A stretch of 64,000 bases of DNA. It comes from a virus. Where the stretch lies: positions 1-64,000 of the IMG/VR virus record IMGVR_UViG_3300034022_000629; one strand, 5' to 3'. Below, piece by piece: positions 1 to 64,000 of the stretch (positions within the stretch are counted from its first letter, which is position 1; each line of letters opens with the position of its first letter). Both the position numbers and the translations under genes were made by a program. The notes beneath the pieces are model-generated. The model was given only the letters and a program-made list of their open reading frames with translations. It did not search any database and was not told the origin of the DNA.

Positions 1-637
1 CTTCTATAACATCCCAAGCATCTTCAAGTGCGTTGTGAGTTACAATACCATCAACGTTTGCACGTTCCTTACATTGAGTAAGGTTCGGTAATGATTTATC
101 GTTTGTCCAATCAACCATTAAGATTGCAGGATCTAATACTCTTTGACGAGTACGGATTAATTTTTGCCACCAAGGAAGTTCTTGTAAGAATAACTTATCA
201 AATGTTCCAAAGTTTTTACCGGCAACATTTAATGTAATCGGTTTAGTTTTACCATCAATGACGGGTGTTAATTTTCCATTCACGTGAGTTGATGGTGAAT
301 CCAAATGTGAAAATCCATTACACCAAAGAAACTTATAGAATTCTTTAATCACATCTTCTTTCTCATAGAAACTATAATCGGTATGTGTGTCCATTAAAAA
401 TCTAGTGTCATCAGTACCTTCAAGGTATTCACCAATCATTGCAATGATTTCTTTGTTCATCGTGATTGCTCTTGGTGAACCTGTGATTTCATTTTGAAGA
501 ACAATCGCATTAAACTTAGGACACTCTTCGTATGGTAATTTCTTTTCAGTATCTTCGATAATTGCACCGATAGATAATACTTTGTGTTTCTCAGAATCTA
601 ATCCTGAAGTTTCGATATCAACGCTAACGTAGACCAT
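1..637 (-). CDS. DEDDh 3'-5' exonuclease (DnaQ/DexA-like), N-terminal part; C-terminus lies beyond window start
   Basis: Not in the ORF track because no stop falls in the window. The minus-strand ATG is the complement of 635-637. Translation begins MVYVSVDIETSGLD (Exo I D-x-E motif), and THNALEDA further on matches the Exo III H-x4-D motif. Confidence 0.55.
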   Translation of the reverse strand, partial: MVYVSVDIETSGLDSEKHKVLSIGAIIEDTEKKLPYEECPKFNAIVLQNEITGSPRAITMNKEIIAMIGEYLEGTDDTRFLMDTHTDYSFYEKEDVIKEFYKFLWCNGFSHLDSPSTHVNGKLTPVIDGKTKPITLNVAGKNFGTFDKLFLQELPWWQKLIRTRQRVLDPAILMVDWTNDKSLPNLTQCKERANVDGIVTHNALEDAWDVIE

Positions 638-657
638 TTTACTTTTTTTTAAAATTA

Positions 658-957
658 TTAATTAAACATTTCATCTTTACCAACAGCATCGTGCTGTTTC
701 ACTAACTCGTTTATCCTACTCTCAATTCTAATTTGCAATGCACCTTCCAAACCTTTATCTTTCCAATTGGTTTCAAAATAAAATCTCGCCATATTAAATT
801 TTAGTTTAACTTGGTGAAGTTCAAAGCCTGGAATCATAATTAAATCTTCCATTTCTTTATCCAAGTAATCGGTTACTTCTGGAATGTTAAAACCTAAACC
901 ATACCAACCTTCGGGGATGTATGGTTTGTACTTCTCATTAAATTCATTTGATGTCAT
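658..957 (-). CDS. hypothetical protein
   Basis: 99-aa ORF tightly packed with its neighbours; no recognisable motif. Confidence 0.4.
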   Translation of the reverse strand: MTSNEFNEKYKPYIPEGWYGLGFNIPEVTDYLDKEMEDLIMIPGFELHQVKLKFNMARFYFETNWKDKGLEGALQIRIESRINELVKQHDAVGKDEMFN

Positions 958-1421
958 AGTCCTAATTTATTAAGTTGTTTAATTGTATCTTCAGCTGAAG
1001 TATGTAAAATACCAATACCCCCCGCTTCAATCCATCCATTTATATTATCAACTCTATCGTCAATAAGAATGTTGTTAGGACCTGCGAAATCTTTCTTATG
1101 TTTAGCACTTCTAAGAATCAATTTAACACCAGGTAATTCTCTATAAACCCAGTCAAATTTAGCTACCCTCGAATCTTCCTGACGAGATGGTGCTGAAAGT
1201 AATTTTGGATTATACTTTTCAATATAAGACCACAAGTCTTTCCCATCTTTCATCCAACCAAGGTTAATCCAAAAATCATAACCCGCTGCATTGATTGGGT
1301 CCCAAAAATCGGTGTCACTTCTATGTGAACCATCTAACTCGTGACCTGTAAGTTCTAAGTACCCCTTGTCAAAATCAACAAGTACCCCATCCATATCACA
1401 ATATATTTTATACTCTCCCAT
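954..1421 (-). CDS. HAD-family 5'(3')-deoxyribonucleotidase-like protein
   Basis: The N-terminal YCDMDGVLVDF matches the DMDGVLADF nucleophile motif of NT5C-type deoxyribonucleotidases; 155 aa. Confidence 0.55.
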   Translation of the reverse strand: MGEYKIYCDMDGVLVDFDKGYLELTGHELDGSHRSDTDFWDPINAAGYDFWINLGWMKDGKDLWSYIEKYNPKLLSAPSRQEDSRVAKFDWVYRELPGVKLILRSAKHKKDFAGPNNILIDDRVDNINGWIEAGGIGILHTSAEDTIKQLNKLGL

Positions 1422-1466
1422 AATATATGTTTTGAGTACAAATATAAGATATTAATTTGAATATAC

Positions 1467-1495
1467 AAAAAAACCCCAAAAAAATTTGGGGTTTT
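1467..1495. terminator. intrinsic terminator hairpin (aaaccccaaa / tttggggttt) flanked by A/T runs; usable in both orientations
   Basis: Perfect 10-bp stem with a 7-nt loop. It sits between the minus-strand genes at 1518-1742 and 954-1421. Confidence 0.45.
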
Positions 1496-1517
1496 ATAGG
1501 AAATAGTTGAAATATCT

Positions 1518-1742
1518 TTATTTTGTTTTAGCAACAACCGTTGGGTTATCACTTTTTGCATTGTCTATAACGTAATATTCACCATTCTCATCCTGACCTA
1601 TGGTCAATTCGTGATCGTCAGCTCCTGGTAATTCTTCAGGTTGGATTTTAGTATCGAAGTCGTCAAACTCTTGAGATTCCTTTAGGATACCCTCAACAAT
1701 TCTAGTGATATCGGTTTGTTTTAATTTAATAACTTTGGCCAT
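1518..1742 (-). CDS. small acidic hypothetical protein
   Basis: 74-aa ORF. A promoter-like TATATAAATATCA motif lies just upstream at 1754-1767. Confidence 0.4.
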   Translation of the reverse strand: MAKVIKLKQTDITRIVEGILKESQEFDDFDTKIQPEELPGADDHELTIGQDENGEYYVIDNAKSDNPTVVAKTK

Positions 1743-1945
1743 AGTTTCTTTTATATATAAATATCAGGTTATTTGGTTAAGATTTCTTACGATCCAAACC
1801 TTTCTTTTGATTCAATTTACGGGTGGCTTTAGCCATTTTCTCCCTATTTTTTTGTTTCTTTTCACTTTTTGTCATATTCTTAAATATAAGAAAAATAAAA
1901 AAGGGACACCTTTCGATGCCCCTTTGGTTTTCAGGGATTTATATC

Positions 1946-2890
1946 TTAATTAATTCCTTTAAATATTTGTGGAACTGTACCATAAACTGGTAACTTACCA
2001 TCCCATTTATTAATGAACTCCAATTGTAATAGCATTGGTGTAATGGTCTTTTGTTTTAAACTATTAGCCTCAGCTTCAGCCTTAGCGGATGTTAACATTG
2101 CCTCAGCGTTACCTTGTGCGGTTGCCACTTTAATCTTAGCTTCAGCCTCAGCTTGTTTAACTTTATTTTCAGCCATCAACGCCCCTTGAACGGCATTGTT
2201 CTTTGCTTCAATTGCTCTCTTAAATGTTTCAGGGTAAACTAAGTTAGATGTCAATTGATTAATGATGAAACCTTCAGGTAATAAACTAGCATCCAATGTT
2301 GCTCTTACTTTTGTTTCAAACAATTGACGGTTACTGATTAGTTCCTCAGCCGTATAAAAGTTAGCGGTCATTCTAAATGCGTCATAAATGTTTGTCTTTA
2401 AAAACCCATCTTCAATCTCACCTAAACTTCTACGGTATTTGGCAAAAATCGATGGAACCTTATCTCTCTTTACAGAATAGTTAATGATTGGTGAAATGTG
2501 AAATTCACTACCATCTTTTGAGTTAACAATAAATGCGTTCTCACCACTATATTCTTTATGTTGAATGTAAGTTGGGAACTCATAAATGTTATGTGTAATT
2601 GGATTAAAAAATACCATACCTGTTACTTCAGTAACATCACTAACCCCTTTGTTATCACCATAAAGGTTTACCTTAACACCTACGTGTCCAGCGTCAATTC
2701 TCTCACAAGAGAAAAATAAAAATACTAATGTAAAAAATAACCCTACTCCAATTAAAATACTTCTCATAATTTGTTTTTGTTTTTGTTTTTGTTCTTGATT
2801 AAATTCTTCTTCTAAACGATTTAATTGTTCGTCTGTTCTTCTATTTCCGTAAGCATCAAAACGATTATCATACCTATTAAATGCTTCCAT
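1946..2890 (-). CDS. SPFH/band-7 (prohibitin/HflK-like) membrane protein
   Basis: N-terminal TM segment, an SPFH core (VGVKVNLYG...), and a C-terminal Ala/Glu/Lys-rich coiled coil (AEAEAKIKVATAQGNAEA). An in-frame (QK)n stretch near the N-terminus comes from a hexanucleotide repeat. Confidence 0.6.
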   Translation of the reverse strand: MEAFNRYDNRFDAYGNRRTDEQLNRLEEEFNQEQKQKQKQIMRSILIGVGLFFTLVFLFFSCERIDAGHVGVKVNLYGDNKGVSDVTEVTGMVFFNPITHNIYEFPTYIQHKEYSGENAFIVNSKDGSEFHISPIINYSVKRDKVPSIFAKYRRSLGEIEDGFLKTNIYDAFRMTANFYTAEELISNRQLFETKVRATLDASLLPEGFIINQLTSNLVYPETFKRAIEAKNNAVQGALMAENKVKQAEAEAKIKVATAQGNAEAMLTSAKAEAEANSLKQKTITPMLLQLEFINKWDGKLPVYGTVPQIFKGIN

Positions 2891-2891
2891 A

Positions 2892-3257
2892 TTATTTATT
2901 TTTTGGCTTCTTTCTTGTTTTCACAAATGGTTCCTCACTTTTAGTTTTGGAAGCTTGTTTGGGATTTCTTTTCTTTTTAATTATTTCTTCCTTGGGTACA
3001 TAATCGTATTCAGTTTCTCCTGGTGGGATTACCTCATCTTTATTTGAAAAAAACTCAAACAGATCTTTCCATTGAATGAAATGATAAACAAACAATACTG
3101 AGAATATACCAACTAGTGCCGCCAAAATATTGGTGTACGAGTCTGCGGTAGTTAATCCTGGAAATACGATATATTCGAACACGATTACGACTCCGAATAT
3201 TACTCCAACAACAGCCAAGACACTTTTGTCGAATACTTTTTTTAATGTTTCTTTCAT
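2892..3257 (-). CDS. small membrane protein with a basic C-terminal tail
   Basis: Two predicted TM helices followed by a K/R-rich tail; adjacent to, and probably co-transcribed with, the SPFH gene. Confidence 0.4.
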   Translation of the reverse strand: MKETLKKVFDKSVLAVVGVIFGVVIVFEYIVFPGLTTADSYTNILAALVGIFSVLFVYHFIQWKDLFEFFSNKDEVIPPGETEYDYVPKEEIIKKKRNPKQASKTKSEEPFVKTRKKPKNK

Positions 3258-3386
3258 TTGTTTTAAATTTTACCCCATCCGGATTTTTCCATACAAATTA
3301 AACGATATTGTTCAACTGTTCTAAGGAAGTTTATTAATTTTTTCATAGTATTAAAATATAAATAAAATTTTTTAAATAAAAAAATA

Positions 3387-4043
3387 TTATCCAACAATTC
3401 CTTTCATATCATCTGTGTGATGATCTAACGGTCCTAACTCTGAACCGATTACAACTTTTTTCATCGGATTAATAATCTCACGATGTAAATCATAAGGTCT
3501 AAATTCTGGATGACCATCCATACCTACATCCATTCTTCTACCATTGGTAATCTTTTGTGCGTGTGGTAAGTGACAATGTCCGTGTAGCATTATTCTACCT
3601 TTACGTAAACCATTCCAAGATGATATTGGATAGTGCATACACTCCAACGTTTCACCCATATAGTTTACTTGTAGGAACCATTGAACACTATTGAATAAAC
3701 TTTGACAGTTCTCTCTGTTCCTATCAATGTGATGATCGTGGTTACCTAAGATTAAATGAATCTCTTGACATATGATTCTATCTCTTAACAATTGAATGTT
3801 TTCAAATCCACCGAATGACCAATCCCCAAAATGAATCAACACATCTTCTTGACCAACAACCTCATTGATGTTGTTAACAATGGTATCATTCATCTTATCT
3901 AACGTTGGGAAATCCCTTGTTTGATTTTCCGGAATATCTCCATTAGCTAATCTCCAATTAGTTGTTCCACGACATATGTTTCCGTGACTGAAATGGGTGT
4001 CTCCCGTTACCCAAACTTTTCTACTATCTTCTATCTTTATCAT
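3387..4043 (-). CDS. calcineurin-like metallophosphoesterase
   Basis: Motifs GDTHFSHG, HFGDWSFGG, LGNHDHH and HGHCH match metallophosphoesterase signature blocks. Confidence 0.65.
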   Translation of the reverse strand: MIKIEDSRKVWVTGDTHFSHGNICRGTTNWRLANGDIPENQTRDFPTLDKMNDTIVNNINEVVGQEDVLIHFGDWSFGGFENIQLLRDRIICQEIHLILGNHDHHIDRNRENCQSLFNSVQWFLQVNYMGETLECMHYPISSWNGLRKGRIMLHGHCHLPHAQKITNGRRMDVGMDGHPEFRPYDLHREIINPMKKVVIGSELGPLDHHTDDMKGIVG

Positions 4044-4456
4044 CCTCTAAAAAATTTAAAATCTTTTTTCTTATCCGGTCTTCTATTTGGTGGTTCTATT
4101 CTTTCTATTGCAGACCTAATTGCCGTTTCTCTTTCTGATTGTGCTTGAGTAATTCGTGATATTGGTGGTGGAGGTGGAATGGTTCTACCAAAACTTGTCA
4201 TTCGTTGTCTGTTAATTTCTGACATTGTTCTAAACCATCCTCTATGTCTCTCGTTACTTTCATTTTCTTTCTTTCGTTTTTCTTTTATGATTTTTTCCTC
4301 ATCATCTCCAATTAATAACGCCAATATTGGACCCAATATTATTGCACCTATTATTGTATCTAAACCTAATGTCCAACGTTTACTGTGATAGACCATCACA
4401 TATGTTGCGGATATCATCCAAAAAAATACTAAAACAAATATTAACTCGTTACTCAT
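4040..4456 (-). CDS. membrane protein with a Pro-rich segment
   Basis: Two TM helices, then a charged KEKRKKENE stretch and a PPPPPI run. Confidence 0.35.
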   Translation of the reverse strand: MSNELIFVLVFFWMISATYVMVYHSKRWTLGLDTIIGAIILGPILALLIGDDEEKIIKEKRKKENESNERHRGWFRTMSEINRQRMTSFGRTIPPPPPISRITQAQSERETAIRSAIERIEPPNRRPDKKKDFKFFRG

Positions 4457-4457
4457 A

Positions 4458-4976
4458 TTAACTAAATTCAGTTGATGTACTTACTCGAAGTCCATCGATT
4501 ATTAAATCATCGTACTTGGGGTCATCGAAAAACGAACCAACACCTTTAGCTCTTTCCTTTTTTCGATATTCACGATTAACAACTAACCCATCAGGTTCAC
4601 CCCATTCAAGTGCCATAGTAATAAAATCTTCAATACTCCACTCGTCACCATATTCATCAACCACCCTACCTGAACGAATGAAAGACAATAGTTCTTCTTT
4701 ATTAGAATAATATTTGTCCTTATGAAAATTCCAACAGAACTTCCAACCACCGCTTCGTTTACCTAAATGAATATTAGTTCCATCAATGAAGATACCCCAC
4801 GGACTTTCTCTACCCCATTGATTATCAATAGGTTCATCAAACCCACACTCAATGTTACTTGGTGATAAATCTAAGTTGGCAATACGTTCTAGTAATTTGA
4901 ATTTTCTTTCATCCATCTCGGATGCTTGGGGTATGCGGTAGTAATTTGTTCCCATAATGTTAGTAAGTTTGTACAA
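4458..4976 (-). CDS. hypothetical protein; the track start is TTG, the real start is probably the internal ATG at 4955
   Basis: 172-aa ORF. A TATCACA-containing motif lies upstream at 4993-5017. Confidence 0.4.
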   Translation of the reverse strand: MYKLTNIMGTNYYRIPQASEMDERKFKLLERIANLDLSPSNIECGFDEPIDNQWGRESPWGIFIDGTNIHLGKRSGGWKFCWNFHKDKYYSNKEELLSFIRSGRVVDEYGDEWSIEDFITMALEWGEPDGLVVNREYRKKERAKGVGSFFDDPKYDDLIIDGLRVSTSTEFS

Positions 4977-5018
4977 ATGTATATATTTTTTCTGATATCA
5001 CAAAATATATCACAAAAA

Positions 5019-5042
5019 AATCCCCAAATTTCTTTGGGGATT
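5019..5042 (-). terminator. intrinsic terminator (aatcccca / tggggatt) followed by a T-run on the minus strand
   Basis: Perfect 8-bp stem. On the minus strand it is followed by TTTTTTTGTGAT. It lies downstream of the minus-strand gene at 5093-6325. Confidence 0.45.
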
Positions 5043-5092
5043 AACTGAAACACGACTCGTGTCAGTCCGAGGATACTATCCAGGGAGAGGTT

Positions 5093-6325
5093 TTATTTTT
5101 TTATTTCTTTTAAGATATCTAAAGAAATGTTAACAACTGTTTCGTTAATTTTCTCAACATCAGATCTTCTAACGTTTGCATATTTTAATGCTGTTTTAGG
5201 TGAGATACCTTCTATCTTCGTTTTAAAATCACTGATAGCTTCTCTTAATCCTTGAGATACCGCAAAAACTGACATAATTGATTTGTCACCTGTAAATTCA
5301 ATATCTTCTAATGGAACCATTTTTTCTACTTTAATTACACCATCATCCAAATACCCACCATCTTGTAGAGTTAGTGGTTGCATTTTACCATTTGGGATTC
5401 TATATTCGTCTGGTCTTTTTCTACCAAACTTGTTTTTCATACTAATAGTCCAAATAAATTGGTCGTTTTGTTTAACACCCGTAATTTCAAAATCCATTTT
5501 CATTGAAACATCTAAGTTCAATTCTGAATAACCACTTTTATCTAATTGGAATACATCAGTTTTACCTAAGTATCTTTTGTCGCTCTTTTTAGTTTCTTCC
5601 CATTTACTATATTTTTGATTGAATTGTCTTGCCAAATATGATGTATTGTTCTGTTCAGTGTCTCTACCACCAATTCTAGCAACAACCGACTTTAAGAATG
5701 ATTGAGCATTTTCATATGTGTTGAAACTATGAACTCTATATTTTATTTCGTCATTATCCCAAACATCGTTATGTGTATCTTCAAATTTAAGGTCGTTAAC
5801 TATGATTGCTGGAATACTTCTTTTAGAAAGTATCTCATTAAATTGTTTACCTTTATCTGATTCAAGACCTAACTCATCTCTAAGGATAGGATTGAATAGT
5901 CTTCTAATATTTTCTTGTACGTCGTAATTTTCTCCACTTGCTTGGTAAGGTCTACGTTCGATATTGTTATCATCACCTTCGTCATCTGGTAAATTACTAT
6001 AGACTCTTTTAGTGTTTCTATGTGGATTGTATTTTGGACAAGTGTCACTTGACCACTTAACTCCACCATATTGTTGTTTTAGTTTTTCAACTAAATCTGG
6101 ATGACTATTAACAAACTCTTGAATATCACAAGTAAATATCACATTTACTCTACCACCTTGAGGGTTGTTAGGGTCGATTAACATATCGTGACCAATAAGA
6201 TTACCTTCGTCATCTTTAATTGGTCTACTAATAGCATCTGCTTTATCCCATATACGTCCCATTTCATCTATTTCGGTTGAACTTTCTGAAATGATAGACA
6301 TTAATTTTTCTTTCGATATTTCCAT
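5093..6325 (-). CDS. hypothetical protein (410 aa), possibly virion-associated
   Basis: Long ORF with no recognisable catalytic motif. A promoter-like motif lies upstream at 6341-6355. Confidence 0.45.
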   Translation of the reverse strand: MEISKEKLMSIISESSTEIDEMGRIWDKADAISRPIKDDEGNLIGHDMLIDPNNPQGGRVNVIFTCDIQEFVNSHPDLVEKLKQQYGGVKWSSDTCPKYNPHRNTKRVYSNLPDDEGDDNNIERRPYQASGENYDVQENIRRLFNPILRDELGLESDKGKQFNEILSKRSIPAIIVNDLKFEDTHNDVWDNDEIKYRVHSFNTYENAQSFLKSVVARIGGRDTEQNNTSYLARQFNQKYSKWEETKKSDKRYLGKTDVFQLDKSGYSELNLDVSMKMDFEITGVKQNDQFIWTISMKNKFGRKRPDEYRIPNGKMQPLTLQDGGYLDDGVIKVEKMVPLEDIEFTGDKSIMSVFAVSQGLREAISDFKTKIEGISPKTALKYANVRRSDVEKINETVVNISLDILKEIKK

Positions 6326-6340
6326 TACTACGTGTATTTT

Positions 6341-6355
6341 TATATAAATATCACA
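6341..6355 (-). promoter_or_regulatory. recurrent intergenic motif TATATAAATATCACA (minus-strand sense TGTGATATTTATATA), a candidate phage promoter
   Basis: Same or near-identical motif 5-30 nt upstream of the starts of minus-strand genes at 1754-1767, 6341-6355, 7949-7962, 13173-13189, 52055-52068 and 53415-53430. A split version lies at 9341-9367. Confidence 0.4.
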
Positions 6356-6387
6356 GAATCACACTTATTGTGTTTTGTGTGATAATA

Positions 6388-7944
6388 TTATGCCATTGTA
6401 GATGAAGATGATATCATATTAGCAACTTTGGCAACTTTGGGTCCACCTTGAGCAATTAGACTGTTACCACTATTTGATCTTCTATCTATTACAATTTGTA
6501 ATAACGACTTAGGGTCTTTATTACCAGATGCAACCGCTTCGTTAATTGTTCTTGCAAATTTTTGGAACCATCCCTCACCATTCCAAGTTGCGTATCCAAA
6601 ATTAAACGTTAAAGCTGCATCTTTTGATATAATATCTGCAGCTTCAGGTGACAAATGTGATTTACTAAATTTAATAAAGAATGGTTTCATAATGTCACCA
6701 GCCAATTTTCTTAATTTTCTATCCAACGACGGATTATCTTTCAACATATAACCGTGTTTCCATTTACTTCTAGCATCTTCGGCATCAATTAAAGCCCAAA
6801 ATTCCTGACCCGCAGGTCCAGTGGCTTCAGTACCTCCCGCCTTTCTATCCATACCAAACATTGTTTCACCAGATGCACCAAATCTACCATCTTTTACTCT
6901 ACCATCTTGTAACATATCTGGGTGATAATATCCACCCTCTAAATTATCTATGATAAGATTAACTATACCCTCCCAATCGTTAACTGTGACGTTACCACCA
7001 CTACCGTTAGCTTTATTGATATATGATGAAAGTTCTTCTGATTTAACACCTCTTTCTTTAAGAAGTTCGATTAATTTATTTAACATTGCAGGAGTCGCTA
7101 CTTTCAAATCTGTACTACCCGCACCAGCCTTACCTCCAGTTGCATTTGTTAATCCAGAAGCTAAATCACTTAAATTACCTGAAGATACACCTACGTGAAC
7201 GTGAGATGGAATACCATCTATTTGCATTATCTTACCAATAAGGTCACCTTCTTTAACTGAATCACCAACACTTACCGATGAGTCTATATGTGTATAGAAA
7301 ATATCTGGTTTACCGTCGTTACTTTTTACAGACACTTGGTCTCCGTATATTTTTTTAACTCCACTTTTAATTAATCCACCACTTGCCTTTCTAACTTTAT
7401 TTACAACACCACTAGTGATTGAGTAAACCTCAGTTCCAACTGGACCTGTAACATCCCAAGCGTTTCCACTTTGCCAATCAGATGCACTATGTGTACCTTG
7501 ACCAGGTTTACCTATTAATCCACCACCTTGTGAAACCAACTTAGACGCCTCATTGATTGATGTTTTACCATCATTTAATTTCTCTTGTGTGAATTTAGCA
7601 ACCGCAGCACCAGTCTCAGGACCAAAAAGACCATCAACACCATACCTTGGTAATTCATAACCTAATAAAATTAAACCTATTTGCATAGACTCAACTTCTT
7701 TTTGAAATTGATATGAACCTTTTTCTTGTTGGGTTATCCCGTTACCGCTTGCGGCAGTTTCAAGAGTTTTATAAAACGCCTCAACGTCGGGAGTAATAGC
7801 GTCAGCCTTCTTATCGTCGTGTTTATTGGTCTTAATACCCAAACCACCCATAATTTTATCCCAAAGTTCCCCCTCATTAACTACTTTTTTACCATAGTTA
7901 AGTCGGTGCATTCTTTCTAACTGTTCTATTAAATTCTTCTTCAT
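6388..7944 (-). CDS. multi-domain peptidoglycan hydrolase (PG-binding domain, M23 peptidase, GH108-like/PG_binding_3-like C-terminus)
   Basis: - LGYELPRYGVDGLFGPETGAAV matches PG_binding_1.
- The M23 core carries H...D and HVHVG metal-ligand motifs (YTHIDSS...GIPSHVHVG).
- The C-terminal EGGYYHPDM...GETMFGMD resembles the GH108 N-terminal motif. Confidence 0.65.
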   Translation of the reverse strand: MKKNLIEQLERMHRLNYGKKVVNEGELWDKIMGGLGIKTNKHDDKKADAITPDVEAFYKTLETAASGNGITQQEKGSYQFQKEVESMQIGLILLGYELPRYGVDGLFGPETGAAVAKFTQEKLNDGKTSINEASKLVSQGGGLIGKPGQGTHSASDWQSGNAWDVTGPVGTEVYSITSGVVNKVRKASGGLIKSGVKKIYGDQVSVKSNDGKPDIFYTHIDSSVSVGDSVKEGDLIGKIMQIDGIPSHVHVGVSSGNLSDLASGLTNATGGKAGAGSTDLKVATPAMLNKLIELLKERGVKSEELSSYINKANGSGGNVTVNDWEGIVNLIIDNLEGGYYHPDMLQDGRVKDGRFGASGETMFGMDRKAGGTEATGPAGQEFWALIDAEDARSKWKHGYMLKDNPSLDRKLRKLAGDIMKPFFIKFSKSHLSPEAADIISKDAALTFNFGYATWNGEGWFQKFARTINEAVASGNKDPKSLLQIVIDRRSNSGNSLIAQGGPKVAKVANMISSSSTMA

Positions 7945-7974
7945 ATTAATATAAATATCACAATTTTAGTTCAA

Positions 7975-8181
7975 TTATAGGATATGATCCTCTTCATCCT
8001 CATCAAATTTACCAAAGAGGTCATCACCCTTATAATCTGGGTGATTTTTACTCATATAATCTATTCCTCTAACCCAACTCCAAGAGATTAATGCGACAAC
8101 TATAAACATTAACGCGAAAACTGGTATGTATTCCATATTATTTATTCTTTTTATTATGTGATTTAGGTCTTCCGTTTTCAT
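7975..8181 (-). CDS. small membrane protein
   Basis: 68 aa with one TM helix and an acidic tail. Confidence 0.35.
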   Translation of the reverse strand: MKTEDLNHIIKRINNMEYIPVFALMFIVVALISWSWVRGIDYMSKNHPDYKGDDLFGKFDEDEEDHIL

Positions 8182-8500
8182 CTAACAGAACGAAAACTAT
8201 CTTATCAATTCTAACAATCGATTCTTTTGTATTTTTGTTTCTAACATCACAACATATCGTTACTGACGTTGTCCCGAATTTAACCAAGTCCATACCAAAT
8301 TCAATTATGTCACCAACCTTTGCGGTGGTTACAAAATCAATCTCAGACATCGCTTTGGTTACGATATTAGAACTACTCAACTGACAAATGGCAAAGATTG
8401 CCGCCTCCTCATCAATCCACTTTAATAATTGACCACCAAATAACGTACCTCTTGGGTTTAAATCACCTGGCTTAATCAACTTTCTAGTCCTATATATCAT
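8138..8500 (-). CDS. hotdog-fold acyl-CoA thioesterase (YciA/4HBT-like)
   Basis: GTLFGGQLLKWIDEEAAI matches the YciA-type thioesterase N-terminal motif; 120 aa. Confidence 0.55.
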   Translation of the reverse strand: MIYRTRKLIKPGDLNPRGTLFGGQLLKWIDEEAAIFAICQLSSSNIVTKAMSEIDFVTTAKVGDIIEFGMDLVKFGTTSVTICCDVRNKNTKESIVRIDKIVFVLLDENGRPKSHNKKNK

Positions 8501-8757
8501 TTTCTTTTTTGTTTTTCTCTGTACTCTCTATGTTTTTCTGACCAATTAGGGTCTCTATAATCAATTACGTAATCACAATAATCATAGTCGTTAACTATTT
8601 CTCTTGGTTGTGGTAAGTCTGTTTCATCCTCATCCGTTTTAATTATCTGTCTAACCTTACCATTAATAACTCTACGAACAATCCTCCAATACAATGAAGA
8701 CTTCTTTTCATTTCTAGGTCTATCTTTAACAATAGGTTTACGACGGCTTCTGCTCAT
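8497..8757 (-). CDS. small basic hypothetical protein
   Basis: 86 aa with an R/K-rich N-terminus. Confidence 0.3.
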   Translation of the reverse strand: MSRSRRKPIVKDRPRNEKKSSLYWRIVRRVINGKVRQIIKTDEDETDLPQPREIVNDYDYCDYVIDYRDPNWSEKHREYREKQKRK

Positions 8758-9319
8758 CAGTTAAGAATTTTATGATCTTTTCTTTTATTCCACTTTGTTT
8801 AATGCCCTCAATACTCTTCGGGGTTAAAACAAAATTATCCAATCCCCAAACTTCTTTCCATTCTTCTCCTTTACCCATATCCAAATCATCTACTGCAACC
8901 CATTCTGTGACCTCTGGGTGGTCTCTAAGGTATTGATGTATCTCCAAGGACCTTGACTGTTCTAAGTCCCACTGACGAGACCATATGAAGTTTTCAGGGA
9001 CATCACATTCACCTAAGTTTTTAGTAAATGCTATTGGTTTCTTTTTGAGTCCCTGTGACTCATAATATTCACCCATCTCCTCAACAGTGGCCCATCTTTT
9101 CCAATCAGATGAGACAACAATTTCAGCATTAGTTTCTTCCAGTATTTCATTTAGGGTATCGATTGCTTTCTTATTAAAATTATCAAAACGAGCGTCCAAC
9201 TCAAGTGACATAACTGATTGACTTAACTTACGTCCAACCTTTTTTTGTTTCTTAAATCTACCTCCCCATTCTGTTGACAAACAAATAACCCCATCGTGAT
9301 CTAAAAATATTACCTTCAT
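8738..9319 (-). CDS. HAD-like phosphatase
   Basis: The N-terminal FLDHDGVI matches the HAD motif I (DxDGx) nucleophile; 193 aa. Confidence 0.45.
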   Translation of the reverse strand: MKVIFLDHDGVICLSTEWGGRFKKQKKVGRKLSQSVMSLELDARFDNFNKKAIDTLNEILEETNAEIVVSSDWKRWATVEEMGEYYESQGLKKKPIAFTKNLGECDVPENFIWSRQWDLEQSRSLEIHQYLRDHPEVTEWVAVDDLDMGKGEEWKEVWGLDNFVLTPKSIEGIKQSGIKEKIIKFLTDEQKPS

Positions 9320-9373
9320 TTCTTCCTTTTTATGTTGTAAATATAAATAATATTTTCGAATATCACAAATTAA

Positions 9374-9799
9374 CTATGAATTTTCTTCAATATAATCGTG
9401 TTGTGGAGACCAAACTCCTTCAGAAGTTACTTTTGGATTCTCATTTCTATCAATCATAACCCATTCAGCTTTAACTAAACCCCAAGGTTTGAAATGTTCT
9501 AATACGTCCTCAAGTGAGAAACATTTACAACTGTAGATATCAAACTGAGCCATTGGTAATTCGTAATGATCCCAAATGTGAATTGATGCGTGTGATGTTG
9601 CCAAAGTAACCGTACCTGTTAAACCTTCATTACCTGGGTAATCAACGTAAACACTCGTAGGTCCACCTACAACTTCCATTTTAACTTTATGAACTAACTG
9701 GATAAACCATTCATTTAAATCACTAACTCTGTTCGGAGGATTAGTGAGCCAAACCTTCATCAAAAGGTGTTGGTGATAAGGAACAAATTCTTCTTGCAT
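9374..9799 (-). CDS. pyruvoyl-dependent S-adenosylmethionine decarboxylase-like proenzyme (SpeH/class 1 AdoMetDC family)
   Basis: ATSHASIHIWDH aligns with the ESHLTIHSFPE self-processing serine motif, and FDIYSCKCF with (I/V)D(V/I)YTCG; 141 aa. Confidence 0.5.
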   Translation of the reverse strand: MQEEFVPYHQHLLMKVWLTNPPNRVSDLNEWFIQLVHKVKMEVVGGPTSVYVDYPGNEGLTGTVTLATSHASIHIWDHYELPMAQFDIYSCKCFSLEDVLEHFKPWGLVKAEWVMIDRNENPKVTSEGVWSPQHDYIEENS

Positions 9800-9854
9800 A
9801 TATGTTTTTTTCTATTACATATATATCTTTGAATTTGTATTTTTCTAAGATTAT

Positions 9855-10103
9855 TTAAACTTTCTTATTCTTATAAAACCACATTATATGGGTTGTTAAT
9901 ATCGCTACGTTTACAAACATAGTTGGGTTATTCATAATCAGATATCCATACCAAATCCATAGAATGCAGGCTAGTGAATTTACCACCCTCAATTTAAACA
10001 TCGATTTAAACGTCATCGACATTAACACAACCACTGACGCAACCCAACCTAATACCTCAACCATTACTATATTTTTTAAAGTTCTTAACGAACCCAGTTT
10101 CAT
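9855..10103 (-). CDS. small 3-TM membrane protein
   Basis: Hydrophobic 82-aa ORF. Confidence 0.3.
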   Translation of the reverse strand: MKLGSLRTLKNIVMVEVLGWVASVVVLMSMTFKSMFKLRVVNSLACILWIWYGYLIMNNPTMFVNVAILTTHIMWFYKNKKV

Positions 10104-10740
10104 ACTTCTTTAATTCCTTTGTGTCTAATCCGTTATATAATCCCGTTGACATAAACGCCTGAATCTCATCATCGATAATTTTCTTATCATTAACATAACC
10201 CATTTTCATAAGTTTCTTTTTTAACTTATCGTAATGAGTTGGTTTAATTCCTTTTATAAGTTTATTAACGTCTCTCTTGTAATCTTTGTTGGTGAAATAT
10301 AGACCGTGAGCAATCTCGTGATCTAAAGTTTTTAAGTCTTTGCTACTCGCACCAATCAAATACCAATCGGTTCGTCTACCATCATTCTTTTCCGATGAAT
10401 CTTTTGCACAATACCAATAGATGTCGTTCATAATCGAATCGTACTCAGTGTCTTTACAAAACTGATGATGAGCAACTTGTAAAATGTTACAGGGAATATT
10501 ATAACCAGACCAATCTTCTGGATATGTAAATGTTTTCTTTTTCCAAGCATCTTTATAGAATCTCATATACTCCATCCAAGTAAAATATTTGTTCCTGAAT
10601 ATTTTATATGGTGACTCGTAGAATTCTTGGTATCGACAGAACAACATCGCTCTATCATAATTGTCGTCAACCAACACACAGTAAATGTTTGGTTTAATTT
10701 CTTTTACAACCCCCTGAACTAACGGATGATTGATTTTCAT
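10057..10740 (-). CDS. hypothetical protein with an HExxH motif (possible Zn-metallopeptidase-like fold)
   Basis: Contains HEIAHGLYF; no other anchors seen. Confidence 0.35.
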   Translation of the reverse strand: MKINHPLVQGVVKEIKPNIYCVLVDDNYDRAMLFCRYQEFYESPYKIFRNKYFTWMEYMRFYKDAWKKKTFTYPEDWSGYNIPCNILQVAHHQFCKDTEYDSIMNDIYWYCAKDSSEKNDGRRTDWYLIGASSKDLKTLDHEIAHGLYFTNKDYKRDVNKLIKGIKPTHYDKLKKKLMKMGYVNDKKIIDDEIQAFMSTGLYNGLDTKELKKYETGFVKNFKKYSNG

Positions 10741-10743
10741 AAA

Positions 10744-11319
10744 TTAAATTTTATTTATTTTAAATAACTCTTCGGTTAAATCAATATATGGTTGTGTTTC
10801 GGGATTATAATAGCCAACCATTTTGTCTATTTTTTCCTTATTGTCGTATGTTGTAGTTTTATTATGTTGTTCAACTCCCCAAATTGGTTCTGGTAATTCT
10901 CTAACATTAAACATAACCACTCGTTCTGGTGTTGCGCAAACATAAAAAACATCTTTGTCAGGTGATATAATCATATCGTCCCATTTTTTCTTTTCAACTA
11001 AGAAAGTATCATAATCTTTCTTTCTTCCTTTAGTTTCAATTCCACATTTTTCTAAAATACTACGCAAATCGATAGGAGAATATTTGTTATGTATATTTAA
11101 ATCTATCAAATCAGGATACAATTTTTTCAATTCAAAATAAATACTTGTTTCATCCTGACAAATGTAAGTTAGATATCTTTCTCTTCTTTTACTTAAAAGT
11201 AGTGGTATACAATTAATAATTGTATCTAAACAATTTTTATGTTCTTGTTCTTTTTCTAATTGTTCCGCTATCCGTTTTTCAATTTCTTCTACTGACAACT
11301 CTTCAATATCTCTCGACAT
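10744..11319 (-). CDS. hypothetical protein
   Basis: 191-aa ORF. Confidence 0.4.
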   Translation of the reverse strand: MSRDIEELSVEEIEKRIAEQLEKEQEHKNCLDTIINCIPLLLSKRRERYLTYICQDETSIYFELKKLYPDLIDLNIHNKYSPIDLRSILEKCGIETKGRKKDYDTFLVEKKKWDDMIISPDKDVFYVCATPERVVMFNVRELPEPIWGVEQHNKTTTYDNKEKIDKMVGYYNPETQPYIDLTEELFKINKI

Positions 11320-11903
11320 AAATCTTCTGGTATTTTACTTCTTTCATAAGCGTTAGATCTACCTTGTGTTCCTGTTTTAGAACCTCTAGGTGCTGCAACG
11401 TGACAAGGTGAACCATTCTTACACATTGGTCTTGGAACCCATACATCACTATTAGTCCATATGTCGGTTGGTTTCATTCTTTCATCACCATACTGACAAT
11501 ATGTAACAGTGTTTCGTTTGAACTTATCCATAAATGGCATCTTACGAAGAACTCCTCTTGGGTTTTCAATGAACCAATATGTTGGATTGAAATGTTCAAT
11601 CACTTCGATAGTTTTCTTAACTAATTCAATACCAAGTCGTGCGGTATCTGTCTTAGGAATGTACGCACCCTTACCTCCAGTCCAATGGTGACCTAAAGCG
11701 GCAACACTGAATCCTGTACAAGGTGGTGATGCCCAAATTACATCAGGTTGAAATGGAACTTTGGTTACATCAAAGTCTAAGATACTAACGGCATAATGTA
11801 TTCCGTCAAATGGTGTTAGGTCGGATGAAAATACTTCCATACCTAACTCTTCGGCAATCTTTCCAACGGAACGACTACCCGCAAATAATTCTAATACTTT
11901 CAT
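11289..11903 (-). CDS. DNA (cytosine-5)-methyltransferase, compact
   Basis: - Motif I: FAGSRSVG.
- Motif IV: ASPPCTGFS, carrying the catalytic Cys.
- Motif VI: FIENPRG (ENV block). Confidence 0.7.
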   Translation of the reverse strand: MKVLELFAGSRSVGKIAEELGMEVFSSDLTPFDGIHYAVSILDFDVTKVPFQPDVIWASPPCTGFSVAALGHHWTGGKGAYIPKTDTARLGIELVKKTIEVIEHFNPTYWFIENPRGVLRKMPFMDKFKRNTVTYCQYGDERMKPTDIWTNSDVWVPRPMCKNGSPCHVAAPRGSKTGTQGRSNAYERSKIPEDLCREILKSCQ

Positions 11904-12190
11904 TAAACTAAATGCTTAAATTTATCAGCAACGTTATTGATATAATTTTCCTCATCTAAAGATAATAGATGTCTACATTTTTTTAAATGGTCAAGACTAT
12001 CCCAAAAAGATTCATCGTTAACATTTGGTCTACGAACACCGTAATTAGATGCTTTAATATCTTTTTGGTCTTCACTAATGAACCCACACTCAACTAAGTA
12101 ATCAATTAGTTCTTGTCTTTCTCTAGATGAACAAGCATCAACAAATTCACTTGGATTAACGTCGATGTCGTCTGGTGTAAAATCTGGCAT
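11903..12190 (-). CDS. hypothetical acidic protein
   Basis: 95-aa ORF. Confidence 0.35.
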   Translation of the reverse strand: MPDFTPDDIDVNPSEFVDACSSRERQELIDYLVECGFISEDQKDIKASNYGVRRPNVNDESFWDSLDHLKKCRHLLSLDEENYINNVADKFKHLV

Positions 12191-12247
12191 AATAATTTTA
12201 TTTAAATGTTTAAATAAAATATAAGAAAAAAAATTGGAAATAAAAAA

Positions 12248-12580
12248 TTATAGAGAAAAAGATTCTCCACATCCACAGGTGCGGGATGCATTAGGATTGG
12301 ACCAACTAAATCCTTTACCGTTTAAACCAGATGAGTATTGTAGCTCGGTACCATATAGATAAAGAACTGATTTCTTATCTACCACTAATTTAACTCCACC
12401 GCCCGCCTCGAACACGTCGTCCGATTCGTGTATGTTGTCATCAAAGTCCATTGTATATGAAAGACCTGAACATCCTCCACCCTTTACCCCAACACGAAGA
12501 TGGTGAGTGTCTGGATTTATACCATCACCCACCATAAGTTCTATCACGTGTTCTAATGCTAACTCACTTATTGTAATCAC
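12248..12580 (-). CDS. iscA: IscA/HesB-family Fe-S cluster assembly (A-type carrier) protein
   Basis: GGGCSGLSY and the C-terminal CGCGESF carry the three conserved Cys of A-type carriers; 110 aa. Confidence 0.7.
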   Translation of the reverse strand: MITISELALEHVIELMVGDGINPDTHHLRVGVKGGGCSGLSYTMDFDDNIHESDDVFEAGGGVKLVVDKKSVLYLYGTELQYSSGLNGKGFSWSNPNASRTCGCGESFSL

Positions 12581-12762
12581 TTTAAACCAGTCTTATTTAA
12601 TAAAGAATCGGTTGTTTTAATATCAACCTTTATTTCTTTTATCACTTGGGTTTCCTTTCGTAATTTTGCAAGTTCTCGTTGTTGAAAGAAACATATTAAT
12701 AGTAATGCGATTGCACTTCCCTTAGTTATGTTGTCTTGATTTTTCTTGAAGAATTCTATCAT
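12577..12762 (-). CDS. small membrane protein
   Basis: 61 aa with one TM helix; overlaps both neighbours by 4 nt. Confidence 0.3.
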   Translation of the reverse strand: MIEFFKKNQDNITKGSAIALLLICFFQQRELAKLRKETQVIKEIKVDIKTTDSLLNKTGLK

Positions 12763-12766
12763 AGTT

Positions 12767-13162
12767 TTAATTAATTAATATATCCATACCATTTTTCTTT
12801 CGGTAATCGTTTATCGCTTCTTTGATAGCATCTTCCGCTAATACCGAACAATGTATCTTAACTGGAGGTAATGATAGTTCCTCCACCAATTCCATATTAT
12901 CCATTTTAATTGCATCATCTATTGACATTCCTTTCAACCATTCGGTTGCTAAAGAGGATGCTGCGATTGCCGATCCACATCCGAAGGTTTTGAACTTAGC
13001 GTCGGTTATGATGTTATCGTTAACTTCAATTTGTAATCTCATTACATCACCACATTCTGGTGCACCCACTAATCCCGTACCTACATTAGATTTACTTTTA
13101 TCCAAAGTACCTACGTTTCGTGGGTTATTGAAATGATCTATTACCTTATCTCCGTATGCCAT
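12767..13162 (-). CDS. iscU: IscU/NifU-like Fe-S cluster scaffold
   Basis: The GAPECGDVMRLQI, TFGCGSAIAASS and LPPVKIHCSVLAEDAI motifs supply the three Cys plus His characteristic of IscU. Confidence 0.8.
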   Translation of the reverse strand: MAYGDKVIDHFNNPRNVGTLDKSKSNVGTGLVGAPECGDVMRLQIEVNDNIITDAKFKTFGCGSAIAASSLATEWLKGMSIDDAIKMDNMELVEELSLPPVKIHCSVLAEDAIKEAINDYRKKNGMDILIN

Positions 13163-13185
13163 AGTATTTGTTTATATGATAAATA

Positions 13186-13431
13186 TCAGTCAATCAGTTC
13201 ATCTGTTATAATGTTATGATCATTTAAGATTTCGTGTATCTTTTCATATACCAATTCCAAAGCATCATACTTGTCAATTTCTTTACCTTCCATTGACCAT
13301 TCTAAACCTTTTTTAGTGTTATGTACAATATCCCATAACGCCATCGCCATATCTAAAGATTTAATTGCTCTTTTATGTGCCATAACATCGTCAGGATCAC
13401 TTAAGTTGTACTCTATTGTCGCTTTCGCCAT
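13186..13431 (-). CDS. hypothetical protein
   Basis: 81-aa ORF. Confidence 0.4.
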   Translation of the reverse strand: MAKATIEYNLSDPDDVMAHKRAIKSLDMAMALWDIVHNTKKGLEWSMEGKEIDKYDALELVYEKIHEILNDHNIITDELID

Positions 13432-13553
13432 AAGTCACTGAGTTTTTTACCTGGTTTAATTATTCTACCGTTTTCATCCATCATAGGTGCTCGGTATATT
13501 TCAAATGCCATCCATAAACCTACTAAAACTAATAAAATTCCAAACTTCATCAT
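13413..13553 (-). CDS. unannotated 46-aa single-TM peptide (MMKFGILLVLVGLWMAFEIY...)
   Basis: Found by hand translation of an otherwise empty 120-nt gap. Hydrophobic N-terminus; overlaps the next start by 19 nt. Below the ORF-track size cutoff. Confidence 0.25.
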   Translation of the reverse strand: MMKFGILLVLVGLWMAFEIYRAPMMDENGRIIKPGKKLSDLWRKRQ

Positions 13554-13559
13554 ATTGAT

Positions 13560-13862
13560 TTATTTTAATGATTCAACATATTTTGATTTCCAAAATTGCC
13601 ACCATTTACGTTTGACAATTGGTTTACATTCTGAGAATGGATTATCTCCAAATGCTACCTTATTTAAATACTTGGAAGATATTACATTGAAAAATATTTC
13701 GTGGTACTTTTTATCTACCGTGGAAAAATCGGCAATAACTTCAACGTTTAATGTTACAGGACCATCTTCAGTATATACTATAAAATGTTCTTGTAATTTA
13801 ACTAAACTACTTGTTTGTAAATTTATATAATTTCCATTTCCAATGTGAAAATCGGTTCCCAT
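13560..13862 (-). CDS. hypothetical protein
   Basis: 100-aa ORF. Confidence 0.35.
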   Translation of the reverse strand: MGTDFHIGNGNYINLQTSSLVKLQEHFIVYTEDGPVTLNVEVIADFSTVDKKYHEIFFNVISSKYLNKVAFGDNPFSECKPIVKRKWWQFWKSKYVESLK

Positions 13863-13863
13863 A

Positions 13864-14187
13864 TTACTCTGTTTGTGTTGTTAATATTAGTTCAAATTCG
13901 TTAGCACCTTTTTTGTTTTGTTCTTTGAACATTTCAAGTGCAATCTCATAACGACTAACCTCAGTAAATCTAATAAATAATTCATCTCGTAAACTATCTC
14001 GTTCATTAATGATTTGTACCTTTTCAATATCACCACCAGGAATATAACCATTGTCTGTTTGACACTTAACTAATTCTTCTTTTGTTTTTCTCAACTCTTC
14101 TAATTTATTAAAATAGTTAACCAATAAACCTGTAAAAGATAATGTAGCAACTACCACATAAAATCTAAGCTGTGTTAAAATTTTCAT
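13864..14187 (-). CDS. hypothetical membrane-anchored coiled-coil protein
   Basis: N-terminal TM helix followed by coiled coil. Confidence 0.35.
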   Translation of the reverse strand: MKILTQLRFYVVVATLSFTGLLVNYFNKLEELRKTKEELVKCQTDNGYIPGGDIEKVQIINERDSLRDELFIRFTEVSRYEIALEMFKEQNKKGANEFELILTTQTE

Positions 14188-14486
14188 TTGTCTAATTTTT
14201 TAATGTCTGTTAATATTTTCTCCACCTCTTGTTCAGATAGATAACCAAGTACATCGTCTGTAATTGGTGTGTCGTAAGTTATCTGACCATCTTTACCAAA
14301 GACAGCTAATTCATATAACCCTTTAGATCCTCCATATGTATGTTCACCTTGAACAATACTAGCCCCGTAACCATTTGAAAATTGTACTATACATTGTTTT
14401 CCTATCCCCATTGGGTGTATTTGGAAATTCAACTCCTCGAACACTATCGTGTCTAAGTTGTTCGTTGGTCTTGTTTTTACGTTCAT
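14184..14486 (-). CDS. hypothetical protein
   Basis: 100-aa ORF. Confidence 0.35.
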   Translation of the reverse strand: MNVKTRPTNNLDTIVFEELNFQIHPMGIGKQCIVQFSNGYGASIVQGEHTYGGSKGLYELAVFGKDGQITYDTPITDDVLGYLSEQEVEKILTDIKKLDK

Positions 14487-14530
14487 CTTTTTGTTTTTTT
14501 ACAAATGATTGTATTAAATAATAATTCATA

Positions 14531-14695
14531 TTAAAATATTTCTTCCGCAATTCCTAATACCTCAGCAACACCTAAAAATATTGCCGTGTTTCCGAATTGC
14601 TCGTTAAATAAAAAAAGACACGCCACAATTCGTAAAATTGATTTTACAATACTAATCCAAAAATGGCTGTTTGTTTTTGATTCTTTCTCTTGCAT
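14531..14695 (-). CDS. unannotated 54-aa membrane peptide (MQEKESKTNSHFWISIVKSILRIVACLFLF...)
   Basis: Hand-translated. Its ATG lies 5 nt after the methyltransferase stop, and it fills a 210-nt gap that is otherwise non-coding. Confidence 0.3.
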   Translation of the reverse strand: MQEKESKTNSHFWISIVKSILRIVACLFLFNEQFGNTAIFLGVAEVLGIAEEIF

Positions 14696-14699
14696 AACT

Positions 14700-15668
14700 T
14701 TAATATACTATTTTTTCTTGAGATTTCAAAATATCATCAACAATTTGTATCCTTTGACCAATCCATCTCATTACATTTACTGTCATTGAGTTACCAATAA
14801 TACCTTTAACATTTGAATATGATGGTTTTTTACCGTCAATTTCAAAGTCAAGATAATCATCAGGGAACCCCTGAAGTCTAAGTAATTCTTTCTCGGTAAA
14901 TTCTCGGATACCTCCCTCATCAACCCAATAGTTTGATGTTGAATCCTTACCAAACCCATCGGTTAATGTTTGAGAATATGATTTAGTTATCGTACCTGCG
15001 ATTCTAATTTGTCCGAGAAGACTTTTGGTACGGTCATCCCTCTCTTTAAGAGTCTCTTTTTTAAATTTCTTAAAACATCCTTCGTCAAATAATATTGCCG
15101 CAGGGACTCTCCAGTCGGTTCCACGATATCCAACAATGTAGACTCTTTTGCGTCGTTGGGGTACTCCAAAATATTGGGAGTCGAAAACCCTATAAGCGAT
15201 TGACCGTTTGGTACCTTGAACAATACCTCCCCCTCTGTTGATGTTGTCCGGTCTAAAATCGACACCTGTGAAAGAGGAGATGATGTCACACAACCCTTCT
15301 TTGTGTTCTTTATCAAAAACACCGTCGACGTTTTCCCATACGTTGTACTTGGGAGATTTTGACTCAAGAATTCCTCCATATTTAATGGCGAGTTGAGCAC
15401 GTAAGTCATCCATTCCTTTTCTGAGTCCTGAATTTGACCAAGCTTGGCACGGTGTGCCTCCGACGAACACGTCGAAATCTGTTTTTTTGAATTTTTCATC
15501 GTCTAGTAAGTTTAACATATTTGTATAAAAAGGAACATCAGGGTAATGATGTTTAAGGACTTTCTGTGGGAAACTTGCAAAGTCACATAGACCCGCACAT
15601 TCCCAACCAAGTGGCTCCCAAGCGACAGTCGCCGCCTCCATACCACTACATACTGAAAAATACTTCAT
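14700..15668 (-). CDS. DNA (cytosine-5)-methyltransferase
   Basis: - Motif I: FSVCSGMEAA.
- Motif IV: GGTPCQAWSNSG.
- Motif VI: NVWENVDG (ENV).
- Length 322 aa. Confidence 0.75.
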   Translation of the reverse strand: MKYFSVCSGMEAATVAWEPLGWECAGLCDFASFPQKVLKHHYPDVPFYTNMLNLLDDEKFKKTDFDVFVGGTPCQAWSNSGLRKGMDDLRAQLAIKYGGILESKSPKYNVWENVDGVFDKEHKEGLCDIISSFTGVDFRPDNINRGGGIVQGTKRSIAYRVFDSQYFGVPQRRKRVYIVGYRGTDWRVPAAILFDEGCFKKFKKETLKERDDRTKSLLGQIRIAGTITKSYSQTLTDGFGKDSTSNYWVDEGGIREFTEKELLRLQGFPDDYLDFEIDGKKPSYSNVKGIIGNSMTVNVMRWIGQRIQIVDDILKSQEKIVY

Positions 15669-15771
15669 ACGTTTGTAAGTTTAAATTGTTTCGATACAAA
15701 TGTAATAATAATTTCGGAAATACGAAAAAAAATTAAAATATTTTTCGGAATATGATATAACTAATTGATTA

Positions 15772-17166
15772 TTAGTTACTTAAAAAGTCATATTTTTCTT
15801 TTTTCCACTCTATATGTGGGTGTGATTTAAATCTATTAGTTAAGGTTTCAACTGCAGAATCAAATATATCAATTACTGGTGTGTTCGCCTTACCATATTG
15901 TTGAACTAGATTACCTTTTCTATATTGTAAGTTGATTCTTTTTCTTTTGTAAGTTAATGCAACATAAACATAAAGATTACCATTGGTAAATTGTTTACTC
16001 ATACAATTCTTCATAGTATATCCCTCCAACCTAAAATCTTCTTCCGTTAATAAAATCTTTGGTTTGTATACCTCACCATCAATATCAATCTCTGTTTCAA
16101 TAATATTAACAAAGTCCTCTGGGAATTCATATCTTAATTTATATCCACGAGCAAGGTGTAATTTAATTCCAGACCAGGACTCCAACATATTTTCAAACTC
16201 GTGATCGTCTTTTGCTTTGAACTTTAATTCTATATCTCTCTCCTCTAATAATTCCCTGATTGAAAATAACTTATTAAGATTGTATATTAAAGAATCAGAT
16301 CTCAATGTTTCTTTCTCCCAACCATTAATAAGTCTAACCATTGATTTCTTTTCCACATCATTCTTTAGTTGATGTATTTTTTTGTTTGGTGGTAAATCAT
16401 AGCAATGTTGTTCCCAAACAAATTGTTTCAAATATTCTAGATAGTTGTCACCAAATAATTTACAAATATAATTTAATGAACTAATGTGAATTGGTTTATC
16501 ACACTTTGTATTTAATTGACTAACTAGATACTTTGATTTAATTCCATATGAATCAAGGACTGACGGTAGGAACTTATTATCGTTCTTAACTAACCACTTC
16601 TTCTTTGGGTATTCATACTTAATGTCTTCATACACTCCGTCGTGTGATTTAATATCTTTAACATCTAAATGATAATCAACTAACATATCATAAAGTGGAT
16701 TAACAACACTTTTATGTTCGTAGTTTTTAGATTTAATGAAATCACTTTTAAAATTAGGTTCTATTTTCCTATAAATGATATCGTTGATTGATTCAATTGC
16801 TCTATCATACTTGACACCCCAAAATTTTAATCTCTTCTCACCTCTATAATAACCATTCTCACTTAACTCGGAAAGTAATTTAAATGAATTCTTTTTAGTA
16901 AGGTATGAAGACTTGAATTGTTTCTCATCTGTTAAGTTATTATTGTTAAGTCTATAACCAACAACGATATCTCCAGTTGTAATGTTTAAATTAAATGTAT
17001 GAGTAAATGTGATTTGTTTTTTGGTTCCCCACCTTTGATAATCAAAATCAAACGTGCCAACAAATTCAATGTTGTTATCGTCAGAATACAATTTCAAATC
17101 ACATAGTGAAACTGATCCACTTTTACTATCTACCTTTTTCTGATTGTGTATTAATAATAAATCCAT
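15772..17166 (-). CDS. PcfJ-like domain protein (paralogue A)
   Basis: The C-terminal EGYTMKNCMSKQF...YVYVALTYK aligns with the HCV-motif region of its neighbour. An internal LPSVLDSYGIKSK...ICKLFGDNYLEYL segment is shared with the 17205-19097 protein. Confidence 0.45.
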   Translation of the reverse strand: MDLLLIHNQKKVDSKSGSVSLCDLKLYSDDNNIEFVGTFDFDYQRWGTKKQITFTHTFNLNITTGDIVVGYRLNNNNLTDEKQFKSSYLTKKNSFKLLSELSENGYYRGEKRLKFWGVKYDRAIESINDIIYRKIEPNFKSDFIKSKNYEHKSVVNPLYDMLVDYHLDVKDIKSHDGVYEDIKYEYPKKKWLVKNDNKFLPSVLDSYGIKSKYLVSQLNTKCDKPIHISSLNYICKLFGDNYLEYLKQFVWEQHCYDLPPNKKIHQLKNDVEKKSMVRLINGWEKETLRSDSLIYNLNKLFSIRELLEERDIELKFKAKDDHEFENMLESWSGIKLHLARGYKLRYEFPEDFVNIIETEIDIDGEVYKPKILLTEEDFRLEGYTMKNCMSKQFTNGNLYVYVALTYKRKRINLQYRKGNLVQQYGKANTPVIDIFDSAVETLTNRFKSHPHIEWKKEKYDFLSN

Positions 17167-17204
17167 CTACATAAAATATAGATGGATTTATTTAGTTTGT
17201 GTAG

Positions 17205-19097
17205 TTAAAACTCTTCGAAGGGTAGTCTGATACCGTTGAATATATCTGTAACCCTTACTGGTAGTAACTCTTGGGTGATTTCAATACCGTTTATTTTAAC
17301 TGGAACTTTCTTCTTTTCTTTCCAATTAAGGGTTCCCCATCTTGAACATTGTTCTATTTTTTGAGATAACAGTAAAAGACCGTCTTCAAATGTTGATGGT
17401 GGTGAGGCGTTACAGAACGACCTTTGTTGAATACATTTACCTGATTGGATATCAAATTCACACGTTACCCTATCCATACCACTTTGATTTCTTAACGATA
17501 TTATTATGGATTTATCTTTATCAGAATAGGTTGCAACACAGTGATGCATAAACGCACCTTCTTCAATATAATCTTCTTCCCTTCTAAGAACGTAAGGGTA
17601 TAGTGTGTGTAATGATTCGTCATTTTCCAAACACTCTAAAGGTTTTTGTAAATCTTCTAAAACTTTATCTTCGTATTGATATTCAATGACCCAACCTTTT
17701 TTGATTGCTCCCATCATTTTGGTTAACTCTCTATGTTCGACGTGAAATTCGTCCATAGTTCTAGACTTCAAATAAATTGATGGGTCATATTCTCTCACCC
17801 TATCAATCATTCTTATGTGGTCATCAACCAACTGAATAAATCTTTCCGAAAGAGCACTATTAGAATCCATATAATTAAACGAGTTAACTATCTTTATAAG
17901 GTTTTCTTTTTCAATATCCTTTAAACCATATACCTTATTCATTTCCCTTAACATCACCGCTTTGGTTCCAACATCATTATAATCTCTAATTCCAAATTTA
18001 CGAGTCGACTTTTCAAATATCATTGGGTTTACATTTCCAATGTACTTTGCATAATCACTATCAAAGTAATGAATGAACTTACATAAACCATAAATGTCAA
18101 TGTTAGGATATTCGTGTAAAATTTTAATAGTTGCTTTAGTTTTAATACCTAACATATCCAAAACGGATGCCACTAATTTCCTATCATTCTTTTTTAAGAA
18201 CTTCTCTGTGGGATATAACTTAGTTAGGAGGTAATCATAATGACTGTTTGGTACTTTAATCTTTTTATTTTTAATGAATGCAGTCATTACATCATTAATG
18301 AAACTTTCTTGATTTGATGAGTATGAAATGCAACCTAAATCAAGACCTAAAGATTCCTGGATTTTTCTTGTAAATAAAGTATCATCAAAACTATTTTGAT
18401 AGTCGTTATATAATCTTGAGTAATCACCTATCCCCTTTGTTTTAATTGTGAGGAATGATGTGTTCTGAATTAAATTATGTAACGATTGGAAACTATTTGT
18501 TCTGAATACTTGTGAATTTTGTTTACCTCTAACAGTTTTAGTTAGGGTTGTAAAATTACCAGTAACCAAATTAAAAGTTAAAGACTGAACAATATAACTT
18601 TTTTTAAAGTAAATACAATTATAACTTCTGTGTTTATCTTGTCTATAAAGTTTAATTGTAATCTTATCTCCGTGTCTTCTGATTGACCTCTCAATTATGG
18701 TAACATTAATTTCAGAAAGTGGTCTACCGTAATGACTTTTAATTTGTCTATCCTTTGTTGTTTCAAAGGAACAATTACCTAACTTATTTTTCTTAACGTA
18801 GTAAGTTAAACGAAAGGTTTCTTGTACTGGTTCAGTTGTTGCAGCGTAAAACACCTTCTTCTTTTTCTTCTCAGGTAAGGAGACTATTTTACCTATGGGT
18901 TTTAAGACGTTAACTAAACGTTCAAGTTTTTTATTTGGGGCATCCCAATCAATTTCTAAACTATCTAAATCATCAATTAATGACTTGGATAATTCCCTTT
19001 TCTCATCTAATCTACAATAATCTTTAAATGGGGTTATCGTTGCGTATTGAAATTTTTCTCTTAAAATGTCTTCCATATCGTTAAGTTTAGGGTACAA
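17205..19097 (-). CDS. PcfJ-like domain protein (paralogue B, contains a conserved HCV motif)
   Basis: The C-terminal EEGAFMHHCVATYSDKDKSIIISLR matches the conserved HCV signature recalled for the PcfJ-like family; 630 aa. Confidence 0.5.
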   Translation of the reverse strand: MYPKLNDMEDILREKFQYATITPFKDYCRLDEKRELSKSLIDDLDSLEIDWDAPNKKLERLVNVLKPIGKIVSLPEKKKKKVFYAATTEPVQETFRLTYYVKKNKLGNCSFETTKDRQIKSHYGRPLSEINVTIIERSIRRHGDKITIKLYRQDKHRSYNCIYFKKSYIVQSLTFNLVTGNFTTLTKTVRGKQNSQVFRTNSFQSLHNLIQNTSFLTIKTKGIGDYSRLYNDYQNSFDDTLFTRKIQESLGLDLGCISYSSNQESFINDVMTAFIKNKKIKVPNSHYDYLLTKLYPTEKFLKKNDRKLVASVLDMLGIKTKATIKILHEYPNIDIYGLCKFIHYFDSDYAKYIGNVNPMIFEKSTRKFGIRDYNDVGTKAVMLREMNKVYGLKDIEKENLIKIVNSFNYMDSNSALSERFIQLVDDHIRMIDRVREYDPSIYLKSRTMDEFHVEHRELTKMMGAIKKGWVIEYQYEDKVLEDLQKPLECLENDESLHTLYPYVLRREEDYIEEGAFMHHCVATYSDKDKSIIISLRNQSGMDRVTCEFDIQSGKCIQQRSFCNASPPSTFEDGLLLLSQKIEQCSRWGTLNWKEKKKVPVKINGIEITQELLPVRVTDIFNGIRLPFEEF

Positions 19098-19146
19098 ATA
19101 TAGTAAAAAAAGTTAGGATATACGTATTTATATAAAAAAATATATT

Positions 19147-19275
19147 ATGGCGAAAGCAAAAGGTTCATCCACATCTCAAAAGGTTTCTTTTGGAAAAAAA
19201 GGTAAAGGTAAATATAAGAAAAATTTTGGTCCAAAAGCCCAAAAACCAAAGAGATACAGAGGTCAAGGTCGTTAA
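19147..19275 (+). CDS. 42-aa lysine-rich basic protein (MAKAKGSSTSQKVSFGKKGKGKYKKNFGPKAQKPKRYRGQGR)
   Basis: Hand-translated plus-strand ORF in a gap between minus-strand genes, preceded by a TATTTATATAAAAAAATATATT A/T box. Below the track cutoff. Confidence 0.3.
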   Translation: MAKAKGSSTSQKVSFGKKGKGKYKKNFGPKAQKPKRYRGQGR

Positions 19276-19751
19276 TTTAAACGACCCCCTCCTTTGTACG
19301 ATTTAATGTATCTTGGCTCATCAATACTACTGAGCTTGACATTCTCGTATCTGTTGGCTGCGTGGACAAAAATCCTATTACCTAAGTAAACCCCACAGTG
19401 CCAACCACTTGGACTTTGAGTACTTCTAAAATAGATAAGATCTCCCATTTGTAGACTATCTTTAGTAACCCTAGTTATTTGATACCATTGTTGGTAACAA
19501 ACATCCTTTAAATCAAGACCATACACATCTTTATACAATCTTTTATTGAATTGTGAACAATCAATACCCTTTTTAGTACTACCCCCTAATTTATATTTAA
19601 CACCTAACCAATTATTAATGAAATTACCTAAAGGTGGGTTATTTATTTGTAACCATTCTACATAATCTGCAAATTGATTTCGTTGTACTGTCTGTGCCAC
19701 CAACCCCCTAGAGATTAGCATTAGCGTTGTAATTAAAATAATTTTTCTCAT
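19272..19751 (-). CDS. secreted NlpC/P60 (C40) cell-wall peptidase
   Basis: Signal peptide (MRKIILITTLMLISRGLVAQ), then YKLGGSTKKGIDCSQF carrying the catalytic Cys and HCGVYLG carrying the His. Confidence 0.7.
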   Translation of the reverse strand: MRKIILITTLMLISRGLVAQTVQRNQFADYVEWLQINNPPLGNFINNWLGVKYKLGGSTKKGIDCSQFNKRLYKDVYGLDLKDVCYQQWYQITRVTKDSLQMGDLIYFRSTQSPSGWHCGVYLGNRIFVHAANRYENVKLSSIDEPRYIKSYKGGGRLN

Positions 19752-20056
19752 AATAACGATAATAAAATATACGATAGTTTATATCCCACAAACGCTCCCA
19801 ATGCGGATGGGATTGGAAAGACTATCAACTTTCCAAAGTCTGTAACATATTTGGGTCGATTAACAATCCTACCCATAAAAAAATAATAACAAAGATAACA
19901 TAAAAATACTGCAATGTCTGTACGTGTGGCAATAAACACTACTAATGTTGCACCCAAGAATCCAAATACAAAGTTATCTCTTACACCTTCCCAAACTTCT
20001 TTATTTGTGGCTTCTTTCCATTCTTTAATTATTTTCTTAGTTCTATTTTTTACCAT
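19748..20056 (-). CDS. small 2-3 TM membrane protein, holin candidate
   Basis: Lies immediately upstream of, and overlaps, the peptidase gene; hydrophobic core with charged termini. Confidence 0.35.
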   Translation of the reverse strand: MVKNRTKKIIKEWKEATNKEVWEGVRDNFVFGFLGATLVVFIATRTDIAVFLCYLCYYFFMGRIVNRPKYVTDFGKLIVFPIPSALGAFVGYKLSYILLSLL

Positions 20057-20171
20057 CGGACCTCCCTAACTCTTGTTGTAATTGTTGTATTCTTAGTTTA
20101 TCCCTTTGGGTTGAATCTTTCTTTGATTTTAATTCTAAAATCTCTTTAACGATTTCTTCTTTACTCATAAT

Positions 20172-21320
20172 TTAATTACTTAATGGTGCTTTTATTGACG
20201 GGTGATATTGGTAATTTTCTAATATTACATCTTTTTCTCCGAATGAAAATATACCATCCATAATGTGTACAGTTGGTAAATTAAATGGTTCTCTGTTTAT
20301 TTGTTCTTTAGCTTGTTCAATATGGTTCTTATATAAATGAACATCACCTAAATTACCTATTAATTCATCTGGTACCATACTCATTTCATCCGCAATCATC
20401 ATTAATAATAAACCATATGACGCAATGTTAAATGGTAAACCTAAAAATGTATCAACAGATCTTTGATTCCACATTAAGGATATTGCTCGTTTAGGTATAT
20501 TGTGTGATTGTAACTCTTCACTCAATCCCCCACCAAATGGAACTATATCATCAACCATTGATTTAAACCTTTCCTCACCAACTTTCTTCTTTAATAAGTC
20601 CCACATCTCTTCCCCAGTTAACTTTCTAGTGTAGACTTGAAAACCATAATGACAAGGCGGTAAAACCATTTGGTCTAACTCACCCACGTTCCAAGCACTT
20701 ACCATCAATCTTCTACTATCTGGATTTGTTTTAAGTTCATCAATTAGATTTTGAATTTGGTCTAAATAAATTGGGTCACCGTTATCGGATATGTCTTGTA
20801 ATCCACCCCATTTTCTCCATTGTTTACCATAAATTGGTCCGAGTTCTCCCCATTCCTTAGCAAACTCATCATCAATTTTGATAAGATTAATAAATTCTTC
20901 TTGAGTTAATGGTGTTAACATATCCGAATTACTGAACAGTATTTCAATGTGTGGTTGGATACCCATAATATCTCCACATTTATATCCATCAATAATCTCA
21001 TTAATCTTTTTAGAATAGTTTTTATAAGCATCACCATTCCAAATGCTACATCCATTCATCACTAGATACTTGATGTTAGTACTACCACTTAAAAACCAAA
21101 TCAACTCGGTTACCATAGTTTTCCAAGCCATTTTCTTAGTTGTTAATAATGGAAACCCCTGAGCCATTCTATGACGTATTTGTCTACCAAAAACTGAAAT
21201 GGTTCCAGTTCCAGTTCTATCCGTTTTAACAACTCCATTATCCAAAATATCTTGTAGTAAATCTTGATACTTCTTATCAATCGTATTCATCATATTAATT
21301 TTTTTCTTCTTCAATTTCAT
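20172..21320 (-). CDS. thyA: thymidylate synthase family enzyme (ThyA-like, dUMP-specific Asn) with two large insertions
   Basis: - RTGTGTISVFG motif present.
- GELGPIYGKQWR motif present.
- LPPCHYGFQVY carries the catalytic Cys.
- GLPFNIASYGLL carries the Asn that specifies dUMP.
- Length 382 aa against roughly 264-316 aa for a typical ThyA. Confidence 0.75.
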   Translation of the reverse strand: MKLKKKKINMMNTIDKKYQDLLQDILDNGVVKTDRTGTGTISVFGRQIRHRMAQGFPLLTTKKMAWKTMVTELIWFLSGSTNIKYLVMNGCSIWNGDAYKNYSKKINEIIDGYKCGDIMGIQPHIEILFSNSDMLTPLTQEEFINLIKIDDEFAKEWGELGPIYGKQWRKWGGLQDISDNGDPIYLDQIQNLIDELKTNPDSRRLMVSAWNVGELDQMVLPPCHYGFQVYTRKLTGEEMWDLLKKKVGEERFKSMVDDIVPFGGGLSEELQSHNIPKRAISLMWNQRSVDTFLGLPFNIASYGLLLMMIADEMSMVPDELIGNLGDVHLYKNHIEQAKEQINREPFNLPTVHIMDGIFSFGEKDVILENYQYHPSIKAPLSN

Positions 21321-21499
21321 ATCCTTCTTGGATTTGTACTCCCATCATATAGGTTAACCACCTGATTGTTAACCCCCAACAAGGTGACGTTATACCCGTT
21401 TCAAGGAACTCCGTTTTGTTATAAAAAAAAACTACCGTTGGTATTATGAACCAATGGTGCCTTTTATTATAAATAAAAAAGTCTTTGTAGTAAATTTTT

Positions 21500-21787
21500 T
21501 TACTCTTCATAGTCTCCAGTTGTTTTTCTTAATAATCTATCAACCTCATCTTCCTTTTCTCTCATCTCAATCACTCTGATGTAGTATGTATCAGGTGAGT
21601 TTGTTTCGGTTTTCATATTCTTATCAAACCACTTACTAAACCATTTACCTTTGTACGCTAGAACTTGACATCTGTCAGCAAATTCATTAGCGTCATCTTG
21701 GTCTAGTAGACCCTCGTCAACAAGTTTTGCAAGTACAATGTCTTTTACCTTGTTGTAATTTTCCATTTCTGAAGTTAAATCAATCAT
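21500..21787 (-). CDS. hypothetical protein
   Basis: 95-aa ORF. Confidence 0.35.
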   Translation of the reverse strand: MIDLTSEMENYNKVKDIVLAKLVDEGLLDQDDANEFADRCQVLAYKGKWFSKWFDKNMKTETNSPDTYYIRVIEMREKEDEVDRLLRKTTGDYEE

Positions 21788-21992
21788 TTTCTTTTAATTT
21801 ACTTAAACATTTATACAATATATGCGACTCTTCTAAAGTATATAATCCGCTTTGTTGACCGTAAGATATGGAGGCCTCTATTATTTGAATGGTGTCCTCT
21901 TTACTGATATTATCAATAAATGAATCGAATTCCTTTTTGCTCTTGAATTCTATTAATCCTCCGAATATATTTTCCATAATTAAAGTATACAA
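21780..21992 (-). CDS. hypothetical protein
   Basis: 70-aa ORF; first gene of the minus-strand block next to the divergent region at 21993-22024. Confidence 0.35.
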   Translation of the reverse strand: MYTLIMENIFGGLIEFKSKKEFDSFIDNISKEDTIQIIEASISYGQQSGLYTLEESHILYKCLSKLKEND

Positions 21993-22024
21993 AATTTAAA
22001 TCAAAATTCCAAATAATTATAGAT

Positions 22025-22390
22025 ATGAATGTTACAATAGGTGGTAAAATGTTCCCTGGTGAGTACTTAACAAGCCCAGAAGATATCCAAAAGGGTATGA
22101 TGGGTCGAGACTCTCTTGAGGGTTGTATGGTCTTTAAAATGGGTAAAGGTCACCATTCATTTTGGATGAAGAACTGTTTAATCCCATTGGATATTGTTTT
22201 TGTTCTAAACAACAGAGTAAGTGGTATTCATCACAATTGTCCCGCTCCGGATAGACATCGTATGAACCCACCAAAATATACAGGTCTTGGTGATCACGTT
22301 GTTGAGTTCCCAGGTGGAACCTGTAAAGATTTTAAGGTAGGAGATAAGGTCAACCTTTACCTTGGAACACCTCAGAATCCCATTAGATAA
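22025..22390 (+). CDS. DUF192 (COG1430)-like protein
   Basis: IPLDIVFVLNNRV and the overall size resemble the DUF192 family. Confidence 0.45.
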   Translation: MNVTIGGKMFPGEYLTSPEDIQKGMMGRDSLEGCMVFKMGKGHHSFWMKNCLIPLDIVFVLNNRVSGIHHNCPAPDRHRMNPPKYTGLGDHVVEFPGGTCKDFKVGDKVNLYLGTPQNPIR

Positions 22391-22497
22391 AATTATACCT
22401 CTTTCCATTGATTTTTTAAATTATTTTTGTTAACTTTTATAAAATATAAGTAATCAATAACAATAAAACAAACTATTTATAATTAAACATTAATACT

Positions 22498-22677
22498 ATG
22501 GGCTGCGGATGTAAAAAAAGAGCTGACGAACAACCTGTTCAAGAACAGACTCAAAACGTAACAATCAAATTAACTGAATCTAATACAGGTTCATCAACTA
22601 CCATTACCCAAACTCAAGAGGAGTTGGTAGAGAAAATTGTCGCTAAACTTAACGATTTAGAGGGCAATAACCAATAA
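22498..22677 (+). CDS. 59-aa protein with N-terminal MGCGCKK (possible lipid-anchoring motif) and a Thr/Gln-rich body
   Basis: Hand-translated; ends 2 nt before a strong terminator hairpin. Confidence 0.3.
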   Translation: MGCGCKKRADEQPVQEQTQNVTIKLTESNTGSSTTITQTQEELVEKIVAKLNDLEGNNQ

Positions 22678-22678
22678 T

Positions 22679-22718
22679 ATATCGGACAGGGAATATCGGA
22701 TTCTGTCCGATATTTTTT
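22679..22718 (+). terminator. rho-independent terminator (atatcggacag / ctgtccgatat stem plus T6)
   Basis: Perfect 11-bp stem with a 13-nt loop, followed by TTTTTT. Confidence 0.55.
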
Positions 22719-22750
22719 ACCTTATCTGTATATAAAATTTTATATATTAT

Positions 22751-22948
22751 ATGAAAGCGCAAACAAAATTAACGAGTGTGAATATCTTAGATGATGTTTA
22801 CAAAAAATTCAAAATTAAATCAATCGAAGGTTCAATTAACCTTCAAAAATTGGTTAATCGATCATTGGACCTTTACAATAAAGATGAAAAGTTCAGAGAC
22901 CTAATAAACGATCATAACGGATTAGCCGCTAGCGGTTCAAAGTTTTAA
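22751..22948 (+). CDS. small hypothetical protein
   Basis: 65 aa; immediately precedes the glycosyltransferase genes. Confidence 0.35.
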   Translation: MKAQTKLTSVNILDDVYKKFKIKSIEGSINLQKLVNRSLDLYNKDEKFRDLINDHNGLAASGSKF

Positions 22949-22952
22949 ATTA

Positions 22953-24308
22953 ATGAAGAAAAAAATATTACTTTTATCTGATGATTTAAGAATGACATCA
23001 GGTATTGCTACTATGTCCAAAGAAATCGTATTAGGTACCGTCCACAAATACGATTGGGTTCAGTTGGGTGCATCGATTAGTCACCCTGAAATTGGGAAGA
23101 TTGTTGATGTAAATGACGACATAAGAAAACGCACCGGAGTTGAAGATGCGAATTTAAAGATTATACCATACAATGGTTATGGGGATATCAATATGATTCG
23201 TAGATTGTTAGACGAAGAAAAACCAGATGCCATTCTTCATTTTACGGACCCACACTATTGGCAATGGTTATACGATAACGAACACGAGATAAGACAGCGT
23301 GTACCAATTTTATATTGGCACATTTGGGATGACTTACCAGATCCACAATACAATAGAGACTTCTATGAAAGTTGTGATTGGGTTGGTGGTATTTCAAAAC
23401 AAACATACGGTATTATTCATCGTGTTAGTAAAAGAACCGATAAGGTTACATTTAAACCTTTGGAAGATTGGCAGATAAGTTACGTTCCTCACGGTATTAA
23501 TCCAGATTTATTTAAACCGTTAGATACTATCAGTGAAGAAGTAACTAAATTTATTCACGGAGAAAAGAAATATGACTTTGTTCTATTTTACAACAGTAGA
23601 AACATTAGAAGGAAACAACCAAGTGACGTAATTTATTCATTTAAATTATTCTGTGATAGATTACCAAAAGAAAAGGCTGAAAAATGTTTATTGCTAATGC
23701 ACACATCTCCGGTTGATGAGAATGGTACAGACTTACCTGCAGTTATTAATGACCTTTGTCCTTATGATGTTAGATTCACGGGTATTAAATTAGAACAAGA
23801 TAAGCTAAATGAATTCTATAACATTGTTGATTGTACAATTAACATTGCAAACAATGAAGGATTTGGTTTAACGACGGCAGAATCTTTAATGTCGGGAACA
23901 CCAATCATTGTAAATGTTACTGGTGGGTTACAGGATCAATGTGGATTTGATTTTAGTGCCGATGATTATATTAGTGTCGGTACTTTACATAGTAAGGAAG
24001 AAAGAAGTCAAACAGCTCACGGTGAATGGGTTATTCCTGTTTGGCCATCGGCAATTAACTTAAATGGTTCAGTACCAACACCATACATTTTTGATGATAG
24101 GGTTAATGATATTGAAGTTGCTGATGCTATTATGAAAATGTATAAGTTTAGTAAAAAGAAGAGAAAAGAAAAAGGATTAAAAGGTAGAGAGTTTATGATT
24201 AACAATCTATCAAATAAAATAATGTGTGATAAACTGATTGAAGGTATTGATACCACAATGGAAAAATTCACACCAAGAAAAAGATTCGACACATATAAAG
24301 TAATATGA
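22953..24308 (+). CDS. GT-B glycosyltransferase (group 1 / GT4-like)
   Basis: NEGFGLTTAESLMSGTPII matches the GT4 E-x7-E motif. Confidence 0.6.
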   Translation: MKKKILLLSDDLRMTSGIATMSKEIVLGTVHKYDWVQLGASISHPEIGKIVDVNDDIRKRTGVEDANLKIIPYNGYGDINMIRRLLDEEKPDAILHFTDPHYWQWLYDNEHEIRQRVPILYWHIWDDLPDPQYNRDFYESCDWVGGISKQTYGIIHRVSKRTDKVTFKPLEDWQISYVPHGINPDLFKPLDTISEEVTKFIHGEKKYDFVLFYNSRNIRRKQPSDVIYSFKLFCDRLPKEKAEKCLLLMHTSPVDENGTDLPAVINDLCPYDVRFTGIKLEQDKLNEFYNIVDCTINIANNEGFGLTTAESLMSGTPIIVNVTGGLQDQCGFDFSADDYISVGTLHSKEERSQTAHGEWVIPVWPSAINLNGSVPTPYIFDDRVNDIEVADAIMKMYKFSKKKRKEKGLKGREFMINNLSNKIMCDKLIEGIDTTMEKFTPRKRFDTYKVI

Positions 24309-25561
24309 TTAAACCATTTTTATTATTTAGAGGACCAGTAAAAACAAGAAGCGGATATGGTGCACATTCAAGAGACTTACTTGAATCACTTTATAAGATG
24401 GACTTGTTTAATATTAAAATTGATAGTTGTTCTTGGGGAAGTACTCCATTAACCGCATTAGAAGAAGGGAATGAATTCCATAATTGGATTAATGAAAACA
24501 TCATTACCAACTTACCGGATCAACCAGAGATTTATGTACAAGTAACCGTACCAAATGAATTTCAAAGAGTTGGTAAATTTAATATAGGTGTGACCGCAGG
24601 TATTGAAACAACTGTGGCACCTAAAAATTGGGTGGATGGTTGTAATAGGATGGATCACATCATAACCACTTCAACATTTTCTAGAGACGTTTTATTACAA
24701 ACAGTTTATAATGAAACAGAAAATAATACTGGAAAATTAATTAAACAATTTAGAATTGAAAAACCCGTTTCAGTATTGTTTGAAGGTGTTGATACATCAA
24801 TATATAATAACAAATATAAAGGTATCGATGTCGATATTACGGAAGATTTTGCGTATCTTTTTGTTGGTCATTGGTTGAAAGGTGATACTGGTCAAGATCG
24901 TAAAGATGTTGGAATGTTGATTAGATGTTTCATTGAAGCATTTAAGGATGAAGAAGTAAAACCTGCGTTAGTTCTTAAAACGTCGTCAGCAACTTTCTCA
25001 GTTAGACAAAGAGAAGATTTTAGAAAGAAAATTGAGGATATTGTTAAGTTAAGTAAAACCGATACTCCTCCATCAATTTATCTTTTGTTTGGTGAATTAA
25101 CCAATGAGGAAATGAATGAGTTATATAATCATCCTAAAATAAAAGCAATGGTTTCAATAACAAAAGGTGAAGGATTTGGTAGACCGTTATTAGAATTTAC
25201 AATGACGGGTAAACCTGTGATAGCATCTAATTGGTCTGGACATAAAGACTTCTTACCTATGGAGAAAGCTATAATGGTTGGTGGTTCATTAACTGAAGTA
25301 CACGAAAGTGTGATAGATGATTTTATCATTAAGGGTTCCAAATGGTTCACAGCCAATTATAACGAGTTTACAGAAGTGATGAAAATTGTTATTAAAGATT
25401 ATGATAAGTTTTTGGAGAAGTCTGAATTGCTTAGAGAGTTTAACTCTGAAAACTTTACGTTGGATAATATGAAAAATAAGTTTGAATCTATTTTAAAACA
25501 AAATACAATTCAACCAAAAGAACATAAATTGGTTTTACCAAAACTCACAAAAGTTAACTAA
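24305..25561 (+). CDS. GT-B glycosyltransferase (group 1 / GT4-like)
   Basis: KGEGFGRPLLEFTMTGKPVIAS matches the E-x7-E motif. Confidence 0.6.
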   Translation: MIKPFLLFRGPVKTRSGYGAHSRDLLESLYKMDLFNIKIDSCSWGSTPLTALEEGNEFHNWINENIITNLPDQPEIYVQVTVPNEFQRVGKFNIGVTAGIETTVAPKNWVDGCNRMDHIITTSTFSRDVLLQTVYNETENNTGKLIKQFRIEKPVSVLFEGVDTSIYNNKYKGIDVDITEDFAYLFVGHWLKGDTGQDRKDVGMLIRCFIEAFKDEEVKPALVLKTSSATFSVRQREDFRKKIEDIVKLSKTDTPPSIYLLFGELTNEEMNELYNHPKIKAMVSITKGEGFGRPLLEFTMTGKPVIASNWSGHKDFLPMEKAIMVGGSLTEVHESVIDDFIIKGSKWFTANYNEFTEVMKIVIKDYDKFLEKSELLREFNSENFTLDNMKNKFESILKQNTIQPKEHKLVLPKLTKVN

Positions 25562-25812
25562 TGTCATTTAAATTTCTCACAGGTAACCAAGATATGTTTA
25601 CACATTTGGAACCCACCCAACTATTAACATTAAGACAACCAACAATGATTAACAATGTTGAATTTTGTTTTCAGTTTGGTGATAATGAACCCGTAGTATT
25701 TGCAACAGGACCTAATGAATGTCAAATTCGATTAAGTCCACAAACAGATGCTAATATTATGTTCACAGATAATCATAGACAGTTTAAATTATTTGCAAGA
25801 GAAAGACAATGA
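25561..25812 (+). CDS. hypothetical protein
   Basis: 83 aa; start overlaps the preceding stop (ATGA-type coupling at 25561). Confidence 0.35.
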   Translation: MSFKFLTGNQDMFTHLEPTQLLTLRQPTMINNVEFCFQFGDNEPVVFATGPNECQIRLSPQTDANIMFTDNHRQFKLFARERQ

Positions 25813-26018
25813 GAAAGTTTACCTTCTTTGTTGGTATTAGTAAACCAACACTAACCGCAACTTGGTCACCTGAATTCAATGATAATTTATTTACTAACCA
25901 CGGTATTGATGCTGAGGCGGAACTAACAAGAATAATGTCAGCAGAAATTGCAAGAACAATAGATGAAGATATAATAAGAACATTAACAAGAGAAATAAAC
26001 GGAGGATTAAGAGCCTAA
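25809..26018 (+). CDS. hypothetical protein
   Basis: 69 aa; 4-nt overlap with the upstream gene. Confidence 0.35.
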   Translation: MRKFTFFVGISKPTLTATWSPEFNDNLFTNHGIDAEAELTRIMSAEIARTIDEDIIRTLTREINGGLRA

Positions 26019-26019
26019 T

Positions 26020-26865
26020 ATGAAAATTTTAGTAACAGGAGGAGCAGGATTTATAGGAACTAATCTAATTAAGAGATTATTATTTGAAGGGCATAATGTA
26101 GAATCTATTGACAACTACGATAGTGGGTTAGTGTCCAATCACGTAGATGGGTGTAACTATCATACGGGAGATATAGAATCTATTGGTTTGATGGATAAAG
26201 ACTTTGATATGATATATCATTTAGCGGGACTAAGTAGAATCCAACCATCGTTTAAAAATCCAACAGAAACTTTCAGAGTTAATACTATAGGTACCGAGAG
26301 TGTTTGTTCATTTGCAAAGAAAATAAATGCTAAGGTTGTATATGCGGGTTCGTCGTCAAGATGGCACGACCCATTTCAATCACCATACGCTTGTTACAAA
26401 CATATGGGTGAAGAGATTTGTAAAATGTACAGAAAGGTTTATGATATAGACATTGAAATTGTTAGATTTTATAATGTTTACGGACCTAACGAAGTTGTTG
26501 ACGGTGATTGGGCCGCAGTTATTGGTATATGGAGAAGACAAGTTATTAATAAGGAACCAATTACTATTGTTGGTGACGGTAATCAAAGACGAGATTTCAC
26601 ACACGTTATTGATATAGTTGATGGTTTATATAGGGTTGGTACGAGTAACGAAAAACACGAAGACGCTTGGGAGTTAGGTACTGGAACCAATTATTCAATA
26701 CTTGAAGTCTATGAAATGTTTAAGGAAAAATTTGGGTGTGATAAGTTACACATTGAGAATCAGAAGGGTAACTATCGTATAACTTTGCGTGAAAATAACG
26801 ATGCAATCGACCGTTTAGGTTGGTCACCAGAAAATAGATTAAAAAATTATGTAGATAGTTTATGA
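26020..26865 (+). CDS. NAD-dependent sugar epimerase/dehydratase (short SDR, UDP-hexose 4-epimerase-like)
   Basis: N-terminal Rossmann motif ILVTGGAGFIG and a catalytic YACYK (YxxxK). Confidence 0.7.
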   Translation: MKILVTGGAGFIGTNLIKRLLFEGHNVESIDNYDSGLVSNHVDGCNYHTGDIESIGLMDKDFDMIYHLAGLSRIQPSFKNPTETFRVNTIGTESVCSFAKKINAKVVYAGSSSRWHDPFQSPYACYKHMGEEICKMYRKVYDIDIEIVRFYNVYGPNEVVDGDWAAVIGIWRRQVINKEPITIVGDGNQRRDFTHVIDIVDGLYRVGTSNEKHEDAWELGTGTNYSILEVYEMFKEKFGCDKLHIENQKGNYRITLRENNDAIDRLGWSPENRLKNYVDSL

Positions 26866-27485
26866 AAATAAGTTTTGCTATAACAGTATCCAAAGAGATA
26901 AACGAAATTAAACATTTAGTTCCATTCTTATTAGAACATAAACGACCTCAAGATGAGATAGTTGTTTTGTTTGATGAAAAAAATGGAGACAAGGAAGTGT
27001 TAGATTTTTTATTGCCTTTTAATATCAAACCTAACGTACAAACCTGGAGAGGTTTTGATTTTGATTATAACTTTGCCGATTGGAAGAATAAATTAAATTC
27101 TTATTGTGTTGGGGATTATATATTTCAATTAGATGCTGATGAGATGGTAAGTGAGTATATGATAAAGAACGTTACTGAAATCATTTCTATGAATAAGGAC
27201 GTTGAGTTATTTTTTCTACCAAGAATAAACATAGTAAGTGGAATAACTCAGGATCATATTAATAGATGGGGATGGATAGTTGATGACTTAGGTAGGATTA
27301 ACTTTCCAGACTTTCAAGGTAGAATATATAAGAAAGGTTTGGAATGGCAGGGAAAAGTTCACGAAAGAATTGTAGGAACGAAGTCCTATTCATTACTACC
27401 ATCAGATGAAGAGTCGTATTGTATTAAACATTACAAAGACATATCTAAACAAGAACAACAAAATAACTTATACAGTAAAATATGA
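26862..27485 (+). CDS. putative GT-A-fold glycosyltransferase
   Basis: FQLDADEMV is DxD-like; gene context. Confidence 0.35.
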   Translation: MKISFAITVSKEINEIKHLVPFLLEHKRPQDEIVVLFDEKNGDKEVLDFLLPFNIKPNVQTWRGFDFDYNFADWKNKLNSYCVGDYIFQLDADEMVSEYMIKNVTEIISMNKDVELFFLPRINIVSGITQDHINRWGWIVDDLGRINFPDFQGRIYKKGLEWQGKVHERIVGTKSYSLLPSDEESYCIKHYKDISKQEQQNNLYSKI

Positions 27486-28030
27486 AACTAGAAGAAATAT
27501 ACAATCAGAGATGTTCAACTCCATCGGATATTAATGAACACTTACCAACATTAAAGAAATACGCCGAGGAGTGTGACCACATTACCGAAATGGGAGTTAG
27601 ATGGGTGGTATCAACTTACGCCTTTATGATGGGGGGACCTAAAAAATTAATATCAATTGACATTAACCCCGTTGAAAAACACGGAATTAAAGTTGAAGAC
27701 TTAGTTGAATTAGCCAAAGAAAAAAATGTTGATTTTGAATTTCAATTAGGTGACACTACTGTAATTGAAATTGATGAAACTGATTTTCTTTTTATTGATA
27801 CTTGGCACGTTTACCAACAATTAAAAACAGAATTAACACTACACGGTAATAAAGCTAGAAAATATATTGGATTCCACGACACCACAATATTTGAAACTAG
27901 AGGGGAAAACGGTCATCCTGGTTTATGGCCCGCAATCGAGGAGTTCTTATCTGAAAACCCTCATTGGTCAGTCCACGAAAGGTTTACAAATAACAACGGA
28001 TTAACTATATTAAAGAGAAATGAAGATTGA
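27482..28030 (+). CDS. putative class I SAM-dependent methyltransferase (TylF/MycF-like)
   Basis: SDINEHLPTLKKYA and ITEMGV resemble macrocin-O-methyltransferase-like proteins. Confidence 0.4.
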   Translation: MKLEEIYNQRCSTPSDINEHLPTLKKYAEECDHITEMGVRWVVSTYAFMMGGPKKLISIDINPVEKHGIKVEDLVELAKEKNVDFEFQLGDTTVIEIDETDFLFIDTWHVYQQLKTELTLHGNKARKYIGFHDTTIFETRGENGHPGLWPAIEEFLSENPHWSVHERFTNNNGLTILKRNED

Positions 28031-28598
28031 ATTTATAATACCGACTTATAATAGGGTACATCACTTAATGACTATTATTAGTTCAATATTTGCTCAAACT
28101 AATCCAAATTGGTATATACACGTTGTTGCCGATTGTCCACCCGAAGGAACATTAGATAAGATAATGGACTTTTACAAGGATAGTGATAAAATAAAATTCA
28201 CAATTTTAGAAAAAAGGTATAACGATTGGGGACATACCCCAAGAAATTACGGATTAAAAAACTCTAAAGAAGAGTGGGTTATTATGACGGGAGAGGATAA
28301 CTACTACGTTCCTACTTTTGTTGGGGAATTTTTAAAAGTTGCAACTCAGAACACCATATTTGTTTATTGTAATATGGTTCATAATTGGGTGAATAAAGAC
28401 TACATTGCAATTAAATCTCAACCAATATTAGGTCACATTGATATTGGTAATTTTATGGTTAAAAAAAGATTAGCTAAAGATATGGAATTGGATGTGACAG
28501 AAGCTAACGCCGATGGTTTGTTTGTTGAGGAATACTTGAGACAATATCCTTTCGGTAAACAAAAGTTTATAGAAAAATTTTTATATGTCCACAACTAA
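28020..28598 (+). CDS. GT2-family glycosyltransferase
   Basis: The N-terminal EFIIPTYNRVHHL motif is typical of GT2. Confidence 0.6.
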   Translation: MKIEFIIPTYNRVHHLMTIISSIFAQTNPNWYIHVVADCPPEGTLDKIMDFYKDSDKIKFTILEKRYNDWGHTPRNYGLKNSKEEWVIMTGEDNYYVPTFVGEFLKVATQNTIFVYCNMVHNWVNKDYIAIKSQPILGHIDIGNFMVKKRLAKDMELDVTEANADGLFVEEYLRQYPFGKQKFIEKFLYVHN

Positions 28599-29349
28599 AA
28601 AGAAATGTGCGGTTTTTACTATTGTAAAAAATGAAAATTACTTCTTACCAATATGGTTAAAACATTATAAGAGGTACTTTGATAATTCAGACATTTATAT
28701 CTTAGACCATCAATCGAATGATGGGTCAACTGAAGGATTAGATGTTAATGTTGACTTAGTTATTAACGAAATGGCATTTGATCATCAATGGTTAGTTAAT
28801 ACCGTAGAAAACTTCCAAGTTAAATTACTTGAGAACTATGAATCGGTTTTATTTGTGGAAATAGATGAGATAATATATACTCTTGACAAACCATTAAATG
28901 AAGTTATAATTGATTTTATTAACGATGATAATTTACTTGTTCAATCTTGTACTAGTAGAGATTTATTACAAATTTTAGAAACAGAAAAGTCTTTAGAAGA
29001 GGGTGATTTAATTATTGAAAATAGAAACTATTGGTTCGAGGATGCAATTTACCATAAAACATTATTATCTAAAGTACCTTTAAAATGGGTGGTTGGATTT
29101 CATTACATAACTAACCATACCACAAACCACACACTTAACCTTAGAATGTGTCACTTACATCGTTTTGATTTTGAATTAATGTGTGAAAGAAATATTCATC
29201 GTATAAATAATACCCAAATTGAGGGTGGTGCAAATGGTTTTCAAAATAAAACAACAGATAAAAATAAATTAATGGATTTCTTTATTATGGAACATAATAA
29301 AAAGGAACTCATTCCTGAAGAACATAAAATAGCTCTAAAACATATATGA
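28585..29349 (+). CDS. putative nucleotide-sugar-dependent transferase (GT-A-like)
   Basis: The N-terminal AVFTIVKNENYFLPIW resembles GT-A-fold DUF-type transferases. Confidence 0.35.
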   Translation: MSTTKKKCAVFTIVKNENYFLPIWLKHYKRYFDNSDIYILDHQSNDGSTEGLDVNVDLVINEMAFDHQWLVNTVENFQVKLLENYESVLFVEIDEIIYTLDKPLNEVIIDFINDDNLLVQSCTSRDLLQILETEKSLEEGDLIIENRNYWFEDAIYHKTLLSKVPLKWVVGFHYITNHTTNHTLNLRMCHLHRFDFELMCERNIHRINNTQIEGGANGFQNKTTDKNKLMDFFIMEHNKKELIPEEHKIALKHI

Positions 29350-29972
29350 ATTTAATTGATAAAAATATCTACAATGAATTTACTTTATTGCCCGAAGATA
29401 CATCTGGTTGGAATGGGAATAGTGAAGTTTTTGTTAAATTAATTACAGAAATTAAACCTAAAACAATTATTGAAGTTGGTTCTTGGAAAGGACAGTCAGC
29501 AATTAATATGGGTAAAACAACTAAGGAATTGGGATTAGGTACCACAATACATTGTGTGGACACTTGGTTAGGTGCAATTGAATTTTGGTCAAGTTTAAAG
29601 GAAACAGAAGAACGTAATTTATTATTACGTCACGGATACCCTCAGATTTATTATCAATTTTTAAGTAATGTAATTCACAATGGTTTACAAGATACTATTT
29701 TACCATTTCCAAATACATCGGAAAATGGATTTAGATATTTTAGAGATATAAAACTGACCGCGGATTTAATTTACATCGACGCCTCTCACGAGGAGGAAGA
29801 TGTTTATAAAGATGTAAATAATTATTTTACCTTATTAAACGCGGGAGGTATAATATTTGGGGATGATTATGTTAGTTGGATTGATGTAAAGAAATCAATT
29901 GACAGATTCGTTAAAGAACAAAATTTAACTTTAGAAGTATTGGAAAATAATTTTTGGGTTATAAAAAAATAA
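29346..29972 (+). CDS. class I SAM-dependent methyltransferase (Methyltransf_24-like)
   Basis: IIEVGSWKGQSAINMG is a GxG SAM-binding motif; YIDASHEEEDV is typical of the family. Confidence 0.5.
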   Translation: MNLIDKNIYNEFTLLPEDTSGWNGNSEVFVKLITEIKPKTIIEVGSWKGQSAINMGKTTKELGLGTTIHCVDTWLGAIEFWSSLKETEERNLLLRHGYPQIYYQFLSNVIHNGLQDTILPFPNTSENGFRYFRDIKLTADLIYIDASHEEEDVYKDVNNYFTLLNAGGIIFGDDYVSWIDVKKSIDRFVKEQNLTLEVLENNFWVIKK

Positions 29973-29976
29973 GATT

Positions 29977-31071
29977 ATGGTATATGATTACTTAATAGTG
30001 GGTTCTGGATTCTTCGGTAGTATCTGTGCACACGAACTTAACAAAACAGGTAAGAAGGTTTTAGTGATTGATTCAAGAAATCATATAGGTGGTAACTGTC
30101 ACACAGAAAATAAAGATGGTATCAATGTTCACACATATGGTCCTCACGTATTTCACACATCAAATGAAGAAGTTTGGAAATGGATTAATCAATTTGTTGA
30201 ATTCAATAACTTCAGACTGAATCCTGTTGCCAATTACAAAGATGAATTGTATTCGTTACCTTTTAATATGTGGACATTTAATAAGTTATGGAATGTTACC
30301 ACACCTGAACAAGCTAAACTTGTTATTGAGAATCAATCTAAAGAGATTGGTGAACCAACTAACTTAGAGGAACAAGCAATTAAATTGGTTGGTAAGGATG
30401 TGTATGAGAAATTGATTAAAGGATATACCACCAAACAATGGAAGAAAGACCCTAAAGAATTACCTAAAGAGATTATAACTAGATTACCTGTTAGATTTAC
30501 ATTTGATGGTAACTACTTCAATGACAAGTATCAAGGTATTCCAATTGGTGGTTACACACAGATATTTGAAAAGTTATTAGATGGTATTGAAGTTAGGTTG
30601 GGTGTTGATTATTTCAAAGATGAATTACCCGAACATACTAAAGTAATATACACTGGTCCTATTGATAGGTTCTTTGATTACAAGTATGGTGAATTAGAAT
30701 ATAAAACAACAAGGTTCGAACATAAACACTTTGACACACCAAACTATCAAGGTACAGCAGTAATGAACTACACTGAAGAAGAGATAGTACATACTAGAAC
30801 TATTGAACATAAACATTTTGAAAGTTCAGACACACCAACAACTTGGGTTTCGTGGGAATATCCTCACACATATAAGGCAGGTGAGACCGAACCATATTAT
30901 CCTGTGAATGATAAATCAAATACTGAGATATATTCAAAGTATAAAGAAGAGGCAAATAAATTAAGTGATAGTGTTTTATTTGGTGGTAGGTTAGCCGAGT
31001 ACAAATATTATGATATGCATCAAGTAATTGCGTCAGCGTTAGATTTTATAAATAAAGAAATTAATAAATGA
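29977..31071 (+). CDS. glf: UDP-galactopyranose mutase
   Basis: N-terminal FAD-binding DYLIVGSGFFGS, followed by NCHT and GPHVFHT; 364 aa, typical of Glf. Confidence 0.8.
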   Translation: MVYDYLIVGSGFFGSICAHELNKTGKKVLVIDSRNHIGGNCHTENKDGINVHTYGPHVFHTSNEEVWKWINQFVEFNNFRLNPVANYKDELYSLPFNMWTFNKLWNVTTPEQAKLVIENQSKEIGEPTNLEEQAIKLVGKDVYEKLIKGYTTKQWKKDPKELPKEIITRLPVRFTFDGNYFNDKYQGIPIGGYTQIFEKLLDGIEVRLGVDYFKDELPEHTKVIYTGPIDRFFDYKYGELEYKTTRFEHKHFDTPNYQGTAVMNYTEEEIVHTRTIEHKHFESSDTPTTWVSWEYPHTYKAGETEPYYPVNDKSNTEIYSKYKEEANKLSDSVLFGGRLAEYKYYDMHQVIASALDFINKEINK

Positions 31072-32177
31072 ATATAACATTTGTATTGGCGGTATTAAAT
31101 AAATTAGATTTAACCAAGGATTGTTATAATCATTTACGTAAGTTATATCCAGAGGTACCGTTAGTTATTAGTAGTGGCGGATCTTTAGATGGTACAAAGG
31201 AATGGTTAGAATCTTTAGATGATGAGTATATGTCATATTTTCACGACGATGAAAGATTGACATTTTCCGATACCTACAATGCTGGAATTAAATTAGTTGA
31301 TACTGAGAAATTAGTGTTGATACATAACGATATGGTTATTGGTGAACAGTTCTTAGAGAACTTAGATAGATTATTAGATGAGAATCCAAATACTTTATTA
31401 TCGTACACCACAATTGAACCTCCAATCTTTAAGGGACACAAAAGACCTGGTAAAGTATTAATGGATATGGGGTCATCGTTTCATAATTTTGACCATACTT
31501 TATTTGAACGATACGTTCAAGACAATAAAGATAAATGTAATATCTACGATGGTGCGGTTTTCTTTATGAGTGGGACCAAGAAAATGTTTGATGATATTGG
31601 CGGGTTTGATGGTTTTAGTTTTGTCCCTTGTTTCTGTGAGGATGATGATTTCTTAATTCGTGCGAAACTAAAAGGCTACGAACTTAAAACTACGGACTGT
31701 GCAATCACCTATCATTTTGTTTCGCAGACATCTAGATTTAGTGACGAGATGAAGACCGATAGGTTTAAAATTGAAGTTTCGTCAAATAGAAACTTTATTA
31801 GGAAGTGGGGTATTCCAATATCATCGTTTAATGAATTAAGATATTGGGAAGATAAGATTTTCAAATATAATACCTTTTCAATTGGTTTGACAACTAGAGA
31901 TAAATCGAAATTAGTACAATTAGAACCTTACTTTGATAAAATCGATTTAGGGGTGATTCCTGAAGATTATATAGAGAATGAACAAAAGAATACACGCTAC
32001 GATTTAAGGTCGAAATTTACCCTTACTGACACCGTTGACGTGATGGTTTATGAAACTGCACCATTCACAGATGAAGACATTTATACTTTGAATAGATTAA
32101 GGTTGTCATTACCTCATTATGAACCTGGACAATACAATATAGGTAATATGTTAATAGAAATAAAAAAGGGACTATAA
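31068..32177 (+). CDS. GT2-family glycosyltransferase
   Basis: The N-terminal FVLAVLNKLDL and the FCEDDDF (DxD-like) motif fit GT2 architecture. Confidence 0.5.
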   Translation: MNITFVLAVLNKLDLTKDCYNHLRKLYPEVPLVISSGGSLDGTKEWLESLDDEYMSYFHDDERLTFSDTYNAGIKLVDTEKLVLIHNDMVIGEQFLENLDRLLDENPNTLLSYTTIEPPIFKGHKRPGKVLMDMGSSFHNFDHTLFERYVQDNKDKCNIYDGAVFFMSGTKKMFDDIGGFDGFSFVPCFCEDDDFLIRAKLKGYELKTTDCAITYHFVSQTSRFSDEMKTDRFKIEVSSNRNFIRKWGIPISSFNELRYWEDKIFKYNTFSIGLTTRDKSKLVQLEPYFDKIDLGVIPEDYIENEQKNTRYDLRSKFTLTDTVDVMVYETAPFTDEDIYTLNRLRLSLPHYEPGQYNIGNMLIEIKKGL

Positions 32178-32184
32178 GTCCCTT
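32166..32184. terminator. bidirectional intrinsic terminator between convergent genes (aagggact-ata-agtccctt with A/T tracts on both sides)
   Basis: Perfect 8-bp stem. It sits exactly between the plus-strand gene ending at 32177 and the minus-strand gene ending at 32190. Confidence 0.55.
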
Positions 32185-32189
32185 TTTTA

Positions 32190-32645
32190 TTATTTCTTAA
32201 TCAACTTAAATAGTACTTGATATTTGTCTTTTGTTTTTCCCGCTTCCTTTAGATCTTCTTTGGTAATTTCAGGATATTCAATTTCAATTTCTTGATTTAA
32301 AAGTACACCATATTCATTATCAAATTCGATGTACTGAGGGTTAACAACTTTACCAGTTACGGTACCTTCATCGTCCTTAACTTCGTTGTACATTTTTACT
32401 AAGACGCCACCATTACCATCTTCTTCTCCATACTTTTTGATTAATTCATCTCTTAATGCTTCAACCTTAGTTCTCTCGCCTTTAAGTTCTGTTGAGAAGT
32501 CACTCAATTCGTATTTCAAAATGATTGAAAGGTTTTGTTTACTGAATCCCTCAAACACCTGTTCTCCAGTTTGTGGTTCGATATACCCGTTAATTTCGCT
32601 TTCTAATTGTAGAACGTCCCCTAATTTTAATGTGATTTTTTCCAT
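32190..32645 (-). CDS. hypothetical acidic protein
   Basis: 151-aa ORF. Confidence 0.4.
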   Translation of the reverse strand: MEKITLKLGDVLQLESEINGYIEPQTGEQVFEGFSKQNLSIILKYELSDFSTELKGERTKVEALRDELIKKYGEEDGNGGVLVKMYNEVKDDEGTVTGKVVNPQYIEFDNEYGVLLNQEIEIEYPEITKEDLKEAGKTKDKYQVLFKLIKK

Positions 32646-32696
32646 ATTTTTTAATTTTCTTTTATAATATATATTTTATTTTTCAAAAAGTGAATC

Positions 32697-33305
32697 TTAT
32701 TTCCACCACCATCCTTTACCGTCAAAAACGGCATAGTCCATTATTAAATTAATTCTATCTGATTGACTTTGGTTTCTAACCTCGTGTTCAACCATATCAT
32801 TCAATTCCCAAACCTCTCCAACCTTAAAGAACTTATCTTCATCCCTAACATTGTAGATAATCTTATCTTCCTCGGAAATCAATGCAACGTGAACTCTATG
32901 ACTAAGGGTGTAAGAACCACCAACGTCTATATGTCTATTAACATTCTTACCTGCAAATAGTTTAACGAACACAGCCCTAGCAAGATAACCTGGACCGTAT
33001 TCTTTTTCCAAGACCTTCATAACAGGTTCCAATAATTCTTCCATATTAAGAAGATCCCAATACTTGTGTTTAGTTCCGTTAAAGTGTCTAAAGTCTTTAT
33101 CATATATTAATTGAATGGCTTGGGTTGCGGAATGGAATCTACTATATGCTTCTTGTCTAAAAGTATCAGCACCCCAATCCTCATCTTCAATTTTACTTAA
33201 GGAATCAATTAATGGTTGTGGGTTAATTGTACCCAAAAATTTAAAATTTTCTCCTATGTTCATAGAATAGTGATTAATGCGTATGTTATCATAAGTGATA
33301 TCCAA
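32697..33305 (-). CDS. cupin-type aspartyl/asparaginyl beta-hydroxylase-like 2OG oxygenase
   Basis: NRHIDVGGS...HRVHVAL...MVEHEV gives an H-x-D...H pattern and the right size for this family. Confidence 0.45.
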   Translation of the reverse strand: MDITYDNIRINHYSMNIGENFKFLGTINPQPLIDSLSKIEDEDWGADTFRQEAYSRFHSATQAIQLIYDKDFRHFNGTKHKYWDLLNMEELLEPVMKVLEKEYGPGYLARAVFVKLFAGKNVNRHIDVGGSYTLSHRVHVALISEEDKIIYNVRDEDKFFKVGEVWELNDMVEHEVRNQSQSDRINLIMDYAVFDGKGWWWK

Positions 33306-34264
33306 ATTATTAATGCTTTAAGATATGTCATAAATCCTGTGTGAAAATACTTTTGACCTATCGGTAAACATTTATGTGAAGGCGATATCAAATACGCGGA
33401 ATATTCCAAAGTGAAAAACAATACAAAATAATGCATACCAAATACACTTGTTAATAAACTAACAATACTTGCATATTTTGCTGAAGACCCTAATAAAAAT
33501 GAAGATAAGAAAGATATCATCGACACTATTAAAATGTATTCTGGTTTGTTATATTGTTTTATATAACCTTCCATAACGCCATAATAAGAACCAACTACGT
33601 TACCTAATATAATCACTAACGCAACAATCCATATTAGTTCCCAATTAATATAATTTATTAACTTAGTCCAACTGTTAGAATAATAGACTAGATAGAGTGT
33701 AAATATTGTAAACGCTCCAAAATAATAATCGGTGAAGCAACTAATAATAATTGTACCTAAGAATGGTAAAACAACATTAGTAATATTCTTCCAATTAATT
33801 GGGTCGTCACTTACTTCGATATCTATTTCATCGTCATCCATAGATAGGATATAATAACTAATATATAATCCTGAAATCAATAACAATGGCCAGATATATG
33901 ACATAAACTGCATATAGGTTAACCCTAACACCGCCATAGGAATAATAACTGTTTTCTCTAATGGTGACCATAGATAGTAATGATGAGTTGCAAGGTAATC
34001 GATGATACCAAACTTCTTACGTTTCTTATTATCAATCGGAGCAATACTATTCAACATAGATGCCGATAGTGCAACACGACCTGGTATGGGTAGAATACCA
34101 CCAAATAGTGATACTAAGAATACTACCATCTTTTTAGATTTAACTTTTTGTTCTAGTAATCTAAAGATATCCATAAGGTATCCTCTTTCTTTGAGGATAC
34201 CTGTTACGAACATTATGAATATTAAGTAGACAAGGAACTCTTGTCCTTTGATTAAAATCTCCAT
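33260..34264 (-). CDS. polytopic membrane protein (about 10 TM)
   Basis: Very hydrophobic throughout. Confidence 0.45.
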   Translation of the reverse strand: MEILIKGQEFLVYLIFIMFVTGILKERGYLMDIFRLLEQKVKSKKMVVFLVSLFGGILPIPGRVALSASMLNSIAPIDNKKRKKFGIIDYLATHHYYLWSPLEKTVIIPMAVLGLTYMQFMSYIWPLLLISGLYISYYILSMDDDEIDIEVSDDPINWKNITNVVLPFLGTIIISCFTDYYFGAFTIFTLYLVYYSNSWTKLINYINWELIWIVALVIILGNVVGSYYGVMEGYIKQYNKPEYILIVSMISFLSSFLLGSSAKYASIVSLLTSVFGMHYFVLFFTLEYSAYLISPSHKCLPIGQKYFHTGFMTYLKALIIWISLMITYALITIL

Positions 34265-35136
34265 CCAAATATAATTGTGGTTCTTGATAATTTTGCGTCT
34301 TGGTTAAGTCCTGGCATATGCTCAATGTTTAAATATGCTTTGTTGTTGAAACGATATTGTACAAGTGGTCCAATATACCATTCTTGAAAACCTCCCTTAT
34401 AATCGTTATATCTAAACATATGTGACACACCTAACGTTAAATCATTGTTGATAATATTACCATATGAAGCGGTGTATGCGTATTCTCTTTCTTGTTCTTC
34501 TTTGGTTCCAGCTAAGTTACCCTCGTAAATTGCATTAAATCCCCAAATACCACTCTTACCAATTCTATCACCTAATAATAATTTTGGTTCGATACCCCAA
34601 CGACCATCTAACATTTTGGTTTCGAAGTATAATGTTGGGTTACCCCACACTTTACCCCAATCGGCAAGAGCGTAACGGAACTCCCAAGAGAATCCTCTCC
34701 ATTTAAATTCCTTGTCACCATTTTCACCATCATAAACTGTGTGAGAATAAAAGTCTAATTGAAGTCTCTTACCTAAACCGAATGTGAATTCATCTCTCAT
34801 TCTAATTTGTGCTGGTCCGTTTCTTCTTTGTCTAATGTCAAACCACTTCTCGTACATTGCGGTACCTGGTGGATTCATTACATAAACTCTAGTGGATGCA
34901 AACATTCTCATTGTCGTCCAAAGTGGTTGACCATAAGGACCTACCTTGGTCATTAAAGGTACCTTCTTTGCTGTAACAACAATTTCTTGTAATTGATTAG
35001 GGACTGTGTCCGTTTGAACTTTTAAGGATTGTTCTGAACCTTTCTGAATTGCACTACTACTGTATTGTCCAAATGACATAGTGGTAGTAAACAATAGTGC
35101 TAACATTAGCGATAGCATTGTGATTGTTTTTCTCAT
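34252..35136 (-). CDS. secreted beta-barrel outer-membrane-protein-like protein
   Basis: Signal peptide ending ...SFGQ. Alternating amphipathic segments and a C-terminal ...FGWRF with an aromatic terminal residue. Confidence 0.4.
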   Translation of the reverse strand: MRKTITMLSLMLALLFTTTMSFGQYSSSAIQKGSEQSLKVQTDTVPNQLQEIVVTAKKVPLMTKVGPYGQPLWTTMRMFASTRVYVMNPPGTAMYEKWFDIRQRRNGPAQIRMRDEFTFGLGKRLQLDFYSHTVYDGENGDKEFKWRGFSWEFRYALADWGKVWGNPTLYFETKMLDGRWGIEPKLLLGDRIGKSGIWGFNAIYEGNLAGTKEEQEREYAYTASYGNIINNDLTLGVSHMFRYNDYKGGFQEWYIGPLVQYRFNNKAYLNIEHMPGLNQDAKLSRTTIIFGWRF

Positions 35137-35200
35137 TTTGTTTTTGTTTAAGAAAAGTTTATTATTGATGTAATATAACTAAAAAAGATGAAAATAAAAA

Positions 35201-35220
35201 GGGGTTTATCTCTAAACCCC
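35201..35220 (-). terminator. intrinsic terminator (ggggttta / taaacccc) followed by a T-run on the minus strand
   Basis: Perfect 8-bp stem with a 4-nt loop. Confidence 0.45.
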
Positions 35221-35226
35221 CTATTT

Positions 35227-35478
35227 TTACTTCTTAAATCCTAATTTTTCCCAAATTATTTTAAATGGACAAACACCTGTTAGTGCGGCCAAAGGTAATA
35301 ATACAGGCGGTAACCAATGTACCCAACTAATGTTATCAAATCCCGCCAAACAATTGGCAATAAATACAACGACTCCTATTGATAGGAACGTCATTCTTGC
35401 TGACGGTGAGGCGTCACCTAACTTAAATAAACTCATACTATATGTTTTAAAATTATTGTTAATGAAATTATTATCCAT
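35227..35478 (-). CDS. DUF2892 (YgaP-like) small membrane protein
   Basis: Two TM helices plus a GVCPF motif. Confidence 0.45.
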   Translation of the reverse strand: MDNNFINNNFKTYSMSLFKLGDASPSARMTFLSIGVVVFIANCLAGFDNISWVHWLPPVLLPLAALTGVCPFKIIWEKLGFKK

Positions 35479-35765
35479 ATTGTGTTAAAAACAATAAGGG
35501 TTGGGAGTGATTTCCTCATACTAGCCCAAATTAAAAGAGATGATGTTAAAAGAGTTAAAAAATGTAACCACCAAATTTCTTTACCAAACACCAAACCTGG
35601 TACAATGATTGCAGCTTTAGCCATCCAAGCCGAACATTCAATTGTGTTGTAGTTTGTCCAATATTCTTTATCGGTGTACATTAAAATTTTATTCCAAATC
35701 TTTTTGTATCCAATTAGTCCAAACAATAGACTAATAAATGTGAAATATGTTAAGATGTATATCAT
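35433..35765 (-). CDS. membrane protein (3-4 TM)
   Basis: Hydrophobic 110-aa ORF. Confidence 0.35.
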   Translation of the reverse strand: MIYILTYFTFISLLFGLIGYKKIWNKILMYTDKEYWTNYNTIECSAWMAKAAIIVPGLVFGKEIWWLHFLTLLTSSLLIWASMRKSLPTLIVFNTIWIIISLTIILKHIV

Positions 35766-35974
35766 TTTATTTTATTTAAAAGTTCTTCTTTAAATTCTTT
35801 CTCAGGTTTTTGAAAGTGCATCCACATTGGTTTTTTACATTGGCAAGTGGATTCAGTTATTCTATTAACCAAATCATTATATTTCTCTTCTAAAAATTGA
35901 ATACGTTCTTTTAATTCTTTAATCTCGTCCATAGAATTTTTTAAGGTATTCATAGTGGTTAGGTAATTGGTCAA
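35762..35974 (-). CDS. small hypothetical protein; the track start overlaps the halogenase 3' end, so the real start is probably an internal ATG
   Basis: 70 aa, coiled-coil-like, with a CQCKKP motif. Confidence 0.3.
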   Translation of the reverse strand: MTNYLTTMNTLKNSMDEIKELKERIQFLEEKYNDLVNRITESTCQCKKPMWMHFQKPEKEFKEELLNKIK

Positions 35975-37436
35975 CTAACAGTTCTGCTTCCTTGCGGATA
36001 ATCTCCATTTTCATATCACAAAACTTATCGTATTTTGGATTTAATTTAAATCTACTATTTTTATAGAACCCCATAGCCCATAACCATTGGAACCAATTAA
36101 CTCCACCAAATATACGACCTCTAAACAATTGTTCAGGTGGTTGTATTGACATAATATGTAACTTTTGTTTTAATGTGTCAGGTACAAATGATTTCTCTTT
36201 TACGTCTTTCCAAAATTGAGTATCGTTCCTATTACATAATAAATAATGTGCCTGAATGAAATCTCTAATATCAATCATCATATCGATGTTATCTTTATTG
36301 ATTGCATCAATTGTTGATGATGTGTAGTTAAGATTATTTTTTTCTAATTCCGTTGCTAATGTTGCCATTATACCTTGAAACGTTGAAATACCTGTCGACT
36401 CCATTGGTTCCGCAAAACCACCAGCTAATCCACAAGCAACTACATTTTTAACTGCTACTTTTTCACGAGTACCAATTCTCATATTAATTTTTATAACCTT
36501 ACCATCGTATCCTCCGTGAAATTCTCTATATTCTTTTTCCGCATCCTCATCACTAATATGTTTTGATGAGTACACATACCCAGAACCTATTCTATCGAAG
36601 ATGGGTGTTTTCCATAACCAACCACTATTCATTGTGTAAAGTCTCGAATATGGTTCCATTTCTGATTTCTTATCTTTATATGGGATTGGTGCCGCAATGG
36701 CTTTATCACAAAATAATGAATCACTAAATGAAATGAATGGTTCATTCATAACTGATTCAATTAATACACCTTTGAACCCAGAACAATCAATAAACAAATC
36801 AGCCGCAAATTTTTGTTGATCCCATAATTTAATGTCTTGAATATAACCAAAGTCATTTAGTTTAACTTGTTTTAATTGACCCTCAACAAATTTAACACCA
36901 TTAGGTATACATACTTTATTTTTAATAACTTCAGCAAATTTAATTGCGTCGAAATTATAACTGTAAACACTCTCAATATCTTCGTAAGTTGGTAGATAAG
37001 TTAAATCATCATCAATTTTTGGACAAAGATTATTATCACATAATTTAGAAGATATAAATAACTCATCTAATTTTTTTGAGTCGTCTTTATATTTCGATAC
37101 AAGGTGTTGTAGTAAGTTTGTGTTTTTATTAACAAATAATTTAGATTCATTCTCAACACGAACCATATGTTCACCAGTACTAGACCAATTCATAAACTTA
37201 CCTCCGTACTTATATGTTGCAGACGATTCATTCATCCAATCTTCTTCTTTAAGTCCTATAAATTTCATATAAGAATGAAGACTAGCCGTTGAACTTTCAC
37301 CAACACCAATTGCACCAATTTTATTTGAGTGAATTACTGTGATGTCTAATTTTTCTTTAAATACTTTAGACAATAATGCTGCTGTCATTATGCCAGCTGT
37401 ACCGCCACCAACGATTACAATTTTTTTAATTTCCAT
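35919..37436 (-). CDS. flavin-dependent (tryptophan-type) halogenase
   Basis: - N-terminal FAD motif IVIVGGGTAGIMTA.
- GWLWKTPIFDRIGSGYVY matches the GWxWxIP halogenase signature.
- AGGFAEPMESTGI matches the F-x-x-P-x-S-x-G motif.
- Length 505 aa. Confidence 0.7.
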   Translation of the reverse strand: MEIKKIVIVGGGTAGIMTAALLSKVFKEKLDITVIHSNKIGAIGVGESSTASLHSYMKFIGLKEEDWMNESSATYKYGGKFMNWSSTGEHMVRVENESKLFVNKNTNLLQHLVSKYKDDSKKLDELFISSKLCDNNLCPKIDDDLTYLPTYEDIESVYSYNFDAIKFAEVIKNKVCIPNGVKFVEGQLKQVKLNDFGYIQDIKLWDQQKFAADLFIDCSGFKGVLIESVMNEPFISFSDSLFCDKAIAAPIPYKDKKSEMEPYSRLYTMNSGWLWKTPIFDRIGSGYVYSSKHISDEDAEKEYREFHGGYDGKVIKINMRIGTREKVAVKNVVACGLAGGFAEPMESTGISTFQGIMATLATELEKNNLNYTSSTIDAINKDNIDMMIDIRDFIQAHYLLCNRNDTQFWKDVKEKSFVPDTLKQKLHIMSIQPPEQLFRGRIFGGVNWFQWLWAMGFYKNSRFKLNPKYDKFCDMKMEIIRKEAELLVDQLPNHYEYLKKFYGRD

Positions 37437-37448
37437 AAAATGTTTTTT

Positions 37449-38180
37449 TTAAGCTTCAGGTGCAGGTACTGCGTCGAATCTTGAGTCTCCAGGTATAATT
37501 GTTCTTTCCACAGGTAAAACGACATTTAAAATATCATCACCTTCCGTATTTTTTAATTGGGTAACATATGATTCCTCTTCAGAAAACATTTGAGCAATTT
37601 GTAATTTATAATTCTCATAAGCCACCAATACTGACGGAACTAATTCCGAAACCGAAACACCTCTTGCATCCGCAATTAAACTTAATGTTGGTGTTGGTGA
37701 TGTTGGGTCTTCGGTATAATCTTTAGCTTCACTAACTTGTGAATCCCAAGTTGCTCTTTCTTGTGGGGTCTTATTGATTGATAAAGTTTCAAACTTTTGT
37801 TTGTAGTAATCTTTAACCATTCTTATTCTAACCCAACGAATTGCTTCATATCTATCAGTAACTTCACTATCGACCATTGGTCTCTTGATACGAATACCTT
37901 TGTTTGCATCAAAATCTTCATCGAAGAATTCAGCAGATTGACCTCCTGAATAATTCTTATAAAGTTTGGCACTTTCTTTAGTTGCAATAAAATAAAGAAG
38001 TCCATTTATTACTTGTTCATTACATAAAACGATACCATATTTTTGAATTAGTCCAGTTGATACTTTTGCTATATCAGGTACTGTGCAGAAATAATAGTTC
38101 TCTGCGTATCTTAATTGTTCCAACCCACTTATCATTGGATGACCTTCACCCTGTGGTATTCTGTATGCTATGTAGTCCAT
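37449..38180 (-). CDS. hypothetical protein
   Basis: 243 aa; lies upstream of the tail-fibre genes. Confidence 0.4.
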   Translation of the reverse strand: MDYIAYRIPQGEGHPMISGLEQLRYAENYYFCTVPDIAKVSTGLIQKYGIVLCNEQVINGLLYFIATKESAKLYKNYSGGQSAEFFDEDFDANKGIRIKRPMVDSEVTDRYEAIRWVRIRMVKDYYKQKFETLSINKTPQERATWDSQVSEAKDYTEDPTSPTPTLSLIADARGVSVSELVPSVLVAYENYKLQIAQMFSEEESYVTQLKNTEGDDILNVVLPVERTIIPGDSRFDAVPAPEA

Positions 38181-38181
38181 T

Positions 38182-38835
38182 TTACTCTTGTTTAAAATCT
38201 ATTTCTTTTCTTTGGTTATTTTCTAGGAGTTCTTGATCCCCTATCATATCTAAATATTTTACTTGTCCTTTTACTTCGTTTGTAATTTTAGTTGCCTCAA
38301 CTAACGCTTTCCTAAAATTGGTATCACCCATTTGCATTAACGCCTCTAAATTACCAACACCAATACGACCAACTGTTAGTAATTCTAACGCCGCTTGGTT
38401 TGCCAACCTTTTAATCCAATAATCAGTTTCATATACTTCTTGATTTTCCATCAACTCCTTTACATCAATTTTAGATCTAAACTCTTCTAAAATTTGTTCA
38501 AGATACGAAAGTTCCCCTTTGGTTCTTTCCATACTTCTGTTTCCATTTTCATATCCGATATCTAATTTCTTAATTTCGTGTTGATACAACGCCTTTTGAG
38601 CCTCTGAAGTTTCTGATAAAAATTTTTCCATCACTAAATTCCTTTCTAAACGATTTTTCTCCATATCCAAACCAATTTGCTCAAGGTTAGTAATTCTAAC
38701 CTCCATTTCTAATAAAATCTGTTTGAATTGTCTAAAATTATTGTGTTGAGACCCAACAACGAAATGTTTAATTTGGAATTGACTCATTGAAAAGTTTAAG
38801 TCTTTATATTCCAACGGTAATTTATCTTCTGTCAT
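38182..38835 (-). CDS. coiled-coil hypothetical protein
   Basis: 217 aa with heptad-like Leu/Glu/Lys content. Confidence 0.4.
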   Translation of the reverse strand: MTEDKLPLEYKDLNFSMSQFQIKHFVVGSQHNNFRQFKQILLEMEVRITNLEQIGLDMEKNRLERNLVMEKFLSETSEAQKALYQHEIKKLDIGYENGNRSMERTKGELSYLEQILEEFRSKIDVKELMENQEVYETDYWIKRLANQAALELLTVGRIGVGNLEALMQMGDTNFRKALVEATKITNEVKGQVKYLDMIGDQELLENNQRKEIDFKQE

Positions 38836-38888
38836 ATTTCTTTGTTTTTTATAATATAAGTAAATAATTTGACATTGTCAAATGAATA

Positions 38889-40475
38889 TTAAAATGATGC
38901 CCACATTCCTGAACCAGATGATGCTGAGCGAGGTGCATCGGTAATTTGAACTATAGTGTCAATATTATAGTTAATTTTATCTGAGTGTGCGTTTTGACCA
39001 TCGGTACAACTGTAACCACCCGCAAAATAACCCCAGTTCATTCCCATAAGTCCCGCGTGTTCGTTATTCCATCTTGTTTGTGAACCACTATTGATAGTCC
39101 AAGTTGATGTAGTGTTTACGAATTTAAATATTCTATTTCCATCAGAAGTGGTACAATAAGTACCACCCCAATTACCCGCTAAATAAAATTTATCTTGTTT
39201 TGAATTAACACCCTTTTCCGCTCCGCTTCCTGGCATACCTAACGCTCCTGGATTACTATTTGTTGATACAGTTGTCCAAACTTCAGTTGAGTGTGGCATT
39301 TTATTGGTTACGGTTGTTGAACCTCCATACGCTGAAGCAAATTGAAAACTATAGTCTTTATCAAACCAGCCAACAGCGTATTGTCCAACAGGTGCACCTG
39401 TTGTAGATGTCCAAGTTTCAGATGCAAACAATAATATGTCCATATAAGTGGTACCCTTACCAACTTCAAATCCTTTAGTTCCATAAGATGCTAAAGTATT
39501 ATATGTTCCACCTTGAGCTGAAGGTAATGCGGATGGTAAGTAACCAATACCGTGTTGACAAGATGATGGAGAACCTCCAGCACCGTTGGGTCTAGCGGCA
39601 ATTGCTTGTACTGTATCGGTAGCAAAGTTTACTCTATCATTTGTTGTGTCACCATTTTGTACATTATGGTAAGTGTATCCATTTGACATTGCACTTGCCC
39701 ATCCAGCATATTTAATTGCTTTGTTTAATGAAGATGCCATATATGACCAACTATCTGTTGCATATAATAATCTAAGAATGTTACTATATAAAGTACTGCC
39801 AATATAACCACCCCCAACGTATCCCCTTACTAAATTTAAATCAAATCTGTATGTGTTTGTTAGAAAGGCAAAAACTGGTCTATCGTTATGTTTAAGAGTT
39901 GCTGCCTGTGATTCAATTCTAAGTGGTTGAACTTCGGTATCTCCAGCCTCACCCACAACAATACAAACAGCATCTGTTGATGCGATTGTTGTTGAAGATG
40001 AATTAGTGAAATTTGTCCAAGGTCCACCAGGTCCATCTGTAGCATACTGTAATGTTAAAGTGTTTCCACTTCTTTGCCATTTAAACCAATAACCTGTTGT
40101 AGCAGCACCACCACTACCGATAGGTGCGTGATATTGTCCAAAGAACGTTGCACTATATCCATTCGGAAATCCAGATGTGTTTAACGCTCCCGCGTAAGGT
40201 CCATTACCATCAGCTGAATATCCATTAAAATCTGTATGATTAACGGTTGGTCCATAAACAAATCCAGTACCTCTATAGTTGTGAGCCCAATATGCAATAA
40301 TAATAAAATCTTCACCAGCTGCAAAGGTATAATCATATACAACTGTTGTATATCCACTACCAGAACTAAAAATTGTACTATTAGTGCCTGACAACGTTCC
40401 ACGTATGTGATAAGTTGATGGTTGTCTCCAACCTCGTCCTTTGTCAAATAATTCTATATTACCTGTTACTTGCAT
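38889..40475 (-). CDS. tail fibre / receptor-binding-like protein, paralogue 3 (Kelch-like repeats)
   Basis: Shares GY(V/I)GGGYIGS blades and the C-terminal ...QITDAPRSASSGSGMWASF with its two neighbours. Confidence 0.5.
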   Translation of the reverse strand: MQVTGNIELFDKGRGWRQPSTYHIRGTLSGTNSTIFSSGSGYTTVVYDYTFAAGEDFIIIAYWAHNYRGTGFVYGPTVNHTDFNGYSADGNGPYAGALNTSGFPNGYSATFFGQYHAPIGSGGAATTGYWFKWQRSGNTLTLQYATDGPGGPWTNFTNSSSTTIASTDAVCIVVGEAGDTEVQPLRIESQAATLKHNDRPVFAFLTNTYRFDLNLVRGYVGGGYIGSTLYSNILRLLYATDSWSYMASSLNKAIKYAGWASAMSNGYTYHNVQNGDTTNDRVNFATDTVQAIAARPNGAGGSPSSCQHGIGYLPSALPSAQGGTYNTLASYGTKGFEVGKGTTYMDILLFASETWTSTTGAPVGQYAVGWFDKDYSFQFASAYGGSTTVTNKMPHSTEVWTTVSTNSNPGALGMPGSGAEKGVNSKQDKFYLAGNWGGTYCTTSDGNRIFKFVNTTSTWTINSGSQTRWNNEHAGLMGMNWGYFAGGYSCTDGQNAHSDKINYNIDTIVQITDAPRSASSGSGMWASF

Positions 40476-40484
40476 ATTCTATAA

Positions 40485-41450
40485 TTAATAACCACTCCAC
40501 ATTGGTGATCCTGAACTTAATGACCTTGGTGCGTCTGGTATTTGTATAACCGTATCTGTTGGGTATTCCACCCTATCTGTGTGTGCATTTTGTGCTCCAT
40601 TATATCCTCCCGCCCAATATCCGTGATTCTGACCCATAACTGGTGATTGTTCACCATTAGCTAAAGTTTGGTTATATGGATTTGTTTGATATGAATATGT
40701 TATGTGCATAAATTTCATAAATGGATAGGTTACATTATCCCCAATAACATATGATTTAGCATCTTTTGTTGGTAGTCCTTTACCCCAAGCACCTAAAGAT
40801 GTTGTATAGTTAGGTGAACAAGATATAGATCCCCAAGTTTCAGTTGCGTATGGATATCTTCTAGTCACACCATCATTACCCAAACTAAATCCCGCTAATT
40901 TATCAAACCAAGCTTGTGTATATGCGGTTCCAGTTGCAATACTACCATCACTAGCTGCCACCCAAGTATCTGCCGCGAAGTTTAATTTATCGTAGTTAGT
41001 ACTATTTGCGTTTGCTAAGGTATATGCTCTAGTCCCAAAAAAAGAACCGTCGGTGTTGTAACCAATACCGTGTTGTATTTGTGATGAACTATTAGCACTT
41101 GCGTAGTTTCTATTATTGATGTTAGTACATACTTCAGTACTAAATGCCATTTTTTGATTTATTACATCTCCACCGCACCAAAACATATATCCGTTTGTGT
41201 GTGAACTTGCCCAACCTCCATAATATAAACTTGATCGTAACGATGCGTTTGCAGATGTTCCCCAAGCATCTGTTGCATTTTGTATTGTTGTTACAACTGA
41301 CCAAACTGAAGAACCAATATAACCACCACCGATATATCCTTTAGTTAAGGATAAACCATTCTTATAATCATCGGCAATGTATTCAAGGTTCAAAGCTGAA
41401 CCATTGTATTTCATTGTTCCCGTATAATTTATTTGTCCGTATACTTTCAT
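40485..41450 (-). CDS. tail fibre / receptor-binding-like protein, paralogue 2
   Basis: Repeated GGxY...TD(A/T)W units and a C-terminal QIPDAPRSLSSGSPMWSGY. Confidence 0.5.
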   Translation of the reverse strand: MKVYGQINYTGTMKYNGSALNLEYIADDYKNGLSLTKGYIGGGYIGSSVWSVVTTIQNATDAWGTSANASLRSSLYYGGWASSHTNGYMFWCGGDVINQKMAFSTEVCTNINNRNYASANSSSQIQHGIGYNTDGSFFGTRAYTLANANSTNYDKLNFAADTWVAASDGSIATGTAYTQAWFDKLAGFSLGNDGVTRRYPYATETWGSISCSPNYTTSLGAWGKGLPTKDAKSYVIGDNVTYPFMKFMHITYSYQTNPYNQTLANGEQSPVMGQNHGYWAGGYNGAQNAHTDRVEYPTDTVIQIPDAPRSLSSGSPMWSGY

Positions 41451-41454
41451 ATTA

Positions 41455-42426
41455 TTAAATTGGACTCCACATTGGAGATGCTGAACTTAATGATCTTGGC
41501 GCGTCCGCAATTTGAACGACCGTATCTGTATTGTGAAACACTTTGTCACTATGCGCATTTTGACTATAGGTACCTTGATATCCACCAGCTAAATAACCGT
41601 GATTCTGTCCCATAGTTCCTGCGTGTTCACAGTTGGGTTGTGTTTGACTTCCAAAATTTACAGTCCACGTTGATATACTATTTCTAAATTGGAATATTGT
41701 ATTATTATACCAACCACTATTACCCGCAACATACGCCTTACCTTTTTTAGTATTAAGACCTTTCTCTAATTGTCCTTGTGGCATACCCATAGTAATTGGT
41801 CCACTAACTGTTGAAAGTGTTGACCAAGTTTCGGATGCAAATGGAAATATTTTAGTGTAATTATTTAACGATGCAAAGTTCCAACCATACTCTTTATCAA
41901 ACCAACCGTAAGCGTGAGATGCTTGACCTATGTTACCATCCGACCTTGCGGTCATTGAATCTGTTGTAAAATCTAATTTATCATAACTAGTTGATGAGTT
42001 TCCACAAGTGTATGCATATCTTCCATATGGTACTCCCGTTGTTTCAAATCCAACACCTTGTTGAATCAATGATGGTGAATAACTACCATTTGTTCTTGCT
42101 GCGGTTGTTGTAACTGTCTCATTGGCAAACATTACTTTATTAACTGTGGATGCATTTCCTTGAAAAACATAACCGAATGTATGTGCTGAAGCCCATCCTC
42201 CGTAATTGGTTGTGAATGTTAATATATTAGATGAAGTTGCCCAAGCATCTGTCGCATAACTTAATAATGTTATGGTATTCCATACTGAAGCACCAACATA
42301 ACCACCACCAATCAAACCACGAATAAGAACTAATCCTAATTCGTAGTGACTATCTAAAACACTTTTAATATCTCTACCTTGTACTGTTAGATTTCCCGTA
42401 AAATTTACATCTCCGTTTACTTTCAT
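41455..42426 (-). CDS. tail fibre / receptor-binding-like protein, paralogue 1
   Basis: Same architecture as its two neighbours, with a C-terminal QIADAPRSLSSASPMWSPI. Confidence 0.5.
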   Translation of the reverse strand: MKVNGDVNFTGNLTVQGRDIKSVLDSHYELGLVLIRGLIGGGYVGASVWNTITLLSYATDAWATSSNILTFTTNYGGWASAHTFGYVFQGNASTVNKVMFANETVTTTAARTNGSYSPSLIQQGVGFETTGVPYGRYAYTCGNSSTSYDKLDFTTDSMTARSDGNIGQASHAYGWFDKEYGWNFASLNNYTKIFPFASETWSTLSTVSGPITMGMPQGQLEKGLNTKKGKAYVAGNSGWYNNTIFQFRNSISTWTVNFGSQTQPNCEHAGTMGQNHGYLAGGYQGTYSQNAHSDKVFHNTDTVVQIADAPRSLSSASPMWSPI

Positions 42427-42427
42427 A

Positions 42428-45400
42428 TTACAGTCCTAATTTACCTTTTAATTCTGTTATAATCAAGTTCTGTTCGTTTATTTCTTGCTTTAATTCTTTA
42501 ACTGCCTCAATAAGATATGCATTTATTCTACCGTAAGAAACTGAATCAACTTCACCATCTTTATTTTTAAGAACAACTAATGGTGTTACATCATACATTT
42601 CTTCCGCAATCACACCCGCCTCAATATTACCACTATCTTTTCTTGTGTATGTTACACCTCTCATTTGAAGTATCTTATCTAAACCGTATTTAATTGTTTC
42701 AATATTTGTTTTATATCGAATGGATGAATTTTCAGTAAAAATACCACCAACCGTTATACTACCTTTGGTATAGAAGTTACCAGTTGCTGAACTCATTTCA
42801 GCAACAATGGATGGTTGACCTGTTGATGTTCCCGCTTCCCAAGTCCAACCATAACCGCTAGAGTTTTCAATGAAACTACGAAGTGCCCACGATGTTACAA
42901 AATTACCAGCTGCAGGTGAGGTAATATTACCCGTTGGTCCAGTACTGGCAACGTTTACTGCTGCCATATATTGACACCACGCCGTATAACCACTTGAATA
43001 CCAATTAATACCGTGAGTTGTATTGGCACTTCTTTGTATAAAATGACTTCTAGCATATAAATCAACAAATGTTGGTGAGTTACCCGTACCAACACTTTGG
43101 TTAATCGTATATGCTGTTATGTTACCTGCAGTACCTGCAGTTGAAGCATATGACACAGATTGTGAACCAATGTTACCCGTGGTAATTGCATCTGTTATTC
43201 CATAACCACTTATTGTTGTTGGTTTTGATGAAACGTTTGCGAAAGATATACCTGTGATGTATCCGTTTGGATTCGTTGCGTTATATGGTGTATAACCTAA
43301 CGCTGTTGTAACGTTACCACTGGTTATACTCGAAATATATCCCGATGGGTTAGTTGCATTGTATGGGGTAAATCCAAGTGCCGTTGTTACATTACCACTC
43401 GTTATACTTGAAATGTAACCAGATGGGTTCGTTGCGTTGTATGGAGTGTAACCTAATGCGGTTGTAACGTTGCCGCTAGTTATACCTGTTAAATAAGCAC
43501 TATTATTTGTGAACTGTGAAATGTTCATTGAACTTAATGCTCCCGCTGTCGCTACCGTTTGTGAACCAATATTACCACTATGTATAAACTCTCTCCAAGT
43601 TTGCCATCCACTATCATTTCTTCTTCTAAAATACGCAACGTCCGAAGCGTAATCAAACGCTAATTGTGTTCTTCTATCAAAGTTATTACCAATATTAACA
43701 GTTCTTATATTTGGTGATGATAACGGTGGTGTACCTGAAGGTACTGGGTCAAATGTTGTAAAACTTTCTCCCCAATCAGAATCTATATTACCAGTTATTG
43801 TACCATTAGATTTTACAGAATCAGTAATTCCATATCCACTAAGTGTTGTTGGTTTTGATGAAACGTTAGCAAATGATATACCTGTAATATAACCCGATGG
43901 GTTAGTTGCATTATACGGAGTAAATCCTAAAGCTGTTGTTACATTACCACTGGTTATACTTGAGATATACCCTGATGGATTGGTTGCGTTGTATGGAGTG
44001 TAACCTAATGCGGTTGTAACGTTACCACTAGTTATACTTGAAATGTAACCAGATGGGTTAGTTGCGTTGTATGGTGTAAATCCTAAAGCCGTTGTTACGT
44101 TACCGCTCGTTATACCTGTTAAATAAGCACTGTTATTTGTGAACTGTGAAATGTTCATTGATGTCAACGCGCCCGCCGTAGTTGCTGTTGTTGCATTACC
44201 ACTTAATGCGCCTGTGAACGTTGTTGCACTTACTGTTGAGAATGTTGGTGTACTAGTTGTTAATACTGCTTGGTTTATAACTGAACCATATCCTATTGTT
44301 GAACTTAAGGTAATTTGTGCACTACCCGATACCAAACCAGACGGTATACTACCAATTGATCCGAATGTTATTTGAGACGAGCCCGACACTATACCAGATG
44401 GAATACTCGATAAACTACCATATGTAATTTGACTAGATCCAGATACAACACCATCCGCATTCATTTTACTTTTTACACCACTTGTAAATGTTGCTGATGT
44501 TGTGTCAAGACTAACTGTTCTTGTTGCGGATATGTCACCGCCACCACTTAAACCATTACCTGCAGTAATTGATACCGCTGTGTGATCGATATGTCTATTT
44601 GTATCATACCCTGTTGTTGAGTTATGTGCTATTTGTGATGAACCAGAAACTATTGTTGTTCCTGTTGAAACAATTGTACCATTAATAACGGTGTTAGATA
44701 AAACAGTAACGGTTGTACCGTCATCTGTTATGTTTGAATCATTTAAGTGATCTCCTCCGGCAGATTTTGCAATTCTACCACTTGTTAATGTTAATTCACT
44801 TCCTAATGAACCAGAGCTACGAGGTCCAGATAATATAACACCACCACCATACGAAGCCTCACTTGAGTTTTGATAAACCCACCTATTATTAACTGAGTCC
44901 CATAATAAAGATCCTGTCGCGATTCCAACCGAACCCGAATCGTGAACTTCTAATCCACCAAATCTAGAACCTGGACTCGCTGTGTTTACTGTAATAATAT
45001 TATCCTCAACTCTTAATTGAGATGATGTCACATATGTTATAGATGAGGAACCAAAAACTGTTAAGTTTTCAGTAATTATTACCGAACCACTAATTGTTTG
45101 TAAGCCTTTGAATGTGTTAGAACCGGTGGTTGCGTAACTACCACTTTTACCTTCAATCGAATCTAACCTATTGCTTTGATTTAATGTTGTGGTAGCAATT
45201 GAAGAACTTAATGATCCAATACTAGAACTTAATCCGCTTGTTGTTGTTGCAACTGATGATGATAAACTCCCAATACTAGAACTTAATCCACTTGTTGTTG
45301 TTGCAACACTTGAAGATAAACTTCCAATACTACTTGTTAAAGAAGAACTTAATCCTAATGTTGTAGTTGCAACTGAAGAAGATAAACTTCCAATTGAACT

Positions 45401-46525
45401 AGACAATGAGGAACTTAATCCTGATGTAGTTGTTGCAACGCTTGAACTTAAACTTCCAATGGAGGAACTTAATCCACTAGTTGTTGTTTCGACACTAGAA
45501 CTTAACGAACCAATACTAGAACTCAACCCACTTGTTGTGGTTGCAACAGAGCTAGATAATGAACCTATACTTGTGGATACACTTGAGCTGAATGTTGAAT
45601 ATCCTGTGGTACCTGTTATTAAAACTTGATCACTTCCAGATATAACTGTTTCCGTGTTAAGTTTATTTTTAATTGTGGTATCAATAGAACTAGTAAATGT
45701 ATTTAAACTACTTGTTGATGTTTGTAGTGTTCCAATTATCGTGTTATTAGAACCTGTGTAGGTATTCAATGAACCAATAGACCCCGTCACTCCTTCGATA
45801 GAAGTCAACCTACCATTCTGAGTTGTTTCTACTGTATTGTTTGAACTTGTAAAAGAATTAAAATCTGTTCTTATTGAAGAACTATCCGATTCAAGTGATG
45901 TCAATCTACCTGAAGCACTCGATGTGAATGTATTTAAAGAACCTGTCGATGTTTGTAAAGTTCCGATTACCGTATTATTACTACCAGTGTAGGTGTTTAA
46001 CAAACTAACAGAACCTGTAACTCCCTCAATAGATGTTAATCTACTATTTTGTGTGGTGTTAGTTGAATCATTTGAACTTGTATATGATTGAAATGTTGTT
46101 TCATCCAACTTTCCTGTACCAACAGGGACACCATTTAAAGTTATTGATCCCGAAATGGTAAGTGCTCCCGTAATTTCTGTATTTGAATTAACCCTTAATC
46201 CATTCGAATTTGAAATGGATGCTGTGGCAACCCCATCAGCAATTTGAGTTAAATTAAGACCCGTAACCCCACTTGCTGGAATATTATATAGATTTGTACC
46301 GTCACCCTTGAAGGAACCAGTGAAGGATCCTGTAGTGTACGATGAGGTGAATTGGTGAAAACTTGAGGTTAAGGTGTATTTTGGGGCTTCGGATGCGGTT
46401 AACGCATTCGTGGATGTTCCACTAACCGTCGCATTTATGTTTCCTAATACGGTTAAGTCTCCTGAGATTTCAGCTGAACTCGATACCGATAGCGATCCAG
46501 ATATGTGTGCGTCAAATATATTCAT
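42428..46525 (-). CDS. large tail fibre protein with Ser/Thr-rich tandem repeats and a C-terminal peptidase-S74 intramolecular chaperone domain
   Basis: - 1365 aa.
- Repeats (SSSIGSLSSSVATTTSGL)n and (GYTPYNATNPSGYISSITSGNVTTAL)n.
- The C-terminus (...ENSSIRYKTNIETIKYGLDKILQMRGVTYTRKD...) matches the autoproteolytic chaperone domain of tail spikes and endosialidases, spanning about 42428-42823. Confidence 0.7.
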   Translation of the reverse strand: MNIFDAHISGSLSVSSSAEISGDLTVLGNINATVSGTSTNALTASEAPKYTLTSSFHQFTSSYTTGSFTGSFKGDGTNLYNIPASGVTGLNLTQIADGVATASISNSNGLRVNSNTEITGALTISGSITLNGVPVGTGKLDETTFQSYTSSNDSTNTTQNSRLTSIEGVTGSVSLLNTYTGSNNTVIGTLQTSTGSLNTFTSSASGRLTSLESDSSSIRTDFNSFTSSNNTVETTQNGRLTSIEGVTGSIGSLNTYTGSNNTIIGTLQTSTSSLNTFTSSIDTTIKNKLNTETVISGSDQVLITGTTGYSTFSSSVSTSIGSLSSSVATTTSGLSSSIGSLSSSVETTTSGLSSSIGSLSSSVATTTSGLSSSLSSSIGSLSSSVATTTLGLSSSLTSSIGSLSSSVATTTSGLSSSIGSLSSSVATTTSGLSSSIGSLSSSIATTTLNQSNRLDSIEGKSGSYATTGSNTFKGLQTISGSVIITENLTVFGSSSITYVTSSQLRVEDNIITVNTASPGSRFGGLEVHDSGSVGIATGSLLWDSVNNRWVYQNSSEASYGGGVILSGPRSSGSLGSELTLTSGRIAKSAGGDHLNDSNITDDGTTVTVLSNTVINGTIVSTGTTIVSGSSQIAHNSTTGYDTNRHIDHTAVSITAGNGLSGGGDISATRTVSLDTTSATFTSGVKSKMNADGVVSGSSQITYGSLSSIPSGIVSGSSQITFGSIGSIPSGLVSGSAQITLSSTIGYGSVINQAVLTTSTPTFSTVSATTFTGALSGNATTATTAGALTSMNISQFTNNSAYLTGITSGNVTTALGFTPYNATNPSGYISSITSGNVTTALGYTPYNATNPSGYISSITSGNVTTALGFTPYNATNPSGYITGISFANVSSKPTTLSGYGITDSVKSNGTITGNIDSDWGESFTTFDPVPSGTPPLSSPNIRTVNIGNNFDRRTQLAFDYASDVAYFRRRNDSGWQTWREFIHSGNIGSQTVATAGALSSMNISQFTNNSAYLTGITSGNVTTALGYTPYNATNPSGYISSITSGNVTTALGFTPYNATNPSGYISSITSGNVTTALGYTPYNATNPNGYITGISFANVSSKPTTISGYGITDAITTGNIGSQSVSYASTAGTAGNITAYTINQSVGTGNSPTFVDLYARSHFIQRSANTTHGINWYSSGYTAWCQYMAAVNVASTGPTGNITSPAAGNFVTSWALRSFIENSSGYGWTWEAGTSTGQPSIVAEMSSATGNFYTKGSITVGGIFTENSSIRYKTNIETIKYGLDKILQMRGVTYTRKDSGNIEAGVIAEEMYDVTPLVVLKNKDGEVDSVSYGRINAYLIEAVKELKQEINEQNLIITELKGKLGL
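43195..44176. repeat. segmental duplication (copies at about 43195-43549 and 43810-44176), each holding three 78-nt tandem repeats encoding GYTPYNATNPSGYISSITSGNVTTAL
   Basis: Near-identical nucleotide blocks, e.g. ggttgtaacgttaccact(g/a)gttatact(c/t)gaaat..., at both loci. Confidence 0.65.
45184..45590. repeat. about 7.5 tandem copies of a 54-60-nt unit encoding SSSIGSLSSSVATTTSGL(SS) inside the tail fibre gene
   Basis: Visible in the protein and as the repetitive antisense shadow ORF at 45189-45629 (ELNPLVVVAT repeats). Confidence 0.7.
45679..46045. repeat. two copies of a roughly 228-nt unit encoding RLTSIEGVTGS(V/I)..LNTYTGSNNT(V/I)IGTLQTST.SLNTFTSS
   Basis: Duplicated protein segment with matching nucleotide blocks at 45700-45830 and 45900-46030. 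Confidence 0.55.
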
Positions 46526-46579
46526 CTAAATGTGTGTTATACAATAGATAAATACTTTATATTTTATATTGTGACTTAA

Positions 46580-47383
46580 TTAAATTAACGCCTTTTTGGG
46601 TTGTGTTAATCCCAATGGTAGGTATTCTCTGAAATTTTTATATATATAATCGAATAATACTCTACCATAGTGTTTATGATGTTCAATACCAGGATGTAAA
46701 TTATCTGAACCTAAGTCCATTTTAAACTTATCTAATGCTGTAAATCTATTAAACTCCTTATAATCCGTTAGTAAATGTTTACCATCCCATAACCAATTAC
46801 ATTTTTTTGACTCTAAAAATAACTTTATTAACATATGATTTTTATACCAATTTACAAAATCGGCATTTTTATTTTGTAATGCGTCCATACTACTTTGAAT
46901 TATTTTACCGTCTTCCGTTTCCGATAATTTTCCCCAGGATTTGGTTGGTATATATGGTTCGATACTATTATCTTCAGTATAAATTTCTCTCCTATGTGGG
47001 AATGTATACATTATTAAAACTAAATCTGGTTTAATTAAATCATAATAACTCATTAAACACCTACTTATAAAATCATTACTCCTTCCTCCTGTTCCAAAAT
47101 TAAAATTTACACCATTTTCAATATGACTACAAAATTGAGCGGGCCAAGTTTCATCATCATTTACACCAACACCTTCAGTGATTGAACAACCTAATGACAT
47201 TACCTTAAACCCTTCTTTTTTTATACTGTCACCTCTAAACCCCAATTCATTATATGTGTATACACATTTACCAGTGCTATCACCACCAGAAGTTGTGTAA
47301 GTTTGATTTACTCTTTCTTTTAATGAATATCTATAAGATGATATTTCAAATCCTTCTGGATTCCAATATTGTAAAGATTTCAT
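46580..47383 (-). CDS. SGNH-hydrolase-like protein with a G-C-S variant of block I
   Basis: MSLGCSITEGVG matches the LGDSITEG block of SGNH esterases except Cys replaces Asp. Confidence 0.35.
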   Translation of the reverse strand: MKSLQYWNPEGFEISSYRYSLKERVNQTYTTSGGDSTGKCVYTYNELGFRGDSIKKEGFKVMSLGCSITEGVGVNDDETWPAQFCSHIENGVNFNFGTGGRSNDFISRCLMSYYDLIKPDLVLIMYTFPHRREIYTEDNSIEPYIPTKSWGKLSETEDGKIIQSSMDALQNKNADFVNWYKNHMLIKLFLESKKCNWLWDGKHLLTDYKEFNRFTALDKFKMDLGSDNLHPGIEHHKHYGRVLFDYIYKNFREYLPLGLTQPKKALI

Positions 47384-47883
47384 ATCAATTTATTTATTTC
47401 CAATGGATTTATGTGTTCGTTTTGTAAAAACCATAATAAAGAGTATCGTTCTCCTTTTAAAATTGTTGTTATTTCGTGGTCTATTCTTGTATCAAATAAA
47501 TATGTATTCCCCATCACTTTATTTAATACGATTTCATTTGGGTTATACAACTTAAAGTCTCCACCCTCAAAATCGTCACTTAATAAGACTCCCACAGCAT
47601 ATAGCCTATTTTCTCGAATGTCGTTGTGTTTTCCAAACCAATCACCTTTTGTAAATTTATGAAAATGAATGACTTCTTTATTTCTTTTTATTTGTATGTT
47701 TGATTCTTCTTCAAAAAATGTTTTAAGTTTATCAAACAACCATTTGGTTTCCAACGAATATCTAATTGGTTGTGAATTGAATTTTCTATCGCCCATTATC
47801 CAATTTGTAATGTGAGTGTCGTTATATAATATTATAGATTCACACTCCTCTTTACTAAATAATATTTTTTCTTTTAAAATCAT
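47380..47883 (-). CDS. 2OG-Fe(II) oxygenase superfamily protein (prolyl-hydroxylase-like)
   Basis: FGKHNDI...RIDHEIT gives the H-x-D...H facial triad spacing; 167 aa. Confidence 0.45.
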   Translation of the reverse strand: MILKEKILFSKEECESIILYNDTHITNWIMGDRKFNSQPIRYSLETKWLFDKLKTFFEEESNIQIKRNKEVIHFHKFTKGDWFGKHNDIRENRLYAVGVLLSDDFEGGDFKLYNPNEIVLNKVMGNTYLFDTRIDHEITTILKGERYSLLWFLQNEHINPLEINKLI

Positions 47884-48415
47884 ACGTTAAAGTATATGTG
47901 TCTTTTCTATATTTTTTATCATAATCAATCATATCCAAATGTTTTGGATTTTCAATATTTAAATAACTAATTACCTTATTAACATCTGTTTTATTAACGT
48001 ATATGTTTTCATATGTTGTTTGAAATAAATTTTTATTTTTTAAACGGTTTTTTAAATGTTCATATTTGTAAACCATTTCTATTATTTTATTTTTATTGTC
48101 ATCAATCCACTCATTTGTTATCTCATATGTCTCGTGCCACCTTCCTTTATTATCTGCATTAATAAAACTTATGGCACTGTCAATATCATTTTCTCTACTC
48201 AAACAAATAACCTTATCAAATTTTTCAATAACTTCATTTGATGGGTTATATTCTTCAATAACAATTTTTCTAATTATATTATTTTTTTCAAATACAGAAT
48301 TAAATTGTTTAAAATCATAATGTGTTGCATCTAATTCAATATCTAATTCTTTCGATATCCATTTACATAATGTAGTAGAACCACATCTTGTATGTGATAG
48401 TATTAAAATTCTCAT
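47855..48415 (-). CDS. sulfotransferase-like P-loop protein
   Basis: SHTRCGSTTLCKW resembles the 5'-phosphosulfate-binding loop, and LSRENDIDSAIS resembles the 3'-phosphate R-x-x-x-D-x-x-x-S motif. Confidence 0.45.
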   Translation of the reverse strand: MRILILSHTRCGSTTLCKWISKELDIELDATHYDFKQFNSVFEKNNIIRKIVIEEYNPSNEVIEKFDKVICLSRENDIDSAISFINADNKGRWHETYEITNEWIDDNKNKIIEMVYKYEHLKNRLKNKNLFQTTYENIYVNKTDVNKVISYLNIENPKHLDMIDYDKKYRKDTYTLTYDFKRKNII

Positions 48416-49456
48416 CTATATCAATGTTTTATCTGTATTATCTATAAACTCATATAGGTTATGAAAAAGGTTTTGATTTTTCCATATTCTATTTAACTCT
48501 TTTTTAAATAAATGATGTTCAGGGTGTTCATCGTCCCATACTTGCTTTAATTTAAATTCACCTTCAGAAAATGTTCCCCAATTAGTTATTTTACCAAAGA
48601 ACACATTTACTTTCTCACCAAAAATGGAATACATCAAGTTATAAAATTCTTCCATTTCCATATAGTTAGAATCTTGAACAACAAAGGATGTTTTTACATT
48701 TATAGGTAACGTACTTATGAATTTTAAATTATCTATTAGATTATCCCATTTACCACCTAATCTAGTTTTATTTTCATACGTGTCTTTTGTTCCCGCATCT
48801 ATACTGATTTCACAAGTGTGAACATATTTGTGTATGTTAGACATACTATCCCACATTTCTTTATTCCACATTGATGCGTTAGTGTGTAAGTGTATTGATT
48901 TTAGATTTGGATATTTTTTGGGGTTGAAGTTTCTAAGATAATTCCTAAATCCAACTGATACAAATGGATCCCCGGAACCGGTGATGTATAATGTTTTTAC
49001 GTATTGTGAAAAGTAAGTGTCAATGTCTTCAATTGTTTTCTCTACTCGTTTTATACCTTTACTGTCTTCAACAATTAAATCTACCCTACAAGAAGGACAT
49101 TTGTAATTACAAGTCCTATCAAAATTCATCACTATATTATCTGGTGTATTATTCTTTACTATTGGGTCAACAATGGTTGAATTTGATTTTAGTGTTACTG
49201 GTCCAGATGTTACACCGTAGTTTACTAATTTACTTAAATAAGGACAAAGCTCTTTACTACAATACTTAAACGAACCATCTAATATTGAATTTCTAATGTT
49301 AATTATTGGTTCACTGTTGTAAACATCTTTTAACGGTATTTCAGATAATTCCACTTTGTTTGGTAACCAGGATGGGCAACACACAAAACAAACATTATTA
49401 TGTATTTCTAATGAATTAAATGGCACATTACACGTGTAATTTTTTAAATCAACCAT
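48416..49456 (-). CDS. radical SAM enzyme with an N-terminal Cys-rich extension
   Basis: DRTCNYKCPSC is the CX3CX2C motif, sitting about 115 aa into the protein. Upstream of it lies YTCNVPF...NNVCFVCCPSW. Confidence 0.55.
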   Translation of the reverse strand: MVDLKNYTCNVPFNSLEIHNNVCFVCCPSWLPNKVELSEIPLKDVYNSEPIINIRNSILDGSFKYCSKELCPYLSKLVNYGVTSGPVTLKSNSTIVDPIVKNNTPDNIVMNFDRTCNYKCPSCRVDLIVEDSKGIKRVEKTIEDIDTYFSQYVKTLYITGSGDPFVSVGFRNYLRNFNPKKYPNLKSIHLHTNASMWNKEMWDSMSNIHKYVHTCEISIDAGTKDTYENKTRLGGKWDNLIDNLKFISTLPINVKTSFVVQDSNYMEMEEFYNLMYSIFGEKVNVFFGKITNWGTFSEGEFKLKQVWDDEHPEHHLFKKELNRIWKNQNLFHNLYEFIDNTDKTLI

Positions 49457-49459
49457 TGT

Positions 49460-50185
49460 TTAAATTAATTGATTTCTTGGTTCGAATCTTTTTTCAAAGT
49501 TATCGAACACCCATTTTTTTAACTTATCATCTTTTACGATGTTGTTTTTTATTGGGTTGCTTTTATTTATTCTACCTACCTTGAAATCAATTTCATATTT
49601 GTTACACATAAACTCTTCAAATTTATCGATTTCATCGATATTAAATTCATAGGTACATTTATTATTATCGACCCAATATGATTGAGATAGTAACAGTATA
49701 AGTGGATTAAAAGTATAGTCTATATTTTTAGGTATATTTTTCACAAATTTATATATTATTGATTTGTTAAACTCCCTCATTTTAATTATTTCTTCATATT
49801 TCGTTAAGTCGGTTTTCATTTCCCCAATCGAATAAATTGAATCTACATAATCATTAGTAAAATTATTATATATAAAATCGTTATCAACATCCTCCCACTT
49901 TACGGACATTTCATTACCATTAATTTCGTACATATACCAACTATGTTGTAGTGCACTTATCCACCTATCAAAATAATTTCTTTTAATAACTACAGTTTCC
50001 ATTTTTCCAAAATTTACATATAGGTCAGATAACTTAACGTGTATATGTTTTGGATACTCTATATCTACTCCAAAATTGTGATGATTAATTGTAAGTGAAG
50101 AATTAAGAATTGAATTTTCGATTGACGTACTAGCACACCTCGGAACAGATACCCAAATTAAATTGTTATTTATACATATGGACAT
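49460..50185 (-). CDS. sulfotransferase-like protein (second paralogue)
   Basis: VSVPRCASTSI and VIKRNYFDRWIS parallel the two motifs of the 47855-48415 protein. Confidence 0.35.
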   Translation of the reverse strand: MSICINNNLIWVSVPRCASTSIENSILNSSLTINHHNFGVDIEYPKHIHVKLSDLYVNFGKMETVVIKRNYFDRWISALQHSWYMYEINGNEMSVKWEDVDNDFIYNNFTNDYVDSIYSIGEMKTDLTKYEEIIKMREFNKSIIYKFVKNIPKNIDYTFNPLILLLSQSYWVDNNKCTYEFNIDEIDKFEEFMCNKYEIDFKVGRINKSNPIKNNIVKDDKLKKWVFDNFEKRFEPRNQLI

Positions 50186-50191
50186 AATAAA

Positions 50192-50473
50192 CTAGATAAA
50201 TGTTTTATTAGTTTTTTCCTCCATTTTATATTTTTTATCGATTACTTCCCATTTTCCCAATGGGCAGGGATTAAATTCCAGACTAAAAATTTTTTTGGAT
50301 ATTGGACAACCACATTCACCACATATTGTGGCAAGTTTTAGTTTTTTAGTAATTACTTTTTTTGATGGACATACATCACATACCCCACCTCTTTCGATTG
50401 ATTTGTTCAATTGATTTTCATTGGGGTTATAACTAACAACCCACGCATCAATTATCTCCTTAATGTTAATCAT
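50192..50473 (-). CDS. small Cys-rich (Zn-ribbon-like) protein
   Basis: CDVCPS...CGECGCP...CPLGKW, i.e. multiple CxxC pairs. Confidence 0.35.
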   Translation of the reverse strand: MINIKEIIDAWVVSYNPNENQLNKSIERGGVCDVCPSKKVITKKLKLATICGECGCPISKKIFSLEFNPCPLGKWEVIDKKYKMEEKTNKTFI

Positions 50474-50565
50474 TATTAACTGTTATCTTGTACTATTAGA
50501 TTTCCTATTGTAGTAACTATAGAATCTGTAAGTTGTTTTTCTTGATTTGTCATATTTTTAATTTT

Positions 50566-52038
50566 TTAAGCGCAGTAATTACAAATACCATTATTACAAC
50601 ATTGTCCCTTATTACAACTACCTTGTCCACCATATGGTGTGCCGAAGCACTCGAAGTTATTATGTTCAACAGCCGCAAAGTAAGATACATCTGAAATGGT
50701 TGGGTTACCTGTCGATGTTAAAAATAGATGAGCTCTTTCTACACCAATTGTCCATCCTGAAAATTCTTGATCCACAATATTAATTGATTGAACGGTTTTT
50801 TCTACGATTTGTACGTTTTCATATTCTGATGTGTCTATAAGTAAAACAACATTTCCAGGAATAAAATCCATTATTTTAACAAATTTTATTTCATTATTTT
50901 CGTAAATTAAATAACTCGAACTAATAGTGTCAAACCAGTTTGTTCCATCGGTAAATGTTATTTCGGCAATCTCCACAGTAATATCTATTCTGTTTTTAGT
51001 GGTAACTTTATTTGTACTATAAATTACACCATCTAGAAACGTTTGCATATCGATTTGATAGTTCGCTAAAACGTTTATGGCGTCGATATTGTCGGCATTA
51101 GGGATGTCAATGGTTCTAAGAAGGTCTCCCACCTGTAAATCTAATCCACTTTTTGTTGTACCGTCGGCCATAATAACATAGTCGTCATCCAATAATTTTG
51201 GTTGATTTAATGTAAAGTCTGTGGTATAATAAATCTTTCTGTAAAGTCTATCAATTTCAAAAGTTTCTTCATTATAGATAATATTATTTGTTAATTTTTG
51301 AATTGATATATCAGTGTAAGACCCTATATGAATTGATTCTAAATTTGGGGGGAATAACATACTTATTTTTCTAATCTTAGTTACCCTATTAGAATGAACT
51401 TTTGATTCGTTAAAATAATACGGCATTAAAAAATAATCTTTAGTAACGTTTTGTAAAACGAGGTCCAATTCTGTTTGATTTGTCACCTTATAAAACTTAG
51501 GATAGACTTCCTTATTATAAGCAGGTTTTACGGCTTTTAAAATAAAATTAGGATGTATCCCATTGTCTTGGATGTTTGTTATATTATTTATTAGAACATC
51601 TTCTTCATTTAAATAAGCGAATTCCGAACCAAATTCACTATCCTTAATCAAATTTAAATATTCAATTTTATTTGCACAATAAGAACTATCCAATATAGCC
51701 GTGGTGTCAAATGAGGTCCTCACAATTAAATGTGTTGTACTATCTTCAATATATGGAATTGTTATTGAAGTTGGAGTGGTACCAATTGTTTCAAATTCCA
51801 AAGATAAATTTGTTGCTACGTTTTGAATTTGTTCTTTAATTTTAACGTTCGCCCCTATATATGTTATCTTCGTAAACAAATTTGAGGTGACAAAATTCTG
51901 AAAATCTGTCATATCAAATACTTCATTATCATTTTCTATTTTTTGTATGGGATATCCGATATTCGTATTCATCTCAATAGGTCTTAAATCACCCGCTGAA
52001 TCGTAGACAAAATCTAAACCAACTATTACTGCTCTCAT
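50566..52038 (-). CDS. hypothetical protein with a Cys-rich C-terminal knot
   Basis: 490 aa ending GSCNKGQCCNNGICNYCA. A promoter-like motif lies upstream at 52055-52068. Confidence 0.4.
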   Translation of the reverse strand: MRAVIVGLDFVYDSAGDLRPIEMNTNIGYPIQKIENDNEVFDMTDFQNFVTSNLFTKITYIGANVKIKEQIQNVATNLSLEFETIGTTPTSITIPYIEDSTTHLIVRTSFDTTAILDSSYCANKIEYLNLIKDSEFGSEFAYLNEEDVLINNITNIQDNGIHPNFILKAVKPAYNKEVYPKFYKVTNQTELDLVLQNVTKDYFLMPYYFNESKVHSNRVTKIRKISMLFPPNLESIHIGSYTDISIQKLTNNIIYNEETFEIDRLYRKIYYTTDFTLNQPKLLDDDYVIMADGTTKSGLDLQVGDLLRTIDIPNADNIDAINVLANYQIDMQTFLDGVIYSTNKVTTKNRIDITVEIAEITFTDGTNWFDTISSSYLIYENNEIKFVKIMDFIPGNVVLLIDTSEYENVQIVEKTVQSINIVDQEFSGWTIGVERAHLFLTSTGNPTISDVSYFAAVEHNNFECFGTPYGGQGSCNKGQCCNNGICNYCA

Positions 52039-52065
52039 ATTATTTTCTTATTTCTATATAAATAT

Positions 52066-52281
52066 CTATTTTTTATCTTTTAATCCGTATTTAATCCATC
52101 TATACCATATCCTCTCGTGAAGATAATATTGAACGGGTTTATAGACCAATTCAGCAACCCCAAACGCGGCGCCAACCTTAATAGAACCACTTATCCACCA
52201 CATTAAACCAAATCCAATTAAAGTACTTATAATTCGATATGAGATGGTTTTAGCTATGTGTCTCTTACGCTCTACAATCAT
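52066..52281 (-). CDS. DUF2061-like small membrane protein
   Basis: 71 aa, 2 TM, with a basic tail. Confidence 0.35.
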   Translation of the reverse strand: MIVERKRHIAKTISYRIISTLIGFGLMWWISGSIKVGAAFGVAELVYKPVQYYLHERIWYRWIKYGLKDKK

Positions 52282-52661
52282 TACCCCTTAGTTTGGTCAT
52301 ATTTTATGGTTCCGTCAGGACTCATATGTCCAGTTCTAATTGCGGTTCCACTAATCACCGCAACATCTGCAGGTGGTTCGTGATAGATTACATCGTAACC
52401 CACTCCTCTACCATAGTTGATACTTTCAATATCTGGAATGATAGATAGTAAAATCTTATCAAAATTTTCATTAAAGAATGGTTCCTGTATTAACATTTGA
52501 AACACCTCTTGAGCGGTTTTTGGGTTATTCTCATCGACTTGAACGTCTCTGATTGCCACCCAAACATTCTTACCTTGGGATAGTTGTTGGTTAATTAACC
52601 ATTCGTGACCTTTGTGCCAATTCTGCCAACGGCCGACGTACATTGCGTACTTCTTACTCAT
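52281..52661 (-). CDS. minimal nucleotidyltransferase (cytidylyltransferase / HxGH superfamily)
   Basis: YVGRWQNWHKGHEWL carries the H-x-G-H motif, and the C-terminal ISGTAIRTG resembles the ISST/RTxGISTT motif; 126 aa. Overlaps the APS kinase gene by 8 nt. Confidence 0.45.
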   Translation of the reverse strand: MSKKYAMYVGRWQNWHKGHEWLINQQLSQGKNVWVAIRDVQVDENNPKTAQEVFQMLIQEPFFNENFDKILLSIIPDIESINYGRGVGYDVIYHEPPADVAVISGTAIRTGHMSPDGTIKYDQTKG

Positions 52662-53115
52662 ATGATTTTAATTTTAATTTAAGTTCCTGAACAGTTTCAA
52701 ATTCAGGTCTATTAGTGGTATCTATATCTATAAAAAATTCGGTAGGGGGTTGGTAATTTTCAACGTGAAATTGTTCCCTACCTCTGATATCAGTTGTATG
52801 TACATATACCTCAACCAAATCCTCGCCCATTGTGGATTTAAATGTATCTCTTTGATCTTTATAAGGTGAAACTAATGAGACAATTGCAACGTCTCCCTTT
52901 TTGTGAATAAATTTGGCAATATTTTGTGCCAATTCAATATTTTTACGTCTTCCTTGCTCGGAATAGTCTTTGTTTTCGAATATCTCTCTAATGTCGTCAC
53001 CGTCCACAACTACCCCTTTGTTTGGGTACGACGCTTGTAACCAACCAGCTAATGTTGTTTTTCCTGAACCAGGTTGACCCGTTAACCATATAATCATATG
53101 GAAAATATAACGCAA
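52654..53115 (-). CDS. cysC: adenylylsulfate (APS) kinase
   Basis: IWLTGQPGSGKTTLA is the P-loop. VVDGDDIRE, RRKNIELAQNIAKF, VIVSLVSPY and the C-terminal ENYQPP parallel the canonical CysC blocks. Confidence 0.7.
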   Translation of the reverse strand: MRYIFHMIIWLTGQPGSGKTTLAGWLQASYPNKGVVVDGDDIREIFENKDYSEQGRRKNIELAQNIAKFIHKKGDVAIVSLVSPYKDQRDTFKSTMGEDLVEVYVHTTDIRGREQFHVENYQPPTEFFIDIDTTNRPEFETVQELKLKLKSYE

Positions 53116-53179
53116 AAAAATTGTAAAATCAATGGATGGTTACACAATTTTACAATTAATTACTTTGAAATAGCGACTA

Positions 53180-53401
53180 TTAAAGTTCTTCGGATACTGG
53201 TTCTAACTCTGAGTAATGATAACTAACACCATCTACAACTAACGCTAATGTGTCTTTAAACTCATTATATGCTTGAAATGAGATGTTTTCTTTAATAAAT
53301 GTTAAAGCCTCTTCTTTAGTTGCGAAGGTATGATTAGCAATTTCTAATAATTCATCTTCACCGGCTGCATTTATGGTTAAACCGTTTATTTTGTAGTTCA
53401 T
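53180..53401 (-). CDS. small hypothetical protein
   Basis: 73 aa. A promoter-like motif lies at 53415-53430. Confidence 0.35.
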   Translation of the reverse strand: MNYKINGLTINAAGEDELLEIANHTFATKEEALTFIKENISFQAYNEFKDTLALVVDGVSYHYSELEPVSEEL

Positions 53402-53465
53402 ATTCTTTCTTTTTTATATAAATATCACAGTTATTAATAAAGTTTGTACTCGAATCCGTATTCAT

Positions 53466-54053
53466 TCAAAAAATGGTTTTATATATATTTCCCTCTATGA
53501 TAATATCTGATTTAGATATATCGGGGTTTATCGTCTTTCCAAAATTGTTTTGTTCGGTGTATAACACTTTAAATGATGGAGGTAAAGAGACTAATTCCCA
53601 ATCAACACTTCTTTTAAAACCATTCTGTTTAAAATGTTCTATCAATTTTTCCGCACCTTTGGGTTTTATCAAATAACAATAACAATTTGGGAACCACTGA
53701 GTTATATTATTTAAAAAATATATATCAAAATCCTTTTGAAACAGTTCCTCTAAGTTTAAAACTTCATTATTGATTAAGTCAATATCATCCTCAAATACAC
53801 ATATGTTTTTTTGTTGTCTCAAACATTCCTCCCACATCAACATATTTGACAATGCAACAGATCTTACACAATTAGGGTCAACATTCCAAAGGTGATAATC
53901 TGATTCTTTAAAAAAATCTTTGGGTGCTTCTTGCAATTTACCATCTAATGCGTCGAAAAAACTAAATGGATATTTTTCACCAATTAGTTTTGATATGTAA
54001 TCTCTTCTATCTTGTCTTCTTTTTAATGATAAGACTTTAACTTCGTAATTCAT
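53466..54053 (-). CDS. GT25-family (LgtB/Lic2B-like) glycosyltransferase
   Basis: The N-terminal KVLSLKRRQDRRDYI...FFDALDG matches the GT25 N-terminal signature. Confidence 0.5.
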   Translation of the reverse strand: MNYEVKVLSLKRRQDRRDYISKLIGEKYPFSFFDALDGKLQEAPKDFFKESDYHLWNVDPNCVRSVALSNMLMWEECLRQQKNICVFEDDIDLINNEVLNLEELFQKDFDIYFLNNITQWFPNCYCYLIKPKGAEKLIEHFKQNGFKRSVDWELVSLPPSFKVLYTEQNNFGKTINPDISKSDIIIEGNIYKTIF

Positions 54054-54714
54054 ATAGTAATTTCCAATCTTTCTTTATTTGGTTATCAAAAAATTCAAAC
54101 ATATTGGATTTAAAATTCTCGGGATTGGACTCCCATAACGATTGACCATCAACTCCGTATTCCCATCCATTTAAACTACCCCATATTGACCTATCGTTTT
54201 CGGGGTGTGGGGGTACAAACGTATTAATTCCTTGTTTTTGTAATTGGTATGAGAAATTCATATCTTCACCACATAACCAATACTTTGGGTTGGGAATTTC
54301 CGACCAATAATATTTTAACCACTCTTTTTTAAAAAACCAATTATGTACAACATAATCAACTTGTGTTCTTATTTCATTTGGGTTATCCCAACCAACTCTT
54401 TGGTAATTATCTTGGTATTTCTCATTTGATTTGAAGATATAACCACAAGTACCATATAATCCAACTTGTTCTTCCATATTTTTTAAACAATTCTCTATCC
54501 ACTTTTCACCTGGTATCGTGTCGTCATCGATAATACACACATACTCAGTCTTTGCATTTAACGCTAATGAGAATCTAGACCACACTCCTAAATTTTGTAT
54601 TGAGTTATCACAAACCAATATTTGAGTTGGCTTTATTGTTTGATTTTTAATAGAGTTCCACTGTTCTTCTAAAAGATGTGGTCTTTTATATTTTGTTAAT
54701 ATTACAGTTACCAT
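54037..54714 (-). CDS. GT2-family glycosyltransferase
   Basis: VILTKYKRPHLL...VCDNS and IIDDDT (DxD) motifs. Confidence 0.55.
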   Translation of the reverse strand: MVTVILTKYKRPHLLEEQWNSIKNQTIKPTQILVCDNSIQNLGVWSRFSLALNAKTEYVCIIDDDTIPGEKWIENCLKNMEEQVGLYGTCGYIFKSNEKYQDNYQRVGWDNPNEIRTQVDYVVHNWFFKKEWLKYYWSEIPNPKYWLCGEDMNFSYQLQKQGINTFVPPHPENDRSIWGSLNGWEYGVDGQSLWESNPENFKSNMFEFFDNQIKKDWKLLYELRS

Positions 54715-56035
54715 TTAATAAATTTAAATTTTTAAGTGCCGATATGTCTTTATCTTTTTGGTCTGGATGTTCTAAATGAACAATAATCCCATATTGTCTT
54801 TTGAATTTAAGATTCTTACTGATTAATCTCCTATGTCTTTCATCATCCTCTCTACCCCAACCTTCAAACATTTCATTATTCATTCCCACATTTAAAAATT
54901 TTTCCCTATCAATAATAAAAATACCACCAATACACTTAGTTCCCCACGCGTCCCTCAAAGTGTAATTTGGTTCATCGAAACATTCCGTATATGGTAATGA
55001 ATAGTCAATTTTATTCATCATAATTTCTTTTACTGCAAAATATATATTATAAAAATTTAATAAGATAATGTCGGCATCAACAACACAAATAATTTTTTTA
55101 TTTGATATTTTAACACCATCATTTATACATTTAGATTGATTATGAGGTAAGTCTTTTTTAATAAAAATATAATTAAAATCATCCACTTGGATAGTTTGCT
55201 TATTTCCCTGTTCTGAAACTATAAACGTAGAATCTTTAAAATTTGTTTTGTAGTAGTTAACTACCTTTAATAAATTATCTTTTCTTTTTTCTGTGTCATA
55301 TCTATAAGGGAAAATAAAATCAACTTCGAACATAATAGGTTTTAACCTATCATCGTAAGTAAAATTAAACGCTCTTAAGTGTTTTAATGTTTCACAAAAC
55401 TCCTCGTTAATTTCATAATGTAAACCAGATAACAAACAAGACATAATAATGGAATACCCCTCTTGATCTCCAAATCTTTCATTGTTTACTAAACTGTCTG
55501 ATTTGTGTTTTATATCTGTAAAACTAACATAATATTTAAAAAATTCATCTATAATTTTCTCATCAACATTTTCAAAATTAAAAACAAAAACATCCTCCCA
55601 TACTGATGTTATTTTTTCTAAATTAAAGTTATATTTCTCTAATTCTTTTCTATAATTGGTATAGTTTTTTTGTGATAAAAAAATTTCCATATTTTCGGGG
55701 GAACCACTTCTTGTAAATGAAAACCCAGATTTAAATTTTATATTTTCAAAATCATTAAAAAACTGTTTATTAAAAATTAAAATATCTGAATCAATGTATA
55801 ATATTTTTTTATATCCAATTCCATAAACATCTTTTATCACGTTTATTTTGTGATGATACGAACAAGGATGTGATTGATAATTAATCACCTTAACGTTACT
55901 CAACTCATAAAAATCTGGTCTATCCGTGTACACAAATAAATCAAATAGTTTTGTGTCGACACTATTAAGTAACATCAAAGATAGTTCGTGAAACTCTTCA
56001 CTTCCATATGCAAACGTTAAGAAAGCTGATTTCAT
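54686..56035 (-). CDS. two-domain glycosyltransferase (N-terminal GT-A-like domain plus C-terminal GT7/GT2-like domain)
   Basis: The C-terminal half has VVDADII (DxD) and EGWGREDDERHRR, resembling the galactosyltransferase C-terminal WGWGxEDDD block. Confidence 0.45.
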   Translation of the reverse strand: MKSAFLTFAYGSEEFHELSLMLLNSVDTKLFDLFVYTDRPDFYELSNVKVINYQSHPCSYHHKINVIKDVYGIGYKKILYIDSDILIFNKQFFNDFENIKFKSGFSFTRSGSPENMEIFLSQKNYTNYRKELEKYNFNLEKITSVWEDVFVFNFENVDEKIIDEFFKYYVSFTDIKHKSDSLVNNERFGDQEGYSIIMSCLLSGLHYEINEEFCETLKHLRAFNFTYDDRLKPIMFEVDFIFPYRYDTEKRKDNLLKVVNYYKTNFKDSTFIVSEQGNKQTIQVDDFNYIFIKKDLPHNQSKCINDGVKISNKKIICVVDADIILLNFYNIYFAVKEIMMNKIDYSLPYTECFDEPNYTLRDAWGTKCIGGIFIIDREKFLNVGMNNEMFEGWGREDDERHRRLISKNLKFKRQYGIIVHLEHPDQKDKDISALKNLNLLNGNCNINKI

Positions 56036-56157
56036 TTTTAGTGATTATATGTAAATGGGTCGTTTTTTTGCATCATTTTTATTTTTTTCTTTATGTTTCT
56101 TTTACGTTTCCATTCTTGGTATTGGTCTTTAAACCATTCTATTATGTTTTTCATATT

Positions 56158-57837
56158 CTATTTTTTATGTATTAAATAATTATCAATTATTAACAAATCA
56201 ATGTCCGTATCTCTAAAGGTGTCCATCGCATCTTTGGGGGTCAACACCATTGTTTTATCTTTAATATTAAAAGAAGTGTTCAACAAAATGGGGTAACCGC
56301 TTAATTTTTCAAATTCACTTAATAAACTATACATTGTGGTGAATTTTGGAGCAGTTTGAACTCTTGCGGTACCATCTACGTGAGTAGTTGCTTTTAAAAT
56401 ATTAACGTATTCTTTTTTTACATCAACCACTTGATTCATATATGGTATGTCATCCTCCATATTAAAATATTTAAGTTGTTTGTCATATGTAACCATAGGT
56501 GCAAATGGTCTGAATAGTTCTCTTTTTTTAATTAACTTATTAATTCTATCTTGCATACCATCAATTGTTGGGTTAGCTAAAATGGACCTATTTCCTAAAG
56601 ATCTGGCTCCGAATTCACAACGACCCCTATACCAACCAACTACCTTACCTTCATTTAATTTTTTAGCAACATAACTTATTAAACTAAACTCAGAATTGAA
56701 TTTGAAATATCTTGTTCCGTTAAGTGCAGTTTTAATTTCTTTATCACTATACTCTGGACCTAAAAATGGGTTTTTAGGTATTTTATGTTTAAAGAGTCCA
56801 TTAATCACCTGATAATGTACACAAGCACCAATTGATGATCCCGCATCAGATGGTGCTAACGGTATCCATATTTTATTTATACGTGTACTTTTTGTTATTT
56901 TACCATTCGCCCTACCGTTATATGCGCAACCACCACTTAAACATAAATTAGTGGAGTCGTCAAAAATACCAATTGATTTTATAACATCAAACAATATTTC
57001 TTCATACCTCATCTGTATTGATGCCGCCAAATCTTTGTGTATTTGTTCAATCACTTCATTAACCATTCTAGGTTCAATACCCAATAGGTCGACAAGTTTC
57101 TCATTAAACATAATTCGACCGTTCCTATCCCAACAAAAAACATCCATATTACATATTAATTGTCCATTTTTTAATTTGATAAGTTCCCTAACTTTTTTAA
57201 TATATTTTTCTGGATTGCCGTACGACGCTAAACCCATTACTTTATATTCTCCTTCATTTGGTTTAAAACCCAAAAAAGAAGTCATCGCAGAATAAAATAA
57301 TCCAATAGAATGTGGGTATTGACTATAGGTGTAATAATCTAAGGATTTACCGTTATTTTTACTGAATGAAAGTGTATCAAATTCACCAACCCCGTCGACT
57401 GTTAAACTAACACCATTATTAAATGGTGAACTATAATATGAATAATAATGATGAGACTCGTGATGTGTTGAGTAAAATATATTTTTACTTATTTTATTCA
57501 ACATTCTTTTAAGATGCCAAATATTTTTTTTAATTTCATAATATGATTTAATACAGTATATTGGATTTTTAAAAAAGTTTTTCTTGATATTACTTTTAAC
57601 TCTCTTTAATTTTAATTCTGGATTCTCATAATAACAAACAGATGTAATATTGTCTTTGGTTATTTTAAACTCTCTTATTGCGTAATTTAAAGAATTTAAT
57701 GGGAAGGATTTATCGTGTTTAATTCCTGTGAATTTCTCCTCCTCACAAGCATAAATCAATTGCCCGTTTCTGAATATACAAACAGATGAATCGTGATAAT
57801 ATGCTGAAATCCCTATAATATATTTGGTTGTTCCCAT
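56158..57837 (-). CDS. carbamoyltransferase (NodU/CmcH family)
   Basis: The N-terminal IIGISAYYHDSSVCIF...ACEEEKFTGIKHDKSFP matches the CmcH/NodU N-domain, and the 559-aa length is typical. Confidence 0.75.
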   Translation of the reverse strand: MGTTKYIIGISAYYHDSSVCIFRNGQLIYACEEEKFTGIKHDKSFPLNSLNYAIREFKITKDNITSVCYYENPELKLKRVKSNIKKNFFKNPIYCIKSYYEIKKNIWHLKRMLNKISKNIFYSTHHESHHYYSYYSSPFNNGVSLTVDGVGEFDTLSFSKNNGKSLDYYTYSQYPHSIGLFYSAMTSFLGFKPNEGEYKVMGLASYGNPEKYIKKVRELIKLKNGQLICNMDVFCWDRNGRIMFNEKLVDLLGIEPRMVNEVIEQIHKDLAASIQMRYEEILFDVIKSIGIFDDSTNLCLSGGCAYNGRANGKITKSTRINKIWIPLAPSDAGSSIGACVHYQVINGLFKHKIPKNPFLGPEYSDKEIKTALNGTRYFKFNSEFSLISYVAKKLNEGKVVGWYRGRCEFGARSLGNRSILANPTIDGMQDRINKLIKKRELFRPFAPMVTYDKQLKYFNMEDDIPYMNQVVDVKKEYVNILKATTHVDGTARVQTAPKFTTMYSLLSEFEKLSGYPILLNTSFNIKDKTMVLTPKDAMDTFRDTDIDLLIIDNYLIHKK

Positions 57838-58649
57838 ATTCGATTTACAATTTCATCATTTTTTAATAATTTCCATCCCGTTTTATTTAAACAGATTGGT
57901 TCCTTACTATTATTTATTTTTGATACCCAATAATTAACAAACTCTTCGGTTTTAGACTCTAACTTTAAATTTAAAAATGGTAATATGTTCTCATTTAGAT
58001 AACGAAAATGTTCCTCCACAGTTGGGTGCCATTCATACAACCAATCATTAGGTTTATTTTCATCCCACATAGTTTTAAGTCTCTTTTTATTAGTGATATC
58101 ATTTCGTTCAGTTAAATTAAGATACTCCATCATAGGTGGTAAATCAAGTGTAATGTTGTAAAAGTCAACAACGTCGTTTACCGACTGAAATAACAATCCT
58201 TTTTTACTCGAATCGATTTGTTTCAAATCGGACATTGAAAATGTGACAACCTTAGCACCAATAAGATTAACAAATGATTTTAAATTTGAAATAGTTGCAC
58301 AATCTCTAAGAGCGTAATGTGTTGGATCAGCCCAGGTTACCTTAAAGTCATCTGTATAAACATTGGCGGTGAAAATATTTCCAGGCGTATGCCACTTTCC
58401 ATTTGACCTCCTATCCTCTCTTTGAAACGATGTCCAATTGAATATAATTAGATCTTCGTGATTAAATTTATAGTGTTTGTGAGCCTCCATAAACTTTATA
58501 AAAAGATATGAATTTCCCGCACCACACCTACCAAAGTTTCTACCATAAAGTCCTTTATTCTTGAAATCTTCTACCATAATATCGGCCCAAGTTGGCCAAG
58601 CATATGAGGTAAAACTACAACCAAACGTAAAAACTCTTTTGAAATTCAT
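57813..58649 (-). CDS. SGNH-hydrolase-like protein (G-C-S block I variant)
   Basis: The N-terminal FTFGCSFTSYAW parallels FGDSFT. Confidence 0.35.
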   Translation of the reverse strand: MNFKRVFTFGCSFTSYAWPTWADIMVEDFKNKGLYGRNFGRCGAGNSYLFIKFMEAHKHYKFNHEDLIIFNWTSFQREDRRSNGKWHTPGNIFTANVYTDDFKVTWADPTHYALRDCATISNLKSFVNLIGAKVVTFSMSDLKQIDSSKKGLLFQSVNDVVDFYNITLDLPPMMEYLNLTERNDITNKKRLKTMWDENKPNDWLYEWHPTVEEHFRYLNENILPFLNLKLESKTEEFVNYWVSKINNSKEPICLNKTGWKLLKNDEIVNRIWEQPNIL

Positions 58650-58650
58650 A

Positions 58651-59715
58651 TTATAAAATTGTTTTTCTTGTGTTTTCCCAAATATTGATATTACCTTTTA
58701 GGAATTTATAGTATCGACTACTAATGTTTTCTACCTCACTACTTTGACCGAATATGTCATTCATTTTTTGTATTGAACTAAATCCATTAAATCTTTGTAT
58801 GATTGTTTCCCTAACAATGAAAAGTACGGCGTCTAATGATTTGTTACCACATAAATGTATTATCCAGTTAAAATCATAATTGGCTAAGGCGTATAATTCA
58901 GTTTCATTACTTATTATTTTTTTCTTATTATTAAAACTAATTGTAAATGGATACGTTATATTAACCAAATCAGAAGTTTCGTGATTTATTGATAGATTTT
59001 GTTGTTGATTAAATAAATAAAATGTCTCCTTCTCCTCCTTAACAACATCCTCATCAATTATCTCATCTTCTTTATTAATCATTTTTATTGCTGTGGATAT
59101 AAACAACTGTTCAATAACACAAGCGTAATAGTAATTGGAATCGAAATGTTCTTTATTCTCCTCGTATATTTTTAAACAATATTCACTAGCCTTTTTAATA
59201 GTTTCGTAATCGTTACCACCAAAAATGCACATATTTGGAATATCAAAAAAATCAATATGTTTTTTAAATTCTTCGGGTAATTTATCTTCAATTTCAAAAG
59301 TTCCTTTTAAGTACGTATTATACATACTCATATTGGTTTTAAAGTTATTTTCTTTTTTTAGTGGGATATCGCTTGAAGCGTAGAATACTGGTTCTTTGTC
59401 TATTTTTTTTGGTAACGCATAAATAAAAGTATCCAAATCTAAATGTGCAAATGGTTCGGTTTGTAAACTATATGTCACCATTTTTGGAATTGAGAATGTT
59501 TTACATTTAAACCCATCGAATGGTTCGGTTATAATTTCATCATAAGGTACACCTAACTTTCTTACTATTTTTTCAATATCTTTTGTGGTATATAGAATTA
59601 CTTTATCAAAACTAAATTTAGCTAGATGTACAGATAATAACATATTATATGCTAAACTTCTATTGAAGTTACTTTTTATGTTGTGACTTGGGACATATGT
59701 GTGTATTCCAATCAT
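58651..59715 (-). CDS. hypothetical protein
   Basis: 354-aa ORF inside the glycan module. Confidence 0.4.
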   Translation of the reverse strand: MIGIHTYVPSHNIKSNFNRSLAYNMLLSVHLAKFSFDKVILYTTKDIEKIVRKLGVPYDEIITEPFDGFKCKTFSIPKMVTYSLQTEPFAHLDLDTFIYALPKKIDKEPVFYASSDIPLKKENNFKTNMSMYNTYLKGTFEIEDKLPEEFKKHIDFFDIPNMCIFGGNDYETIKKASEYCLKIYEENKEHFDSNYYYACVIEQLFISTAIKMINKEDEIIDEDVVKEEKETFYLFNQQQNLSINHETSDLVNITYPFTISFNNKKKIISNETELYALANYDFNWIIHLCGNKSLDAVLFIVRETIIQRFNGFSSIQKMNDIFGQSSEVENISSRYYKFLKGNINIWENTRKTIL

Positions 59716-60425
59716 ATTAATTTTTTTGCTTTCATTGAATCATCCAATTCCGAGTTTAATTTTTCATTATGTCTAATAGTATAATGAATTAAATCATTTA
59801 TATGTTCCGAAATCACTTTGTGTGCGTTTTCACTATAATGCGCATCTTGTATCTTTCCTTCTGTCTCTTGTAAAATGGTTTGAACAATCGGTAATGATAT
59901 TACATCCATTCCCTGATGAAAATTATAAAAGGGTGACCAATGTATTATGATATTATTATGAAAGGTTCTGTTTAATAATATCATTATTCTATTCAATTCA
60001 GTTACATAACAGGAACCGTCAAGTCTATTAACTAAAACCTCTTCAACAGTATCAGGTGAAACCCCAATTAATTTAGCCGTTTCTTTTTTAAATGTAGAAT
60101 CCCCACCAGGAAGTATACTTGTAAATTTACCAAATTTATTTGCCAACCTTGTTCTATGTATACTAGACCAACCAATAACAATCACATCCCCATCTTTTAT
60201 TTGGTCTAAATGATTTATAATGATATCCAAAATGGTGTAATTATCTGCACCTCCGTGTCCTCTATTGTGGCAAGTATATCCATAATCATCGATTAAAAAA
60301 TCCGAAAATACTTTAGGTGAATATCCCTTATATTCAGCATATTTAAATCTCCAATCCTTTAAGTTTGGTACTGGTGACATTGATTGTGTAAACGAATCCC
60401 CAAATACCCAAATTGTCTTACCCAT
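59712..60425 (-). CDS. SGNH/GDSL hydrolase (canonical GDS block)
   Basis: The N-terminal TIWVFGDSFTQS is block I, GHGGADNYT is block II-like, and DAHYSENAHK near the C-terminus is a D-x-x-H block. Confidence 0.5.
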   Translation of the reverse strand: MGKTIWVFGDSFTQSMSPVPNLKDWRFKYAEYKGYSPKVFSDFLIDDYGYTCHNRGHGGADNYTILDIIINHLDQIKDGDVIVIGWSSIHRTRLANKFGKFTSILPGGDSTFKKETAKLIGVSPDTVEEVLVNRLDGSCYVTELNRIMILLNRTFHNNIIIHWSPFYNFHQGMDVISLPIVQTILQETEGKIQDAHYSENAHKVISEHINDLIHYTIRHNEKLNSELDDSMKAKKLI

Positions 60426-61821
60426 TAAAATTTAATTTTTTATATGTTTCATAAATTTCATCTGTACTAACCATAACATTAAAATTGTTAACAAATACAG
60501 ACTCCATTTCTTTAGTTATTTTATACATTTTTTCTTGGTCCCACGTTGATATTTCCTCCATTACATCTATTATCTTTTCTAACCTTTTTGCGAAGTCCAA
60601 TTCTGTGTCGTAACTTTCATCCCACCACTTATCAAAGGTTTGAAACCCATATTCTTTTAATTTAGTTAAGGAATTTGGGTTTCCTATTAATATAAACGGT
60701 TGTGCACAAAAAATAGGTTTGAATGTTTTCTCTGAAAAGAAAATAGAACTATTGTTAATTAACGATTCAGTTACAACGTTAACAAACGATGAGTTATGCG
60801 CTCCTAAATTTAAATTAGTTGCTTTATTATTTTCTAAATCTGGTTCATCATATATAGATGAAATTGTTGAATCGTACCCTCTGTAAAATTCAATTAGTTT
60901 TTCTTTATGAAGTCTATTCATTAAGAGACCTTGGATGTGCACCAAATAGTCATTTTTACGATTAATTAACGAAGCGCCTAACGAGGTTATATGGGAAGTT
61001 AGTTTTTTGTTTGTTTTTAATTCAGCAAAAATCGCCATCCTATGTAATTTTGGTACTCTATTGAAACATAAAAATTGATTAGTTTTATAATGATTTTTAT
61101 TATTTTCAATAGAACTATAAAATCCCTTTTTTAAAGACTCTTGAGCATTTAAATCTGACATTTTACCATTATCATAAAACCAAAGATTATGTTGGAAATA
61201 GTTGTATGGTATGATGGTAAAACTATCAGTTACGTAACCCTTTGAAACTAATTTGTTTTTAGATTCTAAAGCCTTTAGGTTAGCACAAATGAAAATAAGA
61301 TGTTCTTTATCAAAACCGTATCTCTTTGAGAGATTATCCATCCAAATAAAATCATTTTGTTTATCTCCAAAGAACCCTTCAGTTAATTGTATAAAACATA
61401 TCTTTGCTTTCTTTTCTAAAACCTTTTTAATTAATCGTTCATTAAAATCAACTGTGGGGTAATTCTCATATAGGGAGGGGGTAAATAAAACAATTGGGTA
61501 AATAAAATTAATGTTCTTATCGATTGCGTCATCTAAGGTGTGTGCTTTAAAAACATTATGAGTATTATCAAAAAATTCTTCAAATTTTTGTGAGTGAAAT
61601 TGTCCCATAACTCTCTTAAAATCTTCAGTTACCTCATTTGTTATTGTATATGGAAATTTAATATCTAATTCTTTTTCCACCTCGTCAAGTCTATCACATT
61701 TAGCGGTATACCAAGTATGAATGTCATAATTAACTAAATTGGAGTTACCATAGTAGATTTTACCATTTTCATCGTAAACTAAAACTTCGTTATAAGCGAC
61801 ATTTATTTTCTCAATATTCAT
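60418..61821 (-). CDS. hypothetical protein
   Basis: 467-aa ORF. Confidence 0.4.
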   Translation of the reverse strand: MNIEKINVAYNEVLVYDENGKIYYGNSNLVNYDIHTWYTAKCDRLDEVEKELDIKFPYTITNEVTEDFKRVMGQFHSQKFEEFFDNTHNVFKAHTLDDAIDKNINFIYPIVLFTPSLYENYPTVDFNERLIKKVLEKKAKICFIQLTEGFFGDKQNDFIWMDNLSKRYGFDKEHLIFICANLKALESKNKLVSKGYVTDSFTIIPYNYFQHNLWFYDNGKMSDLNAQESLKKGFYSSIENNKNHYKTNQFLCFNRVPKLHRMAIFAELKTNKKLTSHITSLGASLINRKNDYLVHIQGLLMNRLHKEKLIEFYRGYDSTISSIYDEPDLENNKATNLNLGAHNSSFVNVVTESLINNSSIFFSEKTFKPIFCAQPFILIGNPNSLTKLKEYGFQTFDKWWDESYDTELDFAKRLEKIIDVMEEISTWDQEKMYKITKEMESVFVNNFNVMVSTDEIYETYKKLNFNG

Positions 61822-61837
61822 ATAAAATAATTATCAA

Positions 61838-63100
61838 TTATATCATTTTTTTGTTTATTTCTGTATAGAACTTTAAACCAATTTCCGTTTCAAATTTCTC
61901 CAATCTCAATTTGTCTAACGTGTCGTTATATTTTTTAAATTTTTGATATAAATCAAACTTATCTATATTATCAACGTCAGTGACACTAAAAAGGTAAATA
62001 GACCCCAATAGTTCCATTATTTCCTTTCTAACCTCTTCACATACACCTAACAACTCTAAATCCTCGTTAAACGTCTCTAAACGAGTTTTAAACCTATTCT
62101 TAATATCATCAGATATCCATTTACAACTTAAATAATCAGGACCATATATTGGGTTTATGGCTAACATCCTTCTTCGTGAGTAATTTATGTTTTTTTCAAT
62201 TAGTCCTTGGTTGATTAGTTCAATAATCATATCAAACGTGTGTAGATAATTTAGAACCCCATAAGAAAATGTGTAAAAAATATGTGAATTAGTTAAAAAT
62301 TCAGATACTTTATTAGCGTTTTCAATGAATGATTCAGTCTTAAACCCTGAACGAATGTATTCACCAACCTTACCTACACCATCAAGACTTGGAAATAGGG
62401 TAATCTTATCAAAATGAGACCAATAATCAAAGATGTGTTTATCTTTGTAGGTAATTTTAGATAGATTGGTACTATACCTTAAATAAACTTGTTTATTCCT
62501 TTTAATTAACTCATCAAGAATGTCATAATGGTGTGCGCTAATCAAGGGTTCCCCACCAGCAAAATATATTTCATCAACATATTCATAATGGTCACCTAAT
62601 TGTTTTAAAAAATCCTCAGTATCATCTAGTGTAATAATTGCTTGGTTACCTTGGTTACTATTCATACTAACGGCATCGTTAAACCAGGAGGAACTAAACC
62701 CGTGATAACACATTCGACATTTAAAATTACATAGGTTTGTAATTCTTATATCCCATAAATGGAACTTTGTTTTGTCACCATCAACGTATTCAACACAATC
62801 CGGATATTGTTTATTAAGTCTTTGTCTATATGATTCTGAATTCAGTTTCTCATTATTAATACAGTTTGAGCATTGTTTGACAACTTCACCGTTTAGCATC
62901 TTACCCTTAATTTCTTTGGACTTATCTGATTGGTAAATCTCACTTAACGAATCATTGTTAATATTACCAAGAGGATCATTTAAATCCCAATTACAACAAG
63001 GAAGAACATTACCATTTGGATGAACGTAAACACTCATCCAAGGTGCAACACAAAAAGATTTTGAATCAACTAGTAAAGATTTCTTCTCATTTTCATTCAT
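61838..63100 (-). CDS. radical SAM enzyme with an N-terminal Cys-rich extension
   Basis: ITNLCNFKCRMC is the CX3CX2C motif, about 120 aa in. Upstream is FCVAPWMSVYVHPNGNVLPCCNWD, which parallels the 48416-49456 protein. Confidence 0.55.
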   Translation of the reverse strand: MNENEKKSLLVDSKSFCVAPWMSVYVHPNGNVLPCCNWDLNDPLGNINNDSLSEIYQSDKSKEIKGKMLNGEVVKQCSNCINNEKLNSESYRQRLNKQYPDCVEYVDGDKTKFHLWDIRITNLCNFKCRMCYHGFSSSWFNDAVSMNSNQGNQAIITLDDTEDFLKQLGDHYEYVDEIYFAGGEPLISAHHYDILDELIKRNKQVYLRYSTNLSKITYKDKHIFDYWSHFDKITLFPSLDGVGKVGEYIRSGFKTESFIENANKVSEFLTNSHIFYTFSYGVLNYLHTFDMIIELINQGLIEKNINYSRRRMLAINPIYGPDYLSCKWISDDIKNRFKTRLETFNEDLELLGVCEEVRKEIMELLGSIYLFSVTDVDNIDKFDLYQKFKKYNDTLDKLRLEKFETEIGLKFYTEINKKMI

Positions 63101-63999
63101 TACATAAAGTAGTTTACTAAGGTCGGGTAATTCGTTTTAACGATATCAATTGTCGATTCACTTCTGTAACCATCTAATATTGTAAATTTTGTATATTCCT
63201 TTTTTAGTTCATCATCACTTGGTTGTTTACTATACATAAATTCAACTAATGCTTTGATGTCATTTGTTTGTTCTTTAAAATCAAACGTTTCCCAATGTGA
63301 CTTTATTCTATCTTTTTCCTCTTTAGGTAACATATAGATTGACATATGTGGTGGGTAGTGAACAATGTTTAACCAAAAGTCAAATAGAGGGGTGTTATCT
63401 CTCATCCATTGAATTGTTTTTGGTAATTCATACGCATTTACCCAAGAAGTTGTGTGGGTGTAGGTGAACCCTAAATTCCTATATTTCTTTTTTAGTTCGT
63501 GGTACTTAAACAAGTTCTCTTTCACTTCATCCCATATTGCATTTTTTCTAAGGTACTCAAACGTTCCTTCTGTTCCATCAATACTCAAACCAATACCAAC
63601 CGCTTTAAATCCCTCACAGATTTTAATCATTAGGTCTTCATTAAGAATGGTACCGTTGGTGGACATATTCAACAAGATATTCTTACTGTGTCCTTCATTA
63701 ATCATATGTGTTAAGACTCTTTCCCAAGTGTTTGAATAGAATGGTTCTCCACCAACAATTTCAAGTCTTCTAACGTGAGGTAACCAAGTATCCATACTTT
63801 CAATAAACTCACTTGTTTGGTGTCCAGGTTGTCCGTGTTGTAGTCCAAAATATCGAATTCCAAATTTTTCCCATTCCGATTCTGGAATGTCGTTTACTTC
63901 TTTCAACCAACTAGTACTGTGACTTGGTGAACAACTTCTACATTTTAAATTACAAGAGTTGTTTAGAATTATTTGATAGTCTTCCGGATATTCAGGCAC
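63100..63999 (-). CDS. radical SAM enzyme, 5'-truncated by the window edge
   Basis: NNSCNLKCRSC is the CX3CX2C motif. The track's first codon is GTG at the window edge and the frame stays open upstream. Confidence 0.5.
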   Translation of the reverse strand: MPEYPEDYQIILNNSCNLKCRSCSPSHSTSWLKEVNDIPESEWEKFGIRYFGLQHGQPGHQTSEFIESMDTWLPHVRRLEIVGGEPFYSNTWERVLTHMINEGHSKNILLNMSTNGTILNEDLMIKICEGFKAVGIGLSIDGTEGTFEYLRKNAIWDEVKENLFKYHELKKKYRNLGFTYTHTTSWVNAYELPKTIQWMRDNTPLFDFWLNIVHYPPHMSIYMLPKEEKDRIKSHWETFDFKEQTNDIKALVEFMYSKQPSDDELKKEYTKFTILDGYRSESTIDIVKTNYPTLVNYFM

Positions 64000-64000
64000 T

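What the first reader, a model, noticed from the sequence alone, without database searches (positions are those of the whole stretch)
22025..32177. Opposite-strand glycosylation island with UDP-galactopyranose mutase, bounded by strong terminators
This is the only plus-strand block in the window. It holds a DUF192 gene and small ORFs, then two GT4 enzymes, an SDR epimerase, three GT2/GT-A enzymes, two or three SAM methyltransferases and Glf, ending in a perfect bidirectional terminator at 32166-32184. Glf makes UDP-galactofuranose, so the product probably contains Galf and O-methyl sugars. The strand inversion and terminator boundaries suggest a horizontally acquired cassette. Together with the second module at 46580-64000, the phage carries a large share of the genes for one glycan.
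Basis: partly seen in the sequence, partly recalled or inferred. Interest (0 to 1): 0.75.

Follow-up and report, generated by a model that had tools for sequence, protein, structure and literature searches.

The report
Conserved phage glycan operon, swappable centre
This is a sugar-chain-building operon that a large group of uncultivated water phages has carried for a long time, with four fixed enzymes and a middle section that differs from phage to phage, so it is not a cassette recently taken from a host, and what the sugar chain is attached to is still unknown.

Summary
Window 22025-32177 is the only plus-strand block. It encodes two GT4s, four GT2s (not three), an SDR epimerase, one firm and one probable methyltransferase, and an intact UDP-galactopyranose mutase. 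A perfect bidirectional terminator closes it at 32159-32191.

The "horizontally acquired cassette" reading is mostly wrong:
- GC, GC3 and codon usage match the rest of the phage.
- The divergent/convergent layout and a four-GT frame (GT4a, GT4b, GT2a, GT2d) occur in 25 of 26 close relatives.
- The frame also occurs in Flavobacterium phage immuto and Microcystis phage Mel-JY01.
- No isolate cellular genome carries it.

What varies is a slot inside the frame, 0.6-8 kb long, with 67 gene families. Glf is one of its rarer occupants. A 97%-identical relative lacks exactly o182+GT2b. The block also recombines as a unit among related phages.

All proteins are soluble, and no flippase, polymerase or initiating transferase is present. 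The adjacent ThyA has canonical thymidylate-synthase residues, so the known ThyA-type DNA-glycosylation route is unsupported.

Most likely this is a cytoplasmic assembly line for a strain-variable glycan on a phage-made acceptor, probably a virion protein. That last step is inferred.

Unreported extras: a unique TATATA dyad before the operon, and a conserved mini-protein copying one segment of the Gp23 capsid protein.

The parts
22025..22390 (+). DUF192 gene. It is its own unit upstream of the operon and conserved with it in relatives.
   Evidence: Pfam PF02643, 61.6 bits. Present in 109 of 162 fetched loci. A 107-nt AT-rich spacer follows it.
22498..22677 (+). o59, a small ORF (MGCGCKK...). 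It is rare among relatives and of doubtful significance.
   Evidence: Present in only 7 loci. No Pfam or PHROG hit.
22679..22719 (+). Intrinsic terminator-like hairpin (ATATCGGACAG / CTGTCCGATAT, 13-nt loop, T run) that insulates the operon from upstream transcription.
   Evidence: Sequence read. Fold energy -19.6 kcal/mol. The arms were found as I19. A hairpin plus T run sits at the same place in most relatives, with different stem sequences.
22729..22746 (+). Perfect palindrome TATATAAAATTTTATATA, 5 nt before the o65 start codon. It is a candidate operon-specific promoter or operator.
   Evidence: It is the only TATATA-N3-7-TATATA in the 64 kb. Two TATATA hexamers 4-6 nt apart lie just upstream of the o65 homologue in most relatives.
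22751..22948 (+). o65, first gene of the operon. It is a 65-aa helical protein of unknown fold and is as conserved as GT4a. Its role as a regulator is a guess.
   Evidence: 113 loci. 737 database clusters, all unnamed. A homologue precedes GT4a in Flavobacterium phage immuto and in L166. AF2 pLDDT 69; no significant fold or sequence match.
22953..24308 (+). GT4a, a retaining GT-B glycosyltransferase and part of the conserved frame.
   Evidence: Pfam Glycos_transf_1 31.8 bits. EX7E at 302-310. Best PDB match is chlorovirus B736L, 3OY2, E 2.5e-7. At least 202 IMG/VR relatives.
24305..25561 (+). GT4b, the second GT-B glycosyltransferase and part of the conserved frame.
   Evidence: Pfam 28.9 bits. 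EX7E at 289-297. 112 loci. 41-45% identical in immuto, Mel-JY01, L165, L166 and L168.
25561..25812 (+). o83, a small all-beta protein family with an N-terminal M-x-F-K-F-F. Its stop codon overlaps the start of the next gene (ATGA).
   Evidence: 78 loci. 276 database clusters. Alignment. AF2 model has 7 strands at pLDDT 65; no significant fold match.
25809..26018 (+). Mini-Gp23, a 69-aa protein whose core copies one strand-plus-helix segment of the T4-type major capsid protein. It has the same M-x-x-F-K-F-F start as o83.
   Evidence: Pfam Gp23 E 8.9e-10 and phrog_138. All 48 close homologues are 61-103 aa. 48% identity over 52 aa to residues 269-317 of a 506-aa Gp23-family protein.
26020..26865 (+). 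SDR NDP-sugar epimerase/dehydratase, probably GalE-like. It sits in the variable slot.
   Evidence: Pfam Epimerase 152 bits. GGAGFIG and YACYK motifs. In many relatives only 24-28% identical, meaning a different SDR.
26862..27485 (+). GT2a, a GT-A glycosyltransferase and part of the conserved frame.
   Evidence: Pfam GT2 22.3 bits, just under the cut-off. LDADE motif. 108 loci. 34-47% identical in immuto, Mel-JY01, L165, L166 and L168.
27482..28030 (+). o182, a probable divergent class I methyltransferase. With GT2b it forms a two-gene unit that is absent from the 97%-identical relative L003.
   Evidence: hhalign 81-87% probability to Methyltransf_24-type slot families. No Pfam or PDB hit. The indel is 27491-28568.
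28020..28598 (+). GT2b glycosyltransferase, in the variable slot.
   Evidence: Pfam GT2 57.8 bits. 29 loci. Absent from L003.
28585..29349 (+). GT2c glycosyltransferase, in the variable slot and rare.
   Evidence: Pfam Glyco_tranf_2_4 30 bits. 2 loci. Fused in frame to GT2a in L003.
29346..29972 (+). SAM methyltransferase (Methyltransf_24; weak similarity to rhamnosyl O-methyltransferase and TylF). In the variable slot.
   Evidence: Pfam 61.1 bits. 7 loci.
29977..31071 (+). Glf, UDP-galactopyranose mutase. In the variable slot.
   Evidence: TIGR00031 410 bits against a 304 cut-off. 1I8T 474 bits, end to end. 9 of 162 loci.
31068..32177 (+). GT2d, the terminal GT-A glycosyltransferase with an uncharacterised C-terminal half. 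Part of the conserved frame.
   Evidence: Pfam GT2 36.9 bits over residues 5-174. 67 loci, a count limited by flank length. 25-36% identical in immuto, Mel-JY01, L166 and L168.
32159..32191 (.). Perfect bidirectional intrinsic terminator shared with the convergent gene o151.
   Evidence: 15-pair palindrome with A and T runs on both sides. Fold energy -17.8 kcal/mol.

Best explanation
**What it is.** This is an old, terminator-insulated operon of a large clade of uncultivated phages. The contigs reach about 335 kb, and the hosts are probably Bacteroidota. It encodes a soluble, cytoplasmic glycan assembly line.

**How it probably works.**
- Four glycosyltransferases present throughout the clade (GT4a, GT4b, GT2a, GT2d) build a conserved core.
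- A slot between GT4b and GT2d takes in different sugar-nucleotide and tailoring genes in different phages, so the finished glycan differs between strains.
- In this phage the slot supplies a GalE-like SDR and Glf (UDP-Glc -> UDP-Galp -> UDP-Galf), two further GT2s (one presumably a galactofuranosyltransferase), and one or two methyltransferases.

**Shown:** gene content, intactness of the enzymes, the frame-plus-slot architecture, its age and distribution, and the absence of membrane machinery.

**Inferred:** the acceptor. I think it is a phage-made macromolecule, most likely a virion protein, and that the variable glycan is a surface coat under diversifying selection.

**Confidence.** About 0.85 for the architecture and about 0.4 for the acceptor.
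For: **Enzymes.**

**Frame and slot.**
- The presence matrix over 162 loci shows the frame genes in 67-113 loci. The slot genes o182, GT2b, GT2c, MT208 and Glf occur in only 2-29 loci.
- Gene order and strands are constant.
- Slot length ranges from 636 bp to 8 kb, with 67 gene clusters in 43 distinct blocks.
- Slot contents include several Methyltransf_24 types, a DegT aminotransferase, a hexapeptide acyltransferase, PhyH, KAS III, an AMP-ligase and an FAD oxidoreductase.
- A clean two-gene indel separates the window from a 97%-identical relative.

**A phage-borne acceptor is favoured by:**
- None of the 15 proteins has a TM-like segment. There is no initiating phosphoglycosyltransferase, flippase, polymerase or ABC transporter.
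- The same four-GT frame, at 25-49% identity and in the same order, occurs in phages of hosts from different phyla. These are Flavobacterium phage immuto and Microcystis phage Mel-JY01, plus Immutovirus-like contigs.
- No isolate cellular genome carries it.
- The best solved-structure match of GT4a, and a weak one of GT4b, is the chlorovirus glycosyltransferase B736L.
- A conserved free-standing copy of a capsid-protein segment sits inside the operon.
- Tail-protein genes lie nearby at 19272-19751 and 42428-46525.
Against: - No glycoprotein, acceptor motif or virion proteome is available, so the acceptor assignment rests on exclusion and context.
- In the Immutovirus-like phages and Mel-JY01 the cassette lies among replication genes, directly after a PD-(D/E)XK exonuclease. 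It does not lie among structural genes.
- GT-B genes next to a thymidylate-synthase gene are used elsewhere as a marker of DNA hypermodification clusters (Pyle et al.).
- Immuto and Mel-JY01 lack the mini-Gp23, so it cannot be essential to the frame.
- Both cultured hosts are Gram-negative, so a shared lipid-linked acceptor such as undecaprenyl phosphate is not excluded.
- The window is 64 kb of a probably much larger genome, so missing partners may lie elsewhere.
Confidence: 0.45

Rival explanations
1. Host-envelope remodelling. The enzymes act on the host's lipid-linked intermediates (LPS O-antigen, capsule, or the general O-glycan of Bacteroidota) during infection. This would change the cell surface, for example to block superinfection or to prevent progeny from being trapped on debris. 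The host's own initiating transferase, flippase and ligase would be used.
For: GT4, GT2, epimerase, Glf and methyltransferase are the standard content of O-antigen and capsule loci. The layout of conserved flanks with a variable centre resembles such loci. Membrane proteins lie just downstream on the other strand: DUF401, o294 and o110. This is also the traditional reading of the 'LPS' clusters of cyanomyovirus P-SSM2 (own knowledge).
Against: No initiating transferase, flippase, polymerase or ligase is present, and all proteins are soluble. The frame is conserved at 25-49% identity in phages of a flavobacterium and a cyanobacterium, whose envelope glycans differ. No isolate cellular genome has the frame. 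It is core (25 of 26) in a clade of apparently lytic large phages. DUF401 and o294 are absent from the 97%-identical relative L003.
Confidence: 0.25
2. DNA hypermodification. The GTs build an oligosaccharide on a modified base of the phage genome as protection from restriction. Precedents are Rhizobium phage RL38J1 (which also encodes Glf), RB69/DLP3 and YerA41.
For: A ThyA gene lies 0.7 kb from the block (1.6 kb from GT4a) and is conserved next to it. GT-B plus ThyS adjacency is typical of pre-replicative DNA-glycosylation clusters. RL38J1 combines a ThyA homologue, Glf and DNA GTs and appeared in my Glf search. A C5-cytosine DNA methylase lies at 14700-15668. In Immutovirus-like phages the cassette follows replication genes. 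YerA41 carries a substituent of about 1 kDa on thymidine.
Against: The window's ThyA has the canonical thymidylate-synthase residues at all four diagnostic positions given by Lee et al.: L143=L, C146=C, D169=D and N177=N. It also passes TS equivalog cut-offs. It is therefore neither a hydroxymethylase nor a 5-hydroxy-dCMP synthase. No TET/JBP-type dioxygenase was recognised in the window. Six GTs plus aminotransferase, acyltransferase, methyltransferase and acyl-ligase tailoring exceed any DNA glycan described in the papers read (mono- to tri-saccharides). Only 64 kb of the genome is visible, so this rival is weakened but not excluded.
Confidence: 0.15
3. The whole plus-strand block is a cassette recently acquired from a host or another organism, marked by its strand inversion and terminators.
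For: The block is insulated by terminators. In pairwise comparisons it has a history different from its flanks: 96.5-97% against 75-91% identity with L003. In more distant phages with a related ThyA (under 70% identity) the block is next to thyA in only 6 of 31.
Against: Composition and codon usage are indistinguishable from the rest of the phage. The inverted arrangement is shared by all relatives examined. 25 of 26 close relatives have it. No cellular source was found. There are no border repeats and no integrase or transposase. The identity discontinuities are explained by recombination among related phages.
Confidence: 0.05

Closest known systems
Virion glycosylation of mycobacteriophages (Freeman et al. 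2023, as summarised in PMC12619734)
   Same: Phage-encoded glycosyltransferases, with methyltransferases (own knowledge), that vary between related phages. The product is proposed here to decorate virion proteins.
   Different: The hosts are actinobacterial and the genomes are small siphovirus genomes with few GTs. The acceptor there (C-termini of capsid and tail-tube subunits) is demonstrated. Here the acceptor is only inferred, and the operon has 6 GTs, its own sugar-nucleotide enzymes, a fixed four-GT frame and a swap-in slot.
Chlorovirus-encoded capsid glycosylation machinery, with B736L of virus NY-2A (PDB 3OY2) as a structural representative
   Same: A virus that carries soluble GTs and makes glycans containing methylated sugars on its capsid independently of host membrane machinery (own knowledge). 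B736L is the best solved-structure match of GT4a (E 2.5e-7) and a weak one of GT4b.
   Different: It is a eukaryotic virus. Similarity is limited to the C-terminal GT-B domain, and B736L's own acceptor is not established. This is a resemblance, not membership.
Phage DNA-glycosylation gene clusters: RB69/DLP3/RL38J1 (Lee et al. 2026, PMC13326640) and MT/5mYOX/GT clusters (Pyle et al., bioRxiv 10.1101/2023.12.21.572611)
   Same: GT genes next to a ThyA-family gene. RL38J1 also encodes Glf. A C5-cytosine methylase is present in the window.
   Different: The ThyA here has the canonical TS signature. No TET-like dioxygenase was found. There are far more GTs and tailoring enzymes than in the described DNA glycans.
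Bacterial O-antigen and capsule loci
   Same: GT4/GT2/epimerase/Glf/methyltransferase content, and conserved edges around a hypervariable centre that changes by gene-cassette replacement.
   Different: There is no initiating transferase, flippase, polymerase or export genes. The locus is on a phage and has no cellular counterpart among 185,579 species genomes.
'LPS' gene clusters of cyanomyovirus P-SSM2 (own knowledge) and the four core glycosyltransferase orthogroups of 'moraphages' (PMC12619734)
   Same: Large aquatic phages with multi-gene glycosylation clusters of unknown target. The moraphage paper reports four core GT orthogroups and predicted Bacteroidota hosts, which matches the four-GT frame here.
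   Different: I could not verify that this window is a moraphage. Neither source, as far as I read or know, describes the frame-plus-slot architecture, the dyad or the mini-Gp23.

Membership tests
UDP-galactopyranose mutase (Glf/UGM, prokaryotic type) | Whole-protein match above the curated equivalog cut-off | tested here: met
   TIGR00031 410.4 bits against a 303.75 cut-off. PF03275 249 bits.
UDP-galactopyranose mutase (Glf/UGM, prokaryotic type) | N-terminal FAD-binding GxGxxG, and conserved substrate-site motifs aligned to a solved UGM | tested here: met
   GSGFFG at residues 9-14. End-to-end alignment to 1I8T with RFTFD, YYPVND and GGRLAEYKYYDMHQV conserved. Which residues are catalytic is from own knowledge.
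UDP-galactopyranose mutase (Glf/UGM, prokaryotic type) | Mutase activity on UDP-Galp | not testable with these tools
   Needs an enzyme assay.
GT4 retaining GT-B glycosyltransferases (GT4a, GT4b) | Glycos_transf_1 domain above the Pfam gathering score | tested here: met
   31.8 and 28.9 bits against a 26.4 cut-off. Both are marginal.
GT4 retaining GT-B glycosyltransferases (GT4a, GT4b) | EX7E motif in the C-terminal domain | tested here: met
   EGFGLTTAE at 302-310 and EGFGRPLLE at 289-297. E302 and E310 are invariant in alignment A3.
GT2 (GT-A) glycosyltransferases (GT2a-d) | Pfam GT2-type domain above the cut-off | tested here: inconclusive
   GT2b 57.8, GT2d 36.9 and GT2c 30 bits (the last to PF13704) pass. 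GT2a at 22.3 bits is just under the 23.3 cut-off but has an LDADE motif and is annotated GT2 in phage immuto.
Recently acquired genomic island | Atypical base composition or codon usage | tested here: not met
   GC 0.32-0.33 against 0.30-0.35. GC3 0.25-0.26 against 0.23-0.26. Codon r 0.96-0.99.
Recently acquired genomic island | Patchy presence among close relatives | tested here: not met
   GT4a is adjacent in 25 of 26 thyA-seeded loci with ThyA at least 70% identical. Only the central slot is patchy.
Recently acquired genomic island | Mobility genes or flanking repeats | tested here: not met
   No integrase or transposase. Only weak AT-rich chance repeats.
Recently acquired genomic island | A donor locus in cellular genomes | tested here: not met
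   7 MAG contigs among 185,579 species genomes. L163, L166 and L168 are phage contigs. The scan used only two peptide patterns, so its sensitivity is limited.
Pre-replicative DNA glycosylation cluster (ThyA-homologue type: T-even, RB69/DLP3, RL38J1) | A ThyA homologue with altered active-site signature (N177D and/or L143D/E, or D169N) | tested here: not met
   MVLPPCH and QRSVDTFLGLPFNIASY give L143, C146, D169 and N177 unchanged.
Post-replicative DNA glycosylation cluster (C5-MT + 5mYOX/TET + GT) | C5-cytosine methyltransferase | tested here: met
   PF00145 152.6 bits at 14700-15668, 6.4 kb from the block (7.1 kb from the operon start) and not adjacent to it.
Post-replicative DNA glycosylation cluster (C5-MT + 5mYOX/TET + GT) | TET/JBP-type 5-methylpyrimidine dioxygenase clustered with the GT | tested here: not met
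   No Tet_JBP hit in any ORF scanned. The 2OG oxygenases present are of the AspH and 2OG-FeII_Oxy_3 types. This applies to this 64-kb window only.
Wzx/Wzy- or ABC-dependent polysaccharide locus | Initiating phosphoglycosyltransferase, flippase or ABC transporter, and polymerase | tested here: not met
   No such Pfam families. No TM-like segment in any of the 15 proteins; the highest KD19 is 1.19.
Phage virion-protein glycosylation system | Glycan demonstrated on a structural protein | not testable with these tools
   Needs virions. Cultured carriers of the frame exist (immuto, Mel-JY01).
Gp23-type major capsid protein (for the 69-aa ORF) | Full HK97-like capsid fold across the Gp23 model | tested here: not met
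   Only model positions 150-195 of 376 are matched. All close homologues are 61-103 aa. It is a free-standing copy of one segment, not a capsid protein.

The most novel reading that the evidence does not exclude
The operon may be a virion "serotype" locus. Under this reading, a widespread clade of large aquatic phages coats its capsid with a glycan whose outer part is swapped between strains, much as bacteria swap O-antigens. The translationally coupled pair o83 and mini-Gp23 share an M-x-F-K-F-F N-terminus, and one of them mimics a strand-plus-helix segment of the major capsid protein. They would act as an adaptor or surrogate acceptor linking the glycosyltransferases to capsid assembly. A dedicated small protein (o65) acting at a unique TATATA dyad would time the operon's expression.
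Probability: 0.15. Interest if true: 0.8.

Novelty: new variant of a known kind. Interest (0 to 1): 0.5.

Why it matters
Phage-encoded glycosylation clusters are usually filed as "auxiliary metabolic" or "LPS" genes borrowed from hosts. Here the core of the cluster is a long-standing, phage-restricted module. It is shared by phage families that infect a flavobacterium and a cyanobacterium, and it has an O-antigen-like hypervariable centre.

If the acceptor is a virion protein, glycan coats would be a common and diversifying feature of abundant aquatic phages. That would bear on adsorption, grazing, particle stickiness and immune or defence recognition. If the acceptor is DNA, it would be the most elaborate DNA glycan known. 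In both cases, two cultured phages (immuto and Mel-JY01) make the question directly testable.

Tried and rejected
- **Nucleotide search of phage genomes.** Megablast of the island and of 35900-46600 against 50,697 phage records gave no match (one search was a syntax error).
- **Fused 152-aa gene.** I thought the 83-aa and 69-aa ORFs might be a split version of immuto's 152-aa gene at the same position. That protein is an unrelated Zn-ribbon protein.
- **o65 as a ribbon-helix-helix regulator.** Pfam and PHROGs gave nothing. A profile search against PDB sequences gave nothing significant. The AF2 model is only moderately confident, at pLDDT 69, and Foldseek found nothing. The idea remains a guess.
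- **o83 fold.** The AF2 model has pLDDT 65 and seven strands. The only matches are non-significant Ig-like ones.
- **o182 as a methyltransferase.** There is no Pfam, NCBIfam or PDB support. Only partial hhalign support exists.
- **GT2a, GT2d and GT4b against PDB sequences.** Nothing decisive came up. A GmaR (flagellin GT) hit at E 0.11 is not significant.
- **ThyA as a base-modifying enzyme.** Rejected on the residue signature.
- **TET-like enzyme next to the C5 methylase.** None was found.
- **tRNAs for host inference.** None are present.
- **Promoter scan.** Fewer sigma-70-like sites than in shuffled sequence, so it was uninformative.
- **Border repeats.** Only chance-level matches.
- **Literature on immuto and Mel-JY01.** No functional work on the cassette was found.
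- **Moraphage membership.** I could not verify whether the window belongs to the moraphages of PMC12619734.

Full report
**1. The observation**

The window is phage DNA. It has tail-fibre and tail-protein genes, a tryptophan halogenase, DNA methylases, a thymidylate synthase and endolysin-like genes.

Every substantial ORF is on the minus strand except those in 22025-32177. GC skew changes sign exactly there.

- DUF192;
- two GT4 (GT-B) enzymes, both with an EX7E motif;
- an SDR NDP-sugar epimerase/dehydratase with GGAGFIG and YACYK motifs;
- four GT2-type enzymes, not three;
- one firm Methyltransf_24 methyltransferase;
- Glf.

It has only 81-87% hhalign probability to methyltransferase families found in relatives.

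Glf passes the curated UGM equivalog cut-off, at 410 bits against 304. It aligns over its whole length with E. coli UGM 1I8T, with the FAD and substrate motifs intact.

The right-hand terminator is a perfect 15-pair palindrome at 32159-32191.

The left edge is a divergent gene start. A second hairpin terminator (22679-22719) follows the small ORF o59. The glycosylation operon proper therefore starts at o65 (22751) and is tightly packed through 32177.

**2. Not a recently acquired cassette**

GC, GC3 and codon usage of the frame genes and of the variable genes cannot be told apart from the rest of the window (codon r 0.96-0.99).

IMG/VR holds at least 202 relatives of GT4a at 67-97% identity, and 465 relatives of the neighbouring ThyA. 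The contigs reach 335 kb.

A tblastn matrix over 162 fetched loci shows a conserved frame together with both flanks. The frame is DUF192, o65, GT4a, GT4b, o83, a Gp23-like ORF, GT2a and GT2d. The flanks are thyA, o71 and o70 on the left and o151 on the right.

The order and strands are always thyA- ... | DUF192+ ... GT2d+ | o151-.

In loci seeded on thyA, which avoids circularity, GT4a is adjacent as follows:

| ThyA identity to the window | Loci with GT4a adjacent |
|---|---|
| at least 70% | 25 of 26 |
| 60-70% | 6 of 23 |
| below 60% | 0 of 8 |

A scan of one genome for each of 185,579 bacterial and archaeal species found seven loci, all on MAG contigs:
- one is a member of this clade, binned as Flavobacteriaceae;
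- two others carry DNA polymerase A, homing endonucleases, GroEL and a PD-(D/E)XK exonuclease, like Flavobacterium phage immuto.

There are no border repeats or mobility genes.

**3. What does vary**

The distance from the end of GT4b to the start of GT2d ranges from 636 bp (GT2a alone) to 8 kb. The 43 distinct blocks hold 67 gene clusters.

Besides the window's genes, the slot holds in other phages:
- several kinds of Methyltransf_24 enzyme;
- a DegT-type aminotransferase;
- a hexapeptide acyltransferase;
- a PhyH dioxygenase;
- a FabH-like KAS III;
- an AMP-dependent ligase;
- an FAD oxidoreductase.

This is a sugar-tailoring toolkit. Glf occurs in only 9 of the 162 loci.

The nearest relative, L003, is about 97% identical in DNA across the block. 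It lacks exactly window 27491-28568 (o182 plus GT2b), and its GT2a and GT2c are joined in frame into a 464-aa ORF. Genes are therefore gained or lost precisely at gene junctions.

**4. Module boundaries do exist, but through recombination among phages**

Against L003, window 21778-32671 is 96.5-97% identical. This segment covers o70, the whole plus-strand block and o151. The left flank is 75-91% identical. To the right, 2.8 kb (AspH, DUF401, o294) is missing, and the next shared gene is 77% identical.

In L005/L006 the opposite holds. The right flank is 96% identical in protein, and the island is 56-83%.

Over 32 loci, frame identity correlates only loosely with flank identity: r is 0.51 with thyA and 0.75 with o151.

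The block therefore behaves as an exchangeable unit within the clade.

**5. The frame reaches beyond this clade**

The order (o65)-GT4a-GT4b-GT2a-...-GT2d, at 25-49% identity, is found in:
- Flavobacterium phage vB_FspM_immuto;
- Microcystis phage Mel-JY01;
- contigs binned as Ignavibacteria, Anaeromicropila and an unclassified bacterium.

Immuto's slot holds aminotransferase, methyltransferase, acetyltransferase-like, mannosyltransferase and epimerase genes.

**6. What the glycan is attached to**

This cannot be shown with sequence alone. I weighed three acceptors.

*(a) A host lipid-linked glycan.*
- The content resembles an O-antigen locus.
- However, there is no initiating transferase, flippase, polymerase or exporter, and none of the 15 proteins has a membrane segment.
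- The frame is shared by phages of a flavobacterium and a cyanobacterium, and no isolate cellular genome has it.

*(b) Phage DNA.* This rival is serious.
- Lee et al. 2026 show that viral ThyA homologues make 5-hydroxy-dCMP as an anchor for DNA glycans. Rhizobium phage RL38J1 combines such an enzyme with Glf and DNA GTs.
- RL38J1 appeared in my Glf search.
- Pyle et al. report that GT-B genes are often next to ThyS.
- I applied the published residue test. The window's ThyA reads MVLPPCH and QRSVDTFLGLPFNIASY, so L143, C146, D169 and N177 are all canonical. It also passes the thymidylate-synthase equivalog cut-offs. It should therefore make dTMP.
- A C5-cytosine methylase is present 6.4 kb from the block, but no TET/JBP-type dioxygenase was recognised.
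- Six GTs with amino-, acyl- and methyl-tailoring exceed the mono- to tri-saccharides described on DNA.
- YerA41's substituent of about 1 kDa shows that larger ones may exist.

*(c) A phage protein.* This is favoured by exclusion, by the weak but best solved-structure link of GT4a and GT4b to the chlorovirus GT B736L, and by the capsid-derived mini-gene in the operon.

I commit to (c) at about 0.4, with (a) at about 0.25 and (b) at about 0.15.

**7. Unreported features inside the block**

*The dyad.* A perfect palindrome, TATATAAAATTTTATATA (22729-22746), lies between the upstream terminator and o65.
- It is the only TATATA-N3-7-TATATA in the 64 kb.
- A pair of TATATA hexamers lies at the same place in most relatives. 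The terminator stems there differ in sequence but keep their pairing.

*o65.* It belongs to a family of 737 database clusters with no annotation. Whether it binds the dyad is untested, and my ribbon-helix-helix idea found no support.

*o83 and mini-Gp23.* These two ORFs are translationally coupled through an ATGA overlap, and both start with M-x-(x)-F-K-F-F.
- The second matches Pfam Gp23 at E 9e-10.
- All 48 of its close homologues are 61-103 aa.
- A profile search of 1.8 billion representative proteins finds about 50 such mini-proteins. After them come true capsid proteins that match only the core.
- The core is 48% identical over 52 residues to residues 269-317 of a 506-aa protein that scores 259 bits on Pfam Gp23.
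- It is therefore a maintained, free-standing copy of one capsid segment. By my reading, this is the strand and long helix that align with T4 gp23 LKAAYSIELAQDL...EINREVV.
- Its function is unknown. Immuto and Mel-JY01 lack it.

**8. The second module**

Window 46580-64000 encodes a carbamoyltransferase, an APS kinase, GT25, GT2 and GT7C-type enzymes, three radical SAM proteins and a 2OG oxygenase.
- The carbamoyltransferase has 76 IMG/VR relatives, and 12 contigs also carry GT4a.
- Around it, the three GT genes occur in only 2-3 of 45 loci, so this region is mosaic too.
- It is separated from the island by about 14 kb that includes tail-fibre genes.
- Nothing tested links the two regions to one glycan.

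**9. Comparison and verdict**

The kind of system, a phage-encoded glycan biosynthesis cluster, is known. Examples are mycobacteriophage virion glycosylation, chlorovirus capsid glycosylation, cyanophage "LPS" clusters and DNA-glycosylation clusters. A 2025 paper on aquatic "moraphages" notes four core GT orthogroups without analysing them.

What appears new is the architecture:
- a phage-restricted four-GT frame shared across phage families;
- an O-antigen-like hypervariable slot;
- dedicated insulation and a unique dyad;
- an embedded capsid-segment mini-gene.

I rate it a new variant of a known kind, of moderate interest. The key question, the acceptor, is open but directly testable in two cultured phages.

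Noticed in passing
window 25561-26018: Two translationally coupled small genes (o83 and a 69-aa copy of a Gp23 capsid segment) share an M-x-(x)-F-K-F-F N-terminus. They are conserved in most relatives. Some loci have two o83 paralogues.
   Followed up: yes
window 22729-22746: The perfect 18-bp palindrome TATATAAAATTTTATATA is unique in the window. Equivalent TATATA pairs lie upstream of o65 homologues across the clade.
   Followed up: partly
L003 13910-15304, against window 26862-29349: In a 97%-identical relative, GT2a and GT2c are fused in frame into a 464-aa two-domain ORF where the window has o182 and GT2b between them.
   Followed up: yes
window 20172-21320 (minus strand): The thymidylate synthase is 382 aa. 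It has the Lactobacillus/Staphylococcus-type insertion and a further insertion of about 45 aa (residues about 233-279) that has no counterpart in the solved structures it aligns to.
   Followed up: partly
window 12248-13162 (minus strand): IscA/HesB-like and IscU/NifU-like Fe-S assembly proteins, judged by eye from the sequences. They are plausible helpers for the three radical SAM enzymes at 48416-49456 and 61838-63999.
   Followed up: no
window 14700-15668 and 11289-11903 (minus strand): A clear C5-cytosine DNA methylase and a second, weak and truncated-looking one. A 170-aa ORF (14987-15499) lies inside the first on the same strand.
   Followed up: partly
window 32672-35434: A segment with an Asp/Asn beta-hydroxylase-type oxygenase, a DUF401 membrane protein and a 294-aa membrane protein is absent from the near-identical relative L003. 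It is present at 84-96% protein identity in L005/L006, which are otherwise more distant.
   Followed up: partly
window 46580-64000: A second mosaic region has a carbamoyltransferase, an APS kinase, GT25/GT2/GT7C-type enzymes, DUF6734, a 2OG oxygenase and three radical SAM proteins, one with a SPASM domain placed N-terminally. The carbamoyl and sulfate chemistry suggests further glycan or small-molecule tailoring.
   Followed up: partly
window 40485-42426 (minus strand): Two adjacent paralogous genes (321 and 323 aa, both phrog_1417) lie next to the 1365-aa tail-fibre gene.
   Followed up: no
window 35919-37436 (minus strand): A tryptophan halogenase homologue (phrog_2928, 355 bits). It is present in only one of the fetched relatives (L059).
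   Followed up: no
window 22000-32200; L163: Only 1 of 15 plus-strand genes has a Shine-Dalgarno-like sequence. One clade member is a 248-kb contig binned as Flavobacteriaceae, and mini-protein homologues sit in a Bacteroidota MAG. Together these hint at Bacteroidota hosts.
   Followed up: partly
L001 7801-8742, L002 6929-7825, L166 8613-9548, L168 8965-9888: In immuto and the Immutovirus-like contigs a PD-(D/E)XK exonuclease gene lies directly upstream of the glycosylation cassette. In Mel-JY01 it is one gene (GuaB) further upstream. The window has no counterpart at that position.
   Followed up: no

Follow-up and report, generated by a model that had tools for sequence, protein, structure and literature searches.

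A stretch of 64,000 nucleotides of viral DNA (positions 1 to 64,000 of the IMG/VR record IMGVR_UViG_3300034022_000629; the window in the following) encodes a two-component flavin-dependent halogenase of the PF04820 family, which by sequence comparison has its catalytic residues intact and is apparently a working enzyme. Across about 80 related phage loci, the halogenase and a cupin hydroxylase are either encoded together or both absent. The two genes flank a channel-DUF401 gene pair, older and much more widespread than they are, and take the place of a radical-SAM/p346/methyltransferase cassette of related phages.

Halogenase gene, catalytic residues and phage clade

The halogenase gene and its immediate surroundings comprise the following features:

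38881-38853, promoter-like site with 11/12 matches
37449-38835, minus strand, two conserved genes coding for proteins of 243 aa (PHROG 1604) and 217 aa (PHROG 1409)
35919-37436, minus strand, flavin-dependent halogenase, 505 aa, uninterrupted open reading frame with ATG start
35762-35932, minus strand, small open reading frame, 56 aa in the call of an identical contig, 70 aa from an upstream TTG
35433-35765, minus strand, hydrophobic membrane protein, 110 aa
35227-35478, minus strand, small membrane protein, 83 aa, with two hydrophobic segments and a C-terminal TGVCPF
35199-35222, minus strand, GC-rich hairpin with a T-run behind it, located within the 90 nt that separate the gene for the 83-aa protein from the channel gene, as seen in a consensus scan only
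34252-35136, minus strand, outer-membrane 12-strand beta-barrel channel as modelled by AlphaFold2, 294 aa, with signal peptide
33260-34264, minus strand, DUF401-family polytopic inner-membrane transporter, 334 aa (PF04165, PHROG 14035)
32697-33305, minus strand, 2-oxoglutarate/Fe(II) cupin hydroxylase, 202 aa (PF05118)
32190-32645, minus strand, acidic soluble protein p151, 151 aa (PHROG 1401)

The identification as a flavin-dependent halogenase, proposed by a first-pass annotation, is borne out by the PF04820 Trp_halogenase profile (E 3.8e-105, 352.8 bits, cut-off 21), of which positions 1-445 of 458 are covered by residues 5-458 of the protein, and by PHROG 2928 (E 1.6e-105). Solved tryptophan halogenases in the PDB match with E values from 6e-81 to 1e-38, and the family match is far above chance level. 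Th-Hal (5lv9, 5.8e-81) is the top PDB match, the structures of Th-Hal, SttH, Thal, PyrH, PrnA and RebH range from E 1e-81 to 1e-70, and the viral VirX1 (6qgm) follows with 2e-69. A better match to a non-halogenating FAD monooxygenase, which would have undermined the identification, was looked for, and the top HMM match is the halogenase family.

All motifs that had been quoted are found in the reading frame: the dinucleotide-binding GxGxxG as GGGTAG (aa 10-15, conserved in alignment A3), GWLWKTP (272-278) and FAEPMESTG (341-349), besides ATYK (73-76). Equivalents of the catalytic Lys79 and Glu346 of PrnA are present as Lys76 of ATYK and Glu346 of EPMESTG, both invariant in the phage clade and in cyanophage and bacterial homologues, and E343, T348, G349, W273, W275 and P278 are likewise invariant in the phage clade and bacterial halogenases (alignment A3). 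The WxWxIP motif reads W273-L-W275-K-T-P278, with threonine for isoleucine across the whole phage clade and with both tryptophans and the proline invariant. The halogenase has no signal peptide and is thus predicted to be cytoplasmic. No flavin reductase was detected by Pfam among the 49 window open reading frames scanned; a soil bacterial homologue of the halogenase has a flavin reductase encoded next door.

The protein belongs to a tight clade of approximately 41 protein clusters with 58-100% identity to it, outside of which identity falls to 36-37% or less, so that by sequence the clade is distinct from all other halogenases (<=37% identity). Its members are 505-511 aa long, except for cluster P0041 (488 aa) with a later start call, and the full-length clusters are strongly conserved along the sequence. 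Among the members whose context was read, the contigs, up to 351 kb in size and some from freshwater lake samples, carry phage hallmark genes. The assignment of the window to a phage holds equally, with an S74 tail fibre, many PHROG matches and collinear IMG/VR viral contigs. None of 50,697 phage records matched the region at the nucleotide level, and the nearest halogenases outside the clade reside in unrelated gene contexts.

Tryptophan-binding motifs are replaced

Tryptophan halogenases bind their substrate through the motifs Trp1 ATFS, Trp2 HPF, Trp3 QxxxQ and Trp4 (Y/H)YHG(L/F)(P/E)PYS or, in alternative forms, ATIP/ATVP, HLF, QxxQ and YYx13G(N/S)YY (PMC8269204), so that the motif comparison covers the forms of PrnA/RebH (group A) as well as PyrH/SttH/Th-Hal (group B). 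In the alignment of the phage clade all four are replaced by other, clade-conserved residues, namely ESSTASL, V(L/R)VE, IESVYSYNFD and RGRIFGxVNWFQWLW, the strictly aligned positions reading SSTASL, (R/L)VE, DIESV and RGRIFGGVNWF. ATFS, HPF and YHGFE are retained in two bacterial homologues of about 35% identity, P0058 and P0097, and P0074 has the same motifs with single substitutions. The helix RDFIxAHYxxCxRxDTxFW is conserved between the phage clade and the solved tryptophan halogenases. Tryptophan is no substrate for BrvH, in which the Trp4 loop is missing (PMC5945002).

As all four tryptophan-binding motifs are replaced, free L-tryptophan is probably not the substrate; judged from the same residues, the enzyme probably acts on a different compound of the indole or phenol type, or on a substrate that is larger or tethered. 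The loss of the motifs speaks against free tryptophan without naming the actual substrate. The earlier label 'Trp-type' is therefore appropriate as the name of the PF04820 family, but not as a statement on free tryptophan as the substrate.

The cupin hydroxylase

The neighbouring cupin hydroxylase, also recognized beforehand, matches PF05118 (Asp_Arg_Hydrox) with E 3e-12 (47.1 bits, cut-off 22.6). With H125-x-D127, H174 and R184 invariant, as is the C-terminal GKGWWW (alignment A4), the HxD...H...R active site of a 2OG/Fe(II) hydroxylase is intact as read from sequence and model, the AlphaFold2 model (pLDDT 82.5) showing a double-stranded beta-helix fold. Foldseek finds proline cis-4-hydroxylase (4p7w, 6e-10), and also proline 3-hydroxylase and AspH, the closest fold matches being free-amino-acid hydroxylases. 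Only 28 homologues were retrieved (27 with PF05118, 49-100% identity), the start of several corresponding to Met15. In all of the roughly 11 distinct cupin loci examined for context, the halogenase is encoded as well.

Outer-membrane channel, DUF401 transporter and small membrane proteins

The beta-barrel protein with signal peptide noted earlier is modelled by AlphaFold2 with 12 strands (pLDDT 82). Foldseek relates the model to FapF (4e-10), NanC, a COG4313 channel, PcoB and KdgM, and one of its 844 homologues matches PF13557. Conserved are a glutamine, invariant, just past the signal-peptide cleavage site, the sequence L-x-E-[VI]-[IV]-V-T-A-K-K in a disordered linker and the C-terminal FGWRF (alignment A1). 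A TonB-dependent outer-membrane transporter was considered and rejected, the protein having 12 instead of 22 strands, no plug domain and, of that type of protein, a TonB-box-like motif (QEIVVTAKK) only.

The start of the DUF401 gene overlaps the end of the channel gene by 13 nt. Its product matches PF04165 (E 1e-11, 45.2 bits, cut-off 24) and PHROG 14035 (E 1.3e-81); as it stays below the equivalog cut-off of TIGR00529 (2.6e-14, 53 versus 378), it belongs to the family without being an equivalog. The first-pass annotation had described a 10-TM membrane protein; a polytopic membrane protein it is, with at least seven strongly hydrophobic segments in a crude hydropathy scan, for which ten transmembrane segments are plausible only. 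DUF401 homologues, some of which show weak CitMHS matches, are found in cyanophages and Ralstonia phage RP12. At the DUF401 loci of cyanophages S-H25, S-CAM4, ACG-2014j and metaG-MbCM1 and of Ralstonia phages RP12 and RP31, neither halogenase nor cupin nor channel is encoded, and the 527-aa gene upstream of DUF401 in S-H25, examined as a candidate, is not a halogenase. By sequence, cupin, DUF401 protein and channel gave no match to solved structures, and a literature search on DUF401 returned only the prefix namesakes DUF4012 and DUF4015.

The small membrane proteins encoded at 35227-35478 and 35433-35765 are real and co-directional with the halogenase, as another membrane protein had been proposed here. 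The assignment of the 83-aa protein to DUF2892 could not be reproduced, Pfam giving no family even at E <= 10; what is left is a resemblance in TGVCPF and the two hydrophobic segments. This protein is confined to halogenase-bearing loci (five of nine distinct ones), and the 110-aa protein occurs at most halogenase loci and at three halogenase-free ones. The small open reading frame at 35762-35932 is poorly conserved and has no membrane segment.

Pairing of halogenase and cupin at an exchangeable position

All halogenase-bearing loci (L004/L154, window/L005, L007/L008, L009, L010/L163/L164, L011, L012, L013, L137/L156 and L165; nine distinct by DUF401 sequence, about 11 by other genes) possess the cupin, and among about 40 distinct halogenase-free loci none does. 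The halogenase-positive loci are patchily distributed over about six separate places in the DUF401 tree, and for channel, DUF401 and p151 of the window the nearest genes (91-99%) belong to phages without halogenase. Nearly all related loci have the channel-DUF401 pair, many of them lacking halogenase and cupin. In halogenase-free phages the radical-SAM/p346/methyltransferase cassette, of which the window has no homologue, is located between a p243-like gene and the channel gene. The pair of genes for the 217-aa and 243-aa proteins (p217/p243) precedes the halogenase in every locus; in most related phages, whether halogenase-bearing or not, p151 comes after DUF401 or cupin.

The run of genes described beforehand thus recurs as a conserved arrangement in every halogenase-bearing relative down to 58% identity. 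As a single unit it stands only in part, as the channel-DUF401 pair occurs without halogenase and cupin, and the hairpin at 35199-35222, a possible terminator or attenuator, may split the run into two transcription units.

Wider surroundings, origin and host

Further away, the window encodes at least ten glycosyltransferase-like genes, an epimerase, Glf (UDP-galactopyranose mutase) and methyltransferases, and the halogenase cluster has 2OG oxygenases and radical-SAM genes to either side. No tRNA genes were found in the window. Features relevant for the discussion are:

42428-46525, tail fibre with Peptidase_S74 domain
47380-47883, 2OG oxygenase
52654-53115, APS kinase
56158-57837, carbamoyltransferase

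A bacterial source of the module was not found, the channel homologues (30-41%) on Planctomycetota and Verrucomicrobiota chromosomes being without DUF401, halogenase or cupin neighbours; in a subset of these loci a sensor kinase or a second channel copy is a recurrent neighbour. The closest bacterial channel homologues (55-57% identity) are from Bacteroidota bins, with a neighbouring protein whose C-terminus presumably resembles a type-IX-secretion sorting tail. Together with the invariant glutamine after the signal peptide, these nearest homologues hint at a Bacteroidota host. Against it would speak that the sole isolated-phage relatives of p217 (homologues in 123 T4-like cyanophage records), DUF401, halogenase and carbamoyltransferase are found in T4-like cyanophages.

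Possible functions of the halogenase and its partners

We tentatively read halogenase, hydroxylase and the channel/DUF401 pair as an auxiliary secondary-metabolism and transport module, a reading to which we give somewhat less than an even chance. By the mechanism of its family, the halogenase would consume FADH2, presumably delivered by a host flavin reductase, O2 and halide in the host cytoplasm, and hypohalous acid would be steered by Lys76 and Glu346 to an electron-rich aromatic carbon. Halogenase and hydroxylase might then tailor one small molecule, probably amino-acid-derived or aromatic, in two steps, and its precursor or product might cross the host envelope via channel and transporter in the course of infection, these being the weakest steps of the proposal. 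As to the product, a toxin and a signal are conceivable, as is a building block used by the surrounding glycan-decoration machinery. Several observations run against such a module. The channel-DUF401 pair is present in many halogenase-free phages, and DUF401 alone in cyanophages, so its link with the halogenase may be positional only; the terminator-like hairpin lies between halogenase and channel; and a flavin reductase is missing from the window open reading frames scanned. Unrelated phage accessory genes crowd around tail-fibre genes, where the cyanophage halogenases have a like position, which makes adjacency weak evidence. Even the perfect co-occurrence of halogenase and cupin might in part be due to recombination of the block as one piece, instead of selection for a joint function. 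An extension of the module, in which the conserved envelope-crossing pair sits beside an exchangeable enzyme slot, filled with halogenase and 2OG hydroxylase or with radical SAM, p346 and methyltransferase, such that alternative tailored small molecules would be made and moved across both host membranes, is unlikely in our view.

Among the alternatives, halogenase and cupin might take part in glycan or amino-acid-sugar decoration, on a host surface polysaccharide or a sugar-derived metabolite, with the channel-DUF401 pair as a separate accessory unit. We regard this as possible but doubtful. It would account for the glycosyltransferase-like genes, epimerase, Glf, carbamoyltransferase, APS kinase, 2OG oxygenases and radical-SAM genes around the cluster, for the distribution of the channel-DUF401 pair independent of the halogenase and for the hairpin between the two halves, and a cyanophage cluster in which carbamoyltransferases go with an amino-acid halogenase, a 2OG oxygenase and a cupin has been read as coding for capsule decoration or a secondary metabolite (PMC7824862). 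However, the carbamoyltransferase is 19 kb off with tail-fibre genes in between, the cupin is encoded inside the channel-DUF401-p151 unit, adjoining neither halogenase nor sugar genes, and the glycosyltransferase block, also present in halogenase-free relatives (L106), does not track with halogenase and cupin. Moreover, we know of no halogenated bacterial surface glycan. Having lost the residues that grip the amino and carboxylate ends of free tryptophan, the enzyme might instead halogenate a Trp or Tyr residue in a peptide or protein, as MibH does in a lanthipeptide; a candidate is a tail-fibre-associated protein encoded just upstream, of which the cupin would hydroxylate a further residue. 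The open site of BrvH has been likened to MibH, an enzyme specific for peptides (PMC5945002), tail-fibre-like genes and p217/p243 always come before the halogenase, here and in S-RIM44 and Syn10, and the founding members of the aspartyl/asparaginyl beta-hydroxylase family, which the cupin matches, act on proteins. Still, such a protein target is quite unlikely: neither a precursor peptide nor recognizable RiPP machinery turned up, by structure the cupin comes closest to hydroxylases of free amino acids, and nothing links the two enzymes to any particular protein. In addition, T4-like phages generally have hot spots of accessory genes next to their tail-fibre genes.

A conventional 5- or 6-halogenase of free L-tryptophan, which would generate chloro- or bromo-tryptophan in the infected cell, would be in line with the top full-length solved matches, the tryptophan 6-/5-halogenases Th-Hal, SttH, Tar14, AbeH, Thal and PyrH, and with the helix common to these and the phage clade; the replacement of all four published tryptophan-binding motifs and an identity of only about 35%, no higher than to many uncharacterized homologues, make it improbable. 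A relic, or an enzyme now serving as a flavin monooxygenase that does not halogenate, might be suggested by the change from WxWxIP to WxWxTP and the lack of a cognate flavin reductase nearby, but is highly improbable for a full-length gene strongly conserved across the full-length clade clusters, with catalytic and halide-site residues all invariant.

Virus-encoded halogenases are known, but for none of them the natural substrate or the role in infection. With an obligate partner hydroxylase, a channel and a transporter alongside and natural 'minus' relatives, the system provides a cleaner handle than the cyanophage enzymes; as those relatives carry another cassette in the same slot, a comparative plus/minus experiment is possible, which could show what phage halogenases are for. 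A divergent halogenase with, as predicted from sequence, a conserved non-tryptophan pocket is also of interest for biocatalysis. If the link to the transporter is true, it would provide a first function for DUF401, and phages would re-plumb the host envelope for a small molecule; if the exchangeable slot is, the system would represent modular virus-encoded production and transport of secondary metabolites.

Comparison with known systems

The group B tryptophan halogenases (PyrH, SttH, Th-Hal, KtzR) are the best full-length solved matches and share fold family and catalytic residues with the window enzyme, which differs in the replaced Trp1-Trp4 motifs and in having neither an adjacent flavin reductase nor a bacterial-type biosynthetic cluster. 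Loci of Xanthomonas and Alteromonas with TonB-dependent receptor, halogenase, SapC and cupin were considered as a possible link; genuine tryptophan halogenases are matched better than structures of this type (2pyx, 6y1w), and a literature search for such loci yielded nothing usable. BrvH and the 'group C' enzymes with open active sites resemble the window halogenase as PF04820 members with intact catalytic residues and without tryptophan-anchoring residues (PMC5945002). Yet BrvH (6frl) is a weaker match than Th-Hal (7.5e-59 versus 5.8e-81), and where the loop of the BrvH group is shortened, the phage clade has a long C-terminal region, in which a motif of its own is conserved. The FapF, NanC/KdgM, COG4313/Phenol_MetA_deg and PcoB channels, which conduct small solutes or polypeptides, are akin to the 294-aa protein in the 12-strand barrel with N-terminal segment predicted here, whereas the latter shows only about 10-13% identity to them, is phage-encoded and paired with DUF401 and has a motif resembling a TonB box, a feature not described in any of them.

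A phage halogenase is less new than the first-pass annotation implied, as viral halogenases are known already from VirX1 of cyanophage Syn10 (PDB 6QGM), a trimer with preference for iodide (PMC8407142), and from published cyanophage halogenase/2OG oxygenase/cupin clusters. VirX1 is, like the window enzyme, a virus-encoded PF04820 protein with catalytic Lys and Glu, and VirX1 and the T4-like cyanophage halogenases are also without the tryptophan-anchoring motifs (alignment A5), their genes, as in the window, following genes for tail fibres or fibre assembly and having 2OG oxygenases in the vicinity. On the other hand, at 33-37% identity they are no closer to the window halogenase than bacterial enzymes, with E values weaker than to Th-Hal, and the window clade, with contigs to 351 kb and some from lakes, is separate from the marine cyanophage halogenases. 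The window halogenase is a single copy flanking the channel/transporter pair, whereas the cyanophage genes form a tandem pair at loci without those two.

In large cyanophages such as S-SSM6a, carbamoyltransferases, a HemK-like methylase, halogenase, 2OG oxygenase, cupin and a HAD phosphatase are encoded contiguously (Iyer et al., 2021; PMC7824862). The window shares with this cluster type an amino-acid-type halogenase, a cupin-fold hydroxylase and further 2OG oxygenases, and in both the genome region also encodes carbamoyltransferase and enzymes that modify sugars. Next to the window halogenase no HemK-like methylase or HAD phosphatase was identified, the shared genes are non-contiguous, with the carbamoyltransferase 19 kb away, and the host is probably not a marine cyanobacterium. 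Unlike in the S-SSM6a type, halogenase and cupin of the window bracket an outer-membrane channel and a DUF401 protein.

Identity and phage setting of the halogenase

The 505-aa protein encoded at 35919-37436 is spanned end to end by PF04820 (Trp_halogenase; Pfam, E 3.8e-105) and matches PHROG 2928 'tryptophan halogenase' (1.6e-105). A search of solved structures related it to thirty distinct halogenases, led by Th-Hal 5lv9 (5.8e-81), SttH 5hy5, Tar14 6nsd, Trp 5-halogenase 8fov, Thal, PyrH, PrnA and RebH, with the cyanophage enzyme VirX1 6qgm at 2e-69. The uninterrupted ORF that the first-pass annotation had proposed as a Trp-type halogenase is confirmed, and the motifs quoted for it are found at their places, the motif positions being GGGTAG at aa 10-15, ATYK at 73-76, GWLWKTP at 272-278 and FAEPMESTG at 341-349. 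A multiple alignment that sets the window protein beside fifteen clade members and six bacterial homologues shows no variation at K76, E343, E346, T348, G349, W273, W275 and P278; K76 and E346, the equivalents of PrnA K79 and E346, are thus present and invariant in a protein whose best HMM match is the halogenase family and not a non-halogenating FAD monooxygenase. T348 and G349 are the counterparts of backbone positions reported to bind halide in RebH and BrvH (PMC5945002), and WxWxIP deviates to WxWxTP across the whole phage clade.

Judged by these residues, the enzyme presents itself as an intact member of a distinct phage clade: among 5.8 billion proteins, 41 protein clusters are 58-100% identical to it, followed by a sharp drop to 36-37%. 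The clade-member contigs examined (up to 351, 263 and 113 kb) share the gene order of the window and so place it in a large ('jumbo'-range) phage lineage. Their scaffold names hint at lake metagenomes, and the habitat of the lineage is probably freshwater. The window had no match at the DNA level among 50,697 deposited phage genomes, and the 64 deposited phage records with halogenase homologues (27-37% identity) are mostly T4-like cyanophages, with a few Pelagibacter and Campylobacter phages. Carriage by a phage, as first annotated, is borne out by these collinear large contigs, by a 1365-aa tail fibre with a C-terminal Peptidase_S74 domain and by three paralogous PHROG 1417 genes, of which the 321- and 323-aa members match the PHROG and the 528-aa member gave no PHROG match. 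These tandem paralogues (38889-42426, minus strand) follow the tail fibre, are Gly-, Tyr- and Ser-rich and have the common C-terminus DAPRS.SSGS.MW..(F/Y); in cyanophage S-H25, their homologues precede a p217-like gene. The window also encodes DNA methyltransferases and many accessory genes, including:

8738-9319: HAD domain, RNA-repair 'Swiss Army Knife' type
9374-9799: S-adenosylmethionine decarboxylase-like
19272-19751: NlpC/P60 peptidase
20172-21320: thymidylate synthase ThyX

Substrate pocket

Four tryptophan-binding motifs have been defined in characterised Trp halogenases, which in the PyrH/SttH/Th-Hal group read ATFS, HPF, QxxQ or QxxxQ and (Y/H)YHG(L/F)(P/E)PYS; experiments demonstrated that they govern substrate binding and regioselectivity, and enzymes without the fourth one make up a group that uses other substrates (Jeon et al., PMC8269204). 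Pairwise alignments to Th-Hal and SttH, together with the multiple alignment, revealed that all four differ in the phage enzyme (ATFSDI to SSTASL, HPF to (R/L)VE, QGKTQ to DIESV and YYHGLPPYS to RGRIFGGVNWF), and the substitutes are nearly invariant inside the clade. Two bacterial homologues of about 35% identity, P0058 (Nostoc) and P0097, retain ATFS, HPF and YHGFE, as does P0074 (Mastigocladus) with single substitutions. BrvH lacks the residues that anchor tryptophan by its amino and carboxylate groups and does not accept this substrate (PMC5945002). VirX1 and the S-RIM44 homologue also miss the Trp motifs, but with residues that differ from those of the window clade. As all four motifs are replaced and the replacements are clade-conserved, free tryptophan is probably not the substrate, and a dedicated non-tryptophan substrate would take its place.

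The gene run downstream of the halogenase

The halogenase and the genes that follow it are arranged as:

35919-37436, minus: flavin-dependent halogenase, 505 codons (ORF call and PF04820)
35762-35932, minus: small, poorly conserved ORF
35433-35765, minus: 110-aa membrane protein
35227-35478, minus: 83-aa protein with two hydrophobic segments
35222-35199, minus: terminator-like GC-rich hairpin, then T-run, in the 90-nt gap between 83-aa and channel genes (consensus scan)
34252-35136, minus: 294-aa secreted protein (channel)
33260-34264, minus: 334-aa DUF401 membrane protein, overlapping the channel gene by 13 nt
32697-33305, minus: 202-aa cupin (PF05118), overlapping the DUF401 gene
32190-32645, minus: 151-aa acidic protein (p151)
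32159-32191: hairpin common to the halogenase-side unit and the convergent glycosyltransferase block

The DUF2892 label first given to the 83-aa protein was not reproduced with Pfam. A near-consensus sigma-70-type promoter (TTGACA-17-TATATT, 38853-38881) was detected upstream of the 217-aa gene by consensus scan, and this site and the hairpin at 35199-35222, both from consensus scans only, suggest two putative transcription units, p217-p243-halogenase-small genes and channel-DUF401-cupin-p151.

None of the 844 homologues of the 294-aa protein is annotated. Its AlphaFold2 model (pLDDT 82) consists of a disordered linker followed by a 12-strand beta-barrel, with FapF (4e-10), NanC, a COG4313 channel, PcoB and KdgM as Foldseek neighbours; the C-terminus is ...FGWRF and an invariant Gln directly follows the signal peptide. 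A conserved L-x-E-[VI]-[IV]-V-T-A-K-K in the predicted linker (residues 47-58) is similar to a TonB box, as found in TonB-dependent transporters with 22 strands, an identity which the 12-strand architecture rules out. Some homologues of the DUF401 protein have weak CitMHS matches, which suggest a transporter of anion or carboxylate type.

The barrel protein implies a host with an outer membrane. Secreted proteins of Bacteroidota typically have Gln as the first residue after signal-peptide cleavage, and this invariant residue, together with the closest bacterial channel homologues in Bacteroidota bins (55-57% identity), points to a possible Bacteroidota host, whereas the isolated-phage relatives of several window genes are all T4-like cyanophages. 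A protein adjoining the Bacteroidota homologues has a C-terminus that, judged by eye, looked like a type-IX-secretion sorting tail.

In the cupin, H125-x-D127, H174 and R184 are invariant in the alignment, and the closest folds to its model (AlphaFold2 and Foldseek) are free-proline hydroxylases, a nucleoside-antibiotic hydroxylase and AspH. Its C-terminus GKGWWW is conserved in 13/13 aligned homologues as G-K-G-W-W followed by W or Y (K/R next in longer forms), an aromatic tail that is unusual for a 2OG oxygenase. The protein is a predicted intact 2OG/Fe hydroxylase, strictly co-inherited with the halogenase.

Co-inheritance and an exchangeable slot

Gene presence was scored by tblastn across 63 IMG/VR loci with a DUF401 homologue at 75-98% identity and loci reached via the halogenase, channel and cupin. 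The channel-DUF401 pair occurs in essentially all of them, with p151 next in most, and the halogenase in a minority, counted as 9 distinct loci by identical DUF401 sequence or about 11 by other genes (L004/L154, window/L005, L007/L008, L009, L010/L163/L164, L011, L012, L013, L137/L156 and L165). The cupin accompanies the halogenase in every one of these and was detected in 0 of about 40 distinct halogenase-free loci; the 5.8-billion-protein set yielded just 28 homologues of it, 27 of them PF05118 proteins at 49-100% identity, and all cupin loci whose context was read also carry the halogenase. In the DUF401 neighbour-joining tree, loci with a halogenase are scattered over about six separate positions. 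Given this joint presence and absence and patchy placement, halogenase and cupin are co-inherited though non-adjacent, bracketing the channel-DUF401 pair. That pair exists independently of both; the window's channel, DUF401 and p151 are most similar to genes of halogenase-free phages (91-99% identity), and share only 42-87% with their counterparts in other phages that carry the halogenase.

In halogenase-free phages, a radical-SAM enzyme, a 346-aa protein (p346) and a methyltransferase, sometimes with an extra 2OG oxygenase, lie between p217/p243-like genes and the channel; no homologue of these cassette genes is present in the window, and halogenase and cupin seem to have taken the place of the cassette within this clade. 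p346, without a Pfam family, is located directly upstream of DUF401 in freshwater phages (5270-6310 in the halogenase-free relative L106, 3802-4839 in L001 and 4965-5996 in L003). The genes at the equivalent position, next to and upstream of DUF401, in the marine cyanophage S-H25 (in fusion with a methyltransferase-like portion) and the Ralstonia jumbo phage RP12 show 43-45% identity to it. Common to such different phages, this adjacency appears to be old and widespread, a conserved but uncharacterised two-gene association.

Surrounding genes and possible function

Glycan and amino-acid tailoring genes are dense on both sides of the cluster:

22025-32177, plus: at least seven glycosyltransferase-like genes, convergent block ending at hairpin 32159-32191
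26020-26865, plus: NAD-dependent epimerase/dehydratase
29346-29972, plus: methyltransferase
29977-31071, plus: UDP-galactopyranose mutase
46580-64000, minus: second tailoring region, beyond the tail fibre
47380-47883, minus: 2OG oxygenase
48416-49456 and 61838-63100, minus: two radical-SAM genes
52654-53115, minus: APS kinase
53466-56035, minus: glycosyltransferases GT25, GT2 and GT7C
56158-57837, minus: carbamoyltransferase, NodU/CmcH-type
58651-59715, minus: DUF6734 protein

The plus-strand block looks like an island for surface-glycan synthesis or modification, and the phage APS kinase suggests sulfation chemistry.

By family mechanism, the halogenase would be cytoplasmic and receive FADH2 from a host reductase; the HOX that it makes would be directed by K76 and E346 onto an aromatic carbon of a substrate which the motifs suggest to be other than free tryptophan. 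A flavin reductase was not found among the window ORFs scanned; a soil bacterial homologue has one adjacent. The weakest step, drawn from distribution and position, is that halogenase and cupin may act on the same small molecule, with the channel and DUF401 carrying its precursor or product. This composite reading, two phage enzymes tailoring a single non-tryptophan molecule linked to the channel/DUF401 pair, is preferred only tentatively. The main rival, somewhat unlikely, is that both enzymes feed the surrounding glycan-decoration system, as the flanking genes would allow, with the channel pair that they bracket being unrelated. Action of the halogenase on a protein or peptide is rather improbable. 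A plain tryptophan halogenase would fit the family match but not the exchanged motifs and is improbable, and loss of function, set against the invariant catalytic residues, is highly improbable. The initial observation of a phage halogenase holds, and its interpretation in part: the enzyme in its membrane/cupin cluster stands, tryptophan as free substrate probably does not.

Comparison with known systems

Phage halogenases, also ones paired with cupin and 2OG hydroxylases, are already known. VirX1, the first characterised viral halogenase, prefers iodide and has an open active site, its natural substrate being unknown (PMC8407142), and, for large cyanophages, a gene cluster that combines carbamoyltransferases, an amino-acid halogenase, a 2OG oxygenase and a cupin was proposed to decorate capsular polysaccharide or to produce a secondary metabolite (Iyer et al., PMC7824862). 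The S-RIM44 and Syn10 cyanophage halogenases likewise come after tail-fibre/fibre-assembly genes and ahead of 2OG oxygenases. In a soil metagenome locus (L170, 7591-11119), the genes after a halogenase homologue (37% identity) encode a membrane protein of the Na+/H+ exchanger family, a flavin reductase and a methyltransferase, which again places a halogenase beside a membrane transporter, as in the window. New are a divergent clade that lies outside the deposited phage genomes, shares no more than 37% identity with the cyanophage enzymes and has a conserved non-tryptophan pocket, its strict co-inheritance with one particular hydroxylase, the placement of both around a phage channel/DUF401 pair and the natural alternative cassettes that occupy the same slot.

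Follow-up and report, generated by a model that had tools for sequence, protein, structure and literature searches.

RaxST sulfates RaxX, Cj1415 of Campylobacter is a homologue of CysC, and enzymes of the NodU/CmcH type have mostly sugars or small molecules as their substrates. Campylobacter Cj1415-Cj1418 make CDP-phosphoramidate 3'-phosphate (PMC11800397), and phages are known to encode glycosyltransferases that hypermodify DNA (as cited in PMC12619734). A kinase and a nucleotidyltransferase (NTase) related to those described below form a single polypeptide in phrog_10255 and in gp32 of Xylella phage Salvo; in Salvo and DLP6, the gene for this fusion is surrounded by DNA-metabolism genes, and no sulfotransferase is annotated near it. 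In the phage locus described here, kinase and NTase are encoded by separate, overlapping genes, in one island with sulfotransferases and a carbamoyltransferase.

Organisation and genomic setting of the island

The stretch of DNA analysed (the window; 64,000 nucleotides, positions 1 to 64,000 of IMG/VR record IMGVR_UViG_3300034022_000629) comes from an uncultured freshwater jumbo phage. Positions 46580-63999 are occupied by 21 back-to-back ORFs, all on the minus strand, most of them overlapping by 1-29 nt or separated by gaps of less than 30 nt. The block that they form is the right-hand portion of a tailoring island flanking the fibre genes. Its genes run straight into a co-oriented tail-fibre gene 54 nt downstream (42428..46525; 1365 aa, C-terminal intramolecular chaperone domain, Pfam Peptidase_S74 7e-11, PHROG tail-fibre families). 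The first-pass annotation had placed the module immediately downstream of the tail-fibre genes; in the direction of transcription it is in fact upstream. ORFs for DUF2061, DUF6734 and Hint-domain/Cys-rich proteins, as well as the Cys-rich 93-aa, the 467-aa and the 73-aa ORFs, were missing from the earlier list. Elsewhere, the window contains a Trp halogenase gene and an Asp/Asn hydroxylase-like gene, located across the fibre genes from the island, a second glycan cluster at 22953-32177, and genes for a long ThyA homologue and two C5 DNA methylases.

About 300 viral contigs in IMG/VR share the island, on one strand. Close relatives of the NTase are encoded by 294 IMG/VR stretches, on contigs of up to 316 kb, and a JGI contig of 636 kb has identical gene order. 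In 80 viral loci, all homologue matches (635/635) are on the strand of the NTase gene. The order of the core genes is carbamoyltransferase, APS kinase, NTase, DUF2061, (halogenase), sulfotransferase, Cys-rich 93-aa protein (Cys93) and Hint protein. In 33 loci, 6 kb or more is available on either side; 26 of these encode a sulfotransferase of one or both families, and 25 encode the carbamoyltransferase. Trp halogenase and radical-SAM/SPASM genes recur in the islands of relatives; the glycosyltransferases are not conserved. The island consists of a conserved core and variable flanks.

A block devoid of phage-specific function, whether a host polysaccharide locus acquired by chance or bacterial sequence introduced by mis-assembly, would be in line with the GC content of the island (27-33%, slightly lower than in the remainder of the window) and with the presence of a few homologous contigs in bacterial MAG bins (e.g., Chitinophagaceae and Flavobacteriaceae). 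The MAG-bin contigs are short, however, and carry the same phage genes, while the viral contigs, as well as contigs of 250-636 kb, have the island always on one strand and leading into fibre genes. Short overlapping ORFs are also in the style of a phage, and no bacterial housekeeping, Wzx/Wzy or export genes were found among the ORFs scanned with Pfam or NCBIfam (all 21 of the island and some 40 elsewhere in the window). This reading, to which we assign a negligible probability, is already contradicted by the data.

APS kinase and minimal NTase

The compact kinase (52654..53115; Pfam APS_kinase 1.3e-20) probably starts at the ATG at 53097, which yields a 147-aa protein. The top 24 PDB matches to its family profile are all APS kinases (best, 2e-18), and the family shows no variation in the P-loop, DGDxxR, RxxN and SP(Y) motifs. 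The lid region is shortened, with the canonical lid absent, and the protein does not reach the NCBIfam equivalog cut-off. Overlapping the kinase gene by 8 nt is the gene for the NTase (52281..52661), a minimal HxGH adenylyltransferase of 126 aa with motifs GRWQNWHKGH and ISGTAIR. The NTase is highly conserved and is NMNAT/PPAT-like by sequence and fold, its family profile matching archaeal NMN adenylyltransferases at 1e-14. The next gene (52066..52281; Pfam DUF2061 9.3e-16) codes for a small membrane protein with two hydrophobic helices and has counterparts in 85 of 87 related loci (median identity, 87%).

Production of PAPS had earlier been attributed to the kinase, with the HxGH protein treated as incidental. 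Membership in the APS-kinase family stands, but a kinase alone is insufficient for PAPS synthesis, as it requires APS. Comparative data point to the HxGH protein, together with DUF2061, as the probable APS-forming partner. An APS-kinase domain is present in 41 of the 150 NTase-family representatives listed, with both domain orders occurring, and in 39 of the 45 listed representatives of at least 200 aa; some of the fused kinase domains match over their full length, at 1e-50 to 1e-69 (up to 231 bits). Across a non-redundant set of 33 loci from bacteria and archaea, APS_kinase is clearly the top family within two genes of the NTase gene (20/130 neighbours), and ATP-sulfurylase/CysDN families are absent from the top 25 neighbour families. 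The NTase gene is found with Sulfotransfer_5, APS kinase, flippase, glycosyltransferase and rfb genes in SAR406, next to Rrf2 and sulfite reductase-TusA genes in Nitrospiraceae, and, in marine archaea, in the order MetK and AhcY, APS kinase, NTase, GlyA, MsrA. One clade of cellular homologues (Thermodesulfobacteriota, Dadabacteria) lacks a sulfur context, and some related phages have NTase and DUF2061 genes without an adjacent APS kinase gene. DUF2061 is also encoded 3' of a fused APS kinase-NTase gene in the unrelated phage L090, and, in the stretches compared, L090 and the likewise unrelated phage L094 share only the APS kinase-NTase-DUF2061 triad with the phage described here.

The kinase and the NTase could, alternatively, make a product other than PAPS (another 3'-phosphorylated nucleotide donor, or NAD salvage by an NMNAT and a kinase, as in NadR), leaving the sulfotransferases to use host PAPS. 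The sub-threshold score and short lid of the kinase would agree with this, as would the Cj1415-Cj1418 precedent for a 3'-phosphorylated nucleotide donor and the location of the Salvo/DLP6 fusion gene amid DNA and nucleotide genes. Yet canonical, full-length APS-kinase domains are found in many of the fused relatives, and the kinase of the island retains the DGDxxR, RxxN and SP motifs. Moreover, the contexts of the NTase involve sulfotransferase, sulfite reductase and Met/Cys metabolism rather than NAD genes, the NTase is without the segment that binds NMN in NMNAT, and no glutamine-kinase or amidohydrolase partner, as in the MeOPN pathway, was found. We consider this alternative unlikely.

Sulfotransferases and carbamoyltransferase

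Two PAPS-type sulfotransferases that belong to different families are encoded in the island. In the case of the 241-aa Sulfotransfer_2/HS2ST-like protein (49460..50185), the family profile matches heparan-sulfate 2-O-sulfotransferase structures 3f5f and 4ndz at 2e-4, with 5'-PSB loop, catalytic HxH site and 3'-PB motif all inside the matched region. Residues P15, H47, H49, R69 and S77, which correspond to PAPS-binding and catalytic His motifs, are invariant, and the homologue from locus L007 has a weak Sulfotransfer_2 match. The compact 186-aa protein (47855..48415) is NodH/Stf0-like: R10, G12 and S13 (5'-PSB) and R74 and S83 (3'-PB) are invariant in its family, its relatives are named "LPS sulfotransferase NodH" by JGI, and Foldseek analysis of its AF2 model (pLDDT 83.6) returned Stf0 as the best match (1tex, 3e-4), followed by many SULTs. 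The P-loop proteins noted in the first-pass annotation as kinase and sulfotransferase-like are thus assigned to APS-kinase and sulfotransferase families, and not to unrelated ones. The NodU/CmcH-type O-carbamoyltransferase (56158..57837; Pfam Carbam_trans_N 1.9e-57, Carbam_trans_C 3.9e-60) is 29-33% identical to "Nol-like carbamoyltransferases" of S-SSM7, P-SSM2, HTVC008M and RsoM2USA.

Hypermodification of phage DNA (by glycosylation or carbamoylation of bases), rather than of surface structures, would be in line with the presence of the ThyA homologue and the two C5 methylases in the window and with the known DNA-hypermodifying glycosyltransferases of phages. These genes, however, are more than 25 kb from the island, with an opposite-strand block in between, while the island abuts, and is co-oriented with, the fibre gene. 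In addition, both sulfotransferases resemble carbohydrate-acting enzymes, and no signature of a DNA-base kinase, glycosylase or transferase was found. DNA as the substrate is highly improbable.

Other tailoring proteins and the nature of the acceptor

The rest of the enzyme inventory was likewise confirmed by HMM, profile and fold searches. CX3CX2C is present in all three radical-SAM ORFs: enzyme A (63100..63999; Pfam Radical_SAM 4e-8, CNLKCRSC), which is truncated by the window edge (the L009 homologue has 411 aa), enzyme B (61838..63100; SPASM 2.7e-13, Radical_SAM 1.4e-12), with an N-terminal SPASM-like Cys-rich domain, and enzyme C (48416..49456; Radical_SAM 2e-9, CNYKCPSC). Glycosyltransferases of the GT25 (53466..54053; Pfam Glyco_transf_25 3e-17) and GT2 (54037..54714; Glycos_transf_2 4.3e-9) types are encoded beside a two-domain protein (54686..56035) in which a GT7-type match is limited to the C-terminal domain (Glyco_transf_7C 2.7e-12, residues 363-423). 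The 2OG-Fe(II) oxygenase (47380..47883; 2OG-FeII_Oxy_3 7.3e-6) is barely over threshold (27.3 bits versus a cut-off of 27). There are also a DUF6734 protein (58651..59715; Pfam 7e-21), a 467-aa protein (60418..61821) with homologues in 12 related loci and no Pfam, PHROG or NCBIfam match, and a 73-aa ORF (53180..53401) that is called as a gene in relatives and has homologues in 8 loci.

Three proteins had been described as SGNH-type. Invariant Ser/Gly/Asn/His blocks bear this out at the motif level, but database matches are sub-threshold only. The 237-aa protein (59712..60425) has an N-terminal FGDSFT and, in its family alignment, invariant S11, G59, N62 and H202; the sole PDB match to its profile is an SGNH hydrolase (E=0.74). 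The 278-aa protein (57813..58649; FGCSFT) aligns to this family, with invariant blocks in common, and has no Pfam or NCBIfam match. In the 267-aa protein (46580..47383), the GCSITEG, GRSND and DxxH blocks are invariant, Pfam Lipase_GDSL_2 (0.1) and NCBIfam AxeA1/GDSL (0.02-0.07) matches are below threshold, and no PDB match was found. By its motifs, the 237-aa protein is a putative esterase or acyltransferase; acyl transfer by any of the three is hypothetical.

The C-terminal half of a 490-aa protein (50566..52038) is Hint/intein-like (its L007 homologue matches Pfam Intein_splicing), with invariant H459 and N460 followed by a Cys-rich tail of ~30 aa with conserved Cys; no match was found in PDB or the phage database. 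Cys93 (50192..50473; homologues in 46 loci) is encoded next to it in most full-length loci. The Hint/Cys-rich tail and the Cys-rich ORF of the core, and the radical-SAM/SPASM and halogenase genes that recur next to it, also fit peptide tailoring. In such a RiPP-like or protein-tailoring island, the same chemistry would act on a peptide or protein: the role of the Hint protein would be release or presentation of its Cys-rich tail, Cys93, radical-SAM/SPASM enzymes, halogenase and 2OG oxygenases would cross-link and decorate this tail, and the sulfotransferases would modify Tyr, Ser or Thr residues, in the manner of RaxST with RaxX. The conserved core does include the Hint/Cys-rich protein and Cys93 and zero glycosyltransferases, Trp halogenase and SPASM radical-SAM genes are recurrent in the island, and the halogenase and hydroxylase-like genes of the window lie beyond the fibre genes. 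On the other hand, the closest relatives of both sulfotransferases (HS2ST; NodH/Stf0) act on carbohydrates, as NodU/CmcH enzymes mostly do on sugars or small molecules, three glycosyltransferases are encoded within the island, another glycan cluster is located elsewhere in the window, and no RiPP precursor or leader could be recognised. A peptide or protein acceptor is unlikely.

A sulfated, carbamoylated and possibly acylated virion glycan, as proposed in the first-pass annotation, is consistent with the enzymes and with the phage context, but is one possibility only: the glycosyltransferases are not conserved among relatives, so a glycan target is based on the gene content of this window. 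The earlier interpretation is, overall, partly supported. The tail fibre, the immediate neighbour, which has tandem repeats that are rich in Ser/Thr and contain N-A-T, is a possible target of modification.

Proposed pathway

The best explanation of the island as a whole, to which we give a probability slightly above one half (ca. 0.55), is that NTase and kinase supply PAPS for sulfation of an acceptor, most likely a surface glycan, that is also O-carbamoylated. The HxGH adenylyltransferase would convert ATP and sulfate to APS, acting as a functional analogue of ATP sulfurylase, and the translationally coupled kinase would convert APS to PAPS. The DUF2061 membrane protein would assist the two enzymes, perhaps through membrane anchoring or sulfate access. 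The two sulfotransferases would then sulfate the acceptor and the carbamoyltransferase would modify the same molecule, which here would most likely be a glycan made by the neighbouring GT25, GT2 and GT7C proteins and displayed on the cell or virion surface. With variable flanks, the product would differ from strain to strain.

Comparison of the NTase with known adenylyltransferases

The NTase has no match to the ATP-sulfurylase family PF01747, and a PDB search with its family profile, at E values up to 10, yields no ATP sulfurylase. Judging from its fusion or adjacency to APS kinase and from sulfur-gene contexts across phages, bacteria and archaea, it may nevertheless be a minimal analogue of ATP sulfurylase, in which case the phage could make its own PAPS. 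Compared to NMNAT, the NTase family is without ~30 residues after the DIE motif and has there, instead, an invariant Gly/Arg loop, NYGRGVGY; this replacement makes a small acceptor plausible. If this reading is true, the NTase would be a previously unrecognised kind of sulfate-activating enzyme.

Layout of the island and its phage context

The island at 46580-63999 contains 21 ORFs, all on the minus strand, with neighbours either overlapping by 1-29 nt or lying a short gap apart. The last of them is followed, after a 54-nt gap, by a 1365-aa ORF (42428-46525, minus strand), which we identify as a tail-fibre gene based on PHROG tail-fibre matches and a C-terminal Peptidase_S74 intramolecular chaperone domain. 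The first-pass annotation placed the block downstream of the fibre genes, but the minus-strand ORFs run into the fibre ORF, and with respect to transcription the block therefore lies upstream of it. The rightmost ORF is broken at the window edge (its homologue in a related locus, L009, is 411 aa long), so the island extends past the window. The fibre protein contains Ser/Thr-rich and N-A-T-containing tandem repeats (43268-43485, 43877-44115, and 45216-45548, minus strand). The repeats with N-A-T sequons are 26 aa long (TPYNATNPSGYISSITSGNVTTALG), and the Ser/Thr-rich repeats are 18 and 22 aa long (GSLSSSVATTTSGLSSSI).

Elsewhere, the window resembles a large tailed phage, with genes for an M23 peptidase carrying a peptidoglycan-binding domain, for ThyA, for two C5 DNA methylases, and for a PcfJ-like protein. 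To tell a tailed phage from a host locus, we looked for structural genes on the same sequence and for recurrence among viral contigs, and both were found. The 'moraphage' lineage (PMC12619734) is a possible home of the window phage, and its host is expected to belong to Bacteroidota. No tRNAs were found in the 64-kb window, and a promoter and terminator scan revealed no enrichment compared to shuffled sequence. At 382 aa, the thymidylate synthase homologue (20172-21320, minus strand) is unusually long, and a large insert sets it apart from the 266-position profile. Since it lies close to two C5 cytosine DNA methylase ORFs (14700-15668 and 11289-11903, minus strand), a DNA-modification module is possible.

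A second glycan cluster is located on the strand opposite to the island (22953-32177, plus strand), and contains two GT4s, an NAD-dependent epimerase/dehydratase, four to five GT2s, a methyltransferase, and a UDP-galactopyranose mutase. Beyond the fibre genes, as seen from the island (32697-37436, minus strand), lie genes for an Asp/Asn beta-hydroxylase-like protein, a DUF401 membrane protein, and a Trp halogenase (3.8e-105); in relatives, the halogenase is encoded within the island, with DUF2061 on one side and a sulfotransferase on the other. The ~40 kb around the fibre genes code mostly for tailoring enzymes.

Tailoring enzymes and sulfotransferases

The NodU/CmcH carbamoyltransferase named in the first-pass annotation was recovered by two Pfam domains, both matched full length and above threshold (Carbam_trans_N, 196 bits, 2e-57; Carbam_trans_C, 203 bits, 4e-60). 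Three ORFs scored above the Pfam Radical_SAM threshold and contained the CX3CX2C motif, in agreement with the proposed number of radical-SAM enzymes. One of them (61838-63100, minus strand) also contained SPASM (Pfam, 2.7e-13); in this protein, the usual domain order is reversed, with the SPASM-like Cys-rich domain N-terminal (17-80) and the radical-SAM core at 119-278. The predicted GT2, GT25, and GT7-like glycosyltransferases were also recognized by Pfam, including a Glyco_transf_7C domain, as was the 2OG-Fe(II) oxygenase, the latter with a borderline match. The SGNH label, which had been given to three proteins, is provisional: the Ser/Gly/Asn/His blocks I (GxS), II (G), III (GxN), and V (DxxH) are invariant in family alignments, but no significant database match was obtained (HMM and PDB matches were at 0.02-0.74, and a PDB profile search with the 267-aa protein returned no useful match).

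Several ORFs were missing from the original list, namely DUF2061 (52066-52281, minus strand; 9e-16), DUF6734 (7e-21), a 467-aa ORF, a 73-aa ORF, the 490-aa Hint protein (50566-52038, minus strand), and a Cys-rich 93-aa ORF, Cys93 (50192-50473, minus strand). The C-terminal half of the Hint protein is Hint/intein-like; at its end, an invariant HN precedes a ~30-aa Cys-rich tail (GQGSCNKGQCCNNGICNYCA). In related phages, it is usually paired with Cys93. A PDB profile search with the Hint protein gave no useful match.

The two sulfotransferase-like P-loop proteins reported earlier are real, though divergent, as judged by profile, motif, and fold evidence. The family profile of the 241-aa protein (49460-50185, minus strand) matched heparan-sulfate 2-O-sulfotransferase (HS2ST) at 2e-4, over the 5'-phosphosulfate loop, the catalytic HxH, and the 3'-phosphate motif; in 20 relatives, P15, (C17, S19), H47, H49, R69, and S77 are invariant or nearly so. 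On its own, the window protein gave no Pfam match above threshold. In the family of the 186-aa protein (47855-48415, minus strand; 56 sequences), R10, G12, and S13 of the 5'-PSB, RxGS(T), and R74 and S83 of the 3'-PB are invariant, and some members are annotated as NodH by JGI. The protein matched Pfam Stf0 at only 0.02, and its PDB profile search returned no useful match. Structure prediction, suggested by the first-pass annotation for the sulfotransferase-like proteins, was run on the 186-aa protein and revealed a sulfotransferase fold. The best fold match of the AF2 model (pLDDT 83.6) was Stf0, followed by more than 25 SULT (cytosolic sulfotransferase) structures, with TM-scores of just ~0.5 and with P-loop kinases interleaved with the SULTs. 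The 5'-PSB and 3'-PB by which sulfotransferases are recognized are present in both proteins, and the catalytic His is also present in the 241-aa protein.

An APS-kinase-family enzyme coupled to a minimal nucleotidyltransferase

The ORF at 52654-53115 (minus strand) was initially called an APS kinase on account of its canonical P-loop and CysC blocks. The motifs are indeed present, and Pfam APS_kinase is matched at 1.3e-20 (score 74.5, gathering threshold 21.1), over profile positions 3-110 of 152. In a motif test with the P-loop GxxGxGK(S/T), DGDxxR, RxxN, and (I/V)SP (PF01583, TIGR00455), the window kinase was found to contain GQPGSGKTT, DGDDIR, GRRKNI, and VSPY, each of which is invariant in 18 relatives. 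When a profile built from these relatives was used, the top 24 PDB matches were all APS kinases (best 2e-18), and the motifs line up with those of the solved structures. The score falls short of NCBIfam equivalog cut-offs (TIGR00455, 74.1 bits against 138.7), and the lid segment is shortened. The motifs place the window kinase in the APS-kinase family, and phosphorylation of the 3'-OH of APS is its predicted activity. APS kinase requires APS as substrate.

As the first-pass annotation had noted, the kinase gene overlaps the gene of a minimal 126-aa HxGH nucleotidyltransferase (52281-52661, minus strand; hereafter, NTase), members of whose family are at present named 'phosphopantetheine adenylyltransferase' (PPAT), 'adenylyl-sulfate kinase', or hypothetical by annotation pipelines. 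The overlap is 8 nt. By sequence and fold, the NTase is nearest to archaeal NMNAT and PPAT. Its family profile matches NMNAT at 1e-14, and the NadM nucleotide-binding motifs GRxQPxHxGH and ISxTxIR are kept. The NMN-binding segment after the DIE motif is deleted or replaced: ~30 residues are missing and an invariant NYGRGVGY loop is substituted, such that NTase profile positions 82-91 correspond to 1f9a chain residues 75-110. The NTase scores 31.7 bits against the NCBIfam NMNAT model, the cut-off of which is 127. No match to PF01747 (ATP sulfurylase) was observed in the Pfam search, and no ATP sulfurylase was found when the family profile was run against the PDB with E up to 10; a fused relative, P0279, gave a weak partial PF01747 match (1.6e-4). 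The ATP-sulfurylase signatures QxRNPxHxxH and GRDHAG are absent from the NTase, and its HxGH motif and GRGVG loop are only analogous to them. Membership in the ATP-sulfurylase or NMNAT families was rejected, as for neither family was the full set of defining features found.

Coupling or fusion to APS kinase and sulfur genes, a functional hallmark and not a mark of family membership, was observed for the NTase in several sets of relatives. An APS-kinase domain is present in 41 of 150 NTase-family representatives listed; among the 45 listed with a length of 200 aa or more, the number is 39. Fused relatives are found with either domain first, and some of the kinase domains are canonical and full length (1e-50 to 1e-69). 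At ~55 of 80 loci from GTDB genomes, which include SAR406, Bacteroidota, marine group III and Thermoplasmata archaea, Thaumarchaeota, and Nitrospiraceae, an APS kinase gene is fused to the NTase or located immediately upstream of it. Complete genomes with the pair include Fidelibacterota OZ243041.1 and Thermodesulfobacteriota OZ244991.1. A survey of the genes at +/-2 of the NTase, 130 genes from 33 non-redundant loci, showed APS_kinase as the most frequent family (20 genes), along with Sulfotransfer_5, Inositol_P (which includes CysQ), UDP-glucose dehydrogenase, SHMT, and MetK; the 25 commonest families of these neighbours include no ATP-sulfurylase or CysDN. The gene order is Sulfotransfer_5, APS kinase, NTase, flippase, glycosyltransferases, and rfb (O-antigen) genes in SAR406 (locus L098), and Rrf2, sulfite reductase-TusA, and NTase in Nitrospiraceae (L127, L132). 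In marine archaea (L131, L136), MetK and AhcY are followed by APS kinase, NTase, and GlyA, with MsrA and a Cys/Met PLP enzyme close by. A fused APS kinase-NTase gene followed by DUF2061 is also found in an unrelated phage, which has a sheath gene and encodes ClpP; within the stretches compared, this cassette is the sole similarity of such phages to the window.

The NTase is also fused to an APS-kinase-like domain in phrog_10255, to which gp32 of Xylella phage Salvo (L001, NC_042345.1, 15167-15913), annotated as 'kinase', belongs. Salvo gp24, 3.5 kb upstream of gp32, is annotated as 'cysteine dioxygenase', which hints at sulfur metabolism. Another phage fusion with a reversed, NTase-APS kinase domain order is found on a 39.6-kb Logan SRR26538809 contig (L092). 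The contig also codes for Hc1, a histone H1-like protein that has been reported from the aquatic 'moraphage' jumbo lineage.

Given the fusion or adjacency to APS kinase and the sulfur-gene contexts, the NTase is probably the APS-forming partner of the kinase, i.e., a functional analogue of ATP sulfurylase and not a member of its family. In the phage versions of the pair, and only there, DUF2061 would act as an accessory. Evidence against an APS-forming role comes from an NTase clade in Thermodesulfobacteriota and Dadabacteria that is without sulfur context (its neighbours are GATase, Leu/Phe-tRNA transferase, and Mpo1-like genes), from some related phages with no adjacent kinase, and from the fusion genes of Salvo and Stenotrophomonas phage DLP6, which are located among DNA-metabolism genes.

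Spread, conservation, and novelty of the island

More than 4600 homologues of the NTase were found in metagenomes; the best 120 of them are at least 88% identical and come from contigs of up to 636 kb. NTase matches were also obtained in 294 viral stretches of IMG/VR, on contigs of up to 316 kb, and the island is common in freshwater metagenomes. In related viral loci, all island-gene homologues (635/635) are on the NTase strand. The conserved core has the order carbamoyltransferase, APS kinase, NTase, DUF2061, (halogenase), 241-aa sulfotransferase, Cys93, Hint protein, and the variable flanks contain radical-SAM/SPASM and SGNH-like proteins, the 186-aa sulfotransferase, 2OG oxygenases, and glycosyltransferases. 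Median identity to the window protein in these loci is 87% for DUF2061, 83% for the NTase, 60% for APS kinase, 56% for the carbamoyltransferase, and 25-45% for both sulfotransferases, the Hint protein, and most other flank genes; the flank genes above this range (radical-SAM C, the 278-aa and 267-aa SGNH-like proteins, GT2, and the 73-aa ORF) are found mainly in the closest relatives. We conclude that this is a phage island which adjoins the fibre genes and varies at its flanks. The possibility, raised in the first-pass annotation, that a common host polysaccharide locus had been captured is rejected in view of the 294 viral matches, the single-strand order, and the conserved core. DNA hypermodification was also considered as the role of the island, and rejected.

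Phage glycan-tailoring islands and phage carbamoyltransferases are already known. Among 50,697 deposited phage genomes and the literature searched, we found neither an island that combines its own PAPS supply, two sulfotransferases, and a carbamoyltransferase next to fibre genes nor any sulfation arm equipped to supply its own donor; the first-pass annotation likewise knew of no established phage system of this composition. A tblastn search of these genomes revealed no homologue of the Hint protein, either sulfotransferase, or two other window proteins, and megablast of the 17.4-kb block against INPHARED gave no match. The literature searched contained nothing relevant on DUF2061, on a phage sulfotransferase with cysC, or on phage glycans that are sulfated.

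What the island may make

From the enzyme set, which is the observed part, we infer a product and a pathway. We give a probability of about 40% to the reading that the 110-130-aa GRxQPxHxGH...NYGRGVGY...ISATxIR protein is an unrecognised minimal class of sulfate adenylyltransferase, which arose from an NMNAT-like ancestor and forms a mini PAPS synthase with APS kinase, and that the phage lineage sulfates and carbamoylates a surface glycoconjugate, which may be its own fibres. The mini synthase would be split or fused, would be joined by the DUF2061 membrane protein in phages, and would serve SAR406, Bacteroidota, marine archaea, Nitrospiraceae, and many phages. PAPS produced in situ would feed the two sulfotransferases, making the jumbo-phage lineage self-sufficient for sulfation, while the NodU-type enzyme would add carbamoyl groups. 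The acceptor would be built by GT25, GT2, and GT7C in the window phage, and the radical-SAM, 2OG, and SGNH-like enzymes would bring strain-specific variation.

A serious alternative is that the island tailors a peptide or protein rather than a glycan: its conserved core is without a glycosyltransferase, and holds both the Hint protein with its Cys-rich tail and a Cys-rich ORF. With radical-SAM/SPASM, halogenase, and oxygenase genes close by, the Hint protein may cleave itself to release a Cys-rich peptide. If a surface glycoconjugate is sulfated and carbamoylated, as we propose, the targets could be the phage's own fibres. The fibre genes are flanked by tailoring genes on both sides, and the N-A-T and Ser/Thr-rich repeats are candidate glycosylation sites; together, these features agree with virion decoration. 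Remodelling of the host envelope is compatible with the data to an equal degree.

The mini adenylyltransferase coupled to APS kinase appears unrecognised, and the island contains an easily testable candidate for a new enzyme class. The NTase and APS kinase, with DUF2061 in phages, are a concrete candidate for a new sulfate-activation route, which, if true, would affect the scoring of sulfate assimilation and polysaccharide sulfation in genomes of uncultured microbes that are abundant in marine and fresh waters. If the product is on virions or on the infected-cell surface, sulfation would be added to the chemistry of phage-host recognition, and the island would be a rich source of compact sulfotransferases. 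Should the minimal-class reading hold, the product would be the first sulfated phage glycan.

Comparison with known systems

A NodU-type ('Nol-like') carbamoyltransferase is also encoded by large aquatic myoviruses, the cyanomyoviruses/pelagimyoviruses S-SSM7, P-SSM2, and HTVC008M, which presumably carry LPS-type islands with many glycan-tailoring genes; the island enzyme is just 28-33% identical to their copies. The S-SSM7 carbamoyltransferase neighbourhood was rejected as an analogous island, since the copy is located among replication genes. The pair of a CysC-like kinase and a nucleotidyltransferase resembles the MeOPN donor pathway of Campylobacter jejuni, the kinase of which is CysC-like. 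This pathway (Cj1415-Cj1418) produces a 3'-phosphorylated nucleotide donor for capsule decoration (PMC11800397). Its glutamine kinase and amidohydrolase were not seen in the island, the transferases of which are sulfotransferase-like. In mycobacteriophage virion glycosylation, phage glycosyltransferases decorate structural proteins (Freeman et al. 2023, as cited in PMC12619734). The window likewise contains phage-encoded glycosyltransferases, and a fibre whose repeats are candidate glycosylation sites; no sulfation or carbamoylation of virion glycans was found in the literature searched.

The phrog_10255 'kinase' (Xylella phages Salvo, Sano, and Bacata, Xanthomonas phage Seregon, and Stenotrophomonas phage DLP6) also combines an APS-kinase-like domain with an NTase, as one protein of 230-250 aa. 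Unlike the island, these genes (~30% identity) are located among DNA/nucleotide genes, with no sulfotransferase or DUF2061 annotated nearby. Compared to archaeal NadM (1f9a, 1hyb), the NTase is partnered with APS kinase and sulfur genes, and not with NAD genes.

In rhizobial Nod-factor decoration, NodP/NodQ are ATP sulfurylase and APS kinase, NodH is a sulfotransferase, and NodU/NolO is a carbamoyltransferase. The island follows the logic of this system, in which PAPS is supplied by dedicated enzymes and an oligosaccharide is decorated by a sulfotransferase and an O-carbamoyltransferase. It differs in that sulfate activation, as proposed, would be carried out by a 126-aa NMNAT-like protein instead of CysD/CysN-type NodP/NodQ, and in that the island is phage-encoded, adjoins a fibre gene, and has a DUF2061 partner. 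The NTase domain is also unlike that of bifunctional PAPS synthases, being ~115 aa long versus ~350, closest to NMNAT/PPAT, and without the ATP-sulfurylase Pfam signature; like these enzymes (Sat-CysC fusions such as Aquifex 2gks and human PAPSS1), it joins an HxxH-superfamily adenylyltransferase to APS kinase, by coupling or fusion and with either domain first.
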